Virus record (IMG/VR): IMGVR_UViG_3300050821_009780
Location: 79,504 to 143,503 of that record
DNA length: 64,000 nt
Source of the DNA: a virus
Reading direction: 5' to 3' (one strand)
Shown: piece after piece, positions 1-64,000 of the stretch
Layout: every line of letters starts with the position of its first letter
Numbering within the stretch: the first letter of the stretch is position 1
Made by a program: the position numbers and the translations under genes
Notes under the pieces: model-generated
Told to the model about the DNA's origin: nothing
The model's input: the letters and a program-made list of their open reading frames with translations, nothing else
Databases searched by the model: none

Positions 1-1519
1 CGCTGGCCTCGTCGGCCATGGTGATATCCCAGGCGATGTTCTTGCCGCGCTCGGCCAGCAGCCGGGCGGCCTGGTCGGCCAGGTAGGACGACTCGTCGTG
101 CACCAGCGGGGAGGCTTCCAGCGGGGACAGCCCGGCGACCTCGGGGACCAGCCCGCGCCGGGCCAGCTCGGCCTTGAAGTCGTCGGGGTTGACGACGGCG
201 TAGTCGCGCAGGCTGATGTCCGGGATCTGCTTGAGCACGGTGGTCTTGCCGGCCCCGCCGAGCCCGCCCATGACCAGCGCCCGGTGCTCGGACGGCACGG
301 ATACCTGCCTGGCCAGGAAGTCCTGGAGGATCTGCTGGTGCTCCAGGGCGCGCTGCGGCAGCCAGGAGTAGCCGCCGTCGCGGGAGTGCAGCACGGAGGT
401 GGCCTGGCCCTTGCCGGCGGCGGCGTTGACCTTCTCCTGCACGTCGCGGGCGTGCACGGCGTACTGCTCGTCGGTGAGCGGCGCGTACTGGCCGGGGGCG
501 GCCTGCCCGGCGGCAGCGGCACGGGCGGCGGCCTGCGCGGCGCGGGCGCCGGACTCGGCCTTGCGCAGCTCCCCGAGGTGGTCGCGGAGATCGGACTGCC
601 GCTGGCTCTCCTCGCGCTGGGCGTAGCCTTCCAGCCGCCGGTTGGCCTGATCCAGCGCGGAGTCCTGGGGAGAGGGTGCCTGCTGCGGCAGCGGCTGCGG
701 CACGTGCGCGTGCGCGTGCCGGCTGAGGGTGTCCCCGGCCAGCGGGGTGACGAACCGGGAGCCGAGGTGCGGGTGGACCGCCTGCGCGCCCGTGGGGGGC
801 GGCGGCAGCTTAGGCGGCTCGGGCTGCACGGCCGGGTGCTGCGGGCCCTCCTGAAGCCGCTCCGCCGCGCGGGCGGCCCGTTCGGGGACGGCCCCGGTGA
901 GGCGGCGGGTGCGGGTGGACCTGACCCCGGACTGCTTGTCGATGTCCCGCATCCGGGACTGGACGTGGGAGATGCTATCGCGGACAGACTGCTTCTGCTG
1001 GTCGGTCTCCGCACGGGGCAGCAGCTGCTCGGCGGCGGTCCGGTGCGCCTCGTGCAGCTGCTCGTAGCCCTTGGCCAGAGCGGGACTATCCGGGTCGGAC
1101 AGGTGCTGGTGGGCGGCGTCCACGTGCCCGGCGAACTTCTCAGCAGACGGCTTGTCGATATCGTGGAAGCGCTGGCTGCCCCACAGCGCCTGGCCCTTCT
1201 TCGCCCACGCCTGCTGCGCGGCCAGCCACTTGGCCTGGCTGGTGTCGTCGATGACGTGGCCGGGGGCACCCTGGACGAAGTGCGGGTCGTGGCCGCCGGG
1301 GTGCGGCAGGTCGCTGCGCAGCTCGGTGTGCGCCTTGACGTGCTCGGGGATGACCTTGCCCTGCTTGGTCTTCTGCAGCCGGGAGAACGGCCGGACCTGG
1401 AAGCTGGCCAGCTCCAGCGCCTCCGGGTCGGCGGCCAGCTCCAGCGCCCGCCCGGCGCTGATCTCCTCGACCAGATCGCGGGCCAGCGCGGCCAGGGCCT
1501 CCTCGGCGGGACTGGTCAC
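1..1519 (-). CDS. Zeta-toxin (PezT-like P-loop kinase) domain protein, putative head-packaged cargo; 3' end runs off the window
   Basis: Not in the ORF track because there is no stop in the window. My translation from GTG at 1519: MTSPAEEALAALARDLVEEISAGRALELAADPEALELAS...RALVMGGLGGAGKTTVL...YAVVNPDDFKAEL...SPLVHDESSYLA...GKNIAWDITM, which carries zeta-toxin Walker A, NPDDFK and VHxESS motifs. Lies directly downstream of the portal gene. Confidence 0.75.
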   Translation of the reverse strand, partial: MTSPAEEALAALARDLVEEISAGRALELAADPEALELASFQVRPFSRLQKTKQGKVIPEHVKAHTELRSDLPHPGGHDPHFVQGAPGHVIDDTSQAKWLAAQQAWAKKGQALWGSQRFHDIDKPSAEKFAGHVDAAHQHLSDPDSPALAKGYEQLHEAHRTAAEQLLPRAETDQQKQSVRDSISHVQSRMRDIDKQSGVRSTRTRRLTGAVPERAARAAERLQEGPQHPAVQPEPPKLPPPPTGAQAVHPHLGSRFVTPLAGDTLSRHAHAHVPQPLPQQAPSPQDSALDQANRRLEGYAQREESQRQSDLRDHLGELRKAESGARAAQAAARAAAAGQAAPGQYAPLTDEQYAVHARDVQEKVNAAAGKGQATSVLHSRDGGYSWLPQRALEHQQILQDFLARQVSVPSEHRALVMGGLGGAGKTTVLKQIPDISLRDYAVVNPDDFKAELARRGLVPEVAGLSPLEASPLVHDESSYLADQAARLLAERGKNIAWDITMADEAS

Positions 1520-1624
1520 GACTCGCTCCAGGTGCAGTTATTGCAGCACAGGAACTCCTCGCCGGAAGCTGTAACCTCGGTGCCTAGGTCAGCGCTGCCG
1601 CACCGGGGGCAGTGCTCCTCGCAC

Positions 1625-3220
1625 TCAGCGGAATCCGGCACCGCTGCCTCCGCCCGACGGCCCCTGCCCGCTCACCGGCTGGCTGTTCCCGCCGCCTCCG
1701 CCTGCGGCGGGCTGCGGCGAGGGCACGGCGGGAGACTGGGCGGCCATGTTGCCGGCGGTGTTCCCGGCCATGACCGGCATGCCGCCCATCATCTGCTGCT
1801 GGGCCTGGTCCTGCATGAGCTTCTGCTGCTTCTCCCGGTCGGCCTTGATCTTGTCGTAGTCGATGTCGAACGCCAGCTCCTCGCTCATCCGCTGCTCCAG
1901 CTCCAGCATGAACTCAGGGGTGACGTTGGCACTCTGCCCTGCTACGGCCAGCTTGTCGAAGGTGTCCTGGATCGCGGCCTTCTGCTCGGCGGTGAGCGCC
2001 CCCCACTTGAACTCGGGGTACTTCTCGGAGCCGAAGTTCCAGTCCACGAACCGCGGGAAGATGCAGTTGTTAATGACCTCGGCCATCTCCTCCAGGATGC
2101 CCTCCAGCATCATCATGAAGGTGGTGTCGTTCTGCTTGCCGAAGTCCACCAGGGTGGAGTCGCCCTGGCCGGCCCCCGCCCCGGAGTCGGAGTCGAACCA
2201 CTGGGCCAGCACCGACTTGGACATCTGGCTGTTGTGGTGGTTGATGAGGCCGAGGAAGTCGAACCGGGAACTGGTCTCGTTGATGGACTGCACCGTCCAG
2301 TCGGCGGACGGGACGACCATGTACTGGGCCAGGCCGAGCTGGGACAGCGCCCGGGTGAAGTTGTTCTTGTCCTGCGGGGTCGGGTTGGGCACCATGGTGC
2401 CGACCCGCAGCCCGACGGCGGCGCGCTGCGCGGCCAGGTGCGCGATGAAGTAGAGCTTTTCCTTCTTGTCGTAGTGGTAGAAGGCGCTCTCGAACATGCT
2501 CACGCCGTAGAACGGGCGCTCGGCCTCGTCGTGGGCGAAGTAGACGGCGGTGTCCTTGGGGATCTTCACGTCGATGGTGCGGCCCTGGAAGAACGTGCGC
2601 TGCCGGAAGCCGTTCCACCGGCCCTGGCCGTCGAGCAGGAAGGTCAGCGTCTCGGCGGGGCGCCAGTCCAGGGCGCGCAGCGTGGTCTTGCCCTTGTTGG
2701 GGCCGGTCTTCGGGGTCCAGTAAATCATTTCCCAGGCGCTGAACCCGGAGAACAGGGCGAGCAGCATCTGCTTGACGAACCGGGTGAAGCTGAACTCCAT
2801 GCCGCCCGCGGACGGCGGCAGGAACAGCAGATCCTTGCAGAACTGGGCTTCCTCGGTGCCGCCGACCACCCCGTCGCGGGGAATCACGTCGGAGTGCTTG
2901 AGGCTGGCGAGAATCGGCTTGGTGATGAGCCGGAACAGGGCCCGGGCCTGGCCGTCGCGCCGCCGCATGGTGACAAGCTGACGGACCGTGACTGGATCGT
3001 CCCTGAATAGCTCCCAGCTATCCCGGTACGGAGTGGCGAACGGGAGAAAGTACGGGACACCGACGCTGAAGTTGTCCGCCTCGGGCGGCGGCTGGGGCAG
3101 GGCCTGCGCGTCCTCCAGGACATAGCCCTCCTGGCCGAACCCCTGGGACGTGACTCCCATACCGCCCGGAGGGGACAGCCGTCCCTCGGATGAGCCGAAG
3201 CCGCTACCTGGTGTCGTCAC
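1625..3220 (-). CDS. Phage portal protein (DUF935 / Mu gp29-like)
   Basis: FSAWEMIY, LDWRPAETL, FYGVSMFESAFYHY, SKSVLAQW and FVDWNFG motifs; located next to terminase. Start uncertain (3241, 3220 or 3160). Confidence 0.85.
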   Translation of the reverse strand: MTTPGSGFGSSEGRLSPPGGMGVTSQGFGQEGYVLEDAQALPQPPPEADNFSVGVPYFLPFATPYRDSWELFRDDPVTVRQLVTMRRRDGQARALFRLITKPILASLKHSDVIPRDGVVGGTEEAQFCKDLLFLPPSAGGMEFSFTRFVKQMLLALFSGFSAWEMIYWTPKTGPNKGKTTLRALDWRPAETLTFLLDGQGRWNGFRQRTFFQGRTIDVKIPKDTAVYFAHDEAERPFYGVSMFESAFYHYDKKEKLYFIAHLAAQRAAVGLRVGTMVPNPTPQDKNNFTRALSQLGLAQYMVVPSADWTVQSINETSSRFDFLGLINHHNSQMSKSVLAQWFDSDSGAGAGQGDSTLVDFGKQNDTTFMMMLEGILEEMAEVINNCIFPRFVDWNFGSEKYPEFKWGALTAEQKAAIQDTFDKLAVAGQSANVTPEFMLELEQRMSEELAFDIDYDKIKADREKQQKLMQDQAQQQMMGGMPVMAGNTAGNMAAQSPAVPSPQPAAGGGGGNSQPVSGQGPSGGGSGAGFR

Positions 3221-3266
3221 ACCGAGGTAGATCGGTGCCAAGCGGGCAGCTTATCCCCGCTAATCC

Positions 3267-3815
3267 CTACCGCAGCACCTGTATTTTCAGGGTGGTCGCC
3301 ACCAGGACACCGGTGGTGGACTTCGCCCCCGGCTGCTGCAGGGTGAGGTCCAGCTCAGGGGCGTTGTTGGCGATCTTCTGCGCCTTCGCCGCCGCATTCA
3401 GGATGACCTGCGGGTCGGCGGCGGCGCTGACGCCCGCGCCCGCGCTCGCGGTGGACTTGGCAGTGGAGGAAGTATTCACGCCCGCGCCCGCACTCGCGGT
3501 GGACTTGGGCCCGGCGGTGTTCACGCCCGCCCCCGCAGTCTTGGTGCCCGCTGTGTTCGGCTTGGCTGCAGCCGACGTAGGCTTGTACGGCTTGATGGCG
3601 GTCACCGTGTACGCGGTCCGGCCGACCTGGATGACGTTCCCCGGCTTGAGCGACGAAGCAGGCATAAGGCCCGATCCTCCGGCGACGTGGCCCTGCACGT
3701 GCTGCCGGACCACCTGGGGACGGCCCCGCTCGACCCGCTGGTACATGCGGACGGGCACCGTCTGGCGGGCGGTGCCGGCCAGGCGCAGCAGCTTGCCCAG
3801 GGGAGTCTCGGTCAC
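3267..3815 (-). CDS. Hypothetical, probably virion-associated protein with LRLA leader and Ala/Ser/Thr-rich repeats
   Basis: GTG start giving MTETPLGKLLRLAG..., VRMYQRVERGRPQVVRQH motif, KSTASAGAGV repeats. Confidence 0.55.
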   Translation of the reverse strand: MTETPLGKLLRLAGTARQTVPVRMYQRVERGRPQVVRQHVQGHVAGGSGLMPASSLKPGNVIQVGRTAYTVTAIKPYKPTSAAAKPNTAGTKTAGAGVNTAGPKSTASAGAGVNTSSTAKSTASAGAGVSAAADPQVILNAAAKAQKIANNAPELDLTLQQPGAKSTTGVLVATTLKIQVLR

Positions 3816-3834
3816 ACCGGACAAATCGGTGCCG

Positions 3835-3867
3835 GAAAACAAGCAGCCCCGGCGAGCCGGGGCTGCT
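3835..3867 (-). terminator. Intrinsic terminator
   Basis: 12-bp inverted repeat AGCAGCCCCGGC/GCCGGGGCTGCT (3842-3867), followed by TGTTTT on the minus strand. Confidence 0.7.
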
Positions 3868-3876
3868 CCTGGGGTA

Positions 3877-4026
3877 CTAGCGCTTCCTGCCATGCGGAGT
3901 CCTCTCCGGGTTCCGCTGCGTGCGCGCCGGGTTGTTCTTCGTCCGCCGGTGCTCGGCGGCGTACCTGGCGCACTTGACGCGGTTCCTGTTGAACTTCCGG
4001 TTCTTCTTTCCCTGCTTGTGGGGCAT
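3877..4026 (-). CDS. Small, very basic protein (49 aa)
   Basis: MPHKQGKKNRKFNRNRVKCARYAAEHRRTKNNPARTQRNPERTPHGRKR; GAGAGGA RBS; followed by a terminator. Confidence 0.6.
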   Translation of the reverse strand: MPHKQGKKNRKFNRNRVKCARYAAEHRRTKNNPARTQRNPERTPHGRKR

Positions 4027-4104
4027 TTCCTCTCACCCCCTCTCACATCCGGTCCTAGGACTGGGGTGTGAGATGGCGCAGAAGAACCACGGCCCCTCCT
4101 CTCG

Positions 4105-4143
4105 ACAAGAAACAGCTCCCGCCGGGGGTGCGGCGGGAGCTGT
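4105..4143 (-). terminator. Intrinsic terminator
   Basis: 13-bp perfect inverted repeat ACAGCTCCCGCCG/CGGCGGGAGCTGT, followed by TTCTT on the minus strand. Confidence 0.75.
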
Positions 4144-4216
4144 CGGGCTGCAGGCGGTTGCCCGCAGCGGGGTTGTGGACGGCCGATGCAGCTGACAAGG
4201 CTGCTAGCCGCCAGCC

Positions 4217-4245
4217 ATACTACCGGACGGTTGCCTCAAGTCAAG
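4217..4245 (-). promoter_or_regulatory. Sigma-A-type promoter with overlapping 16-bp operator
   Basis: TTGACT-N16-TAGTAT; palindrome GTTGCCT-CA-AGTCAAG at 4230-4245. Confidence 0.55.
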
Positions 4246-4520
4246 TCGGTCATGGTCCCGGTCTCCACGCCGCCGGTGACGACATCGTGGCACAGGCAGA
4301 GGCAGCCCGAGCCTTGCGGCGGCTCCTCGCCCTTGCAGGCCGCATGCAGGTGACGGGCATATTCCGGCTTACTGCCAGTGAGCTTCATGGCGTCCTGGCA
4401 GGTGAGGCTGAGCCTGCTGTTCGCCGCTATCCGGTGCGCCTTCTGGAGCTGCCGGGCCAATATCTCCTCGCGGAGCCTGCGGCGCTCCAAGATGGTCATT
4501 CCCCGCCGGAAGCTAGGCAT
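4236..4520 (-). CDS. Hypothetical protein
   Basis: Overlapping minus-strand ORF in a small-gene cluster between terL and portal. Confidence 0.5.
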   Translation of the reverse strand: MPSFRRGMTILERRRLREEILARQLQKAHRIAANSRLSLTCQDAMKLTGSKPEYARHLHAACKGEEPPQGSGCLCLCHDVVTGGVETGTMTDLT

Positions 4521-4749
4521 ACCGCACGCTCGTCTTCCCCTGGTAAGTGGCTACTGTCATCTTGTCGGCCTGGTCGCCTGGCAGCAGGTGGCAGTACGCT
4601 GCCCCGCTCAGGTGCACCAGGCCGAACGAACGGCCGTCCGGCATTCCCGGACGTACATCAGCTCCGCAGTGATCGCATTTCCTGATCCAGACAGCAGCAC
4701 AGTCGCACCCGAGCAGCCCGGTGATGCACTCGCCGTACAGGCACGCCAC
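4513..4749 (-). CDS. Hypothetical Cys-rich protein
   Basis: Overlapping ORF with several Cys/His residues. Confidence 0.45.
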   Translation of the reverse strand: MACLYGECITGLLGCDCAAVWIRKCDHCGADVRPGMPDGRSFGLVHLSGAAYCHLLPGDQADKMTVATYQGKTSVRYA

Positions 4750-4866
4750 CTACAGCACCCCCACCAGGATCAAGCCTCCGAGGGTGCCTGCGGCAACCGC
4801 GAAGAACAGGGCAGCTCCGAACAGCCAGTACAGCAGACAGCCCAGATCACGCCCGAAGTCATCCAC
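4750..4866 (-). CDS. Small membrane protein
   Basis: One long hydrophobic stretch, LGCLLYWLFGAALFFAVAAGTLGGLILVGVL. Confidence 0.45.
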   Translation of the reverse strand: MDDFGRDLGCLLYWLFGAALFFAVAAGTLGGLILVGVL

Positions 4867-5155
4867 GGAGACGCTCCAGCAGCAGCTCCCCGTCGCTCGG
4901 GTATCCCCGGCCCGGATACCGCTGATAGGCAAGAAGCGGCGGGACAGTACGCCGGGCCTTCTTCGCAGGGCGCCACTTATCGCCCATATCCCGCATAAGA
5001 CCGTGACCGGCCGGGCACCGGGGTCCTCCGCCGAAACCGAGGTGCGGGGCCTTGCACACGTGCAGGCACGTCTCGCACAGGAACTTGCTCTTCGGGCCGG
5101 ACCGGCAGCAGCGGCAAAACGCGTTGATACCCGGACCGACGTAACCGTGCGCCAC
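4859..5155 (-). CDS. Hypothetical Cys-rich (Zn-binding) protein
   Basis: CRCC and CETC motifs; starts just downstream of the 5168 palindrome. Confidence 0.45.
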   Translation of the reverse strand: MAHGYVGPGINAFCRCCRSGPKSKFLCETCLHVCKAPHLGFGGGPRCPAGHGLMRDMGDKWRPAKKARRTVPPLLAYQRYPGRGYPSDGELLLERLRG

Positions 5156-5167
5156 TAACCTCACCGC

Positions 5168-5183
5168 CTTGTCTTGAGACAAG
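5168..5183. promoter_or_regulatory. 16-bp palindromic operator
   Basis: CTTGTCT-TG-AGACAAG with perfect arms; intergenic, immediately after terL. Confidence 0.6.
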
Positions 5184-5191
5184 TATACCAG

Positions 5192-7198
5192 CTACTGCTG
5201 GTGGTACCCGGCCTCTCCTACGTCGTACACCCGCTCGCCGCCCGGCAGGCTGTAGTACTCCATCTCCCGGTCCTTGACCTCCTCCGGGATAGGGTCCTCC
5301 GATATCAGGTAGGTCATGTCCGGCATGCCGATGGGCAGCAGCGACCGGTCGGCGGACCCGCCCCACGAGTAGTTGCCGGACGGGAACGCGCGCCGTCCCT
5401 GCTCGTCCTCCTGCCCGCCGAGGCGCAGCGCCCCGGACACCGCCCCGGACAGGCCGTCGGCCAGGTCCTTGCTGCCGCCGGCCGGGTGATCGATCTTCCC
5501 GTTCGGCATCCGGGACAGGGTGAGCAACTCGCGCATCATGATCTCGTTGCCGGGCATCTCCAGCCGGCTCTCGTACGCCGTGTCGCGCAGGTTGCGCCAG
5601 CCGGTCTCGTCGCGGTCCAGGGAGAACTTGTCGGTCTCGATGCCGGCGCTCGCCAGCCGCTGCAGCAGGTCGGTGGACTGCCACTGGTCGGCGGTGAACA
5701 GGGCGAGGATGAAGCCGCGGCGGCGCAGCTCCAGCGCCAGGTCGCCTACCCAGCGGATCTGGATCTCCCGGGCGGGGACGGCGGACTTGTCGGCCTCGTA
5801 GCCGATGACGAAGTCCACCTTGACCAGGGGACGGGACTCGTGCAGGGCCACGTCCAGCCCGCCCTCGTCGGCGCCGAGCACGGTGACGTCGTTCCAGCTC
5901 TTGACGTGCGCGAGGGCGACCCCGGCCCGGCAGGCGTCCACCGCGAGGTCGGCGTGCAGCGCGTACCGCGCGCCCTGGATGGGAATCAGGTCGGGGCTGA
6001 ACTTGTAGACCGGGCGCCACGCTTTGCCGTCCCGGACGTAGTCCACTTCCAGCGGCTGCACGTCGTGGCTGGAGGTGTAGACGCAGGAGCGCAGCGCCAG
6101 CTCGTTGGCGAAGTAGGGCGACACGGTGTAGGAGGGCTTGCACTCGTACCGCGCCCGGGCCATGACGGGGTCGTCCCGGTAGTCCTTGGCGAACTGCTCC
6201 TTGCCCTTGACCCGGGGGTTGACCTCCCAGGTGGCGAAGGGGCCGGAGACGTAGTGCCGGGACTGGTCGCCGTGCGCCGCCAGATCCTGGTTGCCCTCGT
6301 CCACCAGCTGCTGGATCTTGCTGCCCAGGTAGCGGGGCCAGGAGATACGGATGTTCTTGTAGGTCTCGAACCGGGTGGAGGCCGAAGTCTGGAGCATCAT
6401 GAGGATGGCCTCGGCAGTGGTGGTGGACTCGCGGGCCCCGCGCCGCCCGCCGGACTTCTCCAGCTCGCCGACCGTCTTGAACGCGTCGATCTCGTCGGCG
6501 ACGCCGAGGATCAGGTTGAGGCCCTCCTGGCTGTCGGCGTCGGAGTGGCCGGAGACCGCCTCGATGTTCTTCGGGAAGCGGATGGTGTCCAGCAGCGCGG
6601 TGGCGTTGCGCTCCTCGCCGGGCTTGGGCTTGGGCGGCCTTCCGCGCCCGGCCTTGCGCTCGTTGATCTCCACCGCACCCATGGTGGTGAACCAGTTGCC
6701 GGAGCGGGTGACCGCCTTGCGGAGCGGGGCGAAGAACGCGCGCTGCGCCTGCCGGGAGTTGGACGCCACGTTGAGCACGTGGATCGAGTCCTGCGGCGGC
6801 ATCTCGTAGTACGCCTGCGGGGAGCGCAGGCACAGCAGCAGGTAGCAGACCCGCAGCACCGCGATGCGGGACACGTGGTCCTTGCCAGAGCCCTTGCCCC
6901 ACTCCAGCTCCAGGAAGTTGACCTGGCGGACCGGGGTCTTCCAGAACGCGCGGCCGACCGGGTCCGGGTGGTGGGCGGCGATGTACTCGTAGGTCTCCGG
7001 GTAGTAGATACGCTCGGCGTGCAGCACCGAATCGTACTGGATCTCCGACAGCCGGGGGTTGGCCAGGTACAGCGGGCTGGTGACGAACTCGGTCAGGGTG
7101 ACCGGCCACTCCTCGAAGACACGGTCGGTGGAGCTGCCGCCGCGAGTGATCTTCGGCGGGGCGAGCGCGGAGAAGTCGGAGTTGGCCCACTCAGTCAT
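5192..7198 (-). CDS. terL: Terminase large subunit
   Basis: Walker A WGKGSGKD, Walker B GVADEIDAF, RNase H-like nuclease motifs HADLA and SKDLADG; ATG at 7198 overlaps the upstream stop. Confidence 0.9.
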   Translation of the reverse strand: MTEWANSDFSALAPPKITRGGSSTDRVFEEWPVTLTEFVTSPLYLANPRLSEIQYDSVLHAERIYYPETYEYIAAHHPDPVGRAFWKTPVRQVNFLELEWGKGSGKDHVSRIAVLRVCYLLLCLRSPQAYYEMPPQDSIHVLNVASNSRQAQRAFFAPLRKAVTRSGNWFTTMGAVEINERKAGRGRPPKPKPGEERNATALLDTIRFPKNIEAVSGHSDADSQEGLNLILGVADEIDAFKTVGELEKSGGRRGARESTTTAEAILMMLQTSASTRFETYKNIRISWPRYLGSKIQQLVDEGNQDLAAHGDQSRHYVSGPFATWEVNPRVKGKEQFAKDYRDDPVMARARYECKPSYTVSPYFANELALRSCVYTSSHDVQPLEVDYVRDGKAWRPVYKFSPDLIPIQGARYALHADLAVDACRAGVALAHVKSWNDVTVLGADEGGLDVALHESRPLVKVDFVIGYEADKSAVPAREIQIRWVGDLALELRRRGFILALFTADQWQSTDLLQRLASAGIETDKFSLDRDETGWRNLRDTAYESRLEMPGNEIMMRELLTLSRMPNGKIDHPAGGSKDLADGLSGAVSGALRLGGQEDEQGRRAFPSGNYSWGGSADRSLLPIGMPDMTYLISEDPIPEEVKDREMEYYSLPGGERVYDVGEAGYHQQ

Positions 7199-7487
7199 CC
7201 CAGTCGAACCCCCAGCGCGGCTCGTACTCCACGCTCTCGCCCGAAGCCAGGCGGAGCGGGGCCTCCTCGGGGGCGTACCGGTGGCCGGGAACGCTCCAGT
7301 AGTGAGCCATGGCGCAGCGGCGGGACTCCCAGCACGCCCGCACACCCTCGTCGGTCAGGCCGCCGTTGATGCGCTCCTCGCCGCAGTACAGGTGCCAGTA
7401 GATGCCCTCATCTACCAGGGAGAAGCGGCGGGTGTACCCGGCGGGCAGCCGGTACGTCCGGTCGAGATCTAGGTAGTTCTGTGCCAC
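7191..7487 (-). CDS. Hypothetical protein
   Basis: Overlaps the terL start. Confidence 0.55.
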   Translation of the reverse strand: MAQNYLDLDRTYRLPAGYTRRFSLVDEGIYWHLYCGEERINGGLTDEGVRACWESRRCAMAHYWSVPGHRYAPEEAPLRLASGESVEYEPRWGFDWDD

Positions 7488-7505
7488 GCAGCAGGCAATC
7501 GCCTG

Positions 7506-8054
7506 CTACCAGTCGCGGTCCCCGCCCGTCGTGTGGTTGGAGTCGTTATTGTGGTGGTGGTCGCCATCCTCGACGCGGATAACACGATGCGGGTGGCTGT
7601 GAGTGCCGTTGAACCGGCCGTGCTCCATGGCGACCGCCTGGGAGGCGGGGGCCTTGCCGGCCAGCCGCATGAACGTCTCGGAGTCGCTCTCGGCTGCCTC
7701 GCGGGCGGGCACCCGGGACAGGAGCAGCTCGCCGCCCTGCAGCGCGGACAGCGCGACCATGGCCTCCTGCACCAGCGCGGACGCCTTGACCTTCTTCTTG
7801 CCTGCGTCCTGGTCCGCCTTGGCGCCCTTGGCCTTCTTCTTGCCGAGCCACGGCGGCTTCTTCTTGCCGCCCTTGGCGTCGTCCTCATCCTCGTCGTCAT
7901 CTTCGTCGTCGCCATCACCGTCGTCGTCCGTGTCGGCGAGCAGCAGCACCAGCTCGTTCAGCCGCTCAGCCGCCGCACGGACCAGCTCCTCGGCATCGTC
8001 GGCCGGGCCGCCCTCGGGGGCGGCGAGCCGCAGAACCTTTTCCAGGGCAGACAA
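7506..8054 (-). CDS. Hypothetical head-region protein with ALEKVLRLAA leader, acidic tract and His-rich C-terminus
   Basis: GGAGG RBS; N-terminus nearly identical to that of the 9211-9696 gene. Confidence 0.65.
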   Translation of the reverse strand: MSALEKVLRLAAPEGGPADDAEELVRAAAERLNELVLLLADTDDDGDGDDEDDDEDEDDAKGGKKKPPWLGKKKAKGAKADQDAGKKKVKASALVQEAMVALSALQGGELLLSRVPAREAAESDSETFMRLAGKAPASQAVAMEHGRFNGTHSHPHRVIRVEDGDHHHNNDSNHTTGGDRDW

Positions 8055-8096
8055 TGAGACCTCCGGTGTCGTTAGCTACGGCTGTCTAATCGCCCT

Positions 8097-9218
8097 CTAC
8101 ATCCGGAGGTTGGGCAGGTAGCCGTTGACCCGCCCGGCGAAGTAGTGGCGCCGCACCCGGTCGATGAGCCGGGCGACCTCGGTGCCGATCTTGCGCCAGG
8201 CGTTAGCCTGGTCCTGGTAGTCCTTCAGCATCTGGGCGAGCGCGCTGCCCTGCTCGGCAGGCGGCACCGCCTGCGCCCCGTAGACGGCGGGCCGACCAGC
8301 CCCGGCATCCTTCTTGCTGGCCGAGTACAGCGCGGACTGGGCCTGGCGCAGGCAGGCGAGGGCCTGGATGACGTCGTTCTTCTCCAGCTTGAGCGCGGCC
8401 ATGCGCAGCGCCTGCCGGACGGTGTTGGACAGCGTGACATCGATGCCGTCGGGCACCAGCTTCACCAGCGCGGTGCACTCCTTCGGCGTCGGCAGCGCCA
8501 CGTGGGGCGGCAGCGGCGGGGACGGGGAGACAGCCTGGCTGGGCACCTGGTGCAGCCCGTACTGGCCGCGCGGGGCGGGCGCGGCCAGCTTCAGCGCCTT
8601 CCAGGCCGGCTCGTCGGTGACCAGCTGCCCGTCCTGCAGCTGCTTGAGCAGCCGGACCCAGCGGCCCTCGCCCGGGTAGTTGTCCACTACGTGCTCGGAC
8701 AGCTTGTCGATGTGCTCCTGCGCGCCCTTCAGGTGCTTGCGGGCGTGGTCGGCGTTGAACTCCCAGACCACCTTCGGGTCCGGCTTGAGCATCTCGTCGG
8801 CGTGCCGCTTGGCGTGCGCCAGCTCGTGCAGCACGGTCTCGGTGAGGTGCGCGGTCGTCGCGATCCGGAGGGACTTGTTCAGCGACCGGGCCAGCCCGAC
8901 GCACTGCCGGACCGCCTCCAGCTCGGCGGCCTCGGCCGGGTAGTGGTGCCGGAGGTCGTCCACCAGGAAGTGCATGTTGTCCAGGGCGACGGACAGGTGG
9001 TTGGCGATGTGCGTCGAGTGGTACTTGCGCAGCTCGGCGGTGCCTGCCTTCAGCGCGGCGGACATCCGCTCCTCCCCGTGCCCCACCGCCCGCACCGTAT
9101 CGTCGATGCGGTGCGCGACGAGCATCTCCCTGGAGTCCTTGTCACCGGGGGTGGCCGGGAGCGGCAGCTTGTCCCGGCCGGGGAAGGGGGAGGCCCCGGG
9201 GAACCCGCGCTCAGCCAT
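8097..9218 (-). CDS. Hypothetical helical head-region protein with an internal duplication
   Basis: ATG at 9218 overlaps the upstream stop; two similar His-rich helical units ending HHYPAE and DNYPGE. Confidence 0.65.
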   Translation of the reverse strand: MAERGFPGASPFPGRDKLPLPATPGDKDSREMLVAHRIDDTVRAVGHGEERMSAALKAGTAELRKYHSTHIANHLSVALDNMHFLVDDLRHHYPAEAAELEAVRQCVGLARSLNKSLRIATTAHLTETVLHELAHAKRHADEMLKPDPKVVWEFNADHARKHLKGAQEHIDKLSEHVVDNYPGEGRWVRLLKQLQDGQLVTDEPAWKALKLAAPAPRGQYGLHQVPSQAVSPSPPLPPHVALPTPKECTALVKLVPDGIDVTLSNTVRQALRMAALKLEKNDVIQALACLRQAQSALYSASKKDAGAGRPAVYGAQAVPPAEQGSALAQMLKDYQDQANAWRKIGTEVARLIDRVRRHYFAGRVNGYLPNLRM

Positions 9219-9696
9219 TCTTCTTCCCGCCCATGGTGCGATCCTTCTCCCACTCGGCGACGTTGCGCTGCGCGGCGGCGCGGACATCTGGGTGCGTCCG
9301 CTTGCCCTTGCCGCTCTTGGTCTTCCACCCGCCGGGGTTGACTCCCGCTGCCCATTTCTTCACGACCCCCACGGCGACCCGGTAGGCATCGTGCTTGCCG
9401 TACCGCTTGACCAGGTGGAACCACAGGTGCTGAATGTACGGCGGCAGGTGCAGGCCCTTGTGGTGGAACAGCCCGGGGCCGCCCGACGGGACGGTGGGCT
9501 TGTCCACGGTGGACGCCTCGGCGGTGTGCGGGGTAAGGCTGACCGTCAACCTGCCGTGTGCTCGGCGGCAGCTAGCCGGGTCGGCATTCTCGCCGTGGTG
9601 GACTTTGGCGTACCACGGGCACTCGCTCATGAGGAAGTCGTGGGCGTGCTGCTCCTCCTCGGCGGCGAGCCGCAGCACCTTCTCCAGGGCGGTCAC
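9211..9696 (-). CDS. Hypothetical head-region protein with ALEKVLRLAA leader
   Basis: GTGA-coupled; LPPYIQHL...AVGVVKKWAAG...AAAQRNVAEWE basic domain. Confidence 0.65.
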   Translation of the reverse strand: MTALEKVLRLAAEEEQHAHDFLMSECPWYAKVHHGENADPASCRRAHGRLTVSLTPHTAEASTVDKPTVPSGGPGLFHHKGLHLPPYIQHLWFHLVKRYGKHDAYRVAVGVVKKWAAGVNPGGWKTKSGKGKRTHPDVRAAAQRNVAEWEKDRTMGGKKNG

Positions 9697-10199
9697 TCGA
9701 CCAGGCCCTCCTTCTGCATGTGCGGGAACAGGGTGGACTGGACCCAGAACTGCAGGTCGGTGCCGGCCACCGGGTCCTGGACGCTGACCGCCTGCTGCAG
9801 CAGGGCCTGGACGCAGCGGATAAACTTCTGATCCCGTTCGGCGAGCGCGGACTGGAGCTGCTCCGGGTTGGCCCGGACCACCCGCAGCCGCAGCATGGCG
9901 TCGCGCAGCGCCGAGAGCGCGCTGTTGAGGGAGGACAGCGCGGCCCGCTCGCTGCCGGGGTCGGTGTAACCGCCCAGCTCGGGGTACCCATACGGCTTGC
10001 GGGACGCCTGCATGTGCTTGGAGAACTGGTTGATGGCGGCGGACGCCTCCATCAACACCTCGACCGGGGCACCGACCGCGAGCAGATCGGCCTTGAGCGT
10101 CTCGGCGAGCTGGGCAACCGCCGCGCGCAGGTCCTTATCCGCTACCGATTCGGGCACGTTGAACAGGCACTCAAGGCTGGCCGGGAAGGAATCGCTCAC
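9693..10199 (-). CDS. Hypothetical helical protein (possible terminase small subunit)
   Basis: First gene of the head operon upstream of terL; size and helical content are compatible, but no diagnostic motif. Confidence 0.35.
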   Translation of the reverse strand: MSDSFPASLECLFNVPESVADKDLRAAVAQLAETLKADLLAVGAPVEVLMEASAAINQFSKHMQASRKPYGYPELGGYTDPGSERAALSSLNSALSALRDAMLRLRVVRANPEQLQSALAERDQKFIRCVQALLQQAVSVQDPVAGTDLQFWVQSTLFPHMQKEGLVE

Positions 10200-10215
10200 C
10201 TTCCGGTAATCGGGC

Positions 10216-10557
10216 CTACTTGGGCGGGTCGATGCCGTGGCACTCCGGGTCGCCCGGCACCACGTACATCACGCCGAACTGGTCCACGTACATGCCGTCG
10301 GTGCCGAGGCAGGCGCGCATCAGGGACGGATACCCGGCAGGGGTGTCCACCCTGGTCCAGCGCGGGATCTTCGCAGCCGACGAGTACTTATCCGGAGTGG
10401 CGTTCGCCGGGAGCGCCAGTCCGGTGCGCACGGTGATGTAGGTGACAGCGGGCGCGCGGTGGGTCGTGGACCAGACGGTATTCCAGATGACCGCGAACAA
10501 TATCACGGCGAGGACACCGAACAGGAAGTGGTCGAACCTGAACTGGAGCTTCTTCAC
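10216..10557 (-). CDS. Membrane-anchored hypothetical protein
   Basis: N-terminal TM segment FLFGVLAVILFAVIW. Confidence 0.55.
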   Translation of the reverse strand: MKKLQFRFDHFLFGVLAVILFAVIWNTVWSTTHRAPAVTYITVRTGLALPANATPDKYSSAAKIPRWTRVDTPAGYPSLMRACLGTDGMYVDQFGVMYVVPGDPECHGIDPPK

Positions 10558-10574
10558 GGCAGGTCCTATCGCGG

Positions 10575-11042
10575 TTACGGCAGCTTGCGCAGGCCGAAGT
10601 TCATCTCCTGGCCTTCCAGCCGATAGTTGTCCTTGGCGAACTTCACCTTGCCGCCGAGGCCGTAGGCGGCGCCGTACCGCGCGCTCAGGTGGTTGCCGGG
10701 CACCCAGTAGTCGAAGGTCTCCTCGGTGCAGAACCGGCGGTGGGTCGGATCGGTGTAGGCGTTCCGGTGCTTCCAGTGGGAGACCCGGATGTCGAGCACG
10801 CCGTCCTCGTGCAGCACCCGCCAGCACTCCTGCATGAACAGGACGGGCTTGTCCACGTGCTCGAAGATGTCGTAGGCGCGGATGCAGGAGACGCTGCCGT
10901 CGGCCCAGGGCCACGGAGCGGTGTCCAGATCATAGACGACATCTACTTCCGGGATGTCGGCGATGTCCACGTTGACGTACCGCGGCAGCCGGTCGGTGCC
11001 GCTGCCCAGGTTCAGGTAGATTCCCACGGCAGTGTTACCCAT
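10575..11042 (-). CDS. Class I SAM-dependent methyltransferase (Methyltransf_11-like)
   Basis: LNLGSG, VNVDI, DIFEHV, ECWRVL and DPTH motifs. Confidence 0.85.
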   Translation of the reverse strand: MGNTAVGIYLNLGSGTDRLPRYVNVDIADIPEVDVVYDLDTAPWPWADGSVSCIRAYDIFEHVDKPVLFMQECWRVLHEDGVLDIRVSHWKHRNAYTDPTHRRFCTEETFDYWVPGNHLSARYGAAYGLGGKVKFAKDNYRLEGQEMNFGLRKLP

Positions 11043-11745
11043 CAGCCAGGAGGTACCGCTGGGGCGGCGCGTCCGGCAGGTAGCAGCGGGACTGCAGGTC
11101 CTCGAAGGCGGCCGGTGAGCAGTGCGCCCCGCCGTACTGGCCGATGTGCTGGGACCTCGCCAGGTGCGGGTAGACGACCTTCCGGCCCTGCTCCCGGCAC
11201 CAGTAGTCGTTGAGCCGCCAGTCCCAGCCGTTGTGCTCGTAGTTGAACGTCCAGTCGGCGGCCAGCTGCTCCCAGCGGTCGCGCCAGGTGCCCCAGACCC
11301 AGCCGTGAAACTCCTGCTCGACGCTGACGGCGGCGGCCTGCTGCGGGTCTCGCGGGTACTGCCGGTAGGTAGAGACCGCCAGGATGCCTGGGTCAGCGGC
11401 GAACCGCTCACTCGCCCAGGCAAAGTACTCCAGGGTGTCCGCGCCGACCGTGATGTCGTCCTCGGCGAGGATGACGAAATCGTCCGGCTGCGAGTAATCG
11501 GGGAAGGCCCCGAACCCGCAGGTGACGGCGTGGAACGGGTTGGCCTGCACGCCGAGGTGCCTGCTGTTGACGTGCACGGTCACGGACGGCAGGGCCGCCT
11601 CGGCGATGACGCGTTCCATGTGCGGGCAGCCCGGTTCCACGTGGAAGTCCAGGGGCGTGTTCTCGACGCCGCGCACCCGCGCCCAGCTGGCCAGCACCTC
11701 CTGCATGTAGTTGGCCCGACTGAACGCGGTAAAGACGACCCTCAT
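11035..11745 (-). CDS. Glycosyltransferase (GT-A fold)
   Basis: VFTAFSRANY, ILAEDD (DxD-like), WGTWRDRW, WDWRL and RSQHIG motifs. Confidence 0.8.
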   Translation of the reverse strand: MRVVFTAFSRANYMQEVLASWARVRGVENTPLDFHVEPGCPHMERVIAEAALPSVTVHVNSRHLGVQANPFHAVTCGFGAFPDYSQPDDFVILAEDDITVGADTLEYFAWASERFAADPGILAVSTYRQYPRDPQQAAAVSVEQEFHGWVWGTWRDRWEQLAADWTFNYEHNGWDWRLNDYWCREQGRKVVYPHLARSQHIGQYGGAHCSPAAFEDLQSRCYLPDAPPQRYLLADG

Positions 11746-12410
11746 CACCCGTTCGGCCTCGCAATCTCGGGGGGCGGCCACGGCTCGGTCCACTGCCCGG
11801 CCTCGACCATCTTCCTGGCCTGCTGGAACAGCAGCTCGTCGTACTGCATGCGCCCGCCCTCGGTCATGCCCGCGCCGCGCAGGTGCTGCGCCCAGTGGTG
11901 GGTGAAGCTGTAGCCGGTGCGGAGCCGGGACCGCCAGCCTTGCCGTGACCCTCGGTAGCTGAACCAGTCATCTGTGTAATAATGACAGGTGAGCAGCGGG
12001 ACGATCTTCTCCAGCTGCGCCCGGGACACGAACGGCAGCGCGGTCATGCTGACCTCAGCCCAGTCCCGGCCGACGACGCCGACCTGCGGGCAGGACTGGG
12101 GGTAGCCGTCCGGAGCGTACACCTGCGGGGCGGGCAAGAAGCCGAGGTCGGCGGCCTCGACGGCCGGCTGCGCCCAGCCCGGGTGCGGCTCGATGTCATC
12201 GCAGGTGAAGTGAAAGTACCGGGCACGGGTGCTGGCCCGGTCCAGCCCGGCCTGCCAGGCGGCCCCGCAGGTGGGGTGGTTGCGCTCGATGATGAGGTTC
12301 AGCTCGTAGGCACCGCCGGCGCAGTCACGGTACGCCTGCCAGCAGCGCTCGAAGTGATCTTCCCGGCCATCGACTGTCGGAATTATTACACTGATGACGG
12401 GAAGGCTCAC
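11745..12410 (-). CDS. Glycosyltransferase family 2
   Basis: ISVIIPT, FTCDD and YYTDDW motifs. Confidence 0.8.
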   Translation of the reverse strand: MSLPVISVIIPTVDGREDHFERCWQAYRDCAGGAYELNLIIERNHPTCGAAWQAGLDRASTRARYFHFTCDDIEPHPGWAQPAVEAADLGFLPAPQVYAPDGYPQSCPQVGVVGRDWAEVSMTALPFVSRAQLEKIVPLLTCHYYTDDWFSYRGSRQGWRSRLRTGYSFTHHWAQHLRGAGMTEGGRMQYDELLFQQARKMVEAGQWTEPWPPPEIARPNG

Positions 12411-13135
12411 GTCTCCTCGATCCACGTGCTGAGGTACCCGCACTCGCGGCGCCCCTTGACCTCGTAGTACTGCTGCGGCGGGTAGTGCTGGCTGAAGCAC
12501 CGCGACTGGACCTGATCGAGCGGGGGCTGCGGCTGGTAGCCGAACTCGCCGATGTCCTGCGCCCGGCTCAGGGCGGGCCGGAGGACGTCGTAACCCCGGC
12601 GCTGGCACCACGCCTGATCGATCCACTGGTACCAGTCCCCGTACCGGGACTCCGCCCAGGCAGCGCTGAGCAGCGCCCACTTCTCCCGGTGGAAGCCGTG
12701 CAGCCAGCCGATGGTCTGGGTACGCCAGACAGCGGCGGGGCCGCCGTCCAGGGCGGTATCGCGCCAGCAGGACAGGGCGAGGACGGTAGGGTCGTCGCGG
12801 TAGTTGTCGCGGTGCCAGGCGTGCAGCTCCAGCGCGTCATCGGAGGGCAGGTAGTCGTCCGAGGCGAGCACGGCGTAGCCCGCCCGGCGGCAGCCGATGT
12901 CCAGCGCCTGCTGGGTATTGCGCGAGGCACCGAGCTGCTTCAGGTTGACATAGACGTACCGCTCGGCGAAGTCCACCGACCAGCACAGCTCCCGCACCTC
13001 CTCGCAGCCAGGCTCGCAACAGAACTGGAGGACGGCATCTTCGATACCGCGGACCTTGGACCAGGCGTCCAGGGTCTGCCGGAGGTAGTCCGGGCGGTTC
13101 CAGGCGGTGAAGGCGACAGCGGTGCGCTCAGCCAC
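12407..13135 (-). CDS. Glycosyltransferase (GT-A), paralog of 11035-11745
   Basis: AFTAWNRPDY, EPGC, LASDD and SRAQDIG motifs. Confidence 0.8.
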   Translation of the reverse strand: MAERTAVAFTAWNRPDYLRQTLDAWSKVRGIEDAVLQFCCEPGCEEVRELCWSVDFAERYVYVNLKQLGASRNTQQALDIGCRRAGYAVLASDDYLPSDDALELHAWHRDNYRDDPTVLALSCWRDTALDGGPAAVWRTQTIGWLHGFHREKWALLSAAWAESRYGDWYQWIDQAWCQRRGYDVLRPALSRAQDIGEFGYQPQPPLDQVQSRCFSQHYPPQQYYEVKGRRECGYLSTWIEET

Positions 13136-13565
13136 GGCCGGCCTCCAGCACCCGGCGGCGGATCTCGGTGGTGGAGATAGACAGGCTCTGCCGGTAGGGC
13201 ACCCAGGCGAGGATGACCCCCTGGGCATCGAGCCAGTCCTGGGTCACGCCGACCTGGGCCAGGTAGTCCTTCCCCCGGCCCGGTGCCCAGTCCGTCCCGA
13301 TCGCGAGCACGTCCGGATGGAATTCGGCCACCATCTCCTTGCCGGCCGAATCGTTCAGCCGGGTCTCGTAGCCGAGCAGATGGAGCGCCAGGATACGCTC
13401 CCGCTCACTCATGATCGGGGCGGGCTTGAACTCCCGCACGAACCGGTCGGTATTAATCCCGACGACGAGCCGGTCGCCGAGAGCCGCGCACTGCTGGAGA
13501 AATGCCACGTGCCCGAAATGCAGGATATCGAACGTGCCGATGGTCAGCACCAGCCGGGGACTCAC
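13128..13565 (-). CDS. Cytidylyl/adenylyltransferase (TagD/RfaE-like)
   Basis: GTFDILHFGH (HxGH), GINTD, GTDW and ISTTEIRRR motifs. Confidence 0.9.
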   Translation of the reverse strand: MSPRLVLTIGTFDILHFGHVAFLQQCAALGDRLVVGINTDRFVREFKPAPIMSERERILALHLLGYETRLNDSAGKEMVAEFHPDVLAIGTDWAPGRGKDYLAQVGVTQDWLDAQGVILAWVPYRQSLSISTTEIRRRVLEAGRG

Positions 13566-14194
13566 TCGCACCACCGGAAACACGGGACGGGGATCTCCGG
13601 CCGCTCGTGCGGCTGAGCAGGCTTCGGCTGCGGCCCGTTCTGCGTGGTGTCCCAGGCGGACCACTGGTAGTCGTACACCGGGCGGCGCAGCAGCACCTCG
13701 TGCTTCAGCAGCGGCAGCACGCTGTTCACGTACACCATGTCCTCACCGGTGTAGCCGTACCCGCCGCGCAGGAAGGTGCCCTGCTTCGCCAAGCTGGACC
13801 GCACCGGGTTCATGTGGGTGAACCGGCGCTGGTAGCCGGAGTCCCGGTTGCCGGGCTGCAGGGCGATGCTCACGTCGGTGTAGAAGCCGGGGGTGCCGTG
13901 GTTGATGTGCCGCCAGCCGACCACGTCCGGGTCGCTGCGCAGCGCCTCCAGGATGTCGGCCACGTAGTACGAGGCGACCTTGTCGTCGTCGTCCACGAAG
14001 CACAGGTAGTCACCCTCGGCGGCGTACAGCAGCCGCTCGCGGTACGCCTCCAGCAGCTCCTCGCCCTGGTTCTGCAGGGCCACCACCTCAACTTGCTCGG
14101 CGGCGGCCTGGCACTGCGGCAGCAGCTCGCTGAGCAGGTGCAGGAACTTGTGCTGCCGGCGGGCGAGGGTGGGGATGAGGACGGACAGTCTCAC
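13562..14194 (-). CDS. Glycosyltransferase family 2
   Basis: LSVLIPT, FVDDDD and GED motifs. Confidence 0.85.
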   Translation of the reverse strand: MRLSVLIPTLARRQHKFLHLLSELLPQCQAAAEQVEVVALQNQGEELLEAYRERLLYAAEGDYLCFVDDDDKVASYYVADILEALRSDPDVVGWRHINHGTPGFYTDVSIALQPGNRDSGYQRRFTHMNPVRSSLAKQGTFLRGGYGYTGEDMVYVNSVLPLLKHEVLLRRPVYDYQWSAWDTTQNGPQPKPAQPHERPEIPVPCFRWCE

Positions 14195-14850
14195 AGCGTC
14201 GCCCGTATCCAGCCGTTCTGCGGCTCAGCATCATAAGGCGGCACCCCGTCCGGGTAAGGGTAAGGGATGACCTCCAGCCGGTAGGCGGACAGCATCTCCT
14301 GGCAGGTGTCCCGCAGCGCGGGGGAGTGCCATTCGACCAGCCACTCGGTGCGGCCCATGAGGGTGCCGGCCCCCTCCAGCACCCGGACCTCGCCACCCTC
14401 GGTATCCACCTTCACCAGCTGCGGCACCCCGTACTGCGCGGCGAGGGCATCCAGGGTGACGCACCGGACGGTACGACGGCCGGTCTCGCCGCTCCACCAC
14501 AGATCCGGGGAGTGCCCGACCAGCTCCGGGGCCAGCAGCTCCCCGCCCTGGATGGCGCCCGCGCACACGGACAGCTCCAGAGTGCCGGTGCGCTCGGCGG
14601 CAGCCCCCTGGAGGAGGGTGACCCGGCCGTCGCTGCCGAACTCCCGCACGAGCACCTCCCACGCCTCGGCGGACGGCTCCAGCGCCACCGCCCGGCGGAA
14701 CCGCCCGGCGGTCACCATGGCCCGCAGCGACTGGCCGTGGTTGGCGCCTACGTCAAAGGCGAGGTCTCCCTCGAAGTTCCACAGCCAGTAGTGCAGCGGG
14801 ACCGGGTCGTTGGTCTCGTAGGAGACCCCGTTGTACTGGACCGGCGTCAT
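14191..14850 (-). CDS. FkbM-family methyltransferase
   Basis: FDVGANHG, ALEP, VTLD, VKVDTEGGE and VEWH motifs. Confidence 0.9.
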   Translation of the reverse strand: MTPVQYNGVSYETNDPVPLHYWLWNFEGDLAFDVGANHGQSLRAMVTAGRFRRAVALEPSAEAWEVLVREFGSDGRVTLLQGAAAERTGTLELSVCAGAIQGGELLAPELVGHSPDLWWSGETGRRTVRCVTLDALAAQYGVPQLVKVDTEGGEVRVLEGAGTLMGRTEWLVEWHSPALRDTCQEMLSAYRLEVIPYPYPDGVPPYDAEPQNGWIRATL

Positions 14851-15809
14851 CCCTGCCACGCCCCGTTCCGGTCAAACTTGCGGAAGTACTCGTAGGTGCG
14901 CTTCATCCCGTCGGCCAGGTCCATCTCCGGCTCCCAGCCCAGCGCCCGCAGGTGCGAGTCGTCCAGGGACTTGCGGAAGGTAATCTGCCCCGGCGGCGGG
15001 ACCTCCACGATGCACGACTTGCTCCCGGCCAGCTCTCTGGCCATCTGAGCCAGCTCCAGGACCGGGTAGTGGTCGTCGTTGCGGCAGACGTTCCAGGTGC
15101 CAGCCTTGCCGGCCTCCAGGATGGCGGCCAGGCCGCGCACGCTATCGCCGACCCAGGTGAGGCAGCGCTCGGTGCCGAGGTGGACGCGCAGGTCCATCCC
15201 GTGCTCGGCCTCCCAGAGCATGGAGTGCAGCACGTTGTATCCGACGGTACCGGGCTTGCCAGAGATGTGCGGCTTCTCGGCCGTCCGGGGCGGCCAGTAG
15301 GCGGGACCGTAGGGCATGTTCAGCCGGGCGACCATGAGGCCCTTCGGGGCGTAGACCCGGCATGCCTCCTCGCCCCACTTCTTGGACAGGCCGTACATGT
15401 TGACCGGCCGAAGCTGCGAACCGGGGCCGACGGTGCCGCTGTTGGCGGACTCGCCGTACACCTCGGAGGAGGACATGAACATGAGCCGGGAGCCGTAGTG
15501 CGCGCAGTCGCGGGCCAGCTGCCCGGTGAGGCCGGCGTTCATGCCTGCGGTCTTGTGCATGTCCACCTCGCCCCACACCCGGCCGTACAGCGCGGCGAGG
15601 TGGACCACGACATCAGGGCGGCGGTCCTCCAGCCAGTCCTCGCGGGCCTCGCGGCAGTTCAGGTCGAACAGGCGGAAGGTATCCCAGACCGGCTCGGTGG
15701 TGTTGGGGTAGACCAGGTCCTGGGCGTGGACCTCGTGGCCGCAGCGGTGCAGCTCGGCGAGCAGCCAGCCGCCGACATATCCTGACGCGCCAGTAACAGC
15801 GATTCTCAT
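14847..15809 (-). CDS. NAD-dependent nucleotide-sugar epimerase/dehydratase
   Basis: VTGASGYVG, HLAA, SSSEVYG and YGLSK (YxxxK) motifs. Confidence 0.9.
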   Translation of the reverse strand: MRIAVTGASGYVGGWLLAELHRCGHEVHAQDLVYPNTTEPVWDTFRLFDLNCREAREDWLEDRRPDVVVHLAALYGRVWGEVDMHKTAGMNAGLTGQLARDCAHYGSRLMFMSSSEVYGESANSGTVGPGSQLRPVNMYGLSKKWGEEACRVYAPKGLMVARLNMPYGPAYWPPRTAEKPHISGKPGTVGYNVLHSMLWEAEHGMDLRVHLGTERCLTWVGDSVRGLAAILEAGKAGTWNVCRNDDHYPVLELAQMARELAGSKSCIVEVPPPGQITFRKSLDDSHLRALGWEPEMDLADGMKRTYEYFRKFDRNGAWQG

Positions 15810-16957
15810 GCGGTGAAGTACTCCGTTTTCAGCAGTCCGGCCGCCGTCAGCGGCGCGTGGTGGCCGTTCCCGTTGCCGTTCGTCGGCGGCAGGGGCGGGC
15901 AGAGCTTCTCGCTCAGCACGGCAGCGGCCAGCTCCAGCCCGGCCCGGCGGTCCTCGGTGCGGCACCTGACCTGCAGGTCCCACAGCACGCCCATCGCCCG
16001 CACCACGCGCCGGGAGTCCACGCTGTGTGCCAGCAGCAGGCGGCCCTGCAGGGCCTCGCCCTGGGCGGCAACCGTGCCCCCGGCGGACAGCACCAGCACG
16101 TCGCGCAGGCAGGTAACCAGCTGCCGGGTAAGGGCGGGGTAGTCGCTGCAGGTGAGCAGCGCCCGGTCCAGCTCGGCGTACATCCCCTTGTGGTCGCCCT
16201 GCGCGGCGGCGGCGAGCAGGGCCGGGGCGAAGTCCTCGTCGCAGGTGAGCTGCTGCCAGGCGTCCAGGGTGACGATGTCCACCGACGCAGCCTGGTCGAG
16301 CAGCATGAGTCCGTCGCGCATGATCCCGTCGGCCCGGTCGGCCAGGTGGAGGAGCAGGCTGTCCTCGACGACAATGTCCTCGGCGGCGCAGACGTGGCGC
16401 AGCCGGGAGGCGATGACGGACGGGGCCAGCCGGGCGAACGCGAAGGGGATGCAGCGCGACCCGATCGTGTCCGGCACCTTGCCGTGCTCGGTGGTGGCGA
16501 GCACGAAAGCGGTGCGCGGCGGCGGCTCCTCCAGCGTCTTGAGCAGCGCGTTGGAGGCATCACGGCTCATGGAGTGGCACTCGTCGAGTATCACGACCCG
16601 CCACTCGCCAGGGGCGCCGTACTGCACCAGGTCGCAGATGCTCCGGATCTTGTCCACGGTGCCGTTGGAGGCGGCGTCCACCTCGATCACGTCCAGGGAA
16701 GTGCCGCCGGCGACCGCCTTGCAGGACGAGCAGGCGGTGCAGGGCCAGGAGGCGGCCGGGCCAGGCGGCTCGTGGCAGTTGAGGGCGGCGGCGAAGATGC
16801 GGGCGCTGGTGGTCTTGCCCGAGCCGAAGGCCCCGTAGAACAGCAGTCCGGCGGGCACGCGCTTGCGCTGGGCCATCCGGTTCAGCACCCCCGCCACCTC
16901 GCGCTGGCCGACCAGCTCGGCGAACCGCTGAGGACGGTATTTCGTGGCCAGCCTCAT
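15806..16957 (-). CDS. dnaX: DNA polymerase III gamma/tau-like clamp loader ATPase
   Basis: ATKYRPQRF, GAFGSGKTT, Zn-binding Cys cluster, EVDAAS, LDECH, NALLKTLEEPP and SRC motifs; gamma-sized (383 aa). Confidence 0.92.
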   Translation of the reverse strand: MRLATKYRPQRFAELVGQREVAGVLNRMAQRKRVPAGLLFYGAFGSGKTTSARIFAAALNCHEPPGPAASWPCTACSSCKAVAGGTSLDVIEVDAASNGTVDKIRSICDLVQYGAPGEWRVVILDECHSMSRDASNALLKTLEEPPPRTAFVLATTEHGKVPDTIGSRCIPFAFARLAPSVIASRLRHVCAAEDIVVEDSLLLHLADRADGIMRDGLMLLDQAASVDIVTLDAWQQLTCDEDFAPALLAAAAQGDHKGMYAELDRALLTCSDYPALTRQLVTCLRDVLVLSAGGTVAAQGEALQGRLLLAHSVDSRRVVRAMGVLWDLQVRCRTEDRRAGLELAAAVLSEKLCPPLPPTNGNGNGHHAPLTAAGLLKTEYFTA

Positions 16958-17229
16958 TGCGGTCTCCTGCCGATCGTGGTTCCCAGGAACACGTGCGCTG
17001 GGCTATCGGGTACGGGCGTGCTGGCCTTGCGCCGCACACCCTCCGGAATTCCCAGGGAGCAGCTGCCGGCGGCGGACTCGTCGGGCACCAGCTCGTAGCC
17101 GAACTCCATCTCGCACTGCGTGCAGCGCCAGTAGCAGAGCATGCCGCCCTCGGCCAGCTCCTCCTCCGGCTCGGCGGCGCCCCCGCAGTCGCTATCCAGG
17201 CAGGCGCGGTTCAGTTCGTAGCGTTCCAC
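16954..17229 (-). CDS. Small Zn-ribbon protein
   Basis: CLDSDC...CTQC; coupled to dnaX. Confidence 0.5.
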   Translation of the reverse strand: MERYELNRACLDSDCGGAAEPEEELAEGGMLCYWRCTQCEMEFGYELVPDESAAGSCSLGIPEGVRRKASTPVPDSPAHVFLGTTIGRRPQ

Positions 17230-18356
17230 GGCAGCCTCTCCAGCAGGATGAGCAGGGCCAGCACGGCCTGCCGCGGAACGACCCCGTTGCCGAGGATCTT
17301 CAGCTGGGCGTTGCGGGACAGGCCGTCCACCCCGGTGACCCAGCCCTCCGGCAAGCCGAGCATCCACTCCACGAAGACGGGGGCGAGCACGCGGTTGCCC
17401 TTGCTGCCCGGCTCCAGCGGGTGCGGCACCATCCGGCCGGTGACCTGCTGCCAGCGCAGGACGGCCCGGGAGTACTTGCCCCAGTCCACCACCGGGCCGC
17501 TGCCCAGGTGCTCGGCCAGGCCAGGGAGCAGCAGCTCCCCGCTGCGTGCCCCGGAGCGGTTCCTGTGGCCTCCGGTCACGTCGGCGACCTGCGGGGTGGG
17601 CAGGAGCGCGCCGGCCAGGGTCGGGTTACCGCGCTTGTACGCCAGGCTGCGCCGCTCCCCGTCAGCAGCTGCCGGGGTGGGGAGAAGGCTGCCCCCGGTG
17701 CCCATCATGTCGTTCTCCACCATGATCCGCAGGTCGGTGACCGAGGTGCGGCCCGGCTTCTTGCGCAGGTGGTTCTCCGGGGTGTTCTGGCTGTAGCTGG
17801 CGACCGGGGTGGGCAGCAGCTCGTGCTCGGCCTGGTCGGCGAGAGTGGGGCCGTGGCCGCCGGCCCGGCGCTTATCCGGGTGCTGGCTGCCGCCGTTGAC
17901 GGCGAGCTGCGCGGTGGGGGTCTTCAGCAGACTGACCGCCTCGGGCAGGTCCGCGTCCGCTGCGGTGCGCGCCCGGCCGTCCCTGCGGACCCGGCCCACC
18001 GACACGGTAGGGCCCTTGTGGTCGCTGGCCTGCGGGGTGGGCAGCATGGACAGCGTCTCGATGAGGGTGCCGCCCTCGCGGGCCTTGGCGGGGGTGACCA
18101 GTCCGCCGTTACTGCCCAGCGTCGCCGAGGGCGTCGGGAGCAGCAGGCCATGCGGTGATGAAGATCCGCTCCCGCCGGTGGCAGGACCCGGCATCTGAGG
18201 CGCGTACATTCTGCCATTCCGCATCGTACCCGAGGGTGGAAAGGTCTCCGAGAACAGCTCCGAGTGCCCGCAGAGCATGTCCTGCCCTTTTTCCCAGACA
18301 GATCTCGCAGGATTCCACGTCGCTATGGGCGGAGGCAGAGCATATCCCTCGGACAT
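17211..18356 (-). CDS. C5 cytosine methyltransferase C-terminal subunit (motifs IX-X) with LLPTP repeats
   Basis: Six L(L/M)(P/K)TP-initiated repeats, then VEWMLGLPEGW...QLKILGNGVVP. Confidence 0.75.
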   Translation of the reverse strand: MSEGYALPPPIATWNPARSVWEKGQDMLCGHSELFSETFPPSGTMRNGRMYAPQMPGPATGGSGSSSPHGLLLPTPSATLGSNGGLVTPAKAREGGTLIETLSMLPTPQASDHKGPTVSVGRVRRDGRARTAADADLPEAVSLLKTPTAQLAVNGGSQHPDKRRAGGHGPTLADQAEHELLPTPVASYSQNTPENHLRKKPGRTSVTDLRIMVENDMMGTGGSLLPTPAAADGERRSLAYKRGNPTLAGALLPTPQVADVTGGHRNRSGARSGELLLPGLAEHLGSGPVVDWGKYSRAVLRWQQVTGRMVPHPLEPGSKGNRVLAPVFVEWMLGLPEGWVTGVDGLSRNAQLKILGNGVVPRQAVLALLILLERLPWNATN

Positions 18357-18690
18357 TTTCGATTACCACCAGTTCCGGCCGGAGAATTCCGATTGCGTAA
18401 GCCATGTACGTCCACACGCCGCTGCGGGTGCCGGGGCGCAGCCCGGCCCGCTGGCCGGCGCAGGACACGTCCTGGCAGGGGAACCCCCCGCAGAAGATGT
18501 CCACCGGCTCGACCTGGTCCCACTCCACGGTGCTGATGTCGCCCAGGTTCGGCACGTCCGGGTAGCGCTGCTTGAGCAGCAGGGACACATCCGGGTCGTT
18601 GTCGGCAACCCAGGCCAGCTCGGCGCCGAACACGGCCTCGACGGCCCCGTCCAGGCCGGCGTAGCCGGTGCAGGCCGACCCGAGCCTCAC
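18109..18690 (-). CDS. C5 cytosine methyltransferase N-terminal subunit (motifs I-VIII)
   Basis: SACTGYAGLD, GDI, GGFPCQDVS (catalytic PC), IENV and HRRERIF motifs. Confidence 0.88.
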   Translation of the reverse strand: MRLGSACTGYAGLDGAVEAVFGAELAWVADNDPDVSLLLKQRYPDVPNLGDISTVEWDQVEPVDIFCGGFPCQDVSCAGQRAGLRPGTRSGVWTYMAYAIGILRPELVVIENVRGICSASAHSDVESCEICLGKRAGHALRALGAVLGDLSTLGYDAEWQNVRASDAGSCHRRERIFITAWPAAPDALGDAGQ

Positions 18691-18977
18691 CGGTGCCCCG
18701 CCACCCAGCGGTGATGCGCAGCCCGGACCCTCATGTGACGCGGCAGGGTAACAGTCATGATGGACTGCCAGCCGTTCCTCTTGGCCCGGAACCCGTAGGA
18801 CGGCGGATCGCACATGGTGCAGAGCCAGCGCCACGGGTACTCTCCCCAGCCGTGGCTCTCAGCGTAGCCGCCCTTGCCGTAAAGGATGAACCGATCGCGC
18901 CAAACATAGAACCTGCGCTCGGTCGGGCGCCGGTAGTTCGTGCTGGGCGGGTTACGCCAGCTGGTCTGGATTTTCAC
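18687..18977 (-). CDS. Hypothetical protein
   Basis: GTGA-coupled to the MTase gene. Confidence 0.5.
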   Translation of the reverse strand: MKIQTSWRNPPSTNYRRPTERRFYVWRDRFILYGKGGYAESHGWGEYPWRWLCTMCDPPSYGFRAKRNGWQSIMTVTLPRHMRVRAAHHRWVAGHR

Positions 18978-19191
18978 AGCCCCGCTCGTCCCCCAGGTCG
19001 TCGTCCAGAACGGCAGCGGCATCTGCCCGCAGCAGCTCCTCGTAACGCTCGTCGTCGGTCAGCAGGTTCACTTCCCTGGACGGCCGGCGCTCCTGCACTG
19101 CATCGAGCAGCTCGCCCTGCTCCGCAGGACTATCCCCGAACTCCTGGCCGTAGCCGTGCGTCGGCTTGGTGAACCCCGGCGAGTCACACAC
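18952..19191 (-). CDS. Hypothetical acidic protein
   Basis: Strong AAGGAGG RBS before GTG at 19191. Confidence 0.55.
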   Translation of the reverse strand: MCDSPGFTKPTHGYGQEFGDSPAEQGELLDAVQERRPSREVNLLTDDERYEELLRADAAAVLDDDLGDERGCENPDQLA

Positions 19192-19204
19192 AGATCCTCC
19201 TTGG

Positions 19205-19254
19205 GCAAAAGGGCGGCCCGGCAGGCCACAAGGGGGGCGAGCCTGCCGGGCCGC
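19205..19254 (-). terminator. Probable terminator after the radical SAM gene
   Basis: 14-bp inverted repeat GCGGCCCGGCAGGC/GCCTGCCGGGCCGC, followed by CCTTTT on the minus strand. Confidence 0.55.
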
Positions 19255-19277
19255 AGGGGGTCGGGGGAACCCCTCCC

Positions 19278-22200
19278 TTATACGAGCCTGCTGAGGCCGA
19301 CCGCGAAACCGGACGCTCCCAGCTCGTCCCGGCAGCGGGGGCAGTAGTCCATATCGAACACCTCGCCGAGCAGCCCGGCCGGGACGGCGGTGCCGCAGCC
19401 GATGCACACCGGGCGCAGCAGGCTGCCCTGGAGCGGGTCGGCACCGTCGAAGAACGCGAGCCGACGGGCGGTGTAGCGCATAGCATCCACCCAGGACTTC
19501 TTGCCGCACAGCGGAGCGTACGCCTGGTAGGGGCCGAGCTTGCCGTTGAGGATCATGCGCAGCAGCAGCCGATCAGCGTCGCGGACCAGCCAGGCGTCGG
19601 CGATGTGATCCTTGGCGTTGGCCTCCTCGGCGCTCATGCCGGAGTAGAAACTTTCCTGTTTGAGCAGCACCCGCACCTCGGGAGCCTCATCGTAGGCGCG
19701 CAGGGCGGCGGCGAGGGCCTGCTCGCCTCCCGCCACCTCCAGCTCCCAGAAGGATTTGGGGGTCGCCGGAAGCTGGGACTCCTTGGGGTAAAGCATCCAG
19801 CTCTGAAGGGCCAGCCACGGGTCCAGCTCCGCCTTGAACCAGGCGATGAAATTGTTCATCTTGTGCGGCTGACGGGTGAGGCCGAACTCGGCGTAGTCCG
19901 TCCCGGCACTGCGGTCGCGGAACTTGTAGGCATCGCTGACGATGCGGACCGACCGCTTGGCGATGGGCGGGAACCCCTCGGTGTGCTCCTGGGCGCGGTA
20001 GGCGGCGCGGCGGATGGCGAACTTCCAGTGCGCGTTCGACACGAACCGGTGCTTCTCCGACCGTTCGTACCGGAACCGGACCTTGCACGCGACGGTGGTC
20101 TGATCGAGGGGGCGGACCGGCCGGGCCTCCAGGTCGCGGTCGGTCGCCTTGAGGTAGCCCTGGCGGATCTTCAGGTCGGTCTTGTCGCAGCAGCCGCAGG
20201 TGTTGCCGGAGCAGTGCTGGTCGCAGCGGGCAATCCACTCGCTGCCGCGGTAGCTCTCGTCGAACTGCTCGTCGTAGCTCTCGCTGTCGGTTCCCTCCAG
20301 GAACTGCACCATGTGCCGGTAGGCGCCCCACATGAGCTGCTTGGAGACGCCGGTGTCGATGTGCTCCCAGCCGAACAGGTCGTCCTCGCCCATCTCCAGG
20401 AACAGGTCGTCCAGCCCGTTGCGGAACCCGTGGTTCTTCAGCGCGGCGTTGAGCCGGTCCTTCATGTCCTTGGCGACGCCGCCCCAGCAGCCGGCGGCGA
20501 GGTCCTCGATCACGTCGGTGATGGCCTCCCCGGCGTCGCGGCTGGCCCGCTGGCACGCCTGGAACAGGGCGATCTTCTCCGGCTGGGCCTTGCTGCCGAG
20601 CTTCATCTCGATCCGCTGGTCGCGGAGGTCGGCCATGGCCTGCTGGAGGGTGTAGTCGGGGGCGGTGGGGGCGAACCACTGCATGGGGGTCTGCGCCTCG
20701 ATGAGCAGCGGCGTCCAGGAGAACTGGATCCGCACGCCGGGCTGGCCGAGCTGCTCGCGGATCTCTGCCAGCCGCTGGCCGAGCCTGACGATCCGCATGA
20801 CATCCCCCGCTTCCTCGCCGGGCATGTTGGAGATCATGAACAGCTTGACCTTGCGGATGCCGGCCCGGATGGCACGGGTGACGGCCTCCTCGACGTCCTG
20901 GTCGGAGACGCCCTTGCCGATCAGGTCGCGCATCCGCTGGCTGTTGCCCTCCAGGCCGAGGGTGACCGCATCGGTACCGCCGAAAGCGAGCAGCATGGAG
21001 TAATCCGGGTCGCCGATGAAGTCATCTACCCGCATCGCCCCGGTATCCACCTCGTCGGACACCTGCTCCAGCAGCCCGCCGAGCAGCTCCTTCTTGCGGG
21101 TGTACATGGGGAAGTCGGGGCCGTAAGGAGACAACTCGTTCGATCCCATGTTGAGCCGCCACTGCCTGGCCTGCTCGATCAGGTACTCCACGCTGTGCTC
21201 GCGGTAGGGCTTGTCCACGTAGGTGAGGTGGCAGTTCATCGTAAACACGCCGTCCGCCAGCGAGAAGCGGTGCGAACCCGGCACAGTCAGGCAGTAGACC
21301 TCCTGCGGCTTGTCCAGCGGCTCGATGGCCTCAACGCACCACCCGTGCCTTTCCGGCTTGACCAGGGTGTGCTGCATGAGCGGAGCGCTACGCGGCCCGA
21401 AGTTGGTTACGTCGGAACGGCTCTGACAGCAACCGACGTACACCCAGCCTCCCTGCGCAGCGTGTCGCTCCAGCCACTGGCTGGGAGACGTGTCGCCATG
21501 GTGCTGAGCACTGTACTGCGCAGCAAGAACATAAGAGGTCTCCTTAGCACGCAGGGTGCCATCTGCGGCAAGCCAGCCTTCCAGGAACCCAGCTACGTAA
21601 GCGGTATCAACTGCGGGCGAAGGCCATGACTTGACATCGAAGGCGGCCCACCCATAGACCACAACATCACCCTTGGCGTAATCCGGGTTCTGAATGGAAC
21701 TGACCCGGAGGTCAGGGCGGACAGCCCAAGAATCCCGGTCGTCCTGGTCAGGCTGCCAAAACTTCTCGAACCAAGGCCGAACGGCGGCGTCCTTGCCAAA
21801 CAGGCGCACCTTGAAGGAACCCGACAGCACAGGCCGCCGTTCACCGGTAGAGAGCTTCCGCTGGTGGCCGTCCCCGAACAGGAACCCGTGCACCCGGCCG
21901 AGGTCGTAGCTCGACCCGTCGTACTGCACCGAGGCAGCAGCAGCAGGCACAAAGTCTCCAGCCCGTAGCGCATGCGTCTCCGTACCATCTACCAGCTCCC
22001 AGCCATGCGCCGCAGTGGCTGTGACCTGAACCCGATGCGTGGCCTTGGGGTTACGTCGCCAGGCTCCGTTCGCCGTTCCGCAGTCGGCGGGACGGAAGGT
22101 GATGCGCTGCACCGCCTGGACCCCGTGCGACTCTACGGTAGCGCTAGCCCAAGCCGCGCCATCCCAGACCTCAGCCTTCCCGACCCCGTGCAACCAGTCG

Positions 22201-23156
22201 ATGGATGAGATGCCCCACTCGCGAGACAAAACCTGAGTCTCCCCGATCAACGGGAAGCTGCACCAGGCCGGGCAGCCCTTGCCTGCCTCGATGTCCCCCG
22301 CGCCCATGCCCGGGTCGGAGTACAGCAGCGGGGCCTGGGTGTGCGGGGCGGCGCTGTCCAGGTCCTTGACGTACCGCTTCTTGAACCTGACCGCCGGGCC
22401 GCCGAGCGCCGTAGGGCCGGACCACCCGCTCACCAGCTTGGTCGGCTCGGGCAGCCCGCGGTCCTCGTACCTGTAGCCGAACTCCACCTCGCGGGGGAAG
22501 TACAGGAACGGGAACTCCACCGCCAGCATCCGGTAGCACATGGACCGCTCGGCCCGCCACAGGCCGTCCGCCTTCATGTCCGCGATGGCTTCCATGACCA
22601 CCGAGATGCCGGGGTTGCCGGGGGCGTCCTCGGCCTCGCCGAGGAAGACGCAGTCCACTACCGGGGCCATGAACTCGGGGTGGCTCCACGCCTGCCCGCC
22701 GGCCATGACCATGGGGTAGGCACCCGGGTCACCCAGGCGGTCGCGCCAGCGCAGCGGGATGCCACTTACCCGGAGGTACTGGCAGAAGTTGAGCCAGAGG
22801 ACGGTGTAAGAAATAGAAGTAGCGAAGACGTCGAAGTCCTGTACGCCGTGCTTGGTCTCAATCCCGAAGACAGGTAGACCCGCCCGCTCCAGCAGGCGGA
22901 AGTCACGTGGGGTGGCAGGCAGGTAGAAACGGTCACAGAGCGCTCCAGGAGAGTCGTTGACGCACCGGTAGACGACCGGGGTGGAGTTGTTCCCCGCCGC
23001 CTGCATGTACGGCCAGGAGGCCGCCAGGAGCATGCGGACGGACGCCTGGTCCCACGGCTTACGGACGGAGCCCGGCTCGTCGCCCAGGTATGCCTCGGGG
23101 CCGTCCAGCTTCCACAGATTGCCGTCCAGCCAGCGCTGGATATGCCCAGGGTCCAC
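19278..23156 (-). CDS. TIGR03960-type (B12-binding-like) radical SAM protein fused to a DUF2344/TIGR03936-like domain; intein-containing
   Basis: GIETKHGVQDFDVFATSISY...GIPLRW.DR...AGG...PE...FLGEAED N-terminal domain; KGCPAWCSF[intein]C; EGNSQRMR and KLFMISNMPGE; C-terminal VRFRYERSEKHRFVS...IRRAAYRA and a terminal CxxC-CxxC. Confidence 0.85.
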   Translation of the reverse strand: MDPGHIQRWLDGNLWKLDGPEAYLGDEPGSVRKPWDQASVRMLLAASWPYMQAAGNNSTPVVYRCVNDSPGALCDRFYLPATPRDFRLLERAGLPVFGIETKHGVQDFDVFATSISYTVLWLNFCQYLRVSGIPLRWRDRLGDPGAYPMVMAGGQAWSHPEFMAPVVDCVFLGEAEDAPGNPGISVVMEAIADMKADGLWRAERSMCYRMLAVEFPFLYFPREVEFGYRYEDRGLPEPTKLVSGWSGPTALGGPAVRFKKRYVKDLDSAAPHTQAPLLYSDPGMGAGDIEAGKGCPAWCSFPLIGETQVLSREWGISSIDWLHGVGKAEVWDGAAWASATVESHGVQAVQRITFRPADCGTANGAWRRNPKATHRVQVTATAAHGWELVDGTETHALRAGDFVPAAAASVQYDGSSYDLGRVHGFLFGDGHQRKLSTGERRPVLSGSFKVRLFGKDAAVRPWFEKFWQPDQDDRDSWAVRPDLRVSSIQNPDYAKGDVVVYGWAAFDVKSWPSPAVDTAYVAGFLEGWLAADGTLRAKETSYVLAAQYSAQHHGDTSPSQWLERHAAQGGWVYVGCCQSRSDVTNFGPRSAPLMQHTLVKPERHGWCVEAIEPLDKPQEVYCLTVPGSHRFSLADGVFTMNCHLTYVDKPYREHSVEYLIEQARQWRLNMGSNELSPYGPDFPMYTRKKELLGGLLEQVSDEVDTGAMRVDDFIGDPDYSMLLAFGGTDAVTLGLEGNSQRMRDLIGKGVSDQDVEEAVTRAIRAGIRKVKLFMISNMPGEEAGDVMRIVRLGQRLAEIREQLGQPGVRIQFSWTPLLIEAQTPMQWFAPTAPDYTLQQAMADLRDQRIEMKLGSKAQPEKIALFQACQRASRDAGEAITDVIEDLAAGCWGGVAKDMKDRLNAALKNHGFRNGLDDLFLEMGEDDLFGWEHIDTGVSKQLMWGAYRHMVQFLEGTDSESYDEQFDESYRGSEWIARCDQHCSGNTCGCCDKTDLKIRQGYLKATDRDLEARPVRPLDQTTVACKVRFRYERSEKHRFVSNAHWKFAIRRAAYRAQEHTEGFPPIAKRSVRIVSDAYKFRDRSAGTDYAEFGLTRQPHKMNNFIAWFKAELDPWLALQSWMLYPKESQLPATPKSFWELEVAGGEQALAAALRAYDEAPEVRVLLKQESFYSGMSAEEANAKDHIADAWLVRDADRLLLRMILNGKLGPYQAYAPLCGKKSWVDAMRYTARRLAFFDGADPLQGSLLRPVCIGCGTAVPAGLLGEVFDMDYCPRCRDELGASGFAVGLSRLV
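21234..22253 (-). mobile_element. Class 3 intein (340 aa) with LAGLIDADG homing endonuclease
   Basis: Starts PLIGET; block B TAAHGW; LAGLIDADG-like HGFLFGDG and EGWLAADG; block F VYCLTV; ends FTMN|C. Visibly more AT-rich than its flanks. Confidence 0.88.
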
Positions 23157-23165
23157 GGCTACATC

Positions 23166-23420
23166 CTATCCGGTTTTCCGCTTCCACCGGGGGTGCGGCT
23201 TGGTTCGGTGCACCACGTGCCGCGTAGCCCAGGCAATGTCCCTGCGGTTGCAGAAGTCCCCCGCCCAGCCGAGCACCGCGCGCCAGCCGGTCGGGTGCTG
23301 CGGGATGTCCCAGCGCAGGCCCTTGCCGTGGGGGCGGACACCGTAGAAGAAGCCCTCCAGCCGTTCCCACGGCCCCTCGTAGTCGATGCACAGCAGGAGC
23401 CGCCTGTCCTCGTCTAGCAC
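23166..23420 (-). CDS. Hypothetical protein
   Basis: Tightly packed minus-strand ORF. Confidence 0.5.
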   Translation of the reverse strand: MLDEDRRLLLCIDYEGPWERLEGFFYGVRPHGKGLRWDIPQHPTGWRAVLGWAGDFCNRRDIAWATRHVVHRTKPHPRWKRKTG

Positions 23421-23620
23421 TACAGGTCTTCCCGGTGCACTTCGAGGATGCGGTTCCGCAGCTCGCGCTCCAGCTTCTCCAGGCCGAAGCTATCCACCTG
23501 GTGGAGCACGACGAACTTGCTGCCGCGCGTGAGCCCGTCGCCGTGGAACCGCGCCACGTCCCGGACAATATCCCACTCGGGATTGTTCTTCGGGTGATCC
23601 AGCTTGATGCGGAACTTCAC
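23420..23620 (-). CDS. Hypothetical protein
   Basis: Tightly packed minus-strand ORF. Confidence 0.5.
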   Translation of the reverse strand: MKFRIKLDHPKNNPEWDIVRDVARFHGDGLTRGSKFVVLHQVDSFGLEKLERELRNRILEVHREDL

Positions 23621-24264
23621 TCGGACTCCCCCTCGTGGACCTCGGTCACCCCGTCCGCCCCTAGTACAAGGCGGTAACGTGCGTCGGCCAGGTCACCGAA
23701 GGCCGTGCTGTGCGTGACGAGCAGGATCTGCACTCCAGCCTTGTCAGCGACCTCACGCAGGAACTCGGCCACCCGAGGCTCATAGGACGCTGAGACGTGG
23801 GCAAATGACTCGTCCAGTGCCAGAAAGCGGCGCGCTCCCGGGGTGAGCAGGAGCACGACCAGCCGTAGAACGAATCCCACGACAGCAGCCATCCCTCCGC
23901 CCCGGGCATCCAGCACTGGAGTCTCGACCACGTCATCTCCGTAGCTGCTCCTGATCACGAAGTCCACCTCGGCGCGGTTCGCCTTAACGGACGGGACCAT
24001 GTGGAAGGTCAGGTTCTCGGAGAAGATCACCTGCAGCGCCCGGGTGACCAGCCCCTCGACCTGCTGCCGGGCGGATTCCTGGCGCTCCTCGCCGATGGTG
24101 GTGAGCAGCGCGCACGCCTTCTCGTGCAGCTCCTGGGCGGCGCGCAGCTCGCGGACCCGCTCCTGAGCCTCCTTGCCCTGCCGGGCCACCTGGGCGGCCT
24201 GCCCGGCCTCCCGGTCCAGGCCCCGCTGCACCTGGGCCAGGCGCGCGGACAGCGCAGGAATCAC
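23617..24264 (-). CDS. Rad50/SbcC-like ABC ATPase, C-terminal half
   Basis: Coiled coil, then signature-like RGGG, Walker B/D-loop LALDESFAHVS and H-loop LVTH. Confidence 0.8.
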   Translation of the reverse strand: MIPALSARLAQVQRGLDREAGQAAQVARQGKEAQERVRELRAAQELHEKACALLTTIGEERQESARQQVEGLVTRALQVIFSENLTFHMVPSVKANRAEVDFVIRSSYGDDVVETPVLDARGGGMAAVVGFVLRLVVLLLTPGARRFLALDESFAHVSASYEPRVAEFLREVADKAGVQILLVTHSTAFGDLADARYRLVLGADGVTEVHEGESE

Positions 24265-24467
24265 TGCCCTCCGCCGATCCAGATGCCCTTCTTCTGCGGG
24301 GAACAGCACGAGCACCGGGCCCGCCTGACGGTACCGTCCTCCGCAACTATCAGCGGCAGTCCCTCGTGGCTGTGCGCCTTGGAGGAGTGCTCCTTGTGCT
24401 TCAGCCTGCGCCGCTGCGCCGGGGTGGGGCTGCTGCCGTACAGCTTCGCGCGCTCTTCATGCGTCAT
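24261..24467 (-). CDS. Hypothetical basic protein
   Basis: MTHEERAKLYG...; GTGA-coupled. Confidence 0.45.
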   Translation of the reverse strand: MTHEERAKLYGSSPTPAQRRRLKHKEHSSKAHSHEGLPLIVAEDGTVRRARCSCCSPQKKGIWIGGGQ

Positions 24468-24474
24468 AGCCCTG

Positions 24475-24849
24475 CTACGCCACCCAGCCGCGCTGGCGGG
24501 CCCGGGCCAGCGCGACCCCGCACCCCTCGTCCCACAGGGTGCGGAACTCCTCCTCGGACAGCGGCCTCGTGCTGGGCTGGACCCCGGCAGAGCTGTCCTG
24601 GTGCGCCTCGGTGTACTCCGGCCAGGCGTCCTCCCGGCTGGCGGACAGCACCTGGACCTGCGCGGCCTTGGTCCCCCGGTCGCCGTGCTCCTCCTCGTAG
24701 GACACCCGGACGCCTGGGCGGAGCTGGCGCGCATCGCCGCCGCGGGCGAGCGCGGAGACGTGCATGAACACGTCCCGGTCGCCGTTGTCGGGGGAGACGA
24801 AGCCGAAGCCCCGGTCGGTGTCGAAACGAACGATCTTCCCGTACTGCAT
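24475..24849 (-). CDS. Cold-shock domain protein
   Basis: GKIVRFDTDRGFGFV (RNP1), DVFMHVSAL (RNP2), actinobacterial-type C-terminal extension. Confidence 0.9.
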   Translation of the reverse strand: MQYGKIVRFDTDRGFGFVSPDNGDRDVFMHVSALARGGDARQLRPGVRVSYEEEHGDRGTKAAQVQVLSASREDAWPEYTEAHQDSSAGVQPSTRPLSEEEFRTLWDEGCGVALARARQRGWVA

Positions 24850-24851
24850 TT

Positions 24852-26051
24852 CTAGTATCCCACCAGCGAAGAAGCCATCTGCGTGAGCACCTGAACGGTC
24901 CCGGTGCCCTCCAGAAGGATAACGGAGCGGCGCTTGCCGAGGTCCTTGCCGAGCCGGAACGCGCAGGTCACATCAGGGTGCGCGGCCAGCATCTCGGCGA
25001 GGAACACGTGGTTGACGCACAGCACCCGCTCCTTGCCGGGCCAGTCGGTGACCAGCTGAACGGGCACGGACGCGGAGTGGCCCACCTGATCGCGGGACAC
25101 CACGGTAACGGTGCTGCCCTCGACGACCAGCGCGATGGCGGCGGTGTCGGCGTCGGCGTTGACCCGGACGCACCGCACGGCAGCCGACAGCTCCTCGCGG
25201 TCCACGGCGAGTACCTGGTCGTTATCCCCCGCCGGGCCGAGCAGCTGCTTGTCCATGTCCGGGAACGGGGTGGAGCGGCGGGCCACGGCGAACACCACGT
25301 GGTCGGCGCGGAACACCAGGGCATCCTCGGTGACGGCCACGCCGACGGCGTCGCCCTGGCTGCCGGACACCAGCCGGACGATGTCGTCCAGGGCCGAGGA
25401 GGGGATGCACATGGGGTGGGGGAACTCGTCCAGCTCGGCGCGGGCGAACCGGGTGCCGTCGGAGGCGGTGATGCGCCTGCCCTCGAACCCGTCCGAGCCT
25501 TCGGGGGCGCCGATCTCCACCTGGGTGAGCATGGGGCGGCCGGCGTCGCGGCACACCGCATGGCGTACCGCCTTCAGCCCGGCGAGGAACTTCTCCGCCG
25601 GGTACAGGAAGAACCCCAGCTCGGACGGCTCCAGCAGCTGCGGGTACTCGCCGCTGTCCGGCAGGGCGAACACCCAGGAGGCGCTCCCGGCGGTGACGGT
25701 CGCCCGATCCTTCTTCACCGCGACGGTAATGCTCTCCTCCGTCGCCTCCTTCAGCACGGCCTGGAGCTTCTTCGCCGGGATGAACGCCTCGGCGGAAGCT
25801 GACTCGTCCACGCTGTCGCCGGTCCACACCGCCTCCGTGGAGGCGAGGACGATGCGCTCCATGTCGGTGGCGGCCAGCTCCAGCCCGGCATGGCTCACCC
25901 GGACCCGGTAGCAGCTAAGCACGGGGAACTGGCCGGAGGAGGGCACCGCCGGTGCCACGGCAGCGGCCAGGGCCTTCAGCACGTACGGCTTGACCCGGAA
26001 GGTGAACTCCCCGTAATCGGTTCCCGCAGCCGGTTCGTCCGCCTCGTTCAC
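24852..26051 (-). CDS. dnaN: DNA polymerase III beta sliding clamp
   Basis: PVLS, LELAATDME, IPAKKL, EYP, RPMLT, ASDGTR and FPD motifs; 399 aa, three-domain size. Confidence 0.85.
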   Translation of the reverse strand: MNEADEPAAGTDYGEFTFRVKPYVLKALAAAVAPAVPSSGQFPVLSCYRVRVSHAGLELAATDMERIVLASTEAVWTGDSVDESASAEAFIPAKKLQAVLKEATEESITVAVKKDRATVTAGSASWVFALPDSGEYPQLLEPSELGFFLYPAEKFLAGLKAVRHAVCRDAGRPMLTQVEIGAPEGSDGFEGRRITASDGTRFARAELDEFPHPMCIPSSALDDIVRLVSGSQGDAVGVAVTEDALVFRADHVVFAVARRSTPFPDMDKQLLGPAGDNDQVLAVDREELSAAVRCVRVNADADTAAIALVVEGSTVTVVSRDQVGHSASVPVQLVTDWPGKERVLCVNHVFLAEMLAAHPDVTCAFRLGKDLGKRRSVILLEGTGTVQVLTQMASSLVGY

Positions 26052-26308
26052 GCCTTCTCCTCCGCCTTATCCAGAAGCTCCTGCACCCTGCGCACCTCGG
26101 CGTCCAGATCGACTGTCAGCTTCTCCGCAAGAGCGGGCACTTCCTCGGGGGTGACCCCGAACTCGTCCTTCAGGGCCTTCTCCGCCTGCTGGGCGCGGTC
26201 CGCCGCGACGGCGTGCTGCTGCTCGGCACGGGCACGGTCCTGCTGCATGCCGACGATGCGCTTCTTCAGCGCGGCCACCCGCGCGTCGAGCGCGCTGGGG
26301 TCAGTCAC
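26048..26308 (-). CDS. Small coiled-coil protein
   Basis: Heptad pattern; coupled to dnaN. Confidence 0.6.
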   Translation of the reverse strand: MTDPSALDARVAALKKRIVGMQQDRARAEQQHAVAADRAQQAEKALKDEFGVTPEEVPALAEKLTVDLDAEVRRVQELLDKAEEKA

Positions 26309-26483
26309 GGCGCACCGCCTCATCCCAGCCTGCCGCAGCCCGGAGATGCCGGGCGAGCGCGGACAGCCGCCATATGACCAGGCCCTGGCAGCTCGAACGG
26401 CGCCGCAGCACGTCAGCGGCCCGCTCCAGGATGACAGCGTCCGCGACCTTGCGCTCCGCGTTCTCCCGCAGGATGTCCCTCAT
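26301..26483 (-). CDS. Hypothetical protein
   Basis: ATGA-coupled. Confidence 0.45.
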   Translation of the reverse strand: MRDILRENAERKVADAVILERAADVLRRRSSCQGLVIWRLSALARHLRAAAGWDEAVRRD

Positions 26484-27367
26484 GCCCCTCCTACCGCCAC
26501 CCGGCCGCTCTTCGGCCCGCGTCCCTTGACCGGGCAGGCGTGCTTGACGTCGCAGTACCGGCACTTAGCCGGGGTCGGAGTAGGGTCCACGCGACCGTCC
26601 AGGATGTCGTTGGCCACGGCGACGATGCGCTGGAACATCTGCGTCCGGTGGTCCGCAGTGAACTGCCAGGACGGCATGGTCTCATCGCACAGCGGCTGCA
26701 GCAGCCCGGAGCAGACCGGCCACCGGCCCTTCTTCATGGCCCACACGGCGATCTCGTAGAAAACGAGCTGGCCGAGGGTCTTGCGCCAGTACTGGTTATC
26801 TCTGGTGGTCTTCAGATCCCAGACCTCGACGACCATGCCGTTCTCGTCGGTACCGTTGACCTGGACCTCGCCTGGCAGAAGCCGGCGGCGGACCAGCAGG
26901 TCTATCTCTCCGTGGAGAAGGATCTGCACCTTGCTCCCGTCCGGGCGCGGGATGACGAGCGGCACCTCGAACCGCGGCGCCGGGTCCCAGTCGTAGGACG
27001 GCGGCTCGTACAGGTGCAGCAGGGTCCGCAGGTCGTCCTCCAGCTGGTGCACCGCGTCCCGGCACATCTCACGGACCTCGGCGCGGTCGGAGAGGTGCTT
27101 CCAGCGGATGATGCCGTCGCCCGCCTCCTGGGTGCCCTTCTCCAGCTCGTCCATGATCCGGTCCACCTGCGCGGTCATCCAGCCGCGCTGGGGGTCGTCG
27201 CCCTGCAGCCACTGGCGCATGCACCGGTCGGCGACGTTGCCGGCGAAGAACACGCGTCCATCCGCCACCTTGGACCGGCGGCCCAGCGCGATGAGGTGGC
27301 CCTTCTGCGGGCATTCGCTGTGCAGCCTAATCCGACTCCAACTTATCTTCAACGGACTGTCGGTCAC
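26480..27367 (-). CDS. PD-(D/E)XK (Cas4/RecB-like) exonuclease with probable Fe-S cluster
   Basis: SWS...ECP, GEIDL, DLKT, QLVFY and C-terminal CRYC...C motifs. Confidence 0.85.
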   Translation of the reverse strand: MTDSPLKISWSRIRLHSECPQKGHLIALGRRSKVADGRVFFAGNVADRCMRQWLQGDDPQRGWMTAQVDRIMDELEKGTQEAGDGIIRWKHLSDRAEVREMCRDAVHQLEDDLRTLLHLYEPPSYDWDPAPRFEVPLVIPRPDGSKVQILLHGEIDLLVRRRLLPGEVQVNGTDENGMVVEVWDLKTTRDNQYWRKTLGQLVFYEIAVWAMKKGRWPVCSGLLQPLCDETMPSWQFTADHRTQMFQRIVAVANDILDGRVDPTPTPAKCRYCDVKHACPVKGRGPKSGRVAVGGA

Positions 27368-27621
27368 AGAGCCAGGCCCTCCACCTCGTGCGCGGCAGCC
27401 ACCTGGTAAAGACCCGGCCTGTCAAAGCAGCAGACGAGAAAACTACGGCTGAACATAGCCAGCCACAGGTGGATCTTGCAGTCGTGCAGGTCCATCCCGC
27501 TTTCACGTTCCGAGTCGGTATGCGCAATGGAGAAGCCCTCGTCCAGGTCAACCCACGCGACGTGGGTGTCGCGCAGCCCCAGGTCGGCCTGCACCCGCTT
27601 GACATCCTCGACGGTGAACAC
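27364..27621 (-). CDS. Hypothetical protein
   Basis: GTGA-coupled. Confidence 0.55.
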   Translation of the reverse strand: MFTVEDVKRVQADLGLRDTHVAWVDLDEGFSIAHTDSERESGMDLHDCKIHLWLAMFSRSFLVCCFDRPGLYQVAAAHEVEGLAL

Positions 27622-28166
27622 TACAGCCCGGTGCCCGGGACTTCGCCGTCGAACGGGTTGATGCCGATAACCGGGATACCGGTCTCACAGCGAATCTGCT
27701 CCGCCGACTCCTTCCAGTCCTCGAAGTACAGCCGGACGTCGGCGCCGTTCCGGCGCAGCGCCTGCAGCACCCGGGTCTTCCAGATGCCGTTCGGCGAATG
27801 GTCCTCCGAAGGCCGCAGAATGACGGCGGACAATGGCACCTGGTGCTTCTTCACCCACTCCCAGGTCAGGTCGTAGGCGAGCAGGCTGCGGCCGGACACC
27901 GCGATGTGCGTGTACCAGCCCATCTCGCGCATGAGCGCGACGCTGCCGTGCACCGGCTCGTCGTCGGCGCACTGGAGGCTGTAGTCACACCAGGTAGGCG
28001 CGTCCGGTCCTCCGGCCTTGATGGCCGGAACCATGTCGCGGCGGTGGACAGTGCTGCACAGGGTGCTGTCCAGGTCCCAGCCGATGACGGGACGGTGCTG
28101 GGCCAGCCACCACCCGGCCTCGGTCCGGACCATGTCGTCCAGCACGGCATCAGGAGTCTTAGGCAC
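27621..28166 (-). CDS. HAD-family phosphatase (PNK 3'-phosphatase-like)
   Basis: WDLDSTL (DxD), SGR, K and FED motifs. Confidence 0.75.
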   Translation of the reverse strand: MPKTPDAVLDDMVRTEAGWWLAQHRPVIGWDLDSTLCSTVHRRDMVPAIKAGGPDAPTWCDYSLQCADDEPVHGSVALMREMGWYTHIAVSGRSLLAYDLTWEWVKKHQVPLSAVILRPSEDHSPNGIWKTRVLQALRRNGADVRLYFEDWKESAEQIRCETGIPVIGINPFDGEVPGTGL

Positions 28167-28419
28167 GGCTGGCCTCACAGAAGGTGCAGCCGGCCCCCGT
28201 GCAACCCTCGCCGCAGGTTGCGCCGAGCGCGACGACCAGCTTCGGGATATCCGCATCCTCGACGCAGATTTCCTCGTAGCAACGGTCCTTGATCGAGAAA
28301 TACCCGTAGTTACGTGTCACCCGCAGGCTCTCCAGGCCGTCGTCTGCGATGCCTATCCTAGTCTCGTGCCCAAGGGTCATGCGCTTCTCGTACGACGGCT
28401 CGTACTCAGCGGTCGCCAT
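28159..28419 (-). CDS. Hypothetical protein
   Basis: Overlapping ORF with a Cys-rich C-terminus. Confidence 0.5.
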   Translation of the reverse strand: MATAEYEPSYEKRMTLGHETRIGIADDGLESLRVTRNYGYFSIKDRCYEEICVEDADIPKLVVALGATCGEGCTGAGCTFCEASRA

Positions 28420-29431
28420 GCTGTGCTCCTGTCAGCAGTTCCTCCACGAGGTCCTCCACGTCCTTGCCTAGGCCTAGCGACTTCACGTGCGCGATGACGG
28501 ACCCGGTGTTCAAGATCTCCAGCCTGGCATCGCCAGCTGACTGGAGGAACTCGTCGAGCCGGCCCTGCATGTCGGTGGCCTGCTGCTTCTCCTGCAGCCG
28601 GAAGACCTCGCCGGCGGGCTTGGCATCGAGCGGGACGAACTCGAACGCCCCGGTGTCCTGATCCCAGAAGGTGACGCCTACCTGGCGGGTCAGATTGTAC
28701 TCGTGCAGGCTGCCGCGGCTCAGCGCCCCGTTGTTGCAGAAGGTCACGCCGCCGTGCTGGAACATACGGTGCGGCTCGTGCACATGCCCGTAGAAGACAT
28801 TGCCTCCGTAGCCCATGTGCTCGGACCAACGCATGCCGGGAAACCACTCGTAGGGCAGGTTCTCGCCTGGCGGGTAGAGCGGCGCGTGGGTGACGACCAG
28901 GTACGGCTCGCGGATGTTCACCTCCCGGTACAGGCGCAGCGCCTCGGCAACAGCAGTATCGATGCCCGGCTGAAGCGGCAGCGGAGCGCTGCGCGCCATC
29001 ACCTTGACCAGCTCCTCATCCCACAGCCCGTATCCCTGCAGCCAGGGCACGCCGAACACCTTGAAGGGGCTGCCCCAGCCGTTCAGCTCGGTCGCCCCGG
29101 CGCGGTACAGCATGCCGAGGGGCTGCTTGGTGCTCACCGACTCCAGCCGGTCGTTGGACATGTCGTGGTTACCGGCCAGGATGAGCACCGGGAAGTGAGG
29201 AATACAGCTCTTGATGAACTCGCAGGTCCGGTGCACCAGGCTGTAGGACACCCGGCTGGGGGCCTTGCAGTGGAAGGTGTCCCCGGCCCACACCATGGGG
29301 GAGCCGCGCTCGATGCACAGCTCGCGGGCCTGCTCCAGCAAGTCGAAGAGATCATCCGTGTAGGACTCGGTGCAGCTAGCGGGCGGCTTGTCCGACAGAT
29401 GAATATCTGAGATGAGACACAGGCTAGTCAC
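28406..29431 (-). CDS. Mre11/SbcD-like metallophosphoesterase nuclease
   Basis: SDIH, GDTFH, GNHD, THAP, GHVH and NNGALSR motifs. Confidence 0.88.
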   Translation of the reverse strand: MTSLCLISDIHLSDKPPASCTESYTDDLFDLLEQARELCIERGSPMVWAGDTFHCKAPSRVSYSLVHRTCEFIKSCIPHFPVLILAGNHDMSNDRLESVSTKQPLGMLYRAGATELNGWGSPFKVFGVPWLQGYGLWDEELVKVMARSAPLPLQPGIDTAVAEALRLYREVNIREPYLVVTHAPLYPPGENLPYEWFPGMRWSEHMGYGGNVFYGHVHEPHRMFQHGGVTFCNNGALSRGSLHEYNLTRQVGVTFWDQDTGAFEFVPLDAKPAGEVFRLQEKQQATDMQGRLDEFLQSAGDARLEILNTGSVIAHVKSLGLGKDVEDLVEELLTGAQHGDR

Positions 29432-29711
29432 CGTGCGCTCCCCGGTACCTGTCTCCGGTCTCCATGTAGCGGAAGCACACAGCCGCGACCTGAACGGCTT
29501 CAGTCAGCACCCGCTCAGTCGGCTCGTCTGCTTTTATCGCATCCCACAGCTCGTCTACCTTCTCCTTGAGGATGACGTAGAACTCGTGCAGTCCCCACGG
29601 CTCCCGTCCGTGCTTGGCGTAAGCACGCTCCAGCTCCTGCTCCACTGCCACAACAGCAGCGCTACGGCTGGCCTCAAAGTTCCTGGCTATCAGGTCGTCT
29701 AGATGACTCAT
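29424..29711 (-). CDS. MazG-like nucleotide pyrophosphohydrolase
   Basis: ILKEKVDELW...EAVQVAAV all-alpha NTP-PPase pattern. Confidence 0.65.
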   Translation of the reverse strand: MSHLDDLIARNFEASRSAAVVAVEQELERAYAKHGREPWGLHEFYVILKEKVDELWDAIKADEPTERVLTEAVQVAAVCFRYMETGDRYRGAHGD

Positions 29712-29962
29712 GACTCTTTTACGATTTCCTCGGTCCACCAGTGCACCGCGACACCCTTCCGGACCCACGGGCTCTCGTACTTCCCTGTCGCGATACGGCG
29801 GATCTCGGCAATACGGTTCGGGTCCAGCAAGGGACCGTACCCGTGGCCATCCTCGGGAGACGCCCACGTGCGCCCGTGGCCGTCGCTGCGGGGCAGGTAA
29901 TCATGCGGCCTGCCGCACGTCTTGCAGGCCGCCGCCTTGCGCAGCAGCTCGGGAACGGTCAC
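29708..29962 (-). CDS. Hypothetical protein
   Basis: Coupled ORF with CxxC. Confidence 0.5.
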   Translation of the reverse strand: MTVPELLRKAAACKTCGRPHDYLPRSDGHGRTWASPEDGHGYGPLLDPNRIAEIRRIATGKYESPWVRKGVAVHWWTEEIVKES

Positions 29963-31356
29963 GGCAGCGCGTGCGCGGCGAGCAGGCTCCAGGTGACCGG
30001 GCCGACGGTACCATCCTGCTGCGCCGGGTCGTTCGGGTAGTAAGCCCGCTGCACTGCGACGACGGCGTTCTCAGTGTTCTGCCCGAAGTTCCCGTCGATG
30101 GCGAGCTGCAGCCCGTGCGCCTCGCACAGCGCCTGCACCCGCTTGACAGAGGCAGCCACAGGCAGGCCGGAACCCTTAGTCAGGGTCAGCAGCTGAGCGT
30201 TCGGCGAGCCGCCGACCAGCACCTCCCAGGTCACCGGGTCGGTCCAGCCGGTGGTCAGCAGCCCGGCGGTGGCCTGCAGGGCCTCCAGCGCGGTCTGGGT
30301 CTCGGCCCCGAAGTCCCCGTCCACCGGCACCGCCTGGCTGGCGGGAAGCGCCACGTTGAGGAGCAGCTGCACCTGGCGGACCCACGTCACGTTCCCGGCG
30401 GCGTCCTGGTCGCCCAGCCGGATGCCGGGGAGCTTGGAGTACAGCGTGGTCTCCCAGGCAGCGAGCGGAGCCGGGGCAGGAGCTGGCGGAGCAGGAGCCG
30501 GGGCGGGCGGCGGCGGGGGCGCGTACAGCCACAGGGTCACGTCGGAGGGAACAGGGGCAACCGGGGAGATCGTCCCGGCGAACATGCCGTTGATGAAGTC
30601 GGTGAGCGCGGCGTTCCAGCCGTACTTGACGTAGGTCCCGGCCAGGATGCCGGCGACGGTCTGGCCCGGCGCGAGCGCGGCGGCCTCGTACATGGCGGTC
30701 CGGCCATCTCCGCGCCACTGCTGCGGCACGGCGGGATCGGGCGCGGGGAGCTGGAAGAACGCGGGGCTGTTCACCGCCGACTCGTCCCACCCGGCGGTGG
30801 AGACGTACTGGGTGCCGTCCGCCTGGGGGTACCCGCAGGCGCTGGGCGAGCAGATGTGCCGGCCGATCCAGTGCGCGGACCAGATCCGGTACTTGGTCCT
30901 CGGTATCCCTGCGGCGGTGCACGCGTCGATGCAGTCCTGCACCGAGTAGCCGGCCGCCGCGCCGGGGGAGGCGTAGAAGCCGAGGCCGCCCGCCTTGATG
31001 AACGCGGGCACGCTGGAGGCGGTCACGTTGCCCGGCTCGATGTCGGTGTACATAGCCCCCTTGGCCCCGTCCGGGGTGACGGACACCAGCTGGGCGGCGG
31101 GGAACCGGGCCCTCAGCGCGGCCATGTTCTCGTAGATGCCGTTGAAGTACCCGGCGTAGGCGAACGCCCCGGCGGGGTCCGACCCGACGGCGGTGCTGTC
31201 GTACATGGCCTCGACGCCGGACGGGAGGTTCGCGGCGGCCAGCAGGTGCGCGGCGGTATCAAACCGGGCCCCGTTCGGGCCTGCCTGCATGGTGGCGGCG
31301 ATCCAGGCGGCATCGTGCAGCAGGTTCTGCGGCTGGACCACGGTCTGCTCTGTCAT
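29959..31356 (-). CDS. Endolysin-like protein: GH25/DUF1906-like glycoside hydrolase plus two peptidoglycan-binding domains
   Basis: DIEPG, IWSAHW, GTQY and DES motifs; Pro-rich linker; two V..VQ...DG.FG..T..A...Q...G...P.TW PG_binding_1 repeats. Confidence 0.8.
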   Translation of the reverse strand: MTEQTVVQPQNLLHDAAWIAATMQAGPNGARFDTAAHLLAAANLPSGVEAMYDSTAVGSDPAGAFAYAGYFNGIYENMAALRARFPAAQLVSVTPDGAKGAMYTDIEPGNVTASSVPAFIKAGGLGFYASPGAAAGYSVQDCIDACTAAGIPRTKYRIWSAHWIGRHICSPSACGYPQADGTQYVSTAGWDESAVNSPAFFQLPAPDPAVPQQWRGDGRTAMYEAAALAPGQTVAGILAGTYVKYGWNAALTDFINGMFAGTISPVAPVPSDVTLWLYAPPPPPAPAPAPPAPAPAPLAAWETTLYSKLPGIRLGDQDAAGNVTWVRQVQLLLNVALPASQAVPVDGDFGAETQTALEALQATAGLLTTGWTDPVTWEVLVGGSPNAQLLTLTKGSGLPVAASVKRVQALCEAHGLQLAIDGNFGQNTENAVVAVQRAYYPNDPAQQDGTVGPVTWSLLAAHALP

Positions 31357-32291
31357 GACGTTCCCTCTCCCACTGACTGCCCGCAGGTAGGACAGGTCCC
31401 GGCGGCTACCAGCGCCTCGTGCAGCGCCCGGTGCGCCTTATCTTCCTCGACGGCGAGTATCTGCTGCTGCCGCTCCGTTGTCCTTGCGGCCTGATCGGCC
31501 TGCTGGTACTGGCTGTGCAGGTTGCGGAGACGGCCGAGCCGGGAACCCAGGAGGTCAAGCTGCTCCGCCGACGGAGCACTCAGCACGGCCAGCCTGGTCT
31601 CAGCGGCACTCTGGGCGGCGATGCCCTGGCGGAAGGCGGACCACAGCGCCCCGAGCCGCTCTCTCTGGTCGGTGATGTACTCCAGGCTGTCCATCCGGTC
31701 ACGGGCCTCCATAAAGGCAGCCCGGCGGGCTTTCAGCGTGCGGAACGGCTGCGCGGCTGCAGTCAGCGCCCGCACCATATCCTCATAGGACTTAAGCTCG
31801 CGGGCGATCTCCAGCTTGCGCCGGTTGGCCTCGCGGGCGGCGTCGAAGACCAGGGTGACGTTGGTCAGCTCGCCGAGCGCCCGGGCGACCTGGCTGCCGG
31901 AGTCGGCCAGCAGGAACGGCCGGTCGAACTGCCCGGCGAAGTTGATGTCCTGCAAGGCCAGCAGGGCGCTGACCTCCTCCGGCACCGCCCCGGCGAGCTT
32001 GGTGTACGTCTTCTTCTCGCCCAGCACGTTCACGGTGTAGGCGTCCTGGCCCCGGCCGCCGCGCACGATCCCTGCTGTCAAGCCGCTGTCATCCTGCACG
32101 ATGGCCTTGCAGGACTTCGCCCCGTGCCTGATGTAGGCGGTGCCGCGGGCGTTGAACACGACCAGCTTCAGCGCCCGGACGACAGCGGACTTGCCGGAGC
32201 CGGTGGGGCCGGTGACGACGGTGAGCCGGCCCAGGCGCAGCTGCGCCTTGCGGAGCGCCTGGTAGTCCTCGATGGCGATGTCGGTGATCAC
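31353..32291 (-). CDS. Rad50/SbcC-like ABC ATPase, N-terminal half ending at the zinc hook
   Basis: IEDYQAL, Walker A GPTGSGKS, Q-loop FAGQFD, coiled coil, terminal CPTCGQ. Confidence 0.85.
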   Translation of the reverse strand: MITDIAIEDYQALRKAQLRLGRLTVVTGPTGSGKSAVVRALKLVVFNARGTAYIRHGAKSCKAIVQDDSGLTAGIVRGGRGQDAYTVNVLGEKKTYTKLAGAVPEEVSALLALQDINFAGQFDRPFLLADSGSQVARALGELTNVTLVFDAAREANRRKLEIARELKSYEDMVRALTAAAQPFRTLKARRAAFMEARDRMDSLEYITDQRERLGALWSAFRQGIAAQSAAETRLAVLSAPSAEQLDLLGSRLGRLRNLHSQYQQADQAARTTERQQQILAVEEDKAHRALHEALVAAGTCPTCGQSVGEGTS

Positions 32292-32305
32292 GTCTGTTGT
32301 ACGGG

Positions 32306-32554
32306 TCAGGCCGGGCAGGAGGACGTAGCCGCCAGCTCGGCGTCGTAGTCCTTGTCGGTCTTGATGGTCATGTTCGAGGTCTCCGAGCAGCCGCACGGGC
32401 AGCTGTAGCAGTCGCCGCCGCCGAAGCTGCCCGCCCCGCACACCCCGGCCCCGCAGTTCCAGCAGACGTGGTGCCAGTGCGCGGAGGTGTACAGCCGGGA
32501 CTGCTCGCACCGGTCAGGCAGCCGGACTGCCTTCAGCGCCATACCAGGGACCAT
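32306..32554 (-). CDS. Small Cys-rich protein
   Basis: Multiple CxxC motifs. Confidence 0.45.
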   Translation of the reverse strand: MVPGMALKAVRLPDRCEQSRLYTSAHWHHVCWNCGAGVCGAGSFGGGDCYSCPCGCSETSNMTIKTDKDYDAELAATSSCPA

Positions 32555-32556
32555 CG

Positions 32557-32742
32557 TTAGCCTGCCTCGCCGAAGGTGGTCCAGCCGGGGTACTCGGCCG
32601 GGAACACGTCCCCGCACTCCGGGCACTCCTGGTCGGCGACGGGCGGCCCGTCCATCTGCTCGATGTCGATGGAGTCATCGTGCCACTGCCCCTCCAGCGT
32701 GGTATCGCAGGAGGGGCAGTCGATGAGGGCGGTGAAGTTCAC
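32557..32742 (-). CDS. Small Zn-ribbon protein
   Basis: CPSC...CPEC. Confidence 0.6.
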   Translation of the reverse strand: MNFTALIDCPSCDTTLEGQWHDDSIDIEQMDGPPVADQECPECGDVFPAEYPGWTTFGEAG

Positions 32743-32745
32743 GGC

Positions 32746-33870
32746 CTAGGCATCTTCGTGCACCAGCTCGCCGTCCACCACCCGGTGCACCTTGCCGAGG
32801 TCGCAGCGGCGGCTGTGGCTGCTGACGATGTGCCCGCCCATGCCCATGAGCCGGTCCACCGCGCGGTAGTCCAGGTCGGGCAGGTTGGCGGTGACGGTGA
32901 CGGCGTTGAGCAGGCTGTAGGCGGTCATCTCGTCGTCTTCGGCCATCTCGCCGATGACCCGGTGCCGGTCGGCGACGGTGATGCCGTTGTCGTCGAACAG
33001 GCCCTCCAGCATGCCGCGCACGTCCCCGGTGACCGGCTGGGCGGTGAGGCCCTGCACGTTGTCGAGCATAGGCTCCAGGCCGGCGAGGACCTCGTCCACG
33101 GTGACGGAAGCCCAGGCGACGGCGTCATCCTCGGTCTGCCCGCGCCGGGAGAAGTTGGGGGAGGCGTTGATGGTGTCGATGCACCCGTTGGTGCACCACC
33201 AGCGGAACAGGTAGCCGCGCACGGAGGTCTGCCTCAGCCCGGTGAGCGAGTTGCGGTAGTCGATGCCGACGCTCCAGGTATCATCCGGGACGGACGTGCC
33301 GGTGATGACGCGCCGCTGGCCGGGGACGATGAGCCGCAGCGCGGTCGCCTCCAGGTTGTGGTGGAACTTGTAGTCAGCCAGCACCTCGCCCTGGCCGTAC
33401 TTCTTCTCGACGCCGGCGATGACGGTGTCGAGCATGCGCAGGTTGGAGAACGGGTTGACGGTGCCCCGGGTGACGGCGGCGACCTTGTCCTGCTGGCACA
33501 GCGCCTTCAGCTCCTTGGCAGCCACGTCCTCGCCGTTGGCCAGCCACCAGTTGATGAACGGGGCGAGCACGTCGGGCGGGGTCTGCGCCTGCAGGCCGCG
33601 CGGCATGTGGCAAACGGCCCCCAGCTCCAGCGCGCCCTGCTTGGTGAACTGGTACTCGTTGCCGCCCGGCAGCCGCAGGTACGCGCCGGTGTAGGCGGTG
33701 TCCGCGACGGTCTTGGCGGCCCACCCCGGCTCGTAGCGGACCTCGGCGTCGCCGGCGGTGAACTCGACCTCGCTCAGCGGCTCGGTGACGGCCAGGCGCT
33801 CCCGCACCTGGTCCAGGGTAAGGAGCTGGCTCCGCATTTCGTCGAGCGATACCGCACTGGCATGGACCAT
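32746..33870 (-). CDS. DUF932-like protein
   Basis: GIDYRNSLTG...VRGYLFRWWCTNG motif; GGAGG RBS; has its own promoter. Confidence 0.6.
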   Translation of the reverse strand: MVHASAVSLDEMRSQLLTLDQVRERLAVTEPLSEVEFTAGDAEVRYEPGWAAKTVADTAYTGAYLRLPGGNEYQFTKQGALELGAVCHMPRGLQAQTPPDVLAPFINWWLANGEDVAAKELKALCQQDKVAAVTRGTVNPFSNLRMLDTVIAGVEKKYGQGEVLADYKFHHNLEATALRLIVPGQRRVITGTSVPDDTWSVGIDYRNSLTGLRQTSVRGYLFRWWCTNGCIDTINASPNFSRRGQTEDDAVAWASVTVDEVLAGLEPMLDNVQGLTAQPVTGDVRGMLEGLFDDNGITVADRHRVIGEMAEDDEMTAYSLLNAVTVTANLPDLDYRAVDRLMGMGGHIVSSHSRRCDLGKVHRVVDGELVHEDA

Positions 33871-33904
33871 GATGGTTCCTCCCGCATCAGAAGTTCTTGG
33901 CTCC

Positions 33905-33934
33905 AGCCTAGTCACTGACTTGGCTCAGGTCAAG
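33905..33934 (-). promoter_or_regulatory. Sigma-A-type promoter with overlapping operator
   Basis: TTGACC-N17-TAGGCT; CTTGGCT-CA-GGTCAAG at 33919-33934. Confidence 0.7.
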
Positions 33935-33958
33935 GGAAGGAGGCTGCTTCCGACACTA

Positions 33959-35035
33959 CTACGTATCCGAGGAGGATTCTTCCTCCCACGGGGGCGGGTC
34001 GTCCCCCGTCAGGCTGGCGCGCGGCTTCGCAACAGGAAGCACGGGAGACGCAGCCCGGACTGCCTTCTCGATGGCGGCAAACCCCTCCGGGTTAGCGTCC
34101 AGGTAGCCCCGGGCGGCAATCTTGCCGTTGCCGATATTCTGCCCATCCCAGACGTACCAGGCCCCGGACTTCTTCAGAGCCCCGCGCTCCACCCCCAGGT
34201 CGAGCAGCTCGGCGGAGCGGCTGATGCCGACGCCGAACAGGAAGTCGAACTCGGCGGTCTGGAACGGGCGGCCCAGCTTGTTCTTGACCACCTTGACCCG
34301 CACCCGGCTGCCGACGGGCTGGTCGCCGTCCTTGATGGTCGAGATGCGCCGCACGTCGAGCCGGACCGACGCGTAGAACTTCAGTGCCTTGCCGCCCGGC
34401 TGAGTCTCGGAGCTGCCGAAGAACACCCCGACCTTCTCGCGCAGCTGGTTGATGAAGACGAGCGTGGTGCCGGAGTCGTGCGCCTTCCCGGTCAGGATAC
34501 GCAGCGCCTGGCTCATCATGCGCGCCTGCAGCCCGACGTGCGCATCACCGATCTCGCCCTTCAGCTCGGCCTCGGGCACCAGGGCCGCGACCGAGTCGAT
34601 GGTGACCATGGAGAACAGCCCGGACGACACCAGGTTGTCGGCGATCTGCAGGCCCTTCTCGCCGCTGTCCGGCTGCGACAGGTACAGGTCGTCCACGTTC
34701 ACCCCGAGGATGTCGGCCCACTCGGGGTCCAGGGCGTGCTCGGCGTCGATGAGCGCGACCTTCTTGCCCATCCGCTGCGCGTTGCCCATGGCGGTCAGCG
34801 CCAGGGAAGTCTTGCCGGACGACTCAGGACCGTAGATCTCCACGATGCGCCCGGCCGCGAACCCGCCGACCTTCAGCGCCTCATCCAGCGCGATAGACCC
34901 GCTCGGGACCACGTCCACCGGCTCCGGATCAGTGTCATCGCCGAACCGGATGAGCGCGCCCTTGCCGAACTGCTTGTCCATTCCGGCCATGAGGTCGGAC
35001 ATCTTCTGCTCGGGGGTCAGCTCGGCCTTCGCCAT
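33959..35035 (-). CDS. recA: Recombinase RecA
   Basis: [56 protein letters not shown] and VVKNK motifs. Confidence 0.97.
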
Positions 35036-35430
35036 CAGATGGTCTCCCAGCCGTTGTTGTCCCCCAGGAGGCGCAGCCGCCGCAGCTCGGTCAGCAGGCG
35101 GACGAAGTGCTCGCCGGACATGGTGACGTAGCCGGTGCCTGGGTCGGTGGCCTGGAGGCGGGGCGAGAGCCGGCGGCGGTGCCACACGGCCCCGACCGGC
35201 ACCTTGGCGTTATCCGCCTCGGCCACGGCCTCGTCCACCCACTGGGCCAGGGTCTGGCCCTTGCAGTTCTTCGCCTCGATGACGACACCGGGCACCGACG
35301 GCACCTCGATATCTCCCTCGTCCTTGCTCCCGGCCTGGACCTTGCGCCGGGCCGGGAGGCCGCGGAGCGCCAGGTAGGCGACCACCGAGACCTCCCACGA
35401 GGTGCCTTTTTTCTTGGCGGGGTTCGACAT
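35035..35430 (-). CDS. Holliday junction resolvase (Hjc-like PD-(D/E)XK)
   Basis: [13 protein letters not shown] and IEAKN motifs. Confidence 0.8.
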
Positions 35431-36638
35431 CAGACCCCGTCGAGCAAGTTGTCGAAGTCGAAGTCCCCGCTAGAAGACGCCGTCTCCGGAGACGGCGTAG
35501 AGGAGGGCGCACTGGCAGGGGCTGAACCCGCAGCACTCTCACTCTCATCCCCGAAAGGGTCGTCAAGAACCTTCCGGGCCTTCTCCGCCTGCTGCGCAGC
35601 CTCCTGCTCCCGCTCGACGCCTGCTACCAGGCCGGCCGCGTCAGAAGGGCGGGCAGTCCGGGGAGTCGCAGGCTTTTTCGTTGAGGCAGAAGCCTTCTTT
35701 GGCGCAGCCTGCGGCGAGTCCGGCAGGAACTCCGCGAAAGGGTCGGCCACCGCAGAGCCCAGCGCCGCCTTCTGCTCGTCGGTCATCGCGTCCAGGACCG
35801 TGCCGGCATCCTGGGTCTCCTCCCCGAGCAGCTCCTCGATGCCGCCGGACAGGTCGGCGGCCTTGGACTGGAACGCCTCGGAGACCTGGCCCTCGTTGCG
35901 CAGCTTGCGCCACTGGCGCATCGCGAACTCGCAGTCCTCCTGCATCCGCTCGCGCGGCACGGCCGAGCCGCAGCCGTCCTTGAGCTGGGCGTCGGTGGCC
36001 CGGTTGCCCGCCGTGCCGAGCAGCTCCTTCAGGTAGCCTGCCGGGGCTTCCTTGTAGCCCGGGTCCATCTTGAACGCGAGCTTGTTCCGCTGCCAGCTCG
36101 GCTCCTCGCACTCCAGGGTGATGTCGTGCCGGCGCAGGTCGCCGATCTCCTGCTGGATGCCCTCGATCTCATCGTAGATGCGGCCGGTGAACTTCCACAT
36201 CTTGATGGAGGCGCTGAACGGCTTGGCGGTGTTGAAGCTGTTCCCGGCCAGGGTGTAGTACACCACGTTGACCGCGAACCGCTGCACCGGGCCGGCGATG
36301 TCCCCGCCTGACTTGACAGACGCGTCGCAGGCGGGGCAGTTCCGCTCGTCGATTCCCTTTTCCCTCAGCGTGTCCTCGTCGCCCAGGCAGATCTCGGTGC
36401 GCAGCAGTTCCAGATCGTAGTCGTCGTACTCGTCGCCGTTCTTCCGCCTCTTCTTTTCCTTCTTCGGGGTGCCGTCGTCGTGAAACTTGGGGTGCTTGAT
36501 GTAGTGAACGAATTCGCGCCACGGTTCTTCGATGACTGTGAAACGTGCCTTCTGGCCTTTTTCCGTAAGCTTGACTGAGGGGAACCCGGCCGTGCCTTCG
36601 CCGGTCTTGTTCTCGGGTGCGACCGCTACTCTGCCCAT
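35430..36638 (-). CDS. ssDNA-binding protein (gp32-like)
   Basis: H...C...CPAC Zn site, RFAVNVV, acidic-hydrophobic tail DFDFDNLLDGV; next to resolvase and recA. Confidence 0.7.
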   Translation of the reverse strand: MGRVAVAPENKTGEGTAGFPSVKLTEKGQKARFTVIEEPWREFVHYIKHPKFHDDGTPKKEKKRRKNGDEYDDYDLELLRTEICLGDEDTLREKGIDERNCPACDASVKSGGDIAGPVQRFAVNVVYYTLAGNSFNTAKPFSASIKMWKFTGRIYDEIEGIQQEIGDLRRHDITLECEEPSWQRNKLAFKMDPGYKEAPAGYLKELLGTAGNRATDAQLKDGCGSAVPRERMQEDCEFAMRQWRKLRNEGQVSEAFQSKAADLSGGIEELLGEETQDAGTVLDAMTDEQKAALGSAVADPFAEFLPDSPQAAPKKASASTKKPATPRTARPSDAAGLVAGVEREQEAAQQAEKARKVLDDPFGDESESAAGSAPASAPSSTPSPETASSSGDFDFDNLLDGV

Positions 36639-36757
36639 GTGCCGTTCTCGCTTCTGCTCGTGCCGTTTCCGATGCGCGCCTGCCCGAGCGCTACGCAGTA
36701 GCAGGCCGCATAACTCTTATATACACACCGGGTCTGACATTCTGGAGATCACCAGGA

Positions 36758-36931
36758 CTACGCCACCCGGTTGAACCGCATGGGCCGCTGGCACTTAGCG
36801 CAGAGCATCGTCTTGACATGACCCATCTCGCGGTTCTTCCGGGCACGGATGACGACCCTCGTCCCGTGGCAGCGCGGGCATGCGTACAGCTCCTTAGAGG
36901 CCCCGCGCCCGGCCCGCAGGTGCCGACCCAC
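36758..36931 (-). CDS. Small L33-like Zn-ribbon protein (57 aa)
   Basis: Not in the ORF track. MGRHLRAGRGASKELYACPRCHGTRVVIRARKNREMGHVKTMLCAKCQRPMRFNRVA. Confidence 0.55.
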   Translation of the reverse strand: MGRHLRAGRGASKELYACPRCHGTRVVIRARKNREMGHVKTMLCAKCQRPMRFNRVA

Positions 36932-36932
36932 C

Positions 36933-37235
36933 TCAGACTCCGGTGAGTACGATCAACGGCAGCGGGCGGCGCAGGCTGGCTACCAGCGCCATACGGGAGT
37001 AGGCGGCGAGCAGCCACGCGATACGGAAGTCATGGCCGTAGTCCTCCCGCAGCTGAAGGGCGCAGGGCACCTGCCAGCGGTCCATTTCGGGCCGCAAGGG
37101 GTCAGCGGTCGCAGACGAACCGGTAGACGTTCTCTCCAGGCTCTCGCTCGACTCGGTCAACGGGGTACCACCAGTTCTCCAGGGGGTCGGGCAGCTGGCA
37201 CTCGCCGTCGCCGAACTCGTTAACCTGGCGCTCAA
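36933..37235 (-). CDS. Hypothetical protein
   Basis: Overlapping ORF. Confidence 0.4.
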   Translation of the reverse strand: MSARLTSSATASASCPTPWRTGGTPLTESSESLERTSTGSSATADPLRPEMDRWQVPCALQLREDYGHDFRIAWLLAAYSRMALVASLRRPLPLIVLTGV

Positions 37236-37579
37236 GCTCCTCGATTATCTCTGTCGCCTTCATGGCCTGGCATCAAGTCCTCTACCTCGATCACGGTCTG
37301 CTGCCTCCAGTCCGTGTCCGGGCGGGGCTGACTCGACGGATCGGCAGACTTCGCCTCGGCGAGCTGCTCCTGCTTCTTGTGCGCGTGGTAGCACTTACCG
37401 TGCGAGAGCTTCACGAGCTGGCCCTTAGCCTGCCTGAGCGGCAGCTCGCCCTTGCCGAAAACGTGTATGTCCAGCCTGCGCTCACTGGTAGCCAGGCTCT
37501 CCACCCGGACGCTGCGCCACTCGTAGCGGTCGGCCAGCTCAGCCCCGCGGATGGGCCGGTGGCATACGAAGCAGATCAC
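37232..37579 (-). CDS. Hypothetical Zn-binding protein
   Basis: CFVC...HGKC; GTGA-coupled. Confidence 0.55.
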   Translation of the reverse strand: MICFVCHRPIRGAELADRYEWRSVRVESLATSERRLDIHVFGKGELPLRQAKGQLVKLSHGKCYHAHKKQEQLAEAKSADPSSQPRPDTDWRQQTVIEVEDLMPGHEGDRDNRGA

Positions 37580-37707
37580 AGCTTCCTCCGGTACAGCCAC
37601 AGGCCTGCCACGACGACAAGCCCTGCGGCGATGACAATAACTGAACCCAGCCCGCGCATGGGCGTACGCCCACCCTGCCAGGCCCAATCCCAGTGAAGCG
37701 GGTTCAT
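37576..37707 (-). CDS. Small membrane protein
   Basis: LGSVIVIAAGLVVVAGLWL TM segment. Confidence 0.5.
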   Translation of the reverse strand: MNPLHWDWAWQGGRTPMRGLGSVIVIAAGLVVVAGLWLYRRKL

Positions 37708-38303
37708 AACCTCTCCATGTCGGTCTGCCGCATGAGCGCGGTCAAGCGGCGGCTGAGATCCTGCCGCACACCATCCAGGCCGTAGTAATGCAGCCGGATG
37801 CGCCGCTCTATGTCGGACGCGGTGTCGGCCAGCGCCCGGGCGTCCCGGGCGCGCTTGCGCTGATCGCGGCAGGCCAGGCGCCAGTAGGCGTACCGTTCCT
37901 GCGCACCCTCGTACTCCCGGCGCCCGTAGCGCTTCTCCTTCATGGCCTGGTCGTCCCAGGCATCGTCCGCCTCGGCCTCCAGCCTGCGGGCCTTGGTCTC
38001 GCAGGCTCCCTTGAGGCCGATGGCCATGGACAGCAGCGTCTCGATGTGGCCCAGGTGCCCGCTGGCGGACACCATCGCCTCGTAGACAGCAGTGTGCGGC
38101 GCAGACGACGACGGAACCCGCGCTGCGGCGCGGTACTTCATGGCGGTCTTCAGCCAGCCCTTGCACTCCTCGACCAAGACTGCGGCCGGATCGGGCAGCG
38201 GCTCCTCCGGCTCGTGATGAACTGGATCATAACGAGGATGCCCGCAGTTGCAGAGAACACTGCCGTGGGTGGGGTCCGACGTGAACGGATGCACCTCAGC
38301 CAC
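37704..38303 (-). CDS. Coiled-coil protein (possibly a UvsY-like mediator)
   Basis: Helical/coiled-coil; located between polA and ssb/recA; no decisive motif. Confidence 0.45.
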   Translation of the reverse strand: MAEVHPFTSDPTHGSVLCNCGHPRYDPVHHEPEEPLPDPAAVLVEECKGWLKTAMKYRAAARVPSSSAPHTAVYEAMVSASGHLGHIETLLSMAIGLKGACETKARRLEAEADDAWDDQAMKEKRYGRREYEGAQERYAYWRLACRDQRKRARDARALADTASDIERRIRLHYYGLDGVRQDLSRRLTALMRQTDMERL

Positions 38304-38625
38304 CCGGGGCTGCCCGGAACATGATGGCCTTGATGATCTTGTCCTTCTCGTCCCGGTGCGCCTTCATCTCGGCCTTGACCGCGGCGACCTGCTTGTCGTC
38401 CAGCCTGCCATCAACCAGGAACGGCTGGACCTGGAGCAGGGTCAGCCGGGCGTAGGCCTCGGTCTCGTGGTGCACCAGGCCGAACGCCTCGGCGAACCGC
38501 AGCTCGGAAGCCTCGGATGGCGGGATGCCGTTCTCCTGGAGGATGCGCTTGATGTCGTCCTCATCCGCCTCGACGTCGAACTTCCGCTCGCCCCACTTGG
38601 TGTTCCACCCTGCTCGTGCTCGCAT
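38296..38625 (-). CDS. Hypothetical protein
   Basis: AGGAG RBS, directly downstream of polA. Confidence 0.55.
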   Translation of the reverse strand: MRARAGWNTKWGERKFDVEADEDDIKRILQENGIPPSEASELRFAEAFGLVHHETEAYARLTLLQVQPFLVDGRLDDKQVAAVKAEMKAHRDEKDKIIKAIMFRAAPGG

Positions 38626-38632
38626 GCTCCTG

Positions 38633-41191
38633 CTACAGCTCCAGCCCGGCACCGAGCGCGGTCAGGTCCACCGACGCCTCATCGTAGCGGACCACGGCCC
38701 CGCCGCAGATCACGGACAGGTCGGCCTGGTCGGCCGGGGCCACCCCGCAGGTGCCAGTCATGATGACCCGCTCGCCGTCCGGGAGCACCAGCACCAGCGT
38801 GTTCGGACCTGTCCTGACGCGGCAGTAGCGGACCAGCTCCGGCACCGCTTCCTGCGGCATGCGCCCGGTCAGCTCCACAATCACCGTACGGGGCACCGGG
38901 TGCCCGTGCTCGCTCTCATACTCCTCGCGAGCGGGCGGCAGCGCATCATGCCCGTGCTCGTTCTCGTACTCCTGTGCCTGCCGGGTCCCAGCGTAATCCG
39001 GTTCCTCCCGCCTGCTCCTTATCTCCGCCAGGGCGGGCAGCACCGGGGCGGGGGCCACATCGTCCTCGTCCTCCTCGGACAGGTCGATGTCGGTTTCCGG
39101 CTTCACGGCCCCGGCGGCGAAGCGGTACCGGCTGTCCGGGCCCTTCTCCAGGGTGCGGACCGACCCCCAGCGCCGCCCGGCGTGCCACTCGGCGAGCATG
39201 GGCGGCCAGCCGGGGACGGGGAAGATGATCGCGGGCTCCAGCACCGCGATCACGTCGTTGAAGTCCACGTCGTTGCGGACGTACCACTCCAGGGCGTCGT
39301 GGATGTTCATGACGAGCCGGACCTTGTCCTTCAGCCCGGCCTTGCGCAGCGCGGCCTCGGAGCGGACCATGGCGATTTTCATGTAGTCGCCGGTGGCGGA
39401 CCCCTGCACCGGGGCGTTGCCGGCGGTGCGCTGCGCATCGCGGCGCTTGCGGCGGTCTGTGCTGTCGATGTCCCAGATGCGGACCTGGCGCCCCCACCAG
39501 GTGGTGACGTACCCGGTGTCGTACGCGGTCTTGATGCACTCCTCGGTGAACGCCTTGATCTTCGGGTAGGCGGCGTGGAAAGCGGCGAACAGGTCGGCCG
39601 CCTCGGCCCGGCTGATGCCGAGCCGGTCGGCGAGGCCATCTTCGGACAGCCCGTAGACCATGGCCAGGCCGAGCGTCTTGCCGACGTCGCGCTGATCGGG
39701 GGTGACCTCCTCGACCGGGACGGCGAACACCAGCGACGCGGTGACCGAGTGCACGTCCACGTTGTGCTCGAAGGCGTAGAACATCTTCTGCTCGTGCGCC
39801 ATGCCGGCGACCGCGCGCAGCTCCGCCTGGGCCAGGTCGTAGCCGAGCTGGTACCAGCCCGGCGGCGCCCCGATCATGTCCCGGAAGTTGAACTTGAACT
39901 CATCACCGTCGCGCAGCGTGTAGAAGTACTTCTTGGGCGACTGCTGGTAGTTCGGATCGTTGCAGGCAAACCGGCCGGCCGGGACGCCGTGCTGCATGAG
40001 CGAGGCGTGCACCCGGCCGTCTTCGGCGTAGCCGTAGGCGTCCTCGAACTTGACCAGGAAGTCGCGGTACAGCTTGGTGAGCTTCTTCCACTTCAGGAAG
40101 CTGGCGACCTCGGGGTAGGTCTTAGACAGTCCCTTGAGCGCGACCTTCGCATCTGTGCCCTGCTGCGGCCCGGTAGTCTTCCCGCCCTTGGTCCAGTGAG
40201 TGCACGGCATGCCGCAGTCCTCGTACAGCAGCTTGCGAAGCTGGACCGGGGAGCCGAAGTTGAACGTGGGCAGCAGCGCCTCGCCTCGCAGCGCCCCGAA
40301 GTCCTCGCGGACCTCCTCCATGTAGCGGTCGGCGAAGTCCTTCGCCTTCCGGCCCCACTCGCGCATGCCGTTGAAGTCGTACCAGATGCCCTCGTCCTCC
40401 ATCTCGCAGACGACGGGCAGCACGGCCATTTCCAGCTTCCAGATGAACCCCTGGCCCTTGGCCTGGCTCTCGGCGAGCATCTGCTGCAGCCGCGGGTAGC
40501 GGAGCCGGTGGTGGGCCAGCGCGTAGACGGTGTCCTCGCAGGTGTAGCGGACCACCTTGGGGTCGCGCGGGTCCAGCACGTTGAACCGGATCTGCTTCCG
40601 CTGCTTGGCGGTGAGCTTGTCCGGGTACAGCTCCGCCAGCTCCAGCTGCTTGTGCCAGAAGCCGCTGGTGTCGCGGGCCTCCTGCTCCTCGGTCAGCTCC
40701 TTGAGGCCGTGGAGACGGCTGCCGGCCAGGGCGTAGGACTCCAGCATGGTGTCGGAGCGGAGCCGGAACTGCTGGTAGTCCAGGTCGGTGCCGAGCTGCT
40801 CGTTGAACCAGCGGCGCAGCACCCGCAGGTCGAACTTGCCGCCGTGGAAGGTCATGAGCGGCTGCCCGGACTCGCTGCGCGCCTGGGTGAACAGCGGGTA
40901 GAGCAGCTCAGCTACGCCGCGCGGGTCGAGATTGGGTCCGACATCGTGCCCGACGGGGACGTACCGGGACCACTTCAGCGAGTTGGTGAAGGAGACCCCG
41001 GCGATGAAGTTCTCCTCCGGGTGCAGCGACGCCTTATCGCGCGAGTCCCCCAGGTATCCGGTCTCGATGTCGCCGCTGCACGCACGCCCATCGGGCTTAG
41101 CGGGGTCGGTGCACTCGACGGTGACCCGGGCGACGTACTCCCTCAGCTCGTCCAGGCTGCCGATGAGATCGTAACTAGGCTGGAAGGCCAC
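38633..41191 (-). CDS. polA: Family A DNA polymerase with 3'-5' exonuclease and an extra C-terminal domain
   Basis: Exo I DIETG, Exo II FHGGKFD, Exo III YTCED; motif A DLAQAELR, motif B RDVGKTLGLAMVYG, motif C NIHDAL. Confidence 0.93.
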   Translation of the reverse strand: MAFQPSYDLIGSLDELREYVARVTVECTDPAKPDGRACSGDIETGYLGDSRDKASLHPEENFIAGVSFTNSLKWSRYVPVGHDVGPNLDPRGVAELLYPLFTQARSESGQPLMTFHGGKFDLRVLRRWFNEQLGTDLDYQQFRLRSDTMLESYALAGSRLHGLKELTEEQEARDTSGFWHKQLELAELYPDKLTAKQRKQIRFNVLDPRDPKVVRYTCEDTVYALAHHRLRYPRLQQMLAESQAKGQGFIWKLEMAVLPVVCEMEDEGIWYDFNGMREWGRKAKDFADRYMEEVREDFGALRGEALLPTFNFGSPVQLRKLLYEDCGMPCTHWTKGGKTTGPQQGTDAKVALKGLSKTYPEVASFLKWKKLTKLYRDFLVKFEDAYGYAEDGRVHASLMQHGVPAGRFACNDPNYQQSPKKYFYTLRDGDEFKFNFRDMIGAPPGWYQLGYDLAQAELRAVAGMAHEQKMFYAFEHNVDVHSVTASLVFAVPVEEVTPDQRDVGKTLGLAMVYGLSEDGLADRLGISRAEAADLFAAFHAAYPKIKAFTEECIKTAYDTGYVTTWWGRQVRIWDIDSTDRRKRRDAQRTAGNAPVQGSATGDYMKIAMVRSEAALRKAGLKDKVRLVMNIHDALEWYVRNDVDFNDVIAVLEPAIIFPVPGWPPMLAEWHAGRRWGSVRTLEKGPDSRYRFAAGAVKPETDIDLSEEDEDDVAPAPVLPALAEIRSRREEPDYAGTRQAQEYENEHGHDALPPAREEYESEHGHPVPRTVIVELTGRMPQEAVPELVRYCRVRTGPNTLVLVLPDGERVIMTGTCGVAPADQADLSVICGGAVVRYDEASVDLTALGAGLEL

Positions 41192-41194
41192 TGC

Positions 41195-41804
41195 TCACGC
41201 ACCTTCCAGGGCCTCGTCTATCTGGCGCTTCAGGTCGGTGAGCGACGGCCCCTCGAACCACGTGTCGCCGCTCTCCGACACGGCGCAGTACAGCTGCCCG
41301 GAAGCGGTCGGCCGCCCGTACCAGAGGGTGTAGCCGTGGTGCCGCTCGACCGGGACGGGCTGGGAGTTCACCTACGCAGCCCGGTTGTACCGCGACCCGG
41401 CGAGCGCCTGGCGTGCCTCTTCCCTGGTCGGGAAGCGGAACGCTCCCTGGCGGAACGGGGCGAAGTTCCACTCGTGCATGACCCGGGCGAACTCGCCCAG
41501 GAACTCGTCCTCGGTGACATCCGGGGCGGCGAGCACGACCTCCAGCTCCACATCCAGCCCGGCTATCACGTCCAGTTCAGCTGCCGTCATCTCCCACCCT
41601 CCGGTGACTCGCCTGCACAGAACCGGCTCGTTCATCAAGCCGGTCCAGCCTGTCCCGCAGCTGCACAAGCTGCTCCGGGGTAAGAAGTTTCATCGCCTCC
41701 TGGGCGACCCGCTTGGCAGCAGCCAGCCGGTGCTCCGCCTGCATCCGGGCAAAAGCCTCTTCCGCCAGGCTGAGCGCGGCCTCTGCCATCATTTCGTCCG
41801 CCAC
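41195..41804 (-). other. Three small hypothetical genes (about 41195-41371, 41372-41590, 41577-41804)
   Basis: Short, tightly packed minus-strand ORFs. Confidence 0.45.
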
Positions 41805-41811
41805 CCTCCTA

Positions 41812-42732
41812 TTACGCCCAGAGAGCGGCGACCGCCTCCAGGATTCCGTCCCGGGCCCCGGACTTCCAGGCGGACTCGGCCAGAGCGAGGACCTCCCGGC
41901 AGCGGGCCGTCCTGCGCGGGGTGTAGGCGGCAGCGTACGGCCGGAGCAGCCGCACCGAGTACGCGTCTATCTTCAGCCGGATGGCGGCGTCCTGCGCGCT
42001 CACGCCCTTGCGGGCGGCATCGCTGAGCACGGACAGCACGGTCAGCCGGGACGACAGCAGGGCGAGCACCTGGCCGGCCTGGTCCGGGGGGGTAAATGCG
42101 GCAGCCGCCATGGCGGCCTTCACGTTGCCGGCCACCATCAGGTCGGCGAACTCGTACCGGGCGGCGGGCGGGCACACCAGGTCCAGCGCGGGCACCTCCG
42201 GAGGCAGGTCGGCGAACCCGGCCTTCAGGGCGGCGTGCCGGGCGGCGGCGATATCTCCCGCGCACCGCTCCAGCAGGGCGGCCCCGAAGTTGCGCCCGGC
42301 GCCAGGCCACCAGGAGGCGGCGAGCTGCGCCTGCCCCTCCGGGTCCTTCGGGACGGTGCAGCGGACCAGCTGGCCGTGCCGGGAGTCGCGCAGGGCGGCC
42401 AGCGACGGGGCGAGGACGGACCGCGGCCTGTCCGGCTTCTCGCTGCGCTCCTCGGTGCGCGGGAAGTCGTCGTCAGCGGAGACGAACACGGTGAACGCGC
42501 GGTCGAACTCGTCGGCCAGCAGCAGCGGCAGCCGGTCCAGGTGGCCGAGCTTCTCCGCTCCCCATACGGTAACCAGCCTCGGGCCGGACGGGACGGCCAG
42601 CAGGATATCCCACGGGTTGCTCTCAGGCCACAGGTTCCACCGGCTGGCTCCGGGCAGCGCCTCGGCGTAGGCGGCGGTGACATCATGGCGCAGCACCGGC
42701 TCCGGCCCGCACACCCAGGCGACCCGGGTCAC
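41812..42732 (-). CDS. DNA polymerase III delta (HolA)-like clamp loader subunit
   Basis: N-terminal VAWVCGPEPVL resembles the HolA YLLxGxEx motif; C-terminal FADLMVAGN...LALAESAWKSG...LEAV collar pattern; about 300 aa; start approximate. Confidence 0.55.
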   Translation of the reverse strand: MTRVAWVCGPEPVLRHDVTAAYAEALPGASRWNLWPESNPWDILLAVPSGPRLVTVWGAEKLGHLDRLPLLLADEFDRAFTVFVSADDDFPRTEERSEKPDRPRSVLAPSLAALRDSRHGQLVRCTVPKDPEGQAQLAASWWPGAGRNFGAALLERCAGDIAAARHAALKAGFADLPPEVPALDLVCPPAARYEFADLMVAGNVKAAMAAAAFTPPDQAGQVLALLSSRLTVLSVLSDAARKGVSAQDAAIRLKIDAYSVRLLRPYAAAYTPRRTARCREVLALAESAWKSGARDGILEAVAALWA

Positions 42733-42770
42733 CGGCTTCTTGCGCGCCCACTGGCTGTAAGTGCCGACGG

Positions 42771-43178
42771 CTAGCTCCCCGGCTTCAGGGAGAAACCGGT
42801 CTCGGCGGCCAGCTGGCGAATCATAGAGGGAGTGAACGACGCACCCAGGCCGAGCTGCGCCTTGCGGCCCTGCTCGCCGGCGGCCTGCTGCTGCTCTGCT
42901 ACCTGCTGCTCGAAGGAGATGCGGGCCTGGATCGCCCACAGCTGGCCCGGCGGCCCGAATGCCTCGGCGACCGACTGGATAAGGCTGTCGAGCCGGGCGC
43001 TGAGCACCGTGCCAGGGTCGAACTGGATGCCCCGGCGGGCCAGCTCGGCAAACCCGGCCTTGTTCTGCTCGACGAGCCCGTTCAGGTGCTGCTGCATCTG
43101 CGCGGCCTGCTGAGCCAGCTGCTGCTCCTGGGTCAATGCCTGCCCGTTCGGCTGCCCGAACCCGTTGGTCCCTGCCAT
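42771..43178 (-). CDS. Hypothetical Gln-rich protein
   Basis: Located between the holB-like and holA-like genes. Confidence 0.55.
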   Translation of the reverse strand: MAGTNGFGQPNGQALTQEQQLAQQAAQMQQHLNGLVEQNKAGFAELARRGIQFDPGTVLSARLDSLIQSVAEAFGPPGQLWAIQARISFEQQVAEQQQAAGEQGRKAQLGLGASFTPSMIRQLAAETGFSLKPGS

Positions 43179-43970
43179 TTACCTTTCCTCCCTGAACGCG
43201 CTGGACAGCGCAACCGACGAAGCATTCCTCGCACCCTCGTACCGCCCCAGGGCGCGCAGCACCCGGCGGGCCTGGTCGCTGGTCACGCCGGGGGCGAACC
43301 CGGCGGAGAACCGCACCCACCGGGCGGAGGCGGCCTCTTCCGCCCAGGCGCGCAGCACCCCGGCGTGGGCCGGGGTCCAGAAGCGGAGCGCCAGCTCCAG
43401 CACCGCGCCATCGCCGTCCTGCGCGGCACGCAGGGCTGCGGCGACCACCGAACGAAGCCTGCCGCCATCACTGTCCCGGGCTGCCTCCAGGGCCGGAGCG
43501 ACCCGGCCGCGGCCGAGCGGGGCGCACCGCAGCGCCTCGCTGCGACCGCAGTGCTGCTCCAGCACCTCGGCGACCTGCGCATCGGTGAGCAGGCTGACCC
43601 GGTACACCACGGCCCGGGAGACGACGGTGGGCAGCGGCGGGCGGGACGCGGTAAGCAGGAACCGGATGTGCGGCGGCGGATCCTCCAGCACCTTGAGCAG
43701 AATGTTCTGCGCGGCCTCGGTGGTTCCGTCCAGCCCGATGATCACTGCGATGCTCCCGCCCTGCGGGCGCTGGCGCGGGACCAGCCCGACAATTTCCCGG
43801 GCGAGCGCGGCAGAGGGGCCGTCGTAGCCGTAGGAGGTCATGCGGTGGTGCCGGGCGGCATGCTGGGCCAGCTCGGTCTTGCCGACCGAGGACGGGCCGA
43901 GCAGCAGGGTGACCGGAAGCAGATCGCGCTCCAGCTCAGCCCGCAGCGCCTCGTGACCGACGAGCCTCAC
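43179..43970 (-). CDS. DNA polymerase III delta' (HolB)-like clamp loader subunit
   Basis: LVGHE, LLLGPSSVGKT, AAQNILLKVLEDPP and LPTVVSR motifs. Confidence 0.78.
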   Translation of the reverse strand: MRLVGHEALRAELERDLLPVTLLLGPSSVGKTELAQHAARHHRMTSYGYDGPSAALAREIVGLVPRQRPQGGSIAVIIGLDGTTEAAQNILLKVLEDPPPHIRFLLTASRPPLPTVVSRAVVYRVSLLTDAQVAEVLEQHCGRSEALRCAPLGRGRVAPALEAARDSDGGRLRSVVAAALRAAQDGDGAVLELALRFWTPAHAGVLRAWAEEAASARWVRFSAGFAPGVTSDQARRVLRALGRYEGARNASSVALSSAFREER

Positions 43971-44170
43971 GGAGATACTGCCTCCACTGCCGCGCGGACA
44001 GCGCGCCGGTGACGCGAGCTGCCTGCACCGCGCCCGTAATCCCAGGATTCGTACACTTCCCGCCGCAACGGCCCGGGCACCTGCTTCCAGTGTGCCGGGC
44101 ACATGAGCCTGACGACATCAACCTGCACCGTGCAATCAGGTCCCGGGCACGTATGAGGGGTCCTGGGCAT
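43967..44170 (-). CDS. Small Cys/His protein
   Basis: CPGPDC...MCPAHW. Confidence 0.55.
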   Translation of the reverse strand: MPRTPHTCPGPDCTVQVDVVRLMCPAHWKQVPGPLRREVYESWDYGRGAGSSRHRRAVRAAVEAVSP

Positions 44171-44184
44171 GGGCTTTACCTCCC

Positions 44185-44355
44185 CTACGGACGGTTAGCG
44201 GGTCCCCATGGCGACCAGGTCCAAAGTCCGCCAAGGGCCACAAGGGCAAGGACGACGAACACGAGGGCGATGAGGTGCTGAACCGAGATGGTCTTGTCCA
44301 CCCACGCGAGGATGGCACCGATGAGCGCTATGACGAACGCGATAAGACTGAGCAT
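44185..44355 (-). CDS. Small two-TM membrane protein (holin candidate)
   Basis: Not in the ORF track. MLSLIAFVIALIGAILAWVDKTISVQHLIALVFVVLALVALGGLWTWSPWGPANRP. Confidence 0.5.
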   Translation of the reverse strand: MLSLIAFVIALIGAILAWVDKTISVQHLIALVFVVLALVALGGLWTWSPWGPANRP

Positions 44356-44369
44356 GACGGGATCTCTTT

Positions 44370-45491
44370 CTATGGCTCCGTGTACAGGCGGCGCACGGCA
44401 GCGAGCACGGTATCTACGGCTGCGGCGTCCAGGCCCTTAACGTGCCAGAGTTCGGCCTCCAGCAGCTCCTCACGGGTGAGATCGGGTTCCGGAGCTGCCG
44501 GGGCAGGCAGATACCCCTTCTTCCGGTCCACGCCCTCCAGGACAGAGCCCTCGTACTTCCAGCCGGGCGCAGCCTCGGCGAGCATCCGCTCCAGCCGGTG
44601 GATGACGGCGCGCTTGACATGGTCGGCGGGCTTCTTGTGCGTCTGCTGGTCCATCCCGCACTCCGGGTACAGCTCGCGCTCGGCCCTGGAGAACGAGTGG
44701 TACCAGCCCTTGGGGGCCTCCAGCTGGAGACGGTGGGCGGCCAGCGGGCGGTGCACGTGGTTGCCCTTGGCATCCCTGAGCAGCTCGACGGCCTCGCGCA
44801 CCTCGGCAGCGGTCAGCTCCACGCCCTCGACGTTGAACTTCTCCTGCGCAGGAGCGGCCATCCCGTCGCGCACCGCCTGCCCCAGCTCGCGCATGGCCCG
44901 GCCGGCCTGGTTCCGGCTGAGGCCGAGGCGGCTCAGCGGCGGAACGGCACCATCTTCCTTCAGGTGCCCGGCGATCTCGCTGAACAGCGAGAAGAGACTG
45001 ACCGGGCCGTCCCAGTCGTCCGGCACGGTCGCCAGGTAGTCCCTCATCCGGCCGACGAACTGATCGTCGGCCAGCGACGGGTAGTCATCCCAGCTCTCGC
45101 CACCGAACAGCTCCACCCAGCGGGAGCCGCCCTCGCCGGCGACCGTATCGCACAGCAGCAGCTCGCGCCCGGAACGCCGGGAGACCTGCTCGCGCTTGCC
45201 TCGCATGTACAGCGCCACCTTGCCGGACAGGAACGCCCGCCAGGAGACGCGCTGCCCGGTCTTGGCACTGACGAACGAGGAGTCGTACTGCCGGAGGGCG
45301 TTGCGGCCCTCGGCGTTCACCGCGACCAGGAGCCGCTCCATTATGTCGGCAGCGGCGTCCTCCGCATCCTGGGTGTTGCCCCCAGCGCCCAGCAGCTTCC
45401 GCGCCAGGCCCTGAACGTACGCACCATCCTGCCGGAAAAACTCGTCCGCATCTGCGGGCGCGGCATACTTGCCGAAATCACCCATCCCCAT
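44370..45491 (-). CDS. Sigma-70 region 2-like (ECF-like) DNA-binding protein
   Basis: YVQGLARKLL...QDAEDAAADIMERL...WRAFL region-2 pattern; possible HTH (LGLSRNQAGR); C-terminal HhH-like VKGLD. Confidence 0.5.
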   Translation of the reverse strand: MGMGDFGKYAAPADADEFFRQDGAYVQGLARKLLGAGGNTQDAEDAAADIMERLLVAVNAEGRNALRQYDSSFVSAKTGQRVSWRAFLSGKVALYMRGKREQVSRRSGRELLLCDTVAGEGGSRWVELFGGESWDDYPSLADDQFVGRMRDYLATVPDDWDGPVSLFSLFSEIAGHLKEDGAVPPLSRLGLSRNQAGRAMRELGQAVRDGMAAPAQEKFNVEGVELTAAEVREAVELLRDAKGNHVHRPLAAHRLQLEAPKGWYHSFSRAERELYPECGMDQQTHKKPADHVKRAVIHRLERMLAEAAPGWKYEGSVLEGVDRKKGYLPAPAAPEPDLTREELLEAELWHVKGLDAAAVDTVLAAVRRLYTEP

Positions 45492-45535
45492 TTACTCCCA
45501 CCACCGCGATGAGGGCTGAAACTCACCTGGGTCAG

Positions 45536-45565
45536 ACCCTAGTCCTCGACTTGGCTGAAGTCAAG
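45536..45565 (-). promoter_or_regulatory. Sigma-A-type promoter with overlapping operator
   Basis: TTGACT-N17-TAGGGT; CTTGGCT-GA-AGTCAAG at 45550-45565. Confidence 0.7.
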
Positions 45566-45568
45566 CCT

Positions 45569-46959
45569 TCAGGAGGACGCGTGCCCGGAGCCGGCGTCAC
45601 CATCGGAAACGTGGCGGATCACGCCGAAGTACTGGCTGAACGCCTGCGGTGCCCGGGTCCGAGCACACGACTCGCACTGGCCCCCGTCCCACGCCCCCGG
45701 CAGGTAAAACAGCGTCGTCCCCTTCGAGCGGCAGCTGGCGCACTCGTTCACCGGAGGACCGCACCGCTCTTGCGAGCCTTGCGCAGCGTAACCACGCCGA
45801 CCGCGATCTGGGAGCCGGGGATGTCAGTGCTGTCGGCGGCCACCTCCTGCAGCAGCATGCCGCTGGCCCCGCGGGCCGACGACAGCGGGGAGTGGAACTT
45901 GCCGCCCTCGATGGTGAACCCGCCCTGCAGGAACCGGACCGTGGCCGGGCCGTCGGTCACCGTGCCGGTCTTCTCCGTGGCGACCCGCCACTTCCGGGTG
46001 GCGAAGTACTCATCCCAGCTGCCGTCCACGCTTATCCTCCAGGTAACTGTCGTCGTACACCAGCGTCACCCACGGCTCGTCGGTGTACATCCCCGGCGGG
46101 CTGTGCAGGTTGCAGTGGTCGCGGTGCCTGGTGCCGCACCCTCCGGCCGCACAGGTGCAACCGGGAAACCAGTGACCGACGTGCGGTACCTGCGCTGCGC
46201 AGTGAACGCACTGCACCTCGGGCTTAGTCATCCAGGAAATCCCTCGTGGCGAACCGCGTTGCCATGGCCGCCCTGCGGGTGTCGGTATCGGCGACGGTCT
46301 GCTCGTGCGCGGCGGTCTTCGCGGCGGGCTTGCCGTGCTCCAGCCAGCTCGCGTACTCGTCAGCCGGGCTGAAGATGCTGTCCGGATCGGCTCGGTAAGC
46401 GGCGGCAAAGTTCGGGCAGCTCACCTGGTGCGCCTCGACCAGCCCGGCGGGCGCGGTGTACCCGCAGACGCAGCGCCCGGTGCACACTACGGCCCCAGCT
46501 CCTCGCGCCGCTCGTCCACGTGCCAGCAGTGCTCGTGGTTGACGTAGCCGGGGCAGTCGCAGGAGATACGCCCATCCCCGTGGTGCAGCTGGGTGTAGAA
46601 GGTACCCGGCCGGGAGGCGGACTCGAACCTGCCGAGGCTGACCGCACCGAACGGCACCCGACGGCTGGCACTGCGGTAATCCTGTGCAGCCTCCTGCATG
46701 AACTCGCGGACGTCGCGGGCCGGGTTCGCCTCAGGGTGCCACCAGCCGGGGCCGTAACGGGCTCTCACGGGTCGGGCACCGCCCGGACCGGAGAGGTCAG
46801 GTCGGCCGTGAGGGCCTGCTCGCGGGCCAGCACGCCCCTCATGATCAGGTAACCGCCCGGCCGGTGACGGGCCAGGTACGTGAAAAGCGCAGCGTCCAGA
46901 GACGGGGGCACGGGCACCGACGGGTCCAGGGGGTCAGGAGGCGACTGACTGGCGGGCAT
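45569..46959 (-). other. Cluster of about six small hypothetical genes, several Cys/His-rich (including a SWIM-like CxC...CxH at 46487-46768)
   Basis: Overlapping ORFs 45569-45751, 45748-46029, about 46010-46231, 46224-46487, 46487-46768 and 46765-46959. Confidence 0.5.
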
Positions 46960-47188
46960 CTGCTTCCGCCTCCCGGAAACGGATCATGGCCTGGATCTCG
47001 GATTCCCGCACGATGCCGACCGGGCGGTGCCCGATGCGGCGCGCGGTGGTCAGCTTCCCCTCCTGCGCCATCTGCCGGATGCGCTCGCCGGTCAAGCCGA
47101 GGGCGTCCGCCGCCTCGCCGAAGGTGAGCCACCCGGCCAGCTCCGGCAGATCCTTCAAGCTGGCGAACTTCAGTATCTTGACCTTCAC
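46934..47188 (-). CDS. Helix-turn-helix DNA-binding protein (HTH_17/excisionase-like)
   Basis: WLTFGEAADALGLTGERIRQMAQEGKL. Confidence 0.8.
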   Translation of the reverse strand: MKVKILKFASLKDLPELAGWLTFGEAADALGLTGERIRQMAQEGKLTTARRIGHRPVGIVRESEIQAMIRFREAEADARQSVAS

Positions 47189-47234
47189 GCTTATCCCAGT
47201 CCTCCCGTTAGCACACAGTGCGGCCCCGGCTCCA

Positions 47235-47264
47235 AGGATACCGGGACGCTTGGTTTAAGACAAG
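47235..47264 (-). promoter_or_regulatory. Sigma-A-type promoter with overlapping operator, upstream of the HTH gene
   Basis: TTGTCT-N17-TATCCT; CTTGGTT-TA-AGACAAG at 47249-47264. Confidence 0.65.
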
Positions 47265-47785
47265 TAAGGACGCAGGGCGGTCTTGCACGCCTGCAGCCAG
47301 GTAGTGCAGTCCTGCCCGGTCTGGACCAGGTGCAACAGTCCGAGGCAGCGGGCCAGCCGATCGCTGACGGCATCGCCATACTGCCGCTCATCCCAGTCCG
47401 GGCAGGTCGCCCGGCACCAGGTCACCAGGGCCTTGGCGAGGGCCTCCCGGTCCGGCTCCGGGACGCGGGAGACTTCCTCCCACAGGTGCGCGTAGTCGGC
47501 CGGCTTCCACCCGTACCGCTGCAGCGCCTTCGCGGCGGCATCCTCCGGGTCCACCTCCCAGGCGGCGGCAAGCAGCGAGGTGACGGTGAGGTACCGCTGC
47601 TCGGCGAAGCAGTAACCGTGGTCGCGGTAGACCCGCAGCGACGGCTCGGCCCCGCCGTCGTCGTGCTCCTGCGGGAACGGGCAGTAGCACTTGGACCGGC
47701 CCCCGGAATCCACCCCGGCCCAGGAGGCGGCGAGCGGGAACGGGACCACCTCGTTCGCAGCGGCGGCCAGGCTGCGCTTCTTCAC
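47255..47785 (-). CDS. Primase zinc-binding-domain (CHC2-like) protein lacking TOPRIM
   Basis: CPFPQEHDD...PSLRVY...YCF; coupled to dnaB. Confidence 0.65.
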   Translation of the reverse strand: MKKRSLAAAANEVVPFPLAASWAGVDSGGRSKCYCPFPQEHDDGGAEPSLRVYRDHGYCFAEQRYLTVTSLLAAAWEVDPEDAAAKALQRYGWKPADYAHLWEEVSRVPEPDREALAKALVTWCRATCPDWDERQYGDAVSDRLARCLGLLHLVQTGQDCTTWLQACKTALRPYLS

Positions 47786-49215
47786 TCTTCCTCATCCAGC
47801 AGCGGGTTGACCTGCTCCGCGCCATCGCGGACCTGAAAGTAGCTGTTGGCGAAGTCGGCCATCATGTCTATCTTGACGTACCGCTCCCCCTCCCGGTTCT
47901 TCAGCACCTCCAGCTTGACGGGCACGTTCCGGCCGCGGGTGTCATCGTTCTCCGGCTCCTGCAGCGAGCAGACGATGTCCGGGGTGTTGGCAGCCTCGGC
48001 GCTCTCCGACAGGTCGGCCAGGCTGTACCCGCCGCGCTCGCGGGCCCCGCGCCGACCCTCCCGGCTGACCTGCCAGGGGGAGATGACCGGGATGCCGCGC
48101 CCGTCGTTGAAGGTGACCGCGAGCTGCCCGGTGTCCTTCAGGATCATGCCCAGCTCCTCGCGGAGGTCCTTGCGGTGCCGGTCGGGCCGGGCCAGGCCCA
48201 GGTAGTCGATGATGCACAGGTCGGGGGAGAACTGCCGAGCGACGGCGTTCAGCCGGGACTCGATGAACGCCACGGTGAACCCGCGCGGCACCTGCACGAT
48301 GTAGGCGTGCCCCTCGGCGCGCTCGTAGTCCTCGGTGACCGCGCGGAACGCGGCGTACTCGGCGGAGGTCAGCGCGCCATCCCGGATGTCGCGGGTGTTC
48401 AGCCCGGCCCGCAGCCCGAACTGCGGCTTGCGGGAGTGGCGCCCCAGGATGCGGATGAGCATGTTATCGCGGGTGGTCTCGCTGGCGAACAGCACCACGT
48501 TCTTGCCCTGCTCGACGGCGGCGTGCCAGGCCAGGTGCGCCATGAGCTGCGACTTGCCGGAGCTGGTCCAGCCGAAGACGATGGCGAACTCGCCGTTGGC
48601 CAGCCCGCCGCTGAGCGCCGCGTCGAGCCGGGGGATGCCGGTGGCGACGGCGGCGGAGCGGCCGGACAGCTTCAGCTCCCGGGCCTTGGCGTACCGCTCG
48701 CGCACCAGGGCCATCTCCCGCCGGGTGTCGCCCTCCGGGTGCTGGCTGGCGGCGGCCTCCCGCTCGATGTCCGCGAACGCGGCCAGCACGTGCGCCCGGG
48801 CGTCGGCGTGGCCGCGCAGCTCGTTGCCCTGCTCGTCCCGCGCGCCCTGGACCAGGATCTCCTTGCCCTGGGCGATGGCATCCCCCGTGGCGGTGGACTG
48901 GCGCAGCTCGCGCAGCTGCGCCACCGAGTGCCTGAAGTCGGGGACGGAGGGCCGCAGCACGGCGACCAGGTCGTAGTACTCCAGGTACAGCAGCGAAGTG
49001 CCGGGCGGCCGGTCGCGGAGCAGATCCTCCAGCGCGCGCCGGGGCAGCTCGCCCCGGGTCTGCTCGGCGTACCGCATGGCCAGGACGAACAGTCCCTTCT
49101 GCACGCGGTCCTCGAAGTGCTCCTCGGTGACGTGCCGGGCCGCGTAGTCCAGCGCCTTGACCGACCGGAGAGCTGCCGCCAGAACTACCTTGCCGTGGTC
49201 CGACGCATCAGCCAC
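47782..49215 (-). CDS. dnaB: Replicative DNA helicase, DnaB-like
   Basis: TGIPRLD, GWTSSGKS, FASE, IIDYL, QVSRE, LADLSESA and KNREG motifs. Confidence 0.9.
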   Translation of the reverse strand: MADASDHGKVVLAAALRSVKALDYAARHVTEEHFEDRVQKGLFVLAMRYAEQTRGELPRRALEDLLRDRPPGTSLLYLEYYDLVAVLRPSVPDFRHSVAQLRELRQSTATGDAIAQGKEILVQGARDEQGNELRGHADARAHVLAAFADIEREAAASQHPEGDTRREMALVRERYAKARELKLSGRSAAVATGIPRLDAALSGGLANGEFAIVFGWTSSGKSQLMAHLAWHAAVEQGKNVVLFASETTRDNMLIRILGRHSRKPQFGLRAGLNTRDIRDGALTSAEYAAFRAVTEDYERAEGHAYIVQVPRGFTVAFIESRLNAVARQFSPDLCIIDYLGLARPDRHRKDLREELGMILKDTGQLAVTFNDGRGIPVISPWQVSREGRRGARERGGYSLADLSESAEAANTPDIVCSLQEPENDDTRGRNVPVKLEVLKNREGERYVKIDMMADFANSYFQVRDGAEQVNPLLDEEE

Positions 49216-49385
49216 CGGCTGCCGCTAGATCCGGCGCGTGCACCACCACTGACTCTTCGTAATCGTGTGTCAGGCAGGCATCGGCGTACCCGCGCCAGTC
49301 CAGCTCGCGCAGGCACTCGTCCAGCTCATGAATATCCCTGAGTCCCATAAGGCCCTCCCACCGGGCCGAGAATGTTCTCCCTCTA

Positions 49386-49931
49386 CTACCGGAAAACCCG
49401 GACGTTGGTCTTACTGTCGAAGGTCATCTCGTTGCCGCCGGCCCCGGTGACGTGTATGTCGGTACCGACCGCGACGAGAGTGTCATCAGTCGAGCACAGG
49501 TACGGAGCAGTACTGTTGAGGATCTCCCCGCGCGTCTCGTAGCGGACGGTGCCCTCGACCTCGGTCACCAGGCCGACATCCGGGATGATATCGCCCTTCA
49601 GGATTTGGTTGGCCCGGACCTCGTTCCACTTCTTGCCGTGCTTGCCGCCGATAACGCGGTCGCGGCGGTACGGGGCGGGGATGACCCGGCGGGTGGCGGG
49701 GGCGGCGGGCAGGTGCTCGCCATCGAACATGGTGCGGCGGGCGGCCTCGGCCTTGCTGATAGGAACGAGATCCTCGGCGTGCACCGTCCCCTGCGCGTCC
49801 TGGGCGTCCTTCATGCTCTGCAGCACGCTGTCGGGCAGGAAGTCGTCCAGTGCCCGGTTGTCAGCCTTCCCGTTATCCAGGTCGCGGGCCATGGCGTCGG
49901 AGATGGGCAGGAACTTGCCCTCGTCGCTCAT
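49386..49931 (-). CDS. Hypothetical protein
   Basis: ATGA-coupled ORF with high-GC codon usage. Confidence 0.55.
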   Translation of the reverse strand: MSDEGKFLPISDAMARDLDNGKADNRALDDFLPDSVLQSMKDAQDAQGTVHAEDLVPISKAEAARRTMFDGEHLPAAPATRRVIPAPYRRDRVIGGKHGKKWNEVRANQILKGDIIPDVGLVTEVEGTVRYETRGEILNSTAPYLCSTDDTLVAVGTDIHVTGAGGNEMTFDSKTNVRVFR

Positions 49932-50896
49932 CCTGCCTCCAGATCCTTGCGTGCGGTCTTGATCATGTCCTTCTCCAGCTGCCGGAGATCCAGGTGCTCG
50001 GCCAGCTGCTCATCGCTCCAGTCAGGATGCACCCGGATGGCCTGCTTGATTGACAGAAACAGCTCGTATTTCGTCAACGGCATTATGGATCACGGCCCCT
50101 TTCTCCGGCGGGCTCCCGGCGGCGAGGACCAGCATGCCGGTGCTACGCACCTGGAAGCCGCAGTGCGGGCAGAGCCCGTGCCGGTAGATAAATGCGAACA
50201 GGCCATCGGGACTGGGCGCGTACTGCTGGTGCAGGAACAGCGCCCACGACCCCCGGTCCCTGCAGGAGTGCCGGAACCAGACGGTAAACGCCGGACAGCG
50301 AGCAGCGGGGAACTCCACGCCCAGCCTGACCAGCCGCGCAACCCAGCTGGCCCGGAACGCCTTCCCGGCAGCTTTCTCAGCCTGTGTCAGAGCCACGACG
50401 ATCTATTTCGACGATAACGGCGTCGGCAACCTGCTCCAGAGTGGTCCCGGATGCACTCAAAATTTCAGAAACCGTAGCATCCAGGGCAGCCTGTGCCGCA
50501 GCATCCCAGTCCCCCGTCTCCTGGAACACGCGCTCGGCGGCCCGGCCGCCCGGCGTATCAGCGCTCATCGCTGGCCAGCAGGAAACGGGCGACGGACAGC
50601 TCCTGGGCCAGCCGGTCGCCGGGCTTGAGTGCGCTGTCGCGGTAGCCGCGCTGGTTGGCCTGCTCGGACGGCAGGCCGTCCACGTACATGCGGGCGGCCT
50701 TCAGGGCTTCCCGCCTGGCATCAAACTTCCCCCGGTTCGCGGCCTCGTTCGCCAGGGCCTCGCACTGAACGGCCACGCCGTCCAGCCTTTCCTTCAGGTC
50801 CAGGAGGGCGCTGAACACCGCATCGGGAGGGGCAGTTGCCCTTCTCTCGGCAGCCTGAGCCAGGACCTTCCAGTCCGTTTCCTTCAGCCGGCTCAC
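49928..50896 (-). other. Small hypothetical genes (49928-50083 HTH-like, 50022-50396, 50377-50568, 50558-50896)
   Basis: Overlapping ORFs; 49928-50083 contains HPDWSDEQLAEHLDL. Confidence 0.45.
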
Positions 50897-51612
50897 GACA
50901 CCGCCTTCACCATGGCGCTGTGCACCGCCAGAACGGTTTCCCTGAGTATCCGCACGGCTTCCTCCTCGGGGATGCCAGCAATTTCCGCCGCCTCGGCGGG
51001 GGACTTGCCGTAGTAGTACCTCAGCACTACTACCGCCTGGGCGGCCGGCGGGCAGGCGGCGACAACGCCAGCGGCCTGCTCCAGCACGGAGCTAACCACC
51101 GCCTGGCTCTCGGTGCCATCCTGCGCAGCCACGTCGTGCGGCTCGGCATCGAGCGACACGGGGCGGGCGGCAACGGCAGCGACGGTGCCGCGGACCTCCT
51201 CGACGGTAAGCCCGGCCCGGCGGGCCAGCTCGGCCTCGTCCAGGCCCAGATCCTGCCCGGAGTCACGGAGCACCTTAGCCCGGGTCCGCACCGACCGGGT
51301 GACCCAGTCCTGGCTGCGGAGCGCATCGAGCATGGCCCCCTTGACCCGGCGAAGGATGTACGCGATAAGGAACTCCGTCGCGGCCGGGCTGTAGCCGTTC
51401 TTCTTGCAGTAGGCGGGCCACTTATTGACCGCCTGCGCCAGGCCGAGCAGGCCCAGCGCGGTCAGCTCGTCCAGCTCCAGGGCGTGCGGCGCCCGCTGGT
51501 ACACCTTCCAGGCCTCGGCCCGCACCTGGGGCATGAAATCCGCTGCCATCTGCTCGACCCGTTTCCTGATCTCCGGGTCGAGCGGTACCTCATCGTCCTG
51601 TTCTCCCACCAC
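50893..51612 (-). CDS. RNA polymerase sigma factor, FliA/WhiG (sigma-28) family
   Basis: DELTALGLLGL.QA, RVKGAMLDALRSQDWVTRSVR, ELARRAGL, VSLD and LRYYYGKSPAEAAEIAG motifs. Confidence 0.88.
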   Translation of the reverse strand: MVGEQDDEVPLDPEIRKRVEQMAADFMPQVRAEAWKVYQRAPHALELDELTALGLLGLAQAVNKWPAYCKKNGYSPAATEFLIAYILRRVKGAMLDALRSQDWVTRSVRTRAKVLRDSGQDLGLDEAELARRAGLTVEEVRGTVAAVAARPVSLDAEPHDVAAQDGTESQAVVSSVLEQAAGVVAACPPAAQAVVVLRYYYGKSPAEAAEIAGIPEEEAVRILRETVLAVHSAMVKAVS

Positions 51613-51640
51613 ACAGGAGATTATGCCAGGTCAAACCCGG

Positions 51641-51835
51641 CTATACGTGCTCATGCGGGATGCCGAGCAGATCCAGCGCCTGCCCAAGCAGCTCGTCCGG
51701 GTGCATCTCGAACACAGGCTCGAACTCCTGTCCTACGTAGACGCTGGCGTTGTCGTTATCCAGCATCAGCACCAGTCCGCTGAGATGACCAAGCTCGATC
51801 GCGCCCTTGAGCTGGCCCAGGGTCTCGTACCTCAC
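51641..51835 (-). CDS. Hypothetical protein
   Basis: GTGA-coupled ORF. Confidence 0.5.
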   Translation of the reverse strand: MRYETLGQLKGAIELGHLSGLVLMLDNDNASVYVGQEFEPVFEMHPDELLGQALDLLGIPHEHV

Positions 51836-52350
51836 GGCTGCCTCCCGAACCGGTGCCCGATGTCGTCCCGGTAAGACGGGTCTTTCCGGACCTCCTCGGC
51901 GAACTCCGGGTCGGTCAGCACCCGCTGCAGCTTCTGGGCGTACTCGATGGTGCGCTGCAGCTCCAGGAACCCGTCCTTCAGCTCCTCACCGGACGCCTCC
52001 GCGCTCCTCCGGGCGAAGACGCTGAGCGCGTTGCGGCCCTGCCAGGTGAGCAGGGCGCTGGTGAGCAGGCCGCCCTGGTTGAGGTTCCCGGCGGCCAGGG
52101 CGGTACCGGGCGGGAACTGCAGCTCGCGCCAGCCGCCCGCGCTGCCCGGCTCCGGGTCGGGCTGTTGGCCGGGCTGTTTGCGGGTGACAATGCGGGTGCG
52201 CGCCAGCGAGCTGCTGATGCTGGACTGGGACAGCTGCATGGCTACCCCTATCTGCTTGGTGGTGTAGCCCTTGCGGTACAGGTACCGCGACCACGCGTCC
52301 ATCGCCTCCCGCTGACGGGCGGTGACCCGCTCTCCGGTCGTCATTACCAA
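51832..52350 (-). CDS. N-terminal HTH protein
   Basis: YLYRKGYTTKQIGVAMQLSQSSISSSL. Confidence 0.6.
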   Translation of the reverse strand: MVMTTGERVTARQREAMDAWSRYLYRKGYTTKQIGVAMQLSQSSISSSLARTRIVTRKQPGQQPDPEPGSAGGWRELQFPPGTALAAGNLNQGGLLTSALLTWQGRNALSVFARRSAEASGEELKDGFLELQRTIEYAQKLQRVLTDPEFAEEVRKDPSYRDDIGHRFGRQP

Positions 52351-53174
52351 GCCAGCTTCCTGTCATCGCGCCGCATGGACTTGTTGTACGTGTCGGCCAG
52401 CAGCTCGGCCAGCACCCGCCAGCGGGTGCCCCTCGTCGTCTTCTCGCGGGTGCGCTTCAGCCAGGACTCGGCGCTGGAGGTGGTAGACAGCCGGGCGGTG
52501 AGCTTTTTCGTATCGATGACGCCCTGGTTCACCTCGATGAGGTGGCCGACCGCGCGGATGAGGGTGCCCTCCCAGCGGGCCCCCGGCTGGTAGTCGTCCG
52601 GCCAGGCGTGCGCCAGGGTCAGCAGCGTCGTCCGCAGCAGCGCCTCGCCCTCCTCGGGGGTGCGCCCGCGTCCGGTGAGGATGGCGGTCAGCGCACGGGC
52701 AGACATGATGCCGGCGGCCGAGGAGTTCGACCCCATGACCAGGCCGATTTCGGCCAGTACCTTGTCCCCGGCCACGACGTACGGGTCGCCGGCGTGCAGC
52801 TGCAGGTCCCAGCGGGCCAGCGCGGAGTGGCCGCGGCGGCCCTGGGCGATGCCCTGCGCGGTCTCGGCCTCGGCGGCGACGGTAGAGACCCCGGTGCGCT
52901 TGACGACCCAGGTGTAGCTGCCGGGACGGGTCTCCTTGAGGCGCAGCACCCGGTGCTGGCCCTCGTTGACGACCAGGACGCCTCCCTTGCGGGCAGAGAC
53001 GGTGGGCACCTCGGCGATATCCCAGTTCCACTCGGCGTGGAAGATCTTGTGCCGGGCCTCGTCCACCTCACGCTGGACGTTCTCGTCGATGACCAGGTCA
53101 TCCACGTTGACCCACAGCATCTCGCGCGGGTCGTCTCCGGTGCCCCTGAACGGGGGCGTAACTACCTTGCCCAT
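52344..53174 (-). CDS. ParB/Srx-like (DUF6551-type) protein
   Basis: VNVDDLVIDENVQR...VVNEGQHRV ParB-like motif; AAAGGGAG RBS; directly behind an operator-containing promoter. Confidence 0.7.
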   Translation of the reverse strand: MGKVVTPPFRGTGDDPREMLWVNVDDLVIDENVQREVDEARHKIFHAEWNWDIAEVPTVSARKGGVLVVNEGQHRVLRLKETRPGSYTWVVKRTGVSTVAAEAETAQGIAQGRRGHSALARWDLQLHAGDPYVVAGDKVLAEIGLVMGSNSSAAGIMSARALTAILTGRGRTPEEGEALLRTTLLTLAHAWPDDYQPGARWEGTLIRAVGHLIEVNQGVIDTKKLTARLSTTSSAESWLKRTREKTTRGTRWRVLAELLADTYNKSMRRDDRKLAW

Positions 53175-53196
53175 ATGCTGCTCCCTTTCGCAGTAA

Positions 53197-53235
53197 CTTG
53201 CCTTGAGCATAGTACGCAGCTTGGCTCAAGTCAAA
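53197..53235 (-). promoter_or_regulatory. Sigma-A-type promoter with operator, plus a second degenerate site
   Basis: TTGACT-N17-TATGCT; CTTGGCT-CA-AGTCAAA at 53220-53235 and CTTGCCT-TG-AGCATAG at 53197-53212. Confidence 0.72.
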
Positions 53236-54894
53236 CTATGCGCGGGCCACCATCTGCATAAGCCTGCGCGGGCTGACCCGGCTGTAGATCTCTCCGGTGT
53301 CGCCCCAGACCGAGTCGGCGACCCCCTGCTCGCTTTCCATGAGCGGCAGGAAGTCCTCGTCCACCGTGTCCCTGATGAGAAGCTGGTGGAACAGCACCAT
53401 CTGGTGGCGGCTGCCCTGCCGCTGCACCCGGCCGAGGAGCTGGTTCATTCGTTGAGGATTCCAAAGTTGGTCCACGGCGATGAGGTTGCCAGCGACCTGC
53501 AGATTGAGGCTGGCCTCGATGGTCGGGGAGCCGACGAGGACCTGGCAGGCCGGGTCCTCCCAGAACCGGCGGATGCGCTCGTCGCGGACCCCGGCCTGGG
53601 AGTCGGTGCTCCACATGAGCACGTGCCCGGTGCCCTGCTCGTCCAGCCGGGCGGACAGCGCGGCGATGTTCGGCTTGAAGTAGACGAACACGACAACCTT
53701 CTGGTCCGCGAGGTCCCCGGTGATCATGTCCATCACCCAGTCGAGCTTGACGGACACGTCGTTACCGTCGTCGAGCGCGGCGAGGCCGGAGTTGATCTGC
53801 CTAGCGCGGGTAAACGCGGCCCCGGCCTCGACCTGGGTGACCTGCTCGCCGGACTCGCGCAGCCGCCGCAGCGTGCCGGCCTTCAGCTCGGCCATCCGCT
53901 CGGCCTGGGCGGGCAGCAGGTCCAGCCAGACGGTGTTCGGCTGGACTTCGGGCAGCTCCATGTCGTCCAGGTCGGCAACGGTGCGGCGCAGCACCATCGG
54001 GGCGACCAGGCGGCGGAACTCGGGCAGGTACGCCTCCTTGACCCCGCTGTCCAGCCAGATGACGACCTTCTTGCGGCGGCGGCCGGTCGGGTCGCGCTTG
54101 TCCCGGACCCACAGGATGCGCCGGGAGCGGGCCACGTACCGCTGGGTGAACGCGGCGGCGGAGCCGAACACCTCCCGGCCGCCGACCGGCTCCAGGAAGT
54201 AGTAAAGCTCCTTCAGCCGCTTCTGCAGCGGGGTGCCGTGCACGCCGTAGACCCGGCTGGCGGTGGAGGCGAGCCGCTTGACCGCGTAGGCGGTGCGGGT
54301 GCTGCCGTTGCGCATGGCATCCAGGTCGTCGTAGACGACGATGCCGACCGGGAACTCGCGCAGCCGCTCCACGTCGCCGTCGCGGGCGCCGCGCTGACCG
54401 GGGCGCCCGGCGGGAGACAGGGTGCGATCGGAGACGACGCAGACCTCCCACCCGCCGAGGTAGGTGCGCAGCCGCTCGGCGGCGGTGCCGTCCCCGGTGA
54501 CCACCTGGACCTCCGGCAGCAGGCGGCGCAGCTCGGCGGCCCACTGGCGGACGGCGGCGGCGCGACAGACGACCACCGCGCGGTTGTGCAGGCCCAGCTC
54601 GCCGGTCTCCTTGGCCAGCGCGAGGACCGCCGCCACCTGCCCGGTCTTGCCGAGGCCGACCGAGTCTCCCAGCAGGCCCCGCATCCGGACCCACATCCAC
54701 GCGGTGCCGGTGCGCTGGTGGCGGCGGAGCCGGATGCCGCACCGGCGGCAGCCCGGGTCTAGCTCCCGGTGGGCGTCGCACGGGGCGGAGTTGAAGTAGC
54801 GGAACTCGCGGTGCGGCACGTTCGCGGTGCGGACGCGGGACGCGACGGCTTCGCGCTGCGCCGGGGTGAGGCGGCGCGGGTCGGCCGGGGGCAC
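53236..54894 (-). CDS. SNF2-family helicase/translocase
   Basis: GDSVGLGKT, QWAAE, VYDDLD (variant motif II), GTPLQ, SLNLQ, WNP and QLLGRVQRQG motifs. Confidence 0.85.
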   Translation of the reverse strand: MPPADPRRLTPAQREAVASRVRTANVPHREFRYFNSAPCDAHRELDPGCRRCGIRLRRHQRTGTAWMWVRMRGLLGDSVGLGKTGQVAAVLALAKETGELGLHNRAVVVCRAAAVRQWAAELRRLLPEVQVVTGDGTAAERLRTYLGGWEVCVVSDRTLSPAGRPGQRGARDGDVERLREFPVGIVVYDDLDAMRNGSTRTAYAVKRLASTASRVYGVHGTPLQKRLKELYYFLEPVGGREVFGSAAAFTQRYVARSRRILWVRDKRDPTGRRRKKVVIWLDSGVKEAYLPEFRRLVAPMVLRRTVADLDDMELPEVQPNTVWLDLLPAQAERMAELKAGTLRRLRESGEQVTQVEAGAAFTRARQINSGLAALDDGNDVSVKLDWVMDMITGDLADQKVVVFVYFKPNIAALSARLDEQGTGHVLMWSTDSQAGVRDERIRRFWEDPACQVLVGSPTIEASLNLQVAGNLIAVDQLWNPQRMNQLLGRVQRQGSRHQMVLFHQLLIRDTVDEDFLPLMESEQGVADSVWGDTGEIYSRVSPRRLMQMVARA

Positions 54895-55392
54895 CTAGGC
54901 TTCCGCGCGCCAGGCGGAGACTGACCCGGACGGCTTCGGGCGCACGGCCTCCGCAGCGCTCTGCCAGGCGGCGAAGTCGTCCGGGTGCACCAGCACCGAC
55001 TGGTGCCAGCCGCCGCGGGCGCTGAACGTCTCCAGGACGGCCTCCAGGGCGCGGCGGGTGCCCTCCATGAGCATGAGCTTGTGCCGGAGGCCGGAGTTAC
55101 TGGCCTGCTCGTCGGCCAGCCGACAACTGGTCAGCGCCAGCGTCTCCTTCAGGCGGTCGAGTTCCGTGTTAGTTGCCGCAGCCATATCCCGCAGCCCGGC
55201 GCGCTCCTCGCGAGTAGGCGGCTCAGCGGAAGAGCCCTTGCCCGCGCGGGGAAACCAGCTCTTCCGCTTCGGCAGCTCCTCGTCGGCAGGCTGTGCGGCC
55301 TGCCCCGGCGGCAGTATCTCGTACCCGGCGGGCAGGTTAGCCCGCGCCCACTCCGCCAGTACATCCAGTTCCCGCTGCTGCTCGCTGTCCAT
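54895..55392 (-). CDS. Hypothetical protein with a coiled coil
   Basis: ATG at 55392, MDSEQQRELDVL. Confidence 0.5.
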   Translation of the reverse strand: MDSEQQRELDVLAEWARANLPAGYEILPPGQAAQPADEELPKRKSWFPRAGKGSSAEPPTREERAGLRDMAAATNTELDRLKETLALTSCRLADEQASNSGLRHKLMLMEGTRRALEAVLETFSARGGWHQSVLVHPDDFAAWQSAAEAVRPKPSGSVSAWRAEA

Positions 55393-55405
55393 GCCCTTAC
55401 TACGC

Positions 55406-56098
55406 CTAGGCGGCGATGTCGTCGTCGGCCCCGCACAGGTCGGCCGAGCGCACGTGGACCGACGCCTGCCAGGGCTCGGCGGCGGCCAGCCAGACGGCGG
55501 CCTGAGCCTCGGAGAAGCCCTGGCCGGCCAGGGCGTGCGCCCGGGGGCGGGGGGTCTTGCCCGGGGCAGCCGGGACGGGGCAGCCGCGCAGCTCCTCGGC
55601 GGCGAACGGGCACTGGCCGGTGCCGCAGGCGGCGGACAGCTGGCAGCGGGACAGGGTGACCGGCTTGGCGGCGCAGGCGGACACGGCGGCGGCGACGGCG
55701 GCGCGGACCCGGACCCGGGCGGCGGCATCGTGCGCGCGGCGGTGCAGCTCGACGGCATCACTGGCCATCGCGGCGGCGTACCGCTCATCCTCGCGCATCG
55801 CCTCCAGCGCGGCGGCCACGGCGTCGGCGGCGGCGGCGGCGGAGGCCCGGGCGACGGCGGAGCGGACCGCGCGGGCGAACGCATCCTTGGCCAGGTGCCG
55901 GTGCACCCGGCGGCCGGACGGGCCGGTCTCGTCCGGGGCGGGCAGCGCGGCCCGGGCGCAGTCCAGGTGGGGCCGGGCCACCGCCCAGTAATCGCAGTCC
56001 TTGAGCGGGGAGCCGGCGGCGGCGAGCACCGCGCGGATGGCGGTGGCCCGGTTGGACCCCAGCACCGCCAGGGCGCGCAGCGCCTCATCGCAGGTCAC
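55406..56098 (-). CDS. Hypothetical Ala-rich protein
   Basis: GTG at 56098; Cys cluster. Confidence 0.45.
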   Translation of the reverse strand: MTCDEALRALAVLGSNRATAIRAVLAAAGSPLKDCDYWAVARPHLDCARAALPAPDETGPSGRRVHRHLAKDAFARAVRSAVARASAAAAADAVAAALEAMREDERYAAAMASDAVELHRRAHDAAARVRVRAAVAAAVSACAAKPVTLSRCQLSAACGTGQCPFAAEELRGCPVPAAPGKTPRPRAHALAGQGFSEAQAAVWLAAAEPWQASVHVRSADLCGADDDIAA

Positions 56099-56243
56099 GG
56101 GAACCCCGCCGAGCACCACCGTCCGGCTTCCGGTGCCGGGCCACCGGGGCCCGGCACCAAGATCACTATTTGCACATGACGACGGTTCAGGGCACACTGG
56201 ACCTCGCAAGGTTAAAGGGGCTGAAATTCTTTGCCTTTGCGTC

Positions 56244-56285
56244 AAGGAAAGAGCGCGCCGTGTATCCCACCACACACGGCGCGCT
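56244..56285 (-). terminator. Probable intrinsic terminator
   Basis: 12-bp inverted repeat AGCGCGCCGTGT/ACACGGCGCGCT, followed by CTTTCCTT on the minus strand. Confidence 0.6.
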
Positions 56286-56293
56286 TGACGTAT

Positions 56294-56506
56294 CTAAGGA
56301 GAGGCGGGCGGCTGCGGGGCGGCAGCGGCCACCGCCGCGGGCGGCACGTTGGGGACCAGGTAGACGACGGCGGCGGCGATGGCGCTGAGCGCGAGCGGCA
56401 CCCAGCTGGCGTTGTGGCCGTACGTCGTCACGCCGACCGAGGCGGTGCCGAACAGCGAGACCAGGAACTTGTTGTAGCGCCCGGCAGACGAGGCCGTGAC
56501 GGTCAA
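56294..56506 (-). CDS. Small two-TM membrane protein, holin-like
   Basis: YNKFLVSLFG...LALSAIAAAVVYLVPN; GGGAGG RBS before TTG. Confidence 0.55.
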   Translation of the reverse strand: MTVTASSAGRYNKFLVSLFGTASVGVTTYGHNASWVPLALSAIAAAVVYLVPNVPPAAVAAAAPQPPASP

Positions 56507-56599
56507 GGGAAACCTCCCGCACGGCGGGAGCGGCGGAGGCCGCCCGCGCCGGTGAAAACGCACGGTAAACGGGGGACATGGCCTCCAGGGCCTGCCTGA

Positions 56600-56628
56600 A
56601 GAGTAGATCTGCGGTGATCCCCTGTCAA
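56600..56628 (-). promoter_or_regulatory. Sigma-A-type promoter
   Basis: TTGACA-N17-TACTCT. Confidence 0.6.
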
Positions 56629-58320
56629 GGCTCCCAGTGCAGCTGGTCTTCCGTCACCAGCTGGCCGAGCGCGGGCCGCTCGAACAGGCGGGCATGCAGG
56701 TCCGGCTGGCGCGCGCAGCGGTATACGAAGACCAGGCCGAACAGCTCCGCCCGGAGCATGGGCAGGCCGCAGCAGACGGGGCGCTCGCCGTCATCCATTC
56801 GGCTGCTCCCTGACCGGGAGCATGAGCTCTACAGCGGTGCGGGCCGGCAGGTAGGCGACGGTCACCCGGTCCTCGCCCAGGCGGAACTCCACCGGCTCGC
56901 GGGGCACCGCTATCCAGACCGTGCTGCCGGCCTCGTCGCGCCGTCGCCGCCCGGGGTCGAGCAGCACATCGCACTCGACATCCCACAGGCCGGGGCGCAC
57001 GATGCAGACGCCGCGCGGCGGGTCCGGCGGCTTCTTCCTGAACAGCCTCATCCCGGCACCACGTGAAGCCGGGCCTCCGGGCGGTCCTCCGCGCTCAGCA
57101 GGGCGGTGCAGGTGGAGGACAGGTGGAGGCCGCAGCTGTACTGGGCGTCCGTCCGCCGGGTGCCGACCGACACCAGCCACAGGGCGCGGCAGCCGCACTC
57201 AAAGCCGTTGCGACCGCGACCTCCCGCGAACTGGCAGGTCTGGGTAAAGGGAATCTCGCTCATGCCCGTGCTACGCCGCCAGCGGCAGCGCGCCCCAGGC
57301 CCAGCCCTTGGCGGGGCCGCGGCCGGTGGGGCACTGCGCCCGGCCCCGGACGGTCCAGGTGCCGGGCGCCCAGCCGGCGGTGTCCACGTACCCCGACCAG
57401 GCCCGGAGCGCCTCATCCCACTCCAGCTCGACGATCCGGTCCGGGCGGTCGCGCTGGGAAGGATCGTGCTCCGGGTCGCGGCCCGGCTCCCAGAACTCGG
57501 CCAGGGCGTAGCCGTCGCGCTGGACCTTCCCGTCGGCGGTGGCGGCCTTCACCCGGACGAGCGCGGTCTGTCCTGCCTGGAGCATGCCCTGCTAATCGCC
57601 GAGCAGCTCTTCGGCCACCCACTCGACGAACCCGGCCTCGCCATCGTCCTCTTCCCAGAGGAAAGACAGGCCGCCCGGGCCGTTGACGGGCGCCCACCCG
57701 GCCAGGGCGCGGTCGGAGGGCTGCTGGTAGAACAGCAGCCAGACAGCGGCAGCCGTCAGGTCCAGGGGATCGCTCACGGCCCTGCTACGGCTCCCGGAAG
57801 AAGATCCCCCGCAGGGCCTCGGCGAAGCCCTGAGCGGCCTTGGTGAGGTTCGCCGGATCGTACTCGGCGTCCAGCTTCCCCTCGCCGTTCTCGAACACCT
57901 TCAGCAGCACCGTGCGGCTGTCGCGGGCCATGATGACGATACTGGCCGCCGGAGGCGGGCAGAGGTTCGCGGCGGTCACGGACCCGGCGTATGCCGGATT
58001 CCCGGAAACGGACAGCTCGCTATCGCGCAGGCTGTACGGCTCGTCGCCCCTCACGCCGGGGGCGCCCAGTCGATGAGGCCGCGCCCGCCGTCGCCGACCT
58101 CGACCGCGAAGCCGGTCATGGGCGGCAGGACGTCGCACTCGATCTGGTAGGTGAGCGCGGGATCGACGTCCTGCACCGGGCGGGCGGCCCAGTAGGCCAC
58201 GGTGCCCTTCTTCGTCTGGCGGTCGCGGCCGGGGGCGCGGACCAGCTCGCACTCGACGGCGGTGCCGTCGGCGAACCGCAGCCGGACTCCGCCGGGGGCT
58301 GTCTGGGTGTCGCTCATCAC
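56625..58320 (-). other. Cluster of small hypothetical genes (including 57271-57585, beta-rich and possibly structural; 57592-57777; 58051-58320)
   Basis: Series of tightly packed short ORFs. Confidence 0.45.
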
Positions 58321-58426
58321 GTCTCCTTTTTATCTTCCTGCTCCGTGTGTATCACCCCCGGCGGGCCGGAGCCGCCGGGAGACCTTCCCCCGGCCGTTTC
58401 GCCGGGACGCGCGGGTGGTGCCGTGC

Positions 58427-58594
58427 ACTGCTGACGTAACTGGTAGGTACCAGGCAGCTTACTGCTGACGTCAGCAGTTACGGTGTGATGCTGACCTGTA
58501 ACGTCAGCGGTTAGCACTTCGGCTGCACCTGAATGTGTGCTGATGACGTCAGCAGTCAGTGCAGTATGCTGACTAGTTACGTTACAGGTCAGCA
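58427..58594. repeat. Palindrome/inverted-repeat cluster built on GCTGAC/GTCAGC
   Basis: 18-bp palindrome ACTGCTGACGTCAGCAGT (58461-58478); 16-bp perfect inverted repeat TGCTGACCTGTAACGT at 58489-58504 and 58579-58594; lower GC than its flanks. Confidence 0.75.
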
Positions 58595-58944
58595 CTGTGC
58601 GGGTCCGTCCTGGCCGCCTCGGACCGGCGGCTCACCTGGCAGTGGCCGTCCCGGGCGACCGCCGCCATGTCCTGCCGCTCGGTGGACCGGGTCTCCAGCT
58701 GCGGGCCGTAGGTGGAGGACAGCCACTGCACGAACAGGTCCTCCGCGTACGGGTGGCTGCCCCCGGAACCGGGGGCGTACCGCCAGCCGTCGGCCGGGCA
58801 CCAGCCCGCCAGCGCGCGGTCCGTGGGCTGCAGCCAGCACAGGAGCAGCAGCCCGGCCCCCGAGGGGGACAGCACGGCCGGGAGCGGGTGCAGCGGCTCC
58901 ACGGGGCCGCAGGGGGCCTCTCCGGGCCGCTCAGCGTCCGTCAC
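58582..58944 (-). CDS. Hypothetical protein, paralog of 57592-57777
   Basis: Shared QP(S/T)DRALAGWxP...FVxW motif. Confidence 0.5.
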   Translation of the reverse strand: MTDAERPGEAPCGPVEPLHPLPAVLSPSGAGLLLLCWLQPTDRALAGWCPADGWRYAPGSGGSHPYAEDLFVQWLSSTYGPQLETRSTERQDMAAVARDGHCQVSRRSEAARTDPHSADL

Positions 58945-59344
58945 GGGTCTCGCCCTTCCGCCGGGCCAGGGCGGCCAGCAGCCGGGCGTACAGGGCCGCT
59001 ACGCGGCTCGCAGCCGCCGTGACCGCCGGGTCCGGGCAGTCGCAGGTCAGGCCGTCGCCGGTCACGACCGCAGCCATTCCCAGACGGTGCGGCCCTGCTC
59101 GCAGCACAGGCGGCACACCATGGACCGGCGGAACGTGCCCATCTGGCAGAACAGGCACGGGACCGGGTGAGCCGTCCTGCCGGGCAGCTGCTCCTGGACG
59201 GGCCCTAGCGGGCCGACGGGTTCCACGGGGAATTTCTCCTGAGAAGAAGACGGCGGAAATTTGCAGTGCGGATCGGTTAGTAGTACCCCCGGCCAAAGAC
59301 GGCAGTTATACGTACTCCTCCGGGGGTAACTGCTCATTTACTTG

Positions 59345-60751
59345 TCACGAGCCAATGTTCTGCAGGCCGAACATACGACCGCGGTAGGGGTTGTATGTAG
59401 CGGCGACGGCGGTGTTCCCGGACAGGGTCACCTGGATGGGGCTGGGCACCCCGGTGAACCGCTGGCAGGCCAGCATGGTCCAGGTGACGCTGAACCGGTT
59501 GGCCAGCGCCAGGGCGGCGTTCAGGCCGGTGCCGGCCACGAACGTCGGGACCGGGAACCGGGACTCGGTGTCGTAGTCGAGCTGCAGCCGGGGCTCGCCG
59601 ACCAGGCCGAGCAGCGCGCAGTACCGCGCGGTGTCGTTGCCGTTGCCGGTCTCCGGCTGGCCGACCTGGAGCCGGTACAGGTTCTGCAGGAACAGGTCGG
59701 GGCGGCCCGCGGGCGGCGGCTGGCCGTTGTTCGTCACGAAGTCGTCCAGGCCCGGCACCAGCGCGGGCGGGTAGCCCTGGAACTCGGCGGCCTGCTCCTC
59801 CTGGAGCGGGGCGGACGGGGCGGTGACAGCCGGGTCCACCTGGTTGAGTACCTTCCAGGTGCTGCAGCCCAGCGCGCCGTCCACCACGTTGACAACCTCC
59901 TGGTCCGAGCCGTTGAACAGCTCGGCGGCCCCGGGCAGGCCGGCCCGGTTGACGGCGTTGTCCTGGGCGACCGCGCCCCCGGCGGTGACCAGCTCGGCCG
60001 ACGGCACGTTGTCGGACTGGTCCTGGTCCACGATGGAAAAGTCCCGGGTGGACGGGCACGGCAGGCCGTCGCTGGCGGTGCCAAGCGGCGGGACGTGCAC
60101 CAGGCCGCCGCTGACGGCGGTGCGCAGCGCGGCGAAGAACTGCGGGCTGTTCGCCCACGCCTGCTGGGCGAAGTTGACGAAGAACGCCGCGCCGGGGCCG
60201 GCCAGCTTGAGCTGGTTGCCGTTGAACCCGGTCCAGACGGTGACGACCGCGCCGGGCGGGACAGCGGCCGGGACGATGGGCACGGCCGGGGTGTGCCCGT
60301 CCGGCACCACCAGCGGGTAGTAGACGCTCAGGGCCCCGGTGGCGGGATCGAGGATGGTCGCCTGCACGAACGCCCCGGTCTGGGCGTTCTCGGCGCAGGG
60401 CACGGTGGCGGTCTCCAGGAACCACGGCTGGGACAGCCCGGCGGCGCTCAGCGGGTCGGCCGGGACGTTCAGCGTGCACTGCGGGGCCGCGAGCAGGTTG
60501 CTGAGCTGCTGCTGCTCGCCGGCGGTCATCGGGCTGGGGAGGGCCGCCGCGCTGTCGTTCGTGGTGCCGGCGGGCGGGTTGTTCGCCAGCAGGTGCGCGG
60601 AGTGCGGGGCCGGGGAGGCGGCCGGGCGGTGCAGCTGGCCGGGGAGGGCCGCGGCGGCGAGGACGAGGGCCCCGCCCCCGGCGAGTGCGCCTATCTTGAC
60701 CCAGGAGACGTGCTGCCCCCTGGGGGGACGCGGACGGGAGTGCTTTGCCAT
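59345..60751 (-). CDS. Secreted or membrane-anchored Cys-containing protein of an uncharacterised family
   Basis: Basic N-terminus plus hydrophobic signal; CTLNVPADPLSAAGL, FVQATILDPATG, GFNG and CPSTRDFSIVDQDQSDNV motifs. Confidence 0.7.
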   Translation of the reverse strand: MAKHSRPRPPRGQHVSWVKIGALAGGGALVLAAAALPGQLHRPAASPAPHSAHLLANNPPAGTTNDSAAALPSPMTAGEQQQLSNLLAAPQCTLNVPADPLSAAGLSQPWFLETATVPCAENAQTGAFVQATILDPATGALSVYYPLVVPDGHTPAVPIVPAAVPPGAVVTVWTGFNGNQLKLAGPGAAFFVNFAQQAWANSPQFFAALRTAVSGGLVHVPPLGTASDGLPCPSTRDFSIVDQDQSDNVPSAELVTAGGAVAQDNAVNRAGLPGAAELFNGSDQEVVNVVDGALGCSTWKVLNQVDPAVTAPSAPLQEEQAAEFQGYPPALVPGLDDFVTNNGQPPPAGRPDLFLQNLYRLQVGQPETGNGNDTARYCALLGLVGEPRLQLDYDTESRFPVPTFVAGTGLNAALALANRFSVTWTMLACQRFTGVPSPIQVTLSGNTAVAATYNPYRGRMFGLQNIGS

Positions 60752-60803
60752 GAAAGGTAACCTGCTTCTTCCTGCTTCGGAACGGTGAAGGTCCTGCGGG
60801 TAT

Positions 60804-60935
60804 CTAGTAGCCGAGCCACGCTCCTCCCTGGCGGTGGACCTCGTAGAGCCCGAGCAGCAGCATCGCCAGGACGGCGAGGGCGACGGCGACCCCCAGCACG
60901 GTGGCAGCCGCGAGCTGGGCGCCGCGCCGGGACAT
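60804..60935 (-). CDS. Small membrane protein
   Basis: MSRRGAQLAAATVLGVAVALAVLAMLLLGLYEV. Confidence 0.45.
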   Translation of the reverse strand: MSRRGAQLAAATVLGVAVALAVLAMLLLGLYEVHRQGGAWLGY

Positions 60936-60939
60936 CGCC

Positions 60940-61749
60940 TTACGCGAGGAGGGCCGCTCGGACGGCAGCGCGCACCTCCTCGCCCGCCAGCACCGCGAGG
61001 CCGGCCAGGGCCAGCATGCCCAGGGCGGCCAGCACGGCCCACCAGCCGCCGGTGGAGTACCCGGCCGCCCGCCACTCCTTGATCCCCTTGCGCAGGCGGG
61101 GGCGGCGCACGGCGGCGGCGGGCAGGGTGAGCGCGAGGTAGGCCCCGGCGTCCAGCCAGGCGTGCAGCGCGGCCAGATGCACCGCGACGCAGGCCCAGAC
61201 GGCCCACACGCCCCAGCGCTGCCAGCGCTTCCACTCCGGGCCGAGCAGCCGCTGGGCGACGGTGCTGGAGGTGGCCGCCATGGGCAGCAGCAGCACGACG
61301 AGCAGGGTGCCGGTCCAGTCCACGGCGGTCCCGGCGGCCCGGTCGGCCATCCCCGGCGGCGGCGCGGTCAGGTGCAGCGCCAGGCCGAGGGCGCCGCAGC
61401 CGAACACCCAGTTGCCGTACCACCAGCGCAGCTTCGCGACGGGCAGCCGGGCGACGGTGATCACGGGGGTGACCGCGAGACAGGCGGCGAGGGCGAGGAC
61501 GGCGTCGTAGCCGAGCACGGTGTCGGCGTAGGCCAGGACCTGCCCGTGCCAGGCGGCGCGGACCAGGGCGAGGACGGGCAGCACGGGCCAGGTGCGCAGG
61601 GCGACCCGGGCCAGCAGGTGGCGCGGCTCGGCGGAGATGACCCGCAGCGCCCCGGTGACCGGCCCGGGGGGTCGCGCAGCGGGCACGGCAGCATGCCTGC
61701 CGCGCACGCTTTTAGCGGCCTGCGCTGTCAAAAGCCTGTCTCCCACCAC
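60940..61749 (-). CDS. Ferric-reductase-like transmembrane protein (MsrQ/YedZ-like)
   Basis: CLAVTP, LRWWYG, PMAATS...QRLLG..WKRWQR pattern; multiple TM helices. Confidence 0.65.
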   Translation of the reverse strand: MVGDRLLTAQAAKSVRGRHAAVPAARPPGPVTGALRVISAEPRHLLARVALRTWPVLPVLALVRAAWHGQVLAYADTVLGYDAVLALAACLAVTPVITVARLPVAKLRWWYGNWVFGCGALGLALHLTAPPPGMADRAAGTAVDWTGTLLVVLLLPMAATSSTVAQRLLGPEWKRWQRWGVWAVWACVAVHLAALHAWLDAGAYLALTLPAAAVRRPRLRKGIKEWRAAGYSTGGWWAVLAALGMLALAGLAVLAGEEVRAAVRAALLA

Positions 61750-61761
61750 GACGACTGAGGC

Positions 61762-64000
61762 TCACAGTACGGTAGCATCGCCCGCGATCTTACGTCCAGC
61801 TAACGCCGCCTCGATCTCCATGCTGACGGCCAGGGCGGGGCCTGCCGCGGTGCTGACATCGAGGTACTGCGGGCGCTGCGGCAGAGCGGGCGGCGCGGGC
61901 GGGTCCGGCACGACCTCGATGATGCCGGGGCGCAGCGCGTACCCGCCGCCGGTCCAGCGGAACGGCGGCTGGAAGGTGTACACGTCGAGACTGAAGCTCT
62001 CGGACCCGGACACGGCGTCGGTGTCGCTGACGTTCGCGTTGGGGCCGAACTGGCTGCTCTCCTGGTCGAACCCGTGCACCGAGTCGGCGGAGGTGAACTG
62101 GGCGGACGACAGGTAGCCCGCGTCGGTGCCGGTGCCCGCATCCCGGTCGCGGATGACCCAGGTGCCGGTCAGCCCCTCGCCCGCGTCGGTGCCGGTGCCC
62201 GTGTCGGAGGTGAACGCCTTGGACGCCAGGTGGGCGGCGACCTGCTCGCCCCCGTCGGACCCGGACACGGTCTCGGAGTCGAGCGCGCCCGGGTTGTCTA
62301 TCTCGCTGTCCTCGCCGAGGCCGTGCTCGGTGTCGGACACCAGCACGGCCGGGACCGGGTAGAAGAGGCCCTGCACCTGGCGGGGGTACCGCTGGCGCCC
62401 CCAGCGGGTCAGCCAGGCGGGCGACACCAGGGCGGTGCCGAGGACGAAGTCGTAGTGCTGCTCCGACTCCCCGGCGTCGGTCCCGGCGAGGGAGTCGCTG
62501 TCGCTCAGCGCGACGACCAGGATCTCCCCGGCATCGGTGCCGTGGCCCGCGTCGGCACTGAACGCCGAGGTGACGTTCTCGGTGCCGTGACCCGAGTCGG
62601 TATCCGACAGGGTGGCCGCGACAAACTCGCCCGCGTCGGTGCCAGTGCCTGCGTCGGCGCTGAACGCCGAGGTGACGTTCTCGGTGCCGTGCCCGGTATC
62701 GCTGTCGGACAAGGAAGCGGCGACCAGCTCGCCCGCGTCGGTGCCAGTGCCTGCGTCGGCACTGAACGCCGAGGTGACGTTCTCGGTGCCGTGCCCGGAG
62801 TCGGTGTCGCTGAGCGCGGCGGAGACAGTCTCCCCGGCGTCCGTCCCGTGGCCGGTGTCGGAACTGCTCAGAGTGGCCGCGACCGTCTCGCCCGCGTCTG
62901 TTCCTTGCCCGGCGTCGGTGGACCCGAGGCCGACGACGGTGCCCTCGTCGTCCGAGCCGGAGGTGTCCTGCGACGCGAGCGTAGCGGTGACCAGTTCGCC
63001 CGCATCCGTGCCGTGCCCGGCGTCGGAACCGCTGAGGGTAGCGGTGACCAGTTCCCCGGCGTCGGTGCCGTGGCCGCTGTCGGTGTCGGTGACGACCGGG
63101 AAGGGCGGGGGGTAGAAGACCGGCGTCTGCAGCTTCAGCTTCGGGCGGTACCGCTCCGCCCAGGTGCGGGAGACCAGGGCGGTGCCGAGGACGAAGTCGA
63201 AGTGCTGGACGGTTTCCCCGGTGTCGGTGCCGTGGCCGCTGTCGGTGTCACTGAGCGTGGCCGCGAGAGTTTCCCCGGTGTCGGTGCCGTGGCCGCTGTC
63301 GGTGTCGCTGAGCGTGGCCGCGACCAGCTCGCCCGCATCAGTGCCGTGCCCTGTATCCGAGCTGCTGAACGAGGCGGTCACCGTCTCGCCTGCGTCAGCC
63401 TCCGGGCCGCTGGAGTCGGCGGTGACCGGGATAACCCCGACCAGCTCGCCCGCGTCCGTGCCGTGGCCGGTCTCGGAGCTGCTCAGCGTGGCGGCGACCA
63501 GTTCCCCGGCGTCGGTGCCGTGACCCGTATCGGAACTGCTGAGCGTGACCGTCTCGCCCGCGTCGGTGCCGTGGCCGGTGTCGGAACTGCTCAGAGAGAC
63601 CGTCTCGCCCGCGTCCGTTTCCGGACCGCTGGAGTCGGAGCTGCTGAGCCTGACCGTCTCGCCTGCGTCGGTCTCCGGGCCACTGGAGTCGGAGCTGCTG
63701 AGCGTGGCCGCCAAGGTCTCCCCGGCGTCGGTGCCGTGCCCGATGTCGGAGCTGCTCAGGGAAGCGGTGACCAGTTCGCCCGCATCAGCCTCCGGGCCGC
63801 TGGCATCGGTGTCAGACGCCAGGACGGTGCTGGGCGGCGGGGCCAGCGGTACCTGCATCTTCAGCTTCGGGCGGTACCGCTCCAGCCAGGTCCGGGACAC
63901 CTGGGCAGTCACAGCGGCGGGCGGCGGGGCGTTGATCCCCTTGAAGGTCGCCAGCTGCATGAACCACTCGCCGGCGCCGGTGCCGAGGGTGGCGGTCGCG
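61762..64000 (-). CDS. Large Ser/Thr/Asp/Gly tandem-repeat protein, probably virion-associated; 5' end beyond the window
   Basis: Many (S/D)xDxGxGTDAGE repeats of about 17-21 aa; the reading frame stays open from 63960 to the window edge. Confidence 0.65.
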   Translation of the reverse strand, partial: ATATLGTGAGEWFMQLATFKGINAPPPAAVTAQVSRTWLERYRPKLKMQVPLAPPPSTVLASDTDASGPEADAGELVTASLSSSDIGHGTDAGETLAATLSSSDSSGPETDAGETVRLSSSDSSGPETDAGETVSLSSSDTGHGTDAGETVTLSSSDTGHGTDAGELVAATLSSSETGHGTDAGELVGVIPVTADSSGPEADAGETVTASFSSSDTGHGTDAGELVAATLSDTDSGHGTDTGETLAATLSDTDSGHGTDTGETVQHFDFVLGTALVSRTWAERYRPKLKLQTPVFYPPPFPVVTDTDSGHGTDAGELVTATLSGSDAGHGTDAGELVTATLASQDTSGSDDEGTVVGLGSTDAGQGTDAGETVAATLSSSDTGHGTDAGETVSAALSDTDSGHGTENVTSAFSADAGTGTDAGELVAASLSDSDTGHGTENVTSAFSADAGTGTDAGEFVAATLSDTDSGHGTENVTSAFSADAGHGTDAGEILVVALSDSDSLAGTDAGESEQHYDFVLGTALVSPAWLTRWGRQRYPRQVQGLFYPVPAVLVSDTEHGLGEDSEIDNPGALDSETVSGSDGGEQVAAHLASKAFTSDTGTGTDAGEGLTGTWVIRDRDAGTGTDAGYLSSAQFTSADSVHGFDQESSQFGPNANVSDTDAVSGSESFSLDVYTFQPPFRWTGGGYALRPGIIEVVPDPPAPPALPQRPQYLDVSTAAGPALAVSMEIEAALAGRKIAGDATVL

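Follow-up and report, generated by a model that had tools for sequence, protein, structure and literature searches.

A family A DNA polymerase encoded together with a bacterial-type sliding clamp and clamp-loader subunits in a large uncultured phage

Replication genes of the window

The window analysed here is a stretch of 64,000 nucleotides from an uncultured phage, whose complete record comprises 143,503 bp (CheckV 100%, 69% GC) and which is related to Microbacterium phage Magritte (OR553905), its closest cultured relative. Genes for a PolA, a beta clamp, a DnaX, a delta and a delta'-like subunit had been proposed in the initial annotation; all five were recovered where it had placed them or close by, all on the minus strand, with a changed start for delta (Table 1).

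Table 1 Replication genes of the window and the evidence for their assignment
Feature	Position	Strand	Evidence
DnaX, gamma-length clamp-loader ATPase, 383 aa	15806..16957	-	PF13177 1.5e-33; DnaX lid PF22608; phrog_5846 1.3e-61
Bacterial-type beta sliding clamp, 399 aa, three domains	24852..26051	-	phrog_947 4e-35, residues 19-368
RecA	33959..35185	-	PF00154 3.2e-110
Probable SSB, acidic C-terminal tail ...DFDFDNLL	35430..36638	-	34% identity, E 1e-45, to Magritte gp72 (annotated SSB)
PolA, family A DNA polymerase, 852 aa	38633..41191	-	PF00476 2.4e-75; phrog_17 4.5e-94
Delta clamp-loader subunit, 318 aa	41812..42768	-	Profile vs PDB, AF2, Foldseek
Delta'-like clamp-loader subunit, 263 aa	43179..43970	-	PF13177 4e-9; AF2 + Foldseek
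Small primase-like protein	47255..47785	-	34% identity, E 1e-28, to Magritte gp59 (annotated DNA primase)
DnaB-type replicative helicase	47782..49215	-	PF03796 4.3e-23; phrog_19 4.4e-50

Among the remaining replication genes, the earlier DnaB assignment was confirmed by both family matches in Table 1. The SSB assignment is retained as probable: it draws on the identity to the Magritte protein and on the SSB-like acidic tail, but finds no Pfam or PHROG family. The primase-like protein has no Pfam match of its own, and its syntenic counterpart in a related metagenomic contig (L037) gives a weak match to Zn_ribbon_DnaG. An open reading frame at 44370-45491, considered as a primase, matched neither Pfam nor PHROGs and was rejected in favour of this gene. 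Searches for a 5' nuclease and for an ATP-dependent ligase of the phage gave neither, so that the phage probably draws on some replication enzymes of its host. Positions 50893-51612 hold a sigma-like gene.

The clamp and the subunits of its loader

The family profile of the clamp matched solved beta clamps over about 345 residues (E 5.6e-47 to 7rzm_A, positions 14-359 against 6-350), which amounts to full-length homology across the three domains. The single sequence reached only 1e-7 to 4e-9 against Pfam, and judged by its sequence it has diverged strongly from its cellular counterparts. The protein is acidic (pI 4.9), a property that has been used as a criterion for ring clamps that come with loaders (PMC3201878). 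Its C-terminus reads ...QMASSLVGY (family consensus QMxxxLVGY) and thus departs from the M-P-x-R-L-type end that usually helps to form the pocket in bacterial clamps, so that the mode of docking is not readable from the sequence. We found 40 relatives at E<=0.001, some of them on contigs of up to 150 kb; a search of IMG/VR for related loci gave no match with the single clamp sequence and only 4 loci with the clamp alignment. Here as in relatives, the neighbours of the clamp gene are a PD-(D/E)XK nuclease, SbcC/SbcD-like genes and RecA.

DnaX retains its catalytic motifs intact, with a P-loop (GAFGSGKT at 42), a Walker B motif (VILDECH at 122) and an SRC motif at 167, as well as a zinc module of four cysteines (C-x12-C-x2-C-x2-C at 61). 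Domains IV and V of tau, which bind DnaB and the alpha subunit of Pol III, are absent from this 383-residue protein, whose relatives are of similar length (382-385 aa).

The delta subunit had been the weakest of the five assignments. As a single sequence it matched the Pfam family PF21694 at 3e-4, below the cut-off, and no PHROG family matched it; tblastn, too, retrieved nothing from 50,697 phage records. A profile built from 89 homologues nevertheless aligned over its full length with solved delta subunits, both from B. subtilis (3zh9_B, 1.9e-19, positions 4-314 against 3-323) and from E. coli (1jqj_C, 9.6e-7). The AF2 model (pLDDT 96, pTM 0.83) has the three-domain delta fold without ATPase motifs, there being no P-loop (no GK[ST] in the sequence), and the first four ranks of its Foldseek search were all delta chains (3zh9, 1jr3_D, 3glh_A and 8giy_A). 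Profile and fold thus bear out the delta-like identity of this reading frame. What had to be revised is its start, which we place at 42768 instead of 42732, 12 codons further upstream, since the homologues carry about 12 extra N-terminal residues and the in-frame upstream segment VGTYSQW fits the family consensus. Aligned to the Leu-Phe "wrench" in domain I of E. coli delta is the segment LLAVPSG, and there is nothing LF-like about the family consensus. The family is widespread, forming 231 clusters at 50% identity. It matches no PHROG family, misses the Pfam gathering score and is called an "ASCE ATPase" in Magritte, so that its recognition would improve phage annotation.

The protein previously described as HolB-like has the clamp-loader fold and the SRC-type arginine; delta' and gamma are not told apart by the fold search. 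The AF2 model (pLDDT 93.7) shows the three-domain clamp-loader fold and matched clamp-loader chains in Foldseek at E about 1e-10, gamma/tau chains coming first and E. coli delta' (1a5t) at rank 48; phmmer against the PDB likewise returned gamma/tau matches only. A tblastn search against phage records gave weak matches, only to DnaX-like genes of Vibrio phages. The protein is the orthologue of Magritte gp62. In the family alignment the Walker B motif reads LDG(T/S), with no DE pair, and P0227-P0230, P0236 and P0237 have a degenerate P-loop or have lost it, the present phage retaining GPSSVGKT; the arginine of the SR(A/C/S) motif is invariant in 28 sequences. This pattern suggests that the subunit is probably non-catalytic and acts as a stator.

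The polymerase and its counterparts in other phages

PolA combines a 3'-5' exonuclease with a polymerase domain and lacks the 5' nuclease. The exonuclease motifs and polymerase motifs A, B and C are legible in the sequence (DIETGY, YTCED, DLAQAELR, RDVGKT..YG, IHDA), motif C being HDA and not HDE in most of the clade. The protein ends in a clade-specific extension (about aa 690-852), kept in 14 relatives including Magritte, which consists of an acidic linker, a domain of about 85 residues and a hydrophobic tail, SVDxxALxxGLxL-COOH. For 11 members, this domain gave nothing meaningful in Pfam at E up to 10, and its profile gave nothing below E 0.45 in the PDB. A link to a cluster of which part carries PF20914, the C-terminal domain of Pol III alpha, was dropped: the ESM-Atlas score of 0.90 with 156 shared features lies in the chance range and was not reproduced by HMMs. 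By regular-expression scan, the canonical clamp-binding motif (Q-phi-x-[LM]-[FL] or Q-phi-x-[LM]-x-[FL]) is absent from this PolA, and no such motif is conserved in at least 3 of 15 aligned PolA sequences.

The absence of DnaE, initially noted for the window, extends to the full record. A six-frame search of all 143,503 bp gave 0 candidates for PF07733 (DnaE/PolC), the control genomes being positive. The record has no match to PF00136 (PolB); PF00476 matched one locus, PolA, and there is no other polymerase locus. The phage therefore encodes PolA, a beta clamp, a gamma-type DnaX, delta and a delta'-like subunit without a family C or family B polymerase.

Delta' and delta adjoin PolA, with dnaX 22 kb and dnaN 13 kb away from it. 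The order delta'-delta-PolA recurs in Magritte (gp62, gp67, gp69), in the IMG/VR relative G004 and in the metagenomic contigs L037, L038 and L039, whose deltas are only about 26-30% identical to the one studied here. A short contig (L035) carries delta-PolA only, and two further distant delta contexts, too short or without DNA, are uninformative on PolA. The complete five-gene set without DnaE is also found in Magritte and G004. In Magritte the syntenic module comprises DnaB (gp51), primase (gp59), delta' (gp62), delta (gp67), PolA (gp69), SSB (gp72), RecA (gp75), DnaX (gp4) and the clamp (gp247), at identities of 28-39% to the present phage; since its record labels the clamp and all three loader subunits as 'ASCE ATPase', the system has gone unrecognised there. 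The clamp, loader and PolA module is thus conserved across a broad phage clade.

While the gene set is real, the proposal that it represents an undescribed replication system does not hold, as PolA together with a clamp and loader genes is already on record in other phages. PolA, polIII-beta and polIII-gamma were reported in the large phages Ma-LMM01 and RSL1, with beta proposed as the processivity factor of PolA (Kazlauskas & Venclovas 2011, PMC3201878). We confirmed that both genomes encode PolA and a PF13177 protein and lack DnaE. These phages yielded only one loader subunit, and which proteins make up the rest of the loader was a question that the authors raised (PMC3201878); our delta profile matched neither genome. 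In the present phage, delta and delta'-like subunits are also identified, and for this clade the answer to the 2011 question is a genuine delta together with a delta'-like stator, the stator role being the probable one.

A fuller set is carried by Streptococcus phage Dp-1 (HQ268735), annotated with DnaN (gp10), DnaX (gp17), a gamma/tau-like protein (gp18) and HolA (gp19) in addition to PolA; we verified the presence of PolA and the absence of DnaE. As in our phage, a bacterial-type clamp and a three-gene loader accompany a family A enzyme as the sole polymerase, and the clamp gene adjoins a PD-(D/E)XK nuclease in both. Dp-1 is, however, a low-GC phage of 56 kb with a Firmicute host, compared with 143.5 kb and 69% GC here, and has its loader genes gathered in a single operon well away from PolA. 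Its gp19 went undetected by our delta profile, which indicates that the two delta lineages are very distant. Our genome thus shares with Dp-1, Ma-LMM01 and RSL1 the pattern of PolA as sole polymerase with a phage-encoded beta and DnaX, and adds a large, mostly uncultured clade of high-GC phages of roughly 130-150 kb to the phages in which a Pol I-type replicase is accompanied by a clamp and loader of bacterial type.

A predicted Pol I-based replisome and its alternatives

The clamp, DnaX, delta and delta'-type subunits are homologous to those of the Pol III holoenzymes of E. coli and B. subtilis (alpha or PolC, beta2, tau/gamma3-delta-delta'), and the catalytic motifs of DnaX are shared with them, but the phage has a family A polymerase in place of the family C enzyme and lacks the C-terminal domains of tau as well as chi/psi. 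From sequence it is a reasonable prediction, made already in the initial annotation, that a Pol III-like holoenzyme has been rebuilt around Pol I. With moderate confidence we favour a self-contained replisome in which the phage PolA is the replicase and is made processive by the phage beta ring. A pentameric loader of the gamma3-delta-delta' type, composed of three active DnaX ATPases, the delta "wrench" and an inactive delta'-like stator that gives an arginine finger, would spend ATP on opening the beta dimer and closing it round primed sites. Such sites would come from the phage primase, working behind the DnaB helicase of the phage, and PolA, proofreading and free of a 5' nuclease, would dock on the loaded clamp. 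The loader stoichiometry, the binding of PolA to the clamp and the binding site are those that we infer.

Cellular Pol I enzymes provide precedents for such binding: M. tuberculosis Pol I binds its own beta clamp strongly via a defined motif (bioRxiv 10.64898/2026.09.19.751633), and E. coli Pol I is stimulated by beta, as cited in PMC3201878. The literature searched contained no biochemical work on a phage PolA-beta pair or holoenzyme; for such a test the cultured Magritte, whose laboratory host is harmless, offers a tractable system. What sits less easily with a replisome of PolA and clamp is the want of a canonical clamp-binding motif in PolA, the atypical C-terminus of the clamp and a "wrench" pair in delta that is not recognisable.

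The C-terminal domain and tail of PolA are a candidate clamp tether. Phage T4 supplies the model for this candidate site, its polymerase being tethered to the clamp by a C-terminal tail. Like the phage studied here, T4 encodes a polymerase as well as the clamp and loader that go with it, although its replicase (gp43 PolB, gp45 clamp, gp44/62 loader) uses a PCNA/RFC-type clamp and loader and a family B polymerase. One could also speculate, though we hold this to be rather doubtful, that the clade-unique extension is a tether of a new type, by which a family A polymerase would attach to a diverged beta clamp, a tau-less loader or the helicase. If so, it would stand in for the canonical clamp-binding motif and for the tau-alpha link alike, and the result would be a minimal Pol I-based holoenzyme, open to reconstitution from Magritte.

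The clamp gene lies among recombination nucleases and not beside PolA, an arrangement that would also fit a client in repair or recombination. Accordingly, it could be argued that the main client of clamp and loader is not the replicase, but recombination or repair nucleases or late transcription, and that PolA is processive alone, perhaps by means of its C-terminal domain. Besides the gene neighbourhood, which recurs in relatives and has a parallel in Dp-1, where DnaN adjoins a RecB/Cas4-type nuclease and RecU, the missing clamp-binding motif of PolA speaks for such a division. Clamps are known to act in late transcription, both in T4, through gp45 with gp55/gp33, and in Mu, through MuC with the host beta. 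For phage Mu this use of the beta clamp has been reported (PMC12867686), and the sigma-like gene noted above would be in keeping with it. We nonetheless consider this explanation unlikely, because the tight linkage of delta' and delta to PolA persists even in distant relatives and a dedicated three-component loader would be costly for accessory clients alone; several clients would, moreover, be compatible with PolA being among them.

Cellular clamps and loaders of the bacterial type work with family C polymerases. It is therefore conceivable that bulk synthesis falls to the host Pol III alpha (DnaE1), recruited by the clamp and loader of the phage, with gap filling and Okazaki processing left to PolA, as for cellular Pol I, and the lack of a detected phage 5' nuclease and ATP-dependent ligase, with the probable use of host enzymes, agrees with this. 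A DnaX without the tau domains that bind alpha and DnaB argues against work with the host DnaE, however, as does a PolA without the 5' nuclease required for Pol I-like primer removal. The clamp, furthermore, is highly diverged, as its single-sequence Pfam scores suggest, and has a different C-terminus, and DnaE is absent from the relatives checked (Magritte and G004), so that we judge a replicase borrowed from the host to be less probable still.

Finally, that the clamp-loader genes are recent captures from a host or decaying passengers without a role in the phage is scarcely credible: although some phage clamps look horizontally acquired (PMC3201878), we found no support for it here, where the open reading frames of these genes are all intact with the high GC3 typical of this genome, the catalytic motifs of DnaX are preserved, similarity to cellular proteins is low, and each gene has phage-borne relatives at 25-80% identity with synteny kept.

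Polymerase, clamp and loader genes

The window spans bases 79504-143503 of its source record, which comprises 143,503 bp, is estimated by CheckV to be 100% complete, has a G+C content of ~69%, and carries nearly all of its credible genes on the minus strand, as judged by third-position GC. Its closest cultured relative is the Microbacterium phage Magritte (OR553905, 133 kb), with identities of 32% for PolA, 39% for the DnaX-like gp4 and 28% for the clamp-like gp247. The initial annotation had described a PolA accompanied by a beta clamp, DnaX and putative HolB-type (delta') and HolA-type (delta) loader subunits, and all five genes proved to be real, with the start of delta moved to 42768, 12 codons upstream, by comparison with homologues. 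A six-frame search of the whole genome yielded exactly one family A locus and neither a family C (PF07733) nor a family B (PF00136) polymerase, so that the absence of dnaE, first noted in the window, extends to the rest of the record.

Table. Features of the window and their counterparts in Magritte; the first seven rows follow the order of transcription
Feature	Position	Strand	Magritte	Matches and features
DnaB			gp51	
Small primase-like protein			gp59	
delta'-like protein	43179-43970	-	gp62	Three-domain clamp-loader AAA+ fold
delta	41812-42768		gp67	
PolA	38633-41191	-	gp69	PF00476 2.4e-75
SSB-like protein (probable SSB)	35430-36638	-	gp72	CPAC motif; acidic tail ...DFDFDNLL
RecA			gp75	
Beta clamp	24852-26051	-	gp247	phrog_947 4e-35
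DnaX	15806-16957	-	gp4	PF13177 1.5e-33; DnaX lid domain; phrog_5846 'clamp loader' 1.3e-61
Sigma-70-like protein	50893-51612	-		Weak region 2 and region 4 matches
SbcC-like	31353-32510			
Probable endolysin	29959-31356	-		PG_binding_1 x2
SbcD-like	28406-29431			
Radical SAM protein	19278-23156	-		Pfam matches at residues 61-203 and 642-792
Nucleotide-sugar epimerase/dehydratase	14847-15983	-		

The DnaX protein retains the P-loop, a four-cysteine zinc module, the Walker B DExx and the SRC motif, and at 383 aa is of gamma length, the tau domains being absent. For the clamp, single-sequence Pfam scores were weak; a profile built from 19 relatives matched solved bacterial beta clamps across three domains with an E-value of 5.6e-47. 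Its pI is 4.9 and its C-terminus is non-canonical.

The weakest of the gene calls was delta, for which the single-sequence match to PF21694 was sub-threshold and no PHROG family was matched. An exhaustive phmmer search gathered homologues in 231 clusters, and a profile made from 89 of these aligned over the full length with the delta subunits of B. subtilis (3zh9, 1.9e-19) and E. coli (about 1e-6). The AlphaFold model reached a pLDDT of 96, and its four best Foldseek matches were all delta chains, which bears out the delta-like reading of this open reading frame. The family is widespread and diverged, and is missed by current phage annotation. For the delta'-like protein, the fold search did not separate it from gamma. 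Across its family the DE pair of Walker B is absent, the P-loop is gone in several members and the arginine of SR(A/C) is invariant, a residue pattern that is, at the level of sequence, the expected signature of a non-catalytic stator.

In PolA the exonuclease and polymerase motifs are readable, and the protein lacks a 5' nuclease domain. We found no canonical clamp-binding motif in it and none conserved across its clade. It ends in a clade-specific extension, composed of an acidic linker and a domain of ~85 aa terminating in SVDxxALxxGLxL, which is conserved as far as Magritte and for which no relative was found in Pfam or the PDB. By analogy with polymerases that dock via C-terminal tails, we propose this extension as a candidate tether. 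Motif C of PolA reads IHDA instead of the usual HDE in this phage and in most clade members, while the member P0199 has HDE. On one metagenomic contig with a distant delta (L039, 9395-13009), PolA is 1204 aa long and its PF00476 match is split by a LAGLIDADG domain, probably an intein.

A possible clamp-dependent PolA replicase

Taken together, the gene products match the minimal bacterial loader, with an active gamma-type ATPase, a delta and a delta'-like stator. The stator would donate an arginine finger to the loader, which would in turn place the ring-type beta clamp at primers. The absence of the tau domains from DnaX speaks against coupling to the host Pol III alpha. Since PolA is the sole polymerase and is encoded beside delta' and delta, it is most economically read as the replicase, with the clamp as its processivity factor, a pairing that we infer. 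Neither a 5' nuclease nor an ATP-dependent ligase was found in the phage, and maturation of Okazaki fragments is therefore probably carried out by host enzymes or by unrecognised phage proteins.

PolA together with homologues of polIII-beta and polIII-gamma was already reported in phages Ma-LMM01 and RSL1 by Kazlauskas & Venclovas 2011 (PMC3201878), who suggested beta as the processivity factor of PolA and raised the question of how the loader is completed. In their 2016 survey, bacterial-type clamps and gamma subunits were, among viruses, exclusive to phages. In GenBank, Streptococcus phage Dp-1 is annotated with DnaN (gp10), DnaX (gp17), HolA (gp19) and, as gp18, a further gamma/tau-like protein; our searches of Dp-1 confirmed PolA and found no DnaE. 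Nodularia phage 2AV2 and Vibrio phage SSP002 likewise have PolA-type matches and DnaX without DnaE. The hybrid gene set stands, whereas the suggestion that the arrangement was undescribed does not, given Dp-1, Ma-LMM01 and RSL1, and its novelty is modest. The new elements are a large clade of phages, high in GC and roughly 130-150 kb in size, whose gamma/delta/delta' set can be identified in full; the widespread diverged delta family; and the PolA-specific C-terminal domain, for which only a candidate role is proposed. A 2026 preprint describes a defined motif via which M. tuberculosis Pol I binds to its clamp (bioRxiv 10.64898/2026.09.19.751633), which shows that a family A polymerase can be a genuine client of a clamp. 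We found no biochemical proof in the literature of a phage PolA using a beta clamp; the system deserves testing at the bench, and Magritte offers a convenient source for this.

Conservation of the gene set

The replication module is collinear with that of Magritte. The delta profile matched Magritte gp67 at 6e-101 and the IMG/VR relative G004 at 2e-119; in both, PolA, clamp, DnaX and delta' are present as well, and DnaE is missing. Even at a delta identity of only ~26-30%, metagenomic contigs retain the order DnaB ... delta' - delta - PolA ... RecA, and a fourth, shorter contig carries delta followed by a PolA of 34% identity. In relatives' contigs of 143-150 kb the neighbourhoods of clamp and dnaX are kept as well, with a PD-(D/E)XK nuclease adjoining the former and sugar-nucleotide enzymes the latter. 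Given this conservation of order and neighbourhoods, the gene set is a stable, long-standing trait of a broad phage clade, and recent capture is rejected.

The Magritte record labels gp4, gp62, gp67 and gp247 all as 'ASCE ATPase', including the clamp, which is no ATPase; that this cultured phage has a clamp and loader has therefore gone unrecognised there.

Neighbouring genes

The probable SSB matched no Pfam or PHROG family; together with Magritte gp72 it seems to represent an unclassified family of SSBs. The sigma-70-like gene lies upstream of the replication module, and a syntenic sigma-like gene is found on L037, another contig with a distant delta.

Directly downstream of dnaX lies the epimerase/dehydratase gene, kept in two relatives' loci (L014 and L015), and Magritte genes 5-8, near dnaX, include a UDP-glucose dehydrogenase and two glycosyltransferases; these sugar genes may constitute a DNA or cell-envelope glycosylation module tied to replication genes. 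Between clamp and dnaX, beside DNA methyltransferases, the radical SAM protein measures 1292 aa, against 953-956 aa in L014 and L015, and the ~440-residue gap between its Pfam matches points to an insertion, for instance an intein. The probable endolysin gene is flanked by the SbcC-like and SbcD-like genes, and its counterpart in L015, in the same placement, carries Glyco_hydro_25.

Follow-up and report, generated by a model that had tools for sequence, protein, structure and literature searches.

Radical SAM proteins of the TIGR03960 family occur in bacteria fused or adjacent to a TIGR03936/DUF2344 domain, and are presumed to act on RNA. Phage thymidine hypermodification includes radical SAM steps (PMC5889632, PMC8989533), and deazaguanine enzymes cross between RNA and DNA (PMC5699537). 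Class 3 inteins are recognized by a first residue other than Ser or Cys, Cys at F:4, a C-terminal Asn and Cys, Ser or Thr at +1 (PMC4031507). An earlier note on the DNA analysed here had proposed a phage enzyme of the TIGR03960/DUF2344 type that modifies nucleic acids, and had stated that the related YgiQ family methylates the rRNA backbone; the literature we searched gave no support for the latter. From our analysis, the probable role of the enzyme is to place an as yet undescribed mark on DNA or RNA, and we place phage DNA narrowly ahead of RNA as its target.

An intein splits the Fe-S motif of an intact gene

The window was a stretch of 64,000 nucleotides (positions 79,504 to 143,503) of IMG/VR record IMGVR_UViG_3300050821_009780, a 143.5-kb virus genome classed as 100% complete by CheckV, from a phage found in soil metagenomes. 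Positions 19278-23156 on the minus strand formed a single intact gene for a radical SAM precursor with an in-frame intein (Table 1), and its GC3 of 0.87 was typical for real genes of the same genome. The intein began at Pro302 and ended at Asn641, with Cys642 at +1, and carried Trp in block B, Cys622 (VYCL) in block F and Thr639 in block G; these residues assign it to class 3. In one relative (P0123) the corresponding site carries a homologous intein, which retained the residue types at position 1, in block F, at the C-terminus and at +1. The Trp, at B:12, and the Thr, at G:5, fit the WCT signature of that class. The penultimate residue was Met, not His. Two comparisons fixed the bounds of the intein exactly: an intein-less homologue with 79% identity (P0002) was continuous through the site, and a contig in soil run X1 joined position 21233 to 22254, lacking exactly the 1020 nt in between (21234-22253). 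The sequencing runs available for such comparisons consisted of assembled contigs throughout. The spliced product of 952 aa (301 + 651) agrees with the extein of about 950 aa estimated earlier.

Table 1. Features of the radical SAM locus and its neighbours, in window coordinates.
Feature	Position	Strand	Remarks
Whole gene	19278..23156	(-)	1292 codons + stop, in-frame intein
N-extein, residues 1-301	22254..23156	(-)	PF19864 B12-domain-like Rossmann module, residues 61-203; C295 and C299
Intein, residues 302-641, 340 aa	21234..22253	(-)	Class-3 signature, two LAGLIDADG-like motifs
C-extein, residues 642-1292, 651 aa	19281..21233	(-)	C642, remaining radical SAM barrel, Cys4 cluster, DUF2344-like domain, Zn ribbon
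Second Cys cluster, C978, C982, C987, C990	20187..20225	(-)	Conserved across phage and bacterial homologues; candidate site for an auxiliary Fe-S cluster or Zn
DUF2344/TIGR03936-like domain, residues about 1018-1240	19437..20105	(-)	Pseudouridine-synthase (TruA/Pus10-type) fold
QGSLL, residues 1243-1247, clamp-binding-like pentapeptide	19416..19430	(-)	Linker before Zn ribbon; in part of family only
C-terminal CxxC-x17-CxxC Zn ribbon (C1251, C1254, C1272, C1275)	19332..19406	(-)	In phage clade, not in bona fide bacterial proteins
Rad50/SbcC-type ATPase, split, C-terminal half	23617..24315	(-)	Coiled coil, Walker B, H-loop; conserved upstream neighbour
Beta sliding clamp	24852..26051	(-)	Conserved, two genes upstream
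DnaX clamp-loader ATPase	15806..16957	(-)	Conserved downstream neighbour in relatives
C5 MTase N-half	18109-18834		PF00145, E 1.4e-23
Epimerase, methyltransferase, glycosyltransferases	11035-15983		

The intein directly preceded the third Cys of CxxxCxxC and thus split the Fe-S ligand motif, which consists of C295, C299 and C642 once residues 302-641 are removed; C642 is predicted to serve twice, as third ligand of the Fe-S cluster and as nucleophile in splicing. In line with the earlier note's intein in the active site, the intein lies in the Fe-S motif, and the gene was strongly conserved. Across the family of the phage enzyme there were at least 10 intein insertion sites, and the term 'radical SAM' was absent from the text of two actinobacteriophage intein surveys. 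The interrupted Fe-S motif and the penultimate Met would suit a decaying or selfish locus in which the ORF is mainly an intein home and the enzyme is inactive in the phage, though we hold this to be very improbable: the frame was intact over 1292 codons, all class-3 residues for predicted splicing were present, the exteins (79% identical to P0002) kept all of the invariant family residues checked, and an intein lasts only where selection maintains its host gene.

Relation to the bacterial TIGR03960 and DUF2344 proteins

The spliced protein comprised four modules, namely a B12-domain-like Rossmann module, a radical SAM barrel, a Cys4 cluster, and a DUF2344 domain with a phage-only Zn ribbon. 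The first matched PF19864 (Radical_SAM_N2; E 4e-25, 88-92 bits), and the C-extein matched PF04055 (E 9e-10) at 40.5 bits against a cut-off of 29.5 bits, which places the protein in the radical SAM superfamily. For both exteins TIGR03960 was the top NCBIfam match, with 86.8 bits over model positions 4-206 and 83.0 bits over 269-575; the intein-less P0002 scored 201.1 bits over positions 4-577 of 605, the next family lying below 40 bits. Neither the exteins nor P0002 reached the curated whole-protein cut-off of 462.3 bits, and bona fide bacterial proteins scored 563-803 bits. HMMs for DUF2344 remained below their cut-offs on the phage domain (TIGR03936, 11.8 bits, E 0.14, cut-off 71.9 bits; PF10105, 14.9 bits, E 0.026, cut-off 23.8 bits), and 5 of 47 family members had a DUF2344 hit at E<=0.01 (best 9e-6). 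Profile-profile comparison with hhalign matched the phage domain to DUF2344 at 99.35% (E 6e-21, 243 columns), and a DUF2344 cluster in the ESM-Atlas matched it with a TM of 0.73 (215 residues, rmsd 3.0), so that profile and shared fold together place the C-terminal domain with DUF2344, fused here to the TIGR03960 part. The mature enzyme represents a paralogue, in the phage lineage, of the TIGR03960-TIGR03936 fusion known from bacteria. The earlier assignment to this type stands as end-to-end homology, with TIGR03960 as the best family when the intein is set aside and DUF2344 recognized through hhalign and fold; it fails both curated cut-offs (201 vs 462 bits for TIGR03960, with TIGR03936 undetected).

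Many polar core residues were invariant across the phage and bacterial proteins, suggesting the same chemistry. The GFHPxP cleft motif of bacterial DUF2344 domains was replaced in the phage domain; this and the added Zn ribbon may indicate that the substrate differs from that in bacteria.

Predicted structure of the two halves

The model of the N-terminal part (pLDDT 92.5) matched MgmA best among solved structures (9ccb; Z 20.6, 369 residues, rmsd 2.9, 20% identity), followed by RimO and MiaB (Z 16.5-16.6) and then AprD4, TsrM, OxsB and TokK. Its N-terminal domain aligned with the B12 domain of MetH (Z 7.3). The two-domain layout is common to MgmA, TsrM, OxsB and TokK. The B12-independent enzymes AprD4 and MiaB/RimO match too, and the phage enzyme is a putative user of cobalamin. 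Since MgmA acts on methyl-coenzyme M reductase and RimO (Z 16.6) on ribosomal protein S12, a protein of the replisome, of recombination or of the host might be the target, with DUF2344 as a protein- or cofactor-binding module. We consider this improbable, as the pseudouridine-synthase fold is not known for protein binding and no substrate gene other than those of the replisome adjoined the locus in a conserved manner; an 84-aa ORF just upstream of the radical SAM gene showed no conservation in relatives.

The model of the C-terminal part (pLDDT 90.4) reached a Z of 10.8 with TruA and Pus10 and a Foldseek probability of 1.0 with Pus1 and Pus3, bearing out the earlier statement that DUF2344 has a pseudouridine-synthase-like fold. 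Its top fold matches were RNA pseudouridine synthases or mitoribosome assembly factors with that fold, and all solved proteins above Z 9 act on or bind RNA. In sequence profiles, the aligned loop in the region of the pseudouridine-synthase active site differed between phage and bacterial DUF2344 domains. Given its fusion to a radical SAM core, the phage domain probably serves to bind substrate rather than to isomerize uridine.

These folds fit an RNA target, which could be rRNA or tRNA of the host or transcripts of the phage. A structured RNA would be bound through the pseudouridine-synthase-fold domain, and a nucleotide flipped out of it would be altered by the radical SAM core, giving a mark that would retune translation or protect RNA from host nucleases. 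The homology of the phage and bacterial DUF2344 domains, the invariant polar core and the tRNA enzyme MiaB as a structural neighbour of the core fit such a role. Against it stand the lost cleft motif and the gained Zn ribbon, and phages, to our knowledge, seldom carry RNA-modifying enzymes that are widely conserved. On balance we regard an RNA target as only slightly less probable than phage DNA.

Conservation and gene neighbourhood

Searches returned 347 homologues at E<=1e-3, more than 300 of them on phage contigs; the best 120 of the 347 had 48-79% identity on contigs of up to about 155 kb. In the tree, bona fide bacterial proteins (n=21) formed one clade apart from the phage proteins. This separation and the number of phage-contig homologues rule out a sporadic recent host capture, as judged by sequence comparison.

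All of the flanking genes named in the earlier note (beta clamp, Rad50 C-half, C5 MTase, DnaX and glycosylation genes) were present, and further neighbours were Mre11, a PD-(D/E)XK nuclease and RecA. Nuclease, clamp and Rad50 C-half genes preceded the radical SAM gene in 25 IMG/VR viral loci, and DnaX followed it in 23 of them, that is, in all with a downstream flank; across the 25 loci the radical SAM gene was conserved equally to or more than clamp, DnaX, Mre11 and nuclease. A relative with 27% identity (L030) kept the order clamp, Rad50 C-half, radical SAM, DnaX, and in another with 31% identity (L029) DnaX lay three small genes downstream, with no clamp or Rad50 gene upstream. The proposed placement in a replication operon thus holds as a fixed position in a replication and recombination block. 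Nothing specific tied the glycosylation genes and the C5 MTase to the radical SAM gene, and the MTase was missing in all relatives. The bacterial TIGR03960-DUF2344 gene was followed directly, on the same strand, by RNase E/G in 47 of 80 loci (in Thermodesulfobacteriota, Bacillota, Acidobacteriota, Nitrospirota and Elusimicrobiota), which points to RNA for the sister family. Weighing against an RNA target in the phage, its 143.5-kb genome had no tRNA genes and no RNase E/G, and the gene moves with replisome and recombination genes across very deep divergence.

Genes for UvdE, Pyr_excise or AP endonuclease adjoined the radical SAM gene in diverged relatives, with UvdE, or Pyr_excise plus AP endonuclease, directly downstream. 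Together with Mre11, the split Rad50, the nuclease and RecA nearby, the soil origin of the phage and a barrel match to spore photoproduct lyase (Z 11.4), they could suggest a radical SAM repair enzyme that directly reverses lesions in packed or UV-exposed phage DNA. Such a role seems unlikely to us: the lyase match was no stronger than those to many unrelated radical SAM barrels, methylases and methylthiotransferases provided the nearest structures, RNase E/G rather than repair genes accompanies the bacterial sister family, and neither UvdE nor Pyr_excise was found in the phage genome.

A clamp-binding motif had also been proposed. QGSLL does lie just before the Zn ribbon, and a Q-x-[DS]-[LFM]-[LF] column preceded the ribbon in deep branches. 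Its conservation was partial: 42 of 183 members had Q-x-[DS]-[LFMW]-[LFW] in the column and 11 more fitted loosely, and a large subclade had the motif deleted. The segment was ordered in the model (pLDDT 86-94), as expected of a structural element.

A possible mark on phage DNA

Our leading, still tentative, reading is that during replication, or directly after it, the enzyme covalently modifies the DNA of the phage itself by radical SAM chemistry, most likely adding a C-methyl or alkyl group. Splicing of the class-3 intein would join C295 and C299 to C642 and complete the [4Fe-4S]-binding CxxxCxxC. The catalytic core would then be formed by the cobalamin-domain-like Rossmann module and the barrel, for which B12-type methylases and the MiaB/RimO methylthiotransferases are the closest solved structures; the DUF2344 domain would hold the nucleic acid chain and offer a single nucleotide to the radical SAM site, and the Cys4 site, together with a ribbon gained in the phage lineage, would complete the enzyme. 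An RNA-type recognition module would thereby be re-used for DNA, a shift paralleled by DpdA of phages, which is built on the fold of tRNA-guanine transglycosylase.

For DNA speak the gene order tied to clamp, Rad50 C-half and DnaX, the DNA repair-type neighbours in diverged relatives, the clamp-motif column in deep branches, the replaced cleft motif and added Zn ribbon, the scarcity of RNA partners in the phage, and the precedents of thymidine hypermodification and the deazaguanine enzymes. Since expression timing also shapes phage gene order, a place in the replication block is a weak guide to function. Against DNA count the exclusively RNA-related C-domain matches above Z 9 and the RNase E/G linkage of the sister family, and the absence of the clamp-like motif from most members counts against coupling to the clamp.

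Comparison with known systems

MgmA (QCMT), a cobalamin-dependent glutamine C-methyltransferase, shares the Rossmann-plus-barrel layout of the phage enzyme, but it acts on protein and lacks the DUF2344 domain, Cys4 cluster and Zn ribbon. MiaB and RimO follow a similar three-part plan, in which a flavodoxin-like N-terminal domain and the radical SAM barrel are joined by a C-terminal domain for substrate binding; the phage N-terminal domain, unlike theirs, lacks a conserved triad of Cys that could hold an auxiliary cluster, and the C-terminal module is of the pseudouridine-synthase fold rather than TRAM. TruA, Pus1, Pus3 and Pus10 resemble the phage C-terminal domain over about 200 residues (Z 9.3-10.8, rmsd 3.2-4.3, Foldseek probability 1.0) at a sequence identity of 6-10%; the phage domain differs from them by its fusion with the radical SAM core.

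The intein resembles the class 3 inteins of the mycobacteriophage Bethlehem DnaB type in its lack of Cys or Ser at position 1, Cys at F:4, terminal Asn and Cys at +1, and differs from them in its radical SAM extein, the split Fe-S motif, Pro at position 1 and a LAGLIDADG-type endonuclease. Phage DNA hypermodification, of M6/ViI-like thymidine or by DpdA with 7-deazaguanine, offers an analogy for a phage enzyme of RNA-modification ancestry that acts on post-replication DNA (PMC5889632, PMC8989533, PMC5699537); its protein families are unrelated to the phage enzyme and the known pathway genes that we looked for were not found in the phage genome. The bacterial TIGR03960 and TIGR03936/DUF2344 system is like the phage enzyme in domain order (Radical_SAM_N2, barrel, Cys4, DUF2344); the phage proteins form a separate clade, with GFHPxP replaced and a ribbon added, and their genomic partner is the replisome, whereas that of bacterial TIGR03960 is RNase E/G.

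Genomic context and distribution of the radical SAM gene

The virus record (143,503 bp; 100% complete according to CheckV), whose final 64 kb make up the window, had a GC content of ~69% and carried nearly all of its credible genes on the minus strand; the runs containing the phage were soil DNA contigs. The intein-interrupted radical SAM (rSAM) gene occupied exactly one ORF. Pfam identified Radical_SAM_N2 (PF19864, E 4e-25) and Radical_SAM (PF04055) domains in its product, for which TIGR03960 was by far the best NCBIfam family and PHROGs returned no family.

Coordinates of the rSAM gene, its parts and neighbouring features (window positions)
Feature	Position (nt)	Strand	Details
Rad50/SbcC-like ATPase, N-half	31353-32510	-	Walker A
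Beta clamp	24852-26051
Rad50/SbcC-like ATPase, C-half	23617-24315	-	Coiled coil, Walker B, H-loop
rSAM ORF	19278-23156	-	1292 codons; GC3 0.87
Intein	21234-22253	-	Residues 302-641; limits set by P0002, an intein-less homologue (952 aa, 79% identical) continuous through the site
C-terminal tail	19281-19310	-	Last 8-10 residues, AGL-x-R-x-G-V
C5 cytosine methyltransferase (MTase), two overlapping frames	17211-18834	-
C5 MTase, N-half	18109-18834	-	PF00145, E 1.4e-23
C5 MTase, second ORF	17211-18356	-	Six LLPTP-started repeats; motif-X-like tail
DnaX	15806-16957

A word-indexed search recovered 347 homologues, the best 120 of which were 48-79% identical, mostly 950-970 aa long and encoded on contigs of up to ~155 kb; an exhaustive search gave 81 representative clusters at E <1e-30. 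The 50,697 deposited phage records (INPHARED) included no carrier: megablast found no match to the gene, and tblastn retrieved only one intein-only match and fragments of 23-29% identity, the latter on short 'Bacteriophage sp.' contigs of human-faecal origin that lack annotation. The rSAM gene was also missing from Microbacterium phage Magritte (OR553905.1; loci L031 and L032), whose replisome genes are the closest among cultured phages (PolA 32%, DnaX 39%). At the equivalent position Magritte encodes, on the other strand, a hypothetical protein of 877 aa that matched nothing in Pfam.

Synteny was evaluated in 25 IMG/VR loci, where the order Rad50 N-half, Mre11, PD-(D/E)XK nuclease, clamp, Rad50 C-half, rSAM, DnaX was kept as far as the contigs reached. 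DnaX followed the rSAM gene in 23 loci, the other two stopping at the gene itself, and the rSAM protein was no less conserved than the proteins encoded around it. A stretch of ~7 kb that holds the Mre11, nuclease and clamp genes separated the two Rad50 halves, a split arrangement retained in the related phage loci for which both flanks were fetched. The contigs carrying P0249 and P0201 were short and uninformative about gene context. One homologue, P0077 (IMG/VR contig of locus L008), was annotated as a 1449-aa rSAM-DnaX fusion; this may be a gene-calling artefact, as the junction resembles low-complexity read-through. Neither the C5 MTase insert, in whole, nor any of the small flanking ORFs occurred in the 25 related loci, and a functional tie of the rSAM enzyme to them was therefore rejected. 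A tie to the glycosylation genes was also dropped, for these were recurrent downstream in relatives but showed no specific link to the enzyme.

Among relatives in the 27-31% identity range, the phage-like contig L030 retained the order nuclease, clamp, Rad50 C-half, rSAM, DnaX, and a second phage-like contig, L029, had DnaX three small genes downstream and neither clamp nor Rad50 upstream. A third diverged relative carried glycosyltransferase, epimerase, Pyr_excise and AP-endonuclease genes downstream. In relatives of this identity range, the rSAM gene was followed by UvdE, or by Pyr_excise and an AP endonuclease (L030 7312-8190; locus L114 5802-7240), which hints at a DNA-damage context. We consider DNA repair an improbable function for the window's enzyme, and searches of its own genome found no RNase E/G, UvdE, Pyr_excise or N6/N4 MTase.

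In an unrooted FastTree phylogeny of 95 rows, the bona fide bacterial proteins (21, drawn from eight or more phyla) grouped as a single long-stemmed clade (support 100), to which a viral-context group was sister. The window's clade (support 100) was embedded among other viral-context sequences, and the gene was not nested among host orthologues as the earlier note had envisaged for a sporadic recent acquisition. Recent host capture was rejected on the tree and the synteny together.

A class 3 intein divides the cluster motif

The radical SAM motif was split, reading C295-x3-C299-x2, then 340 residues, then C642. The intervening sequence began with Pro, neither Cys nor Ser, carried T-x-x-H-G-W in block B and a Cys in block F (VYCL), ended in T-M-N followed by Cys, and contained two LAGLIDADG-like motifs; a PDB sequence search with it gave no match. 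Position B:12 is Trp and position G:5 is Thr, consistent with the WCT signature. A homologous intein (35% identical) occupied the identical site in another family member, P0123, with the same class-3 residues kept. Class 3 inteins are defined by the absence of a nucleophile at position 1 together with a Cys at F:4 (PMC4031507).

Contigs from four soil metagenomes were compared with the locus. In one run (X1), one contig spanned both junctions with the intein present, and another fused position 21233 to 22254, lacking exactly 1020 nt and matching the protein-derived limits to the base; the latter is a single low-depth record from a slightly different strain. This indicates that alleles with and without the intein coexist in one soil sample. 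C642 serves as the splice nucleophile and also as the third Fe-S ligand, so the cluster site is predicted to exist only after splicing, and with the ligand motif divided in this way predicted splicing would control cluster assembly. The reading frame and splice residues were intact, and on this ground a pseudogene or mere intein shelter was rejected.

The wider family was itself an intein hot spot, with at least 10 distinct insertion sites (P0009-P0243). Each Cys of CxxxCxxC had several of these sites ahead of it, and single sites fell at GLEGN|SQRM and at KIG|TKA. P0131, a protein of 2062 aa, contained three inteins. The gene ranks among the richest intein hosts seen.

Domain architecture of the predicted mature enzyme

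Together the exteins comprised 952 aa. We modelled the catalytic half on residues 1-660 of P0002 (52-row alignment, pLDDT 92.5), and its best solved match was MgmA, a cobalamin-dependent glutamine C-methylase (Z 20.6 over 369 residues, rmsd 2.9). The next matches were RimO and MiaB (Z 16.5), followed by AprD4, TsrM, OxsB, TokK and CysS, and the N-domain alone matched the B12 domain of MetH (Z 7.3). These matches bear out the B12-binding-like N-domain and radical SAM barrel that had been proposed from the sequence. The phage enzyme may use cobalamin, though AprD4 and the methylthiotransferases, which have the same layout, are B12-independent. Modification of protein, the type of substrate used by MgmA, appears to be an improbable role for the phage enzyme.

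Relatives from both phages and bacteria kept a second cluster of cysteines (C978, C982, C987 and C990) with little or no variation. In a model of residues 946-1292 (pLDDT 90.4), residues ~1018-1265 matched the pseudouridine synthases Pus10, Pus1 and TruA with a Foldseek probability of 1.0, and VIA-align superposed the domain on TruA/Pus10 over ~200 residues (Z 10.8, rmsd 3.4-3.7). An ESM-Atlas cluster of TIGR03936/DUF2344 proteins matched it with a TM of 0.73. DUF2344 HMMs barely detected the domain (E 0.026 and 0.14), but a profile of 47 family members compared with 15 bacterial DUF2344 domains matched at 99.35% (E 6e-21). A PDB sequence search with the C-terminal part gave no match, and one with the whole protein gave weak barrel matches only. 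The last 45 residues contained a CxxC-x17-CxxC Zn ribbon, kept in the phage clade and missing from the bona fide bacterial proteins. The tail past the ribbon was conserved in the close phage clade and may be a docking peptide.

The earlier note had also likened a QGSLL peptide (residues 1243-1247) to the clamp-binding motif, an idea that the evidence bore out in part. Of 183 members, 42 from deep branches had QADFF, QDDLF, QGDLL or QGSLL in the column before the ribbon, which resembles known clamp-binding peptides. Against this, the segment has been lost by deletion in a large subclade, and the model shows it as ordered rather than as a free linker. A complex prediction that paired the phage clamp with the last 97 residues of the enzyme scored 0.11, short of the 0.32 mark for a verdict.

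A viral variant of a bacterial family linked to RNase E/G

P0002 aligned with positions 4-577 of the 605 in the TIGR03960 model and scored 201 bits, and the window's exteins scored 87 and 83 bits, against a cut-off of 462. Bona fide bacterial fusions scored 563-803 bits, with a further 109-166 bits on TIGR03936. As the phage scores fall below the cut-off while the alignment runs end to end, the phage protein is a homologue of the same architecture and a non-member by curated criteria. We regard it as a new, virus-specific variant of a known but uncharacterised family, unusual in both its genomic association and its intein interruption.

Both Thermotoga maritima and Synechococcus elongatus gave a signal for the bacterial family in the control set. 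Of 80 bacterial TIGR03960-DUF2344 loci (L033-L113), fetched with bona fide bacterial proteins, 47 had an RNase E/G gene within the 4-kb flank, several of the remainder being truncated at contig ends. It lay downstream on the same strand in 46 of the 47, its start usually within ~250 bp of the stop, and the linked loci spanned Thermodesulfobacteriota, Bacillota, Acidobacteriota, Nitrospirota and Elusimicrobiota. This operon link is strong and apparently not previously reported. Taken with the pseudouridine-synthase fold, RNase E/G adjacency points to RNA as the target of the bacterial enzyme. The literature searched yielded no function for TIGR03960, DUF2344, PF19864 or YgiQ/UPF0313, and gave no support to the earlier note's suggestion that YgiQ methylates the rRNA backbone.

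Target and chemistry of the phage enzyme

The earlier observations held in nearly every detail, and their interpretation, modification of phage DNA, possibly clamp-coupled, or of host RNA, was supported in part. Our tentative preference, held at less than an even chance, is that the phage enzyme modifies DNA. That it modifies RNA instead, as the C-terminal fold, the RNase E/G context of the cellular sister family and the invariant core residues common to phage and bacterial proteins would suggest, is a serious alternative, only slightly less probable. DNA is favoured by the co-inheritance of the gene with clamp, clamp loader and recombination genes over very deep divergence, and by the DNA repair genes adjoining it in diverged relatives. 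Furthermore, ARAGORN found no tRNA or tmRNA genes across the entire 143.5-kb genome, which also lacks RNase E/G, and the phage protein has replaced GFHPxP, the central motif of bacterial DUF2344, and gained the Zn ribbon. A small remainder of probability falls outside modification of DNA, RNA or protein and DNA repair, and includes a very slight chance that the locus is inactive.

Within the favoured reading of DNA modification, we speculate that in both the pseudouridine-synthase fold and the B12-type radical SAM class this enzyme is the first member to act on DNA, that its ancestor was tethered to the clamp through a QxDLF-type motif, and that it places a novel C-alkyl or backbone mark in nascent phage DNA, which would define a new anti-restriction modification across a large actinophage-like clade of soil viruses. 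This fuller scenario is, on balance, unlikely.

For TIGR03960/DUF2344, a widespread bacterial radical SAM family, these results offer a testable mechanistic frame: a methylase-like radical SAM core joined to a proposed polynucleotide-gripping module of pseudouridine-synthase fold, operonic with RNase E/G. A very diverse viral radiation carries the same architecture as a fixed part of the replication and recombination module of ~150-kb soil phages, in which its function is directly testable. If DNA is marked, phages would have a further, new class of DNA modification and such radical SAM enzymes a new class of substrate; if RNA is marked, this would be an unusually well-conserved example of host or phage RNA being rewritten by a phage. 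Three papers describe precedents, which also favour the DNA reading, for phages repurposing RNA-modification folds and radical SAM enzymes for DNA modification (PMC5889632, PMC8989533, PMC5699537). Judged from its structural neighbours alone, the phage enzyme would most likely catalyse methyl or alkyl transfer.
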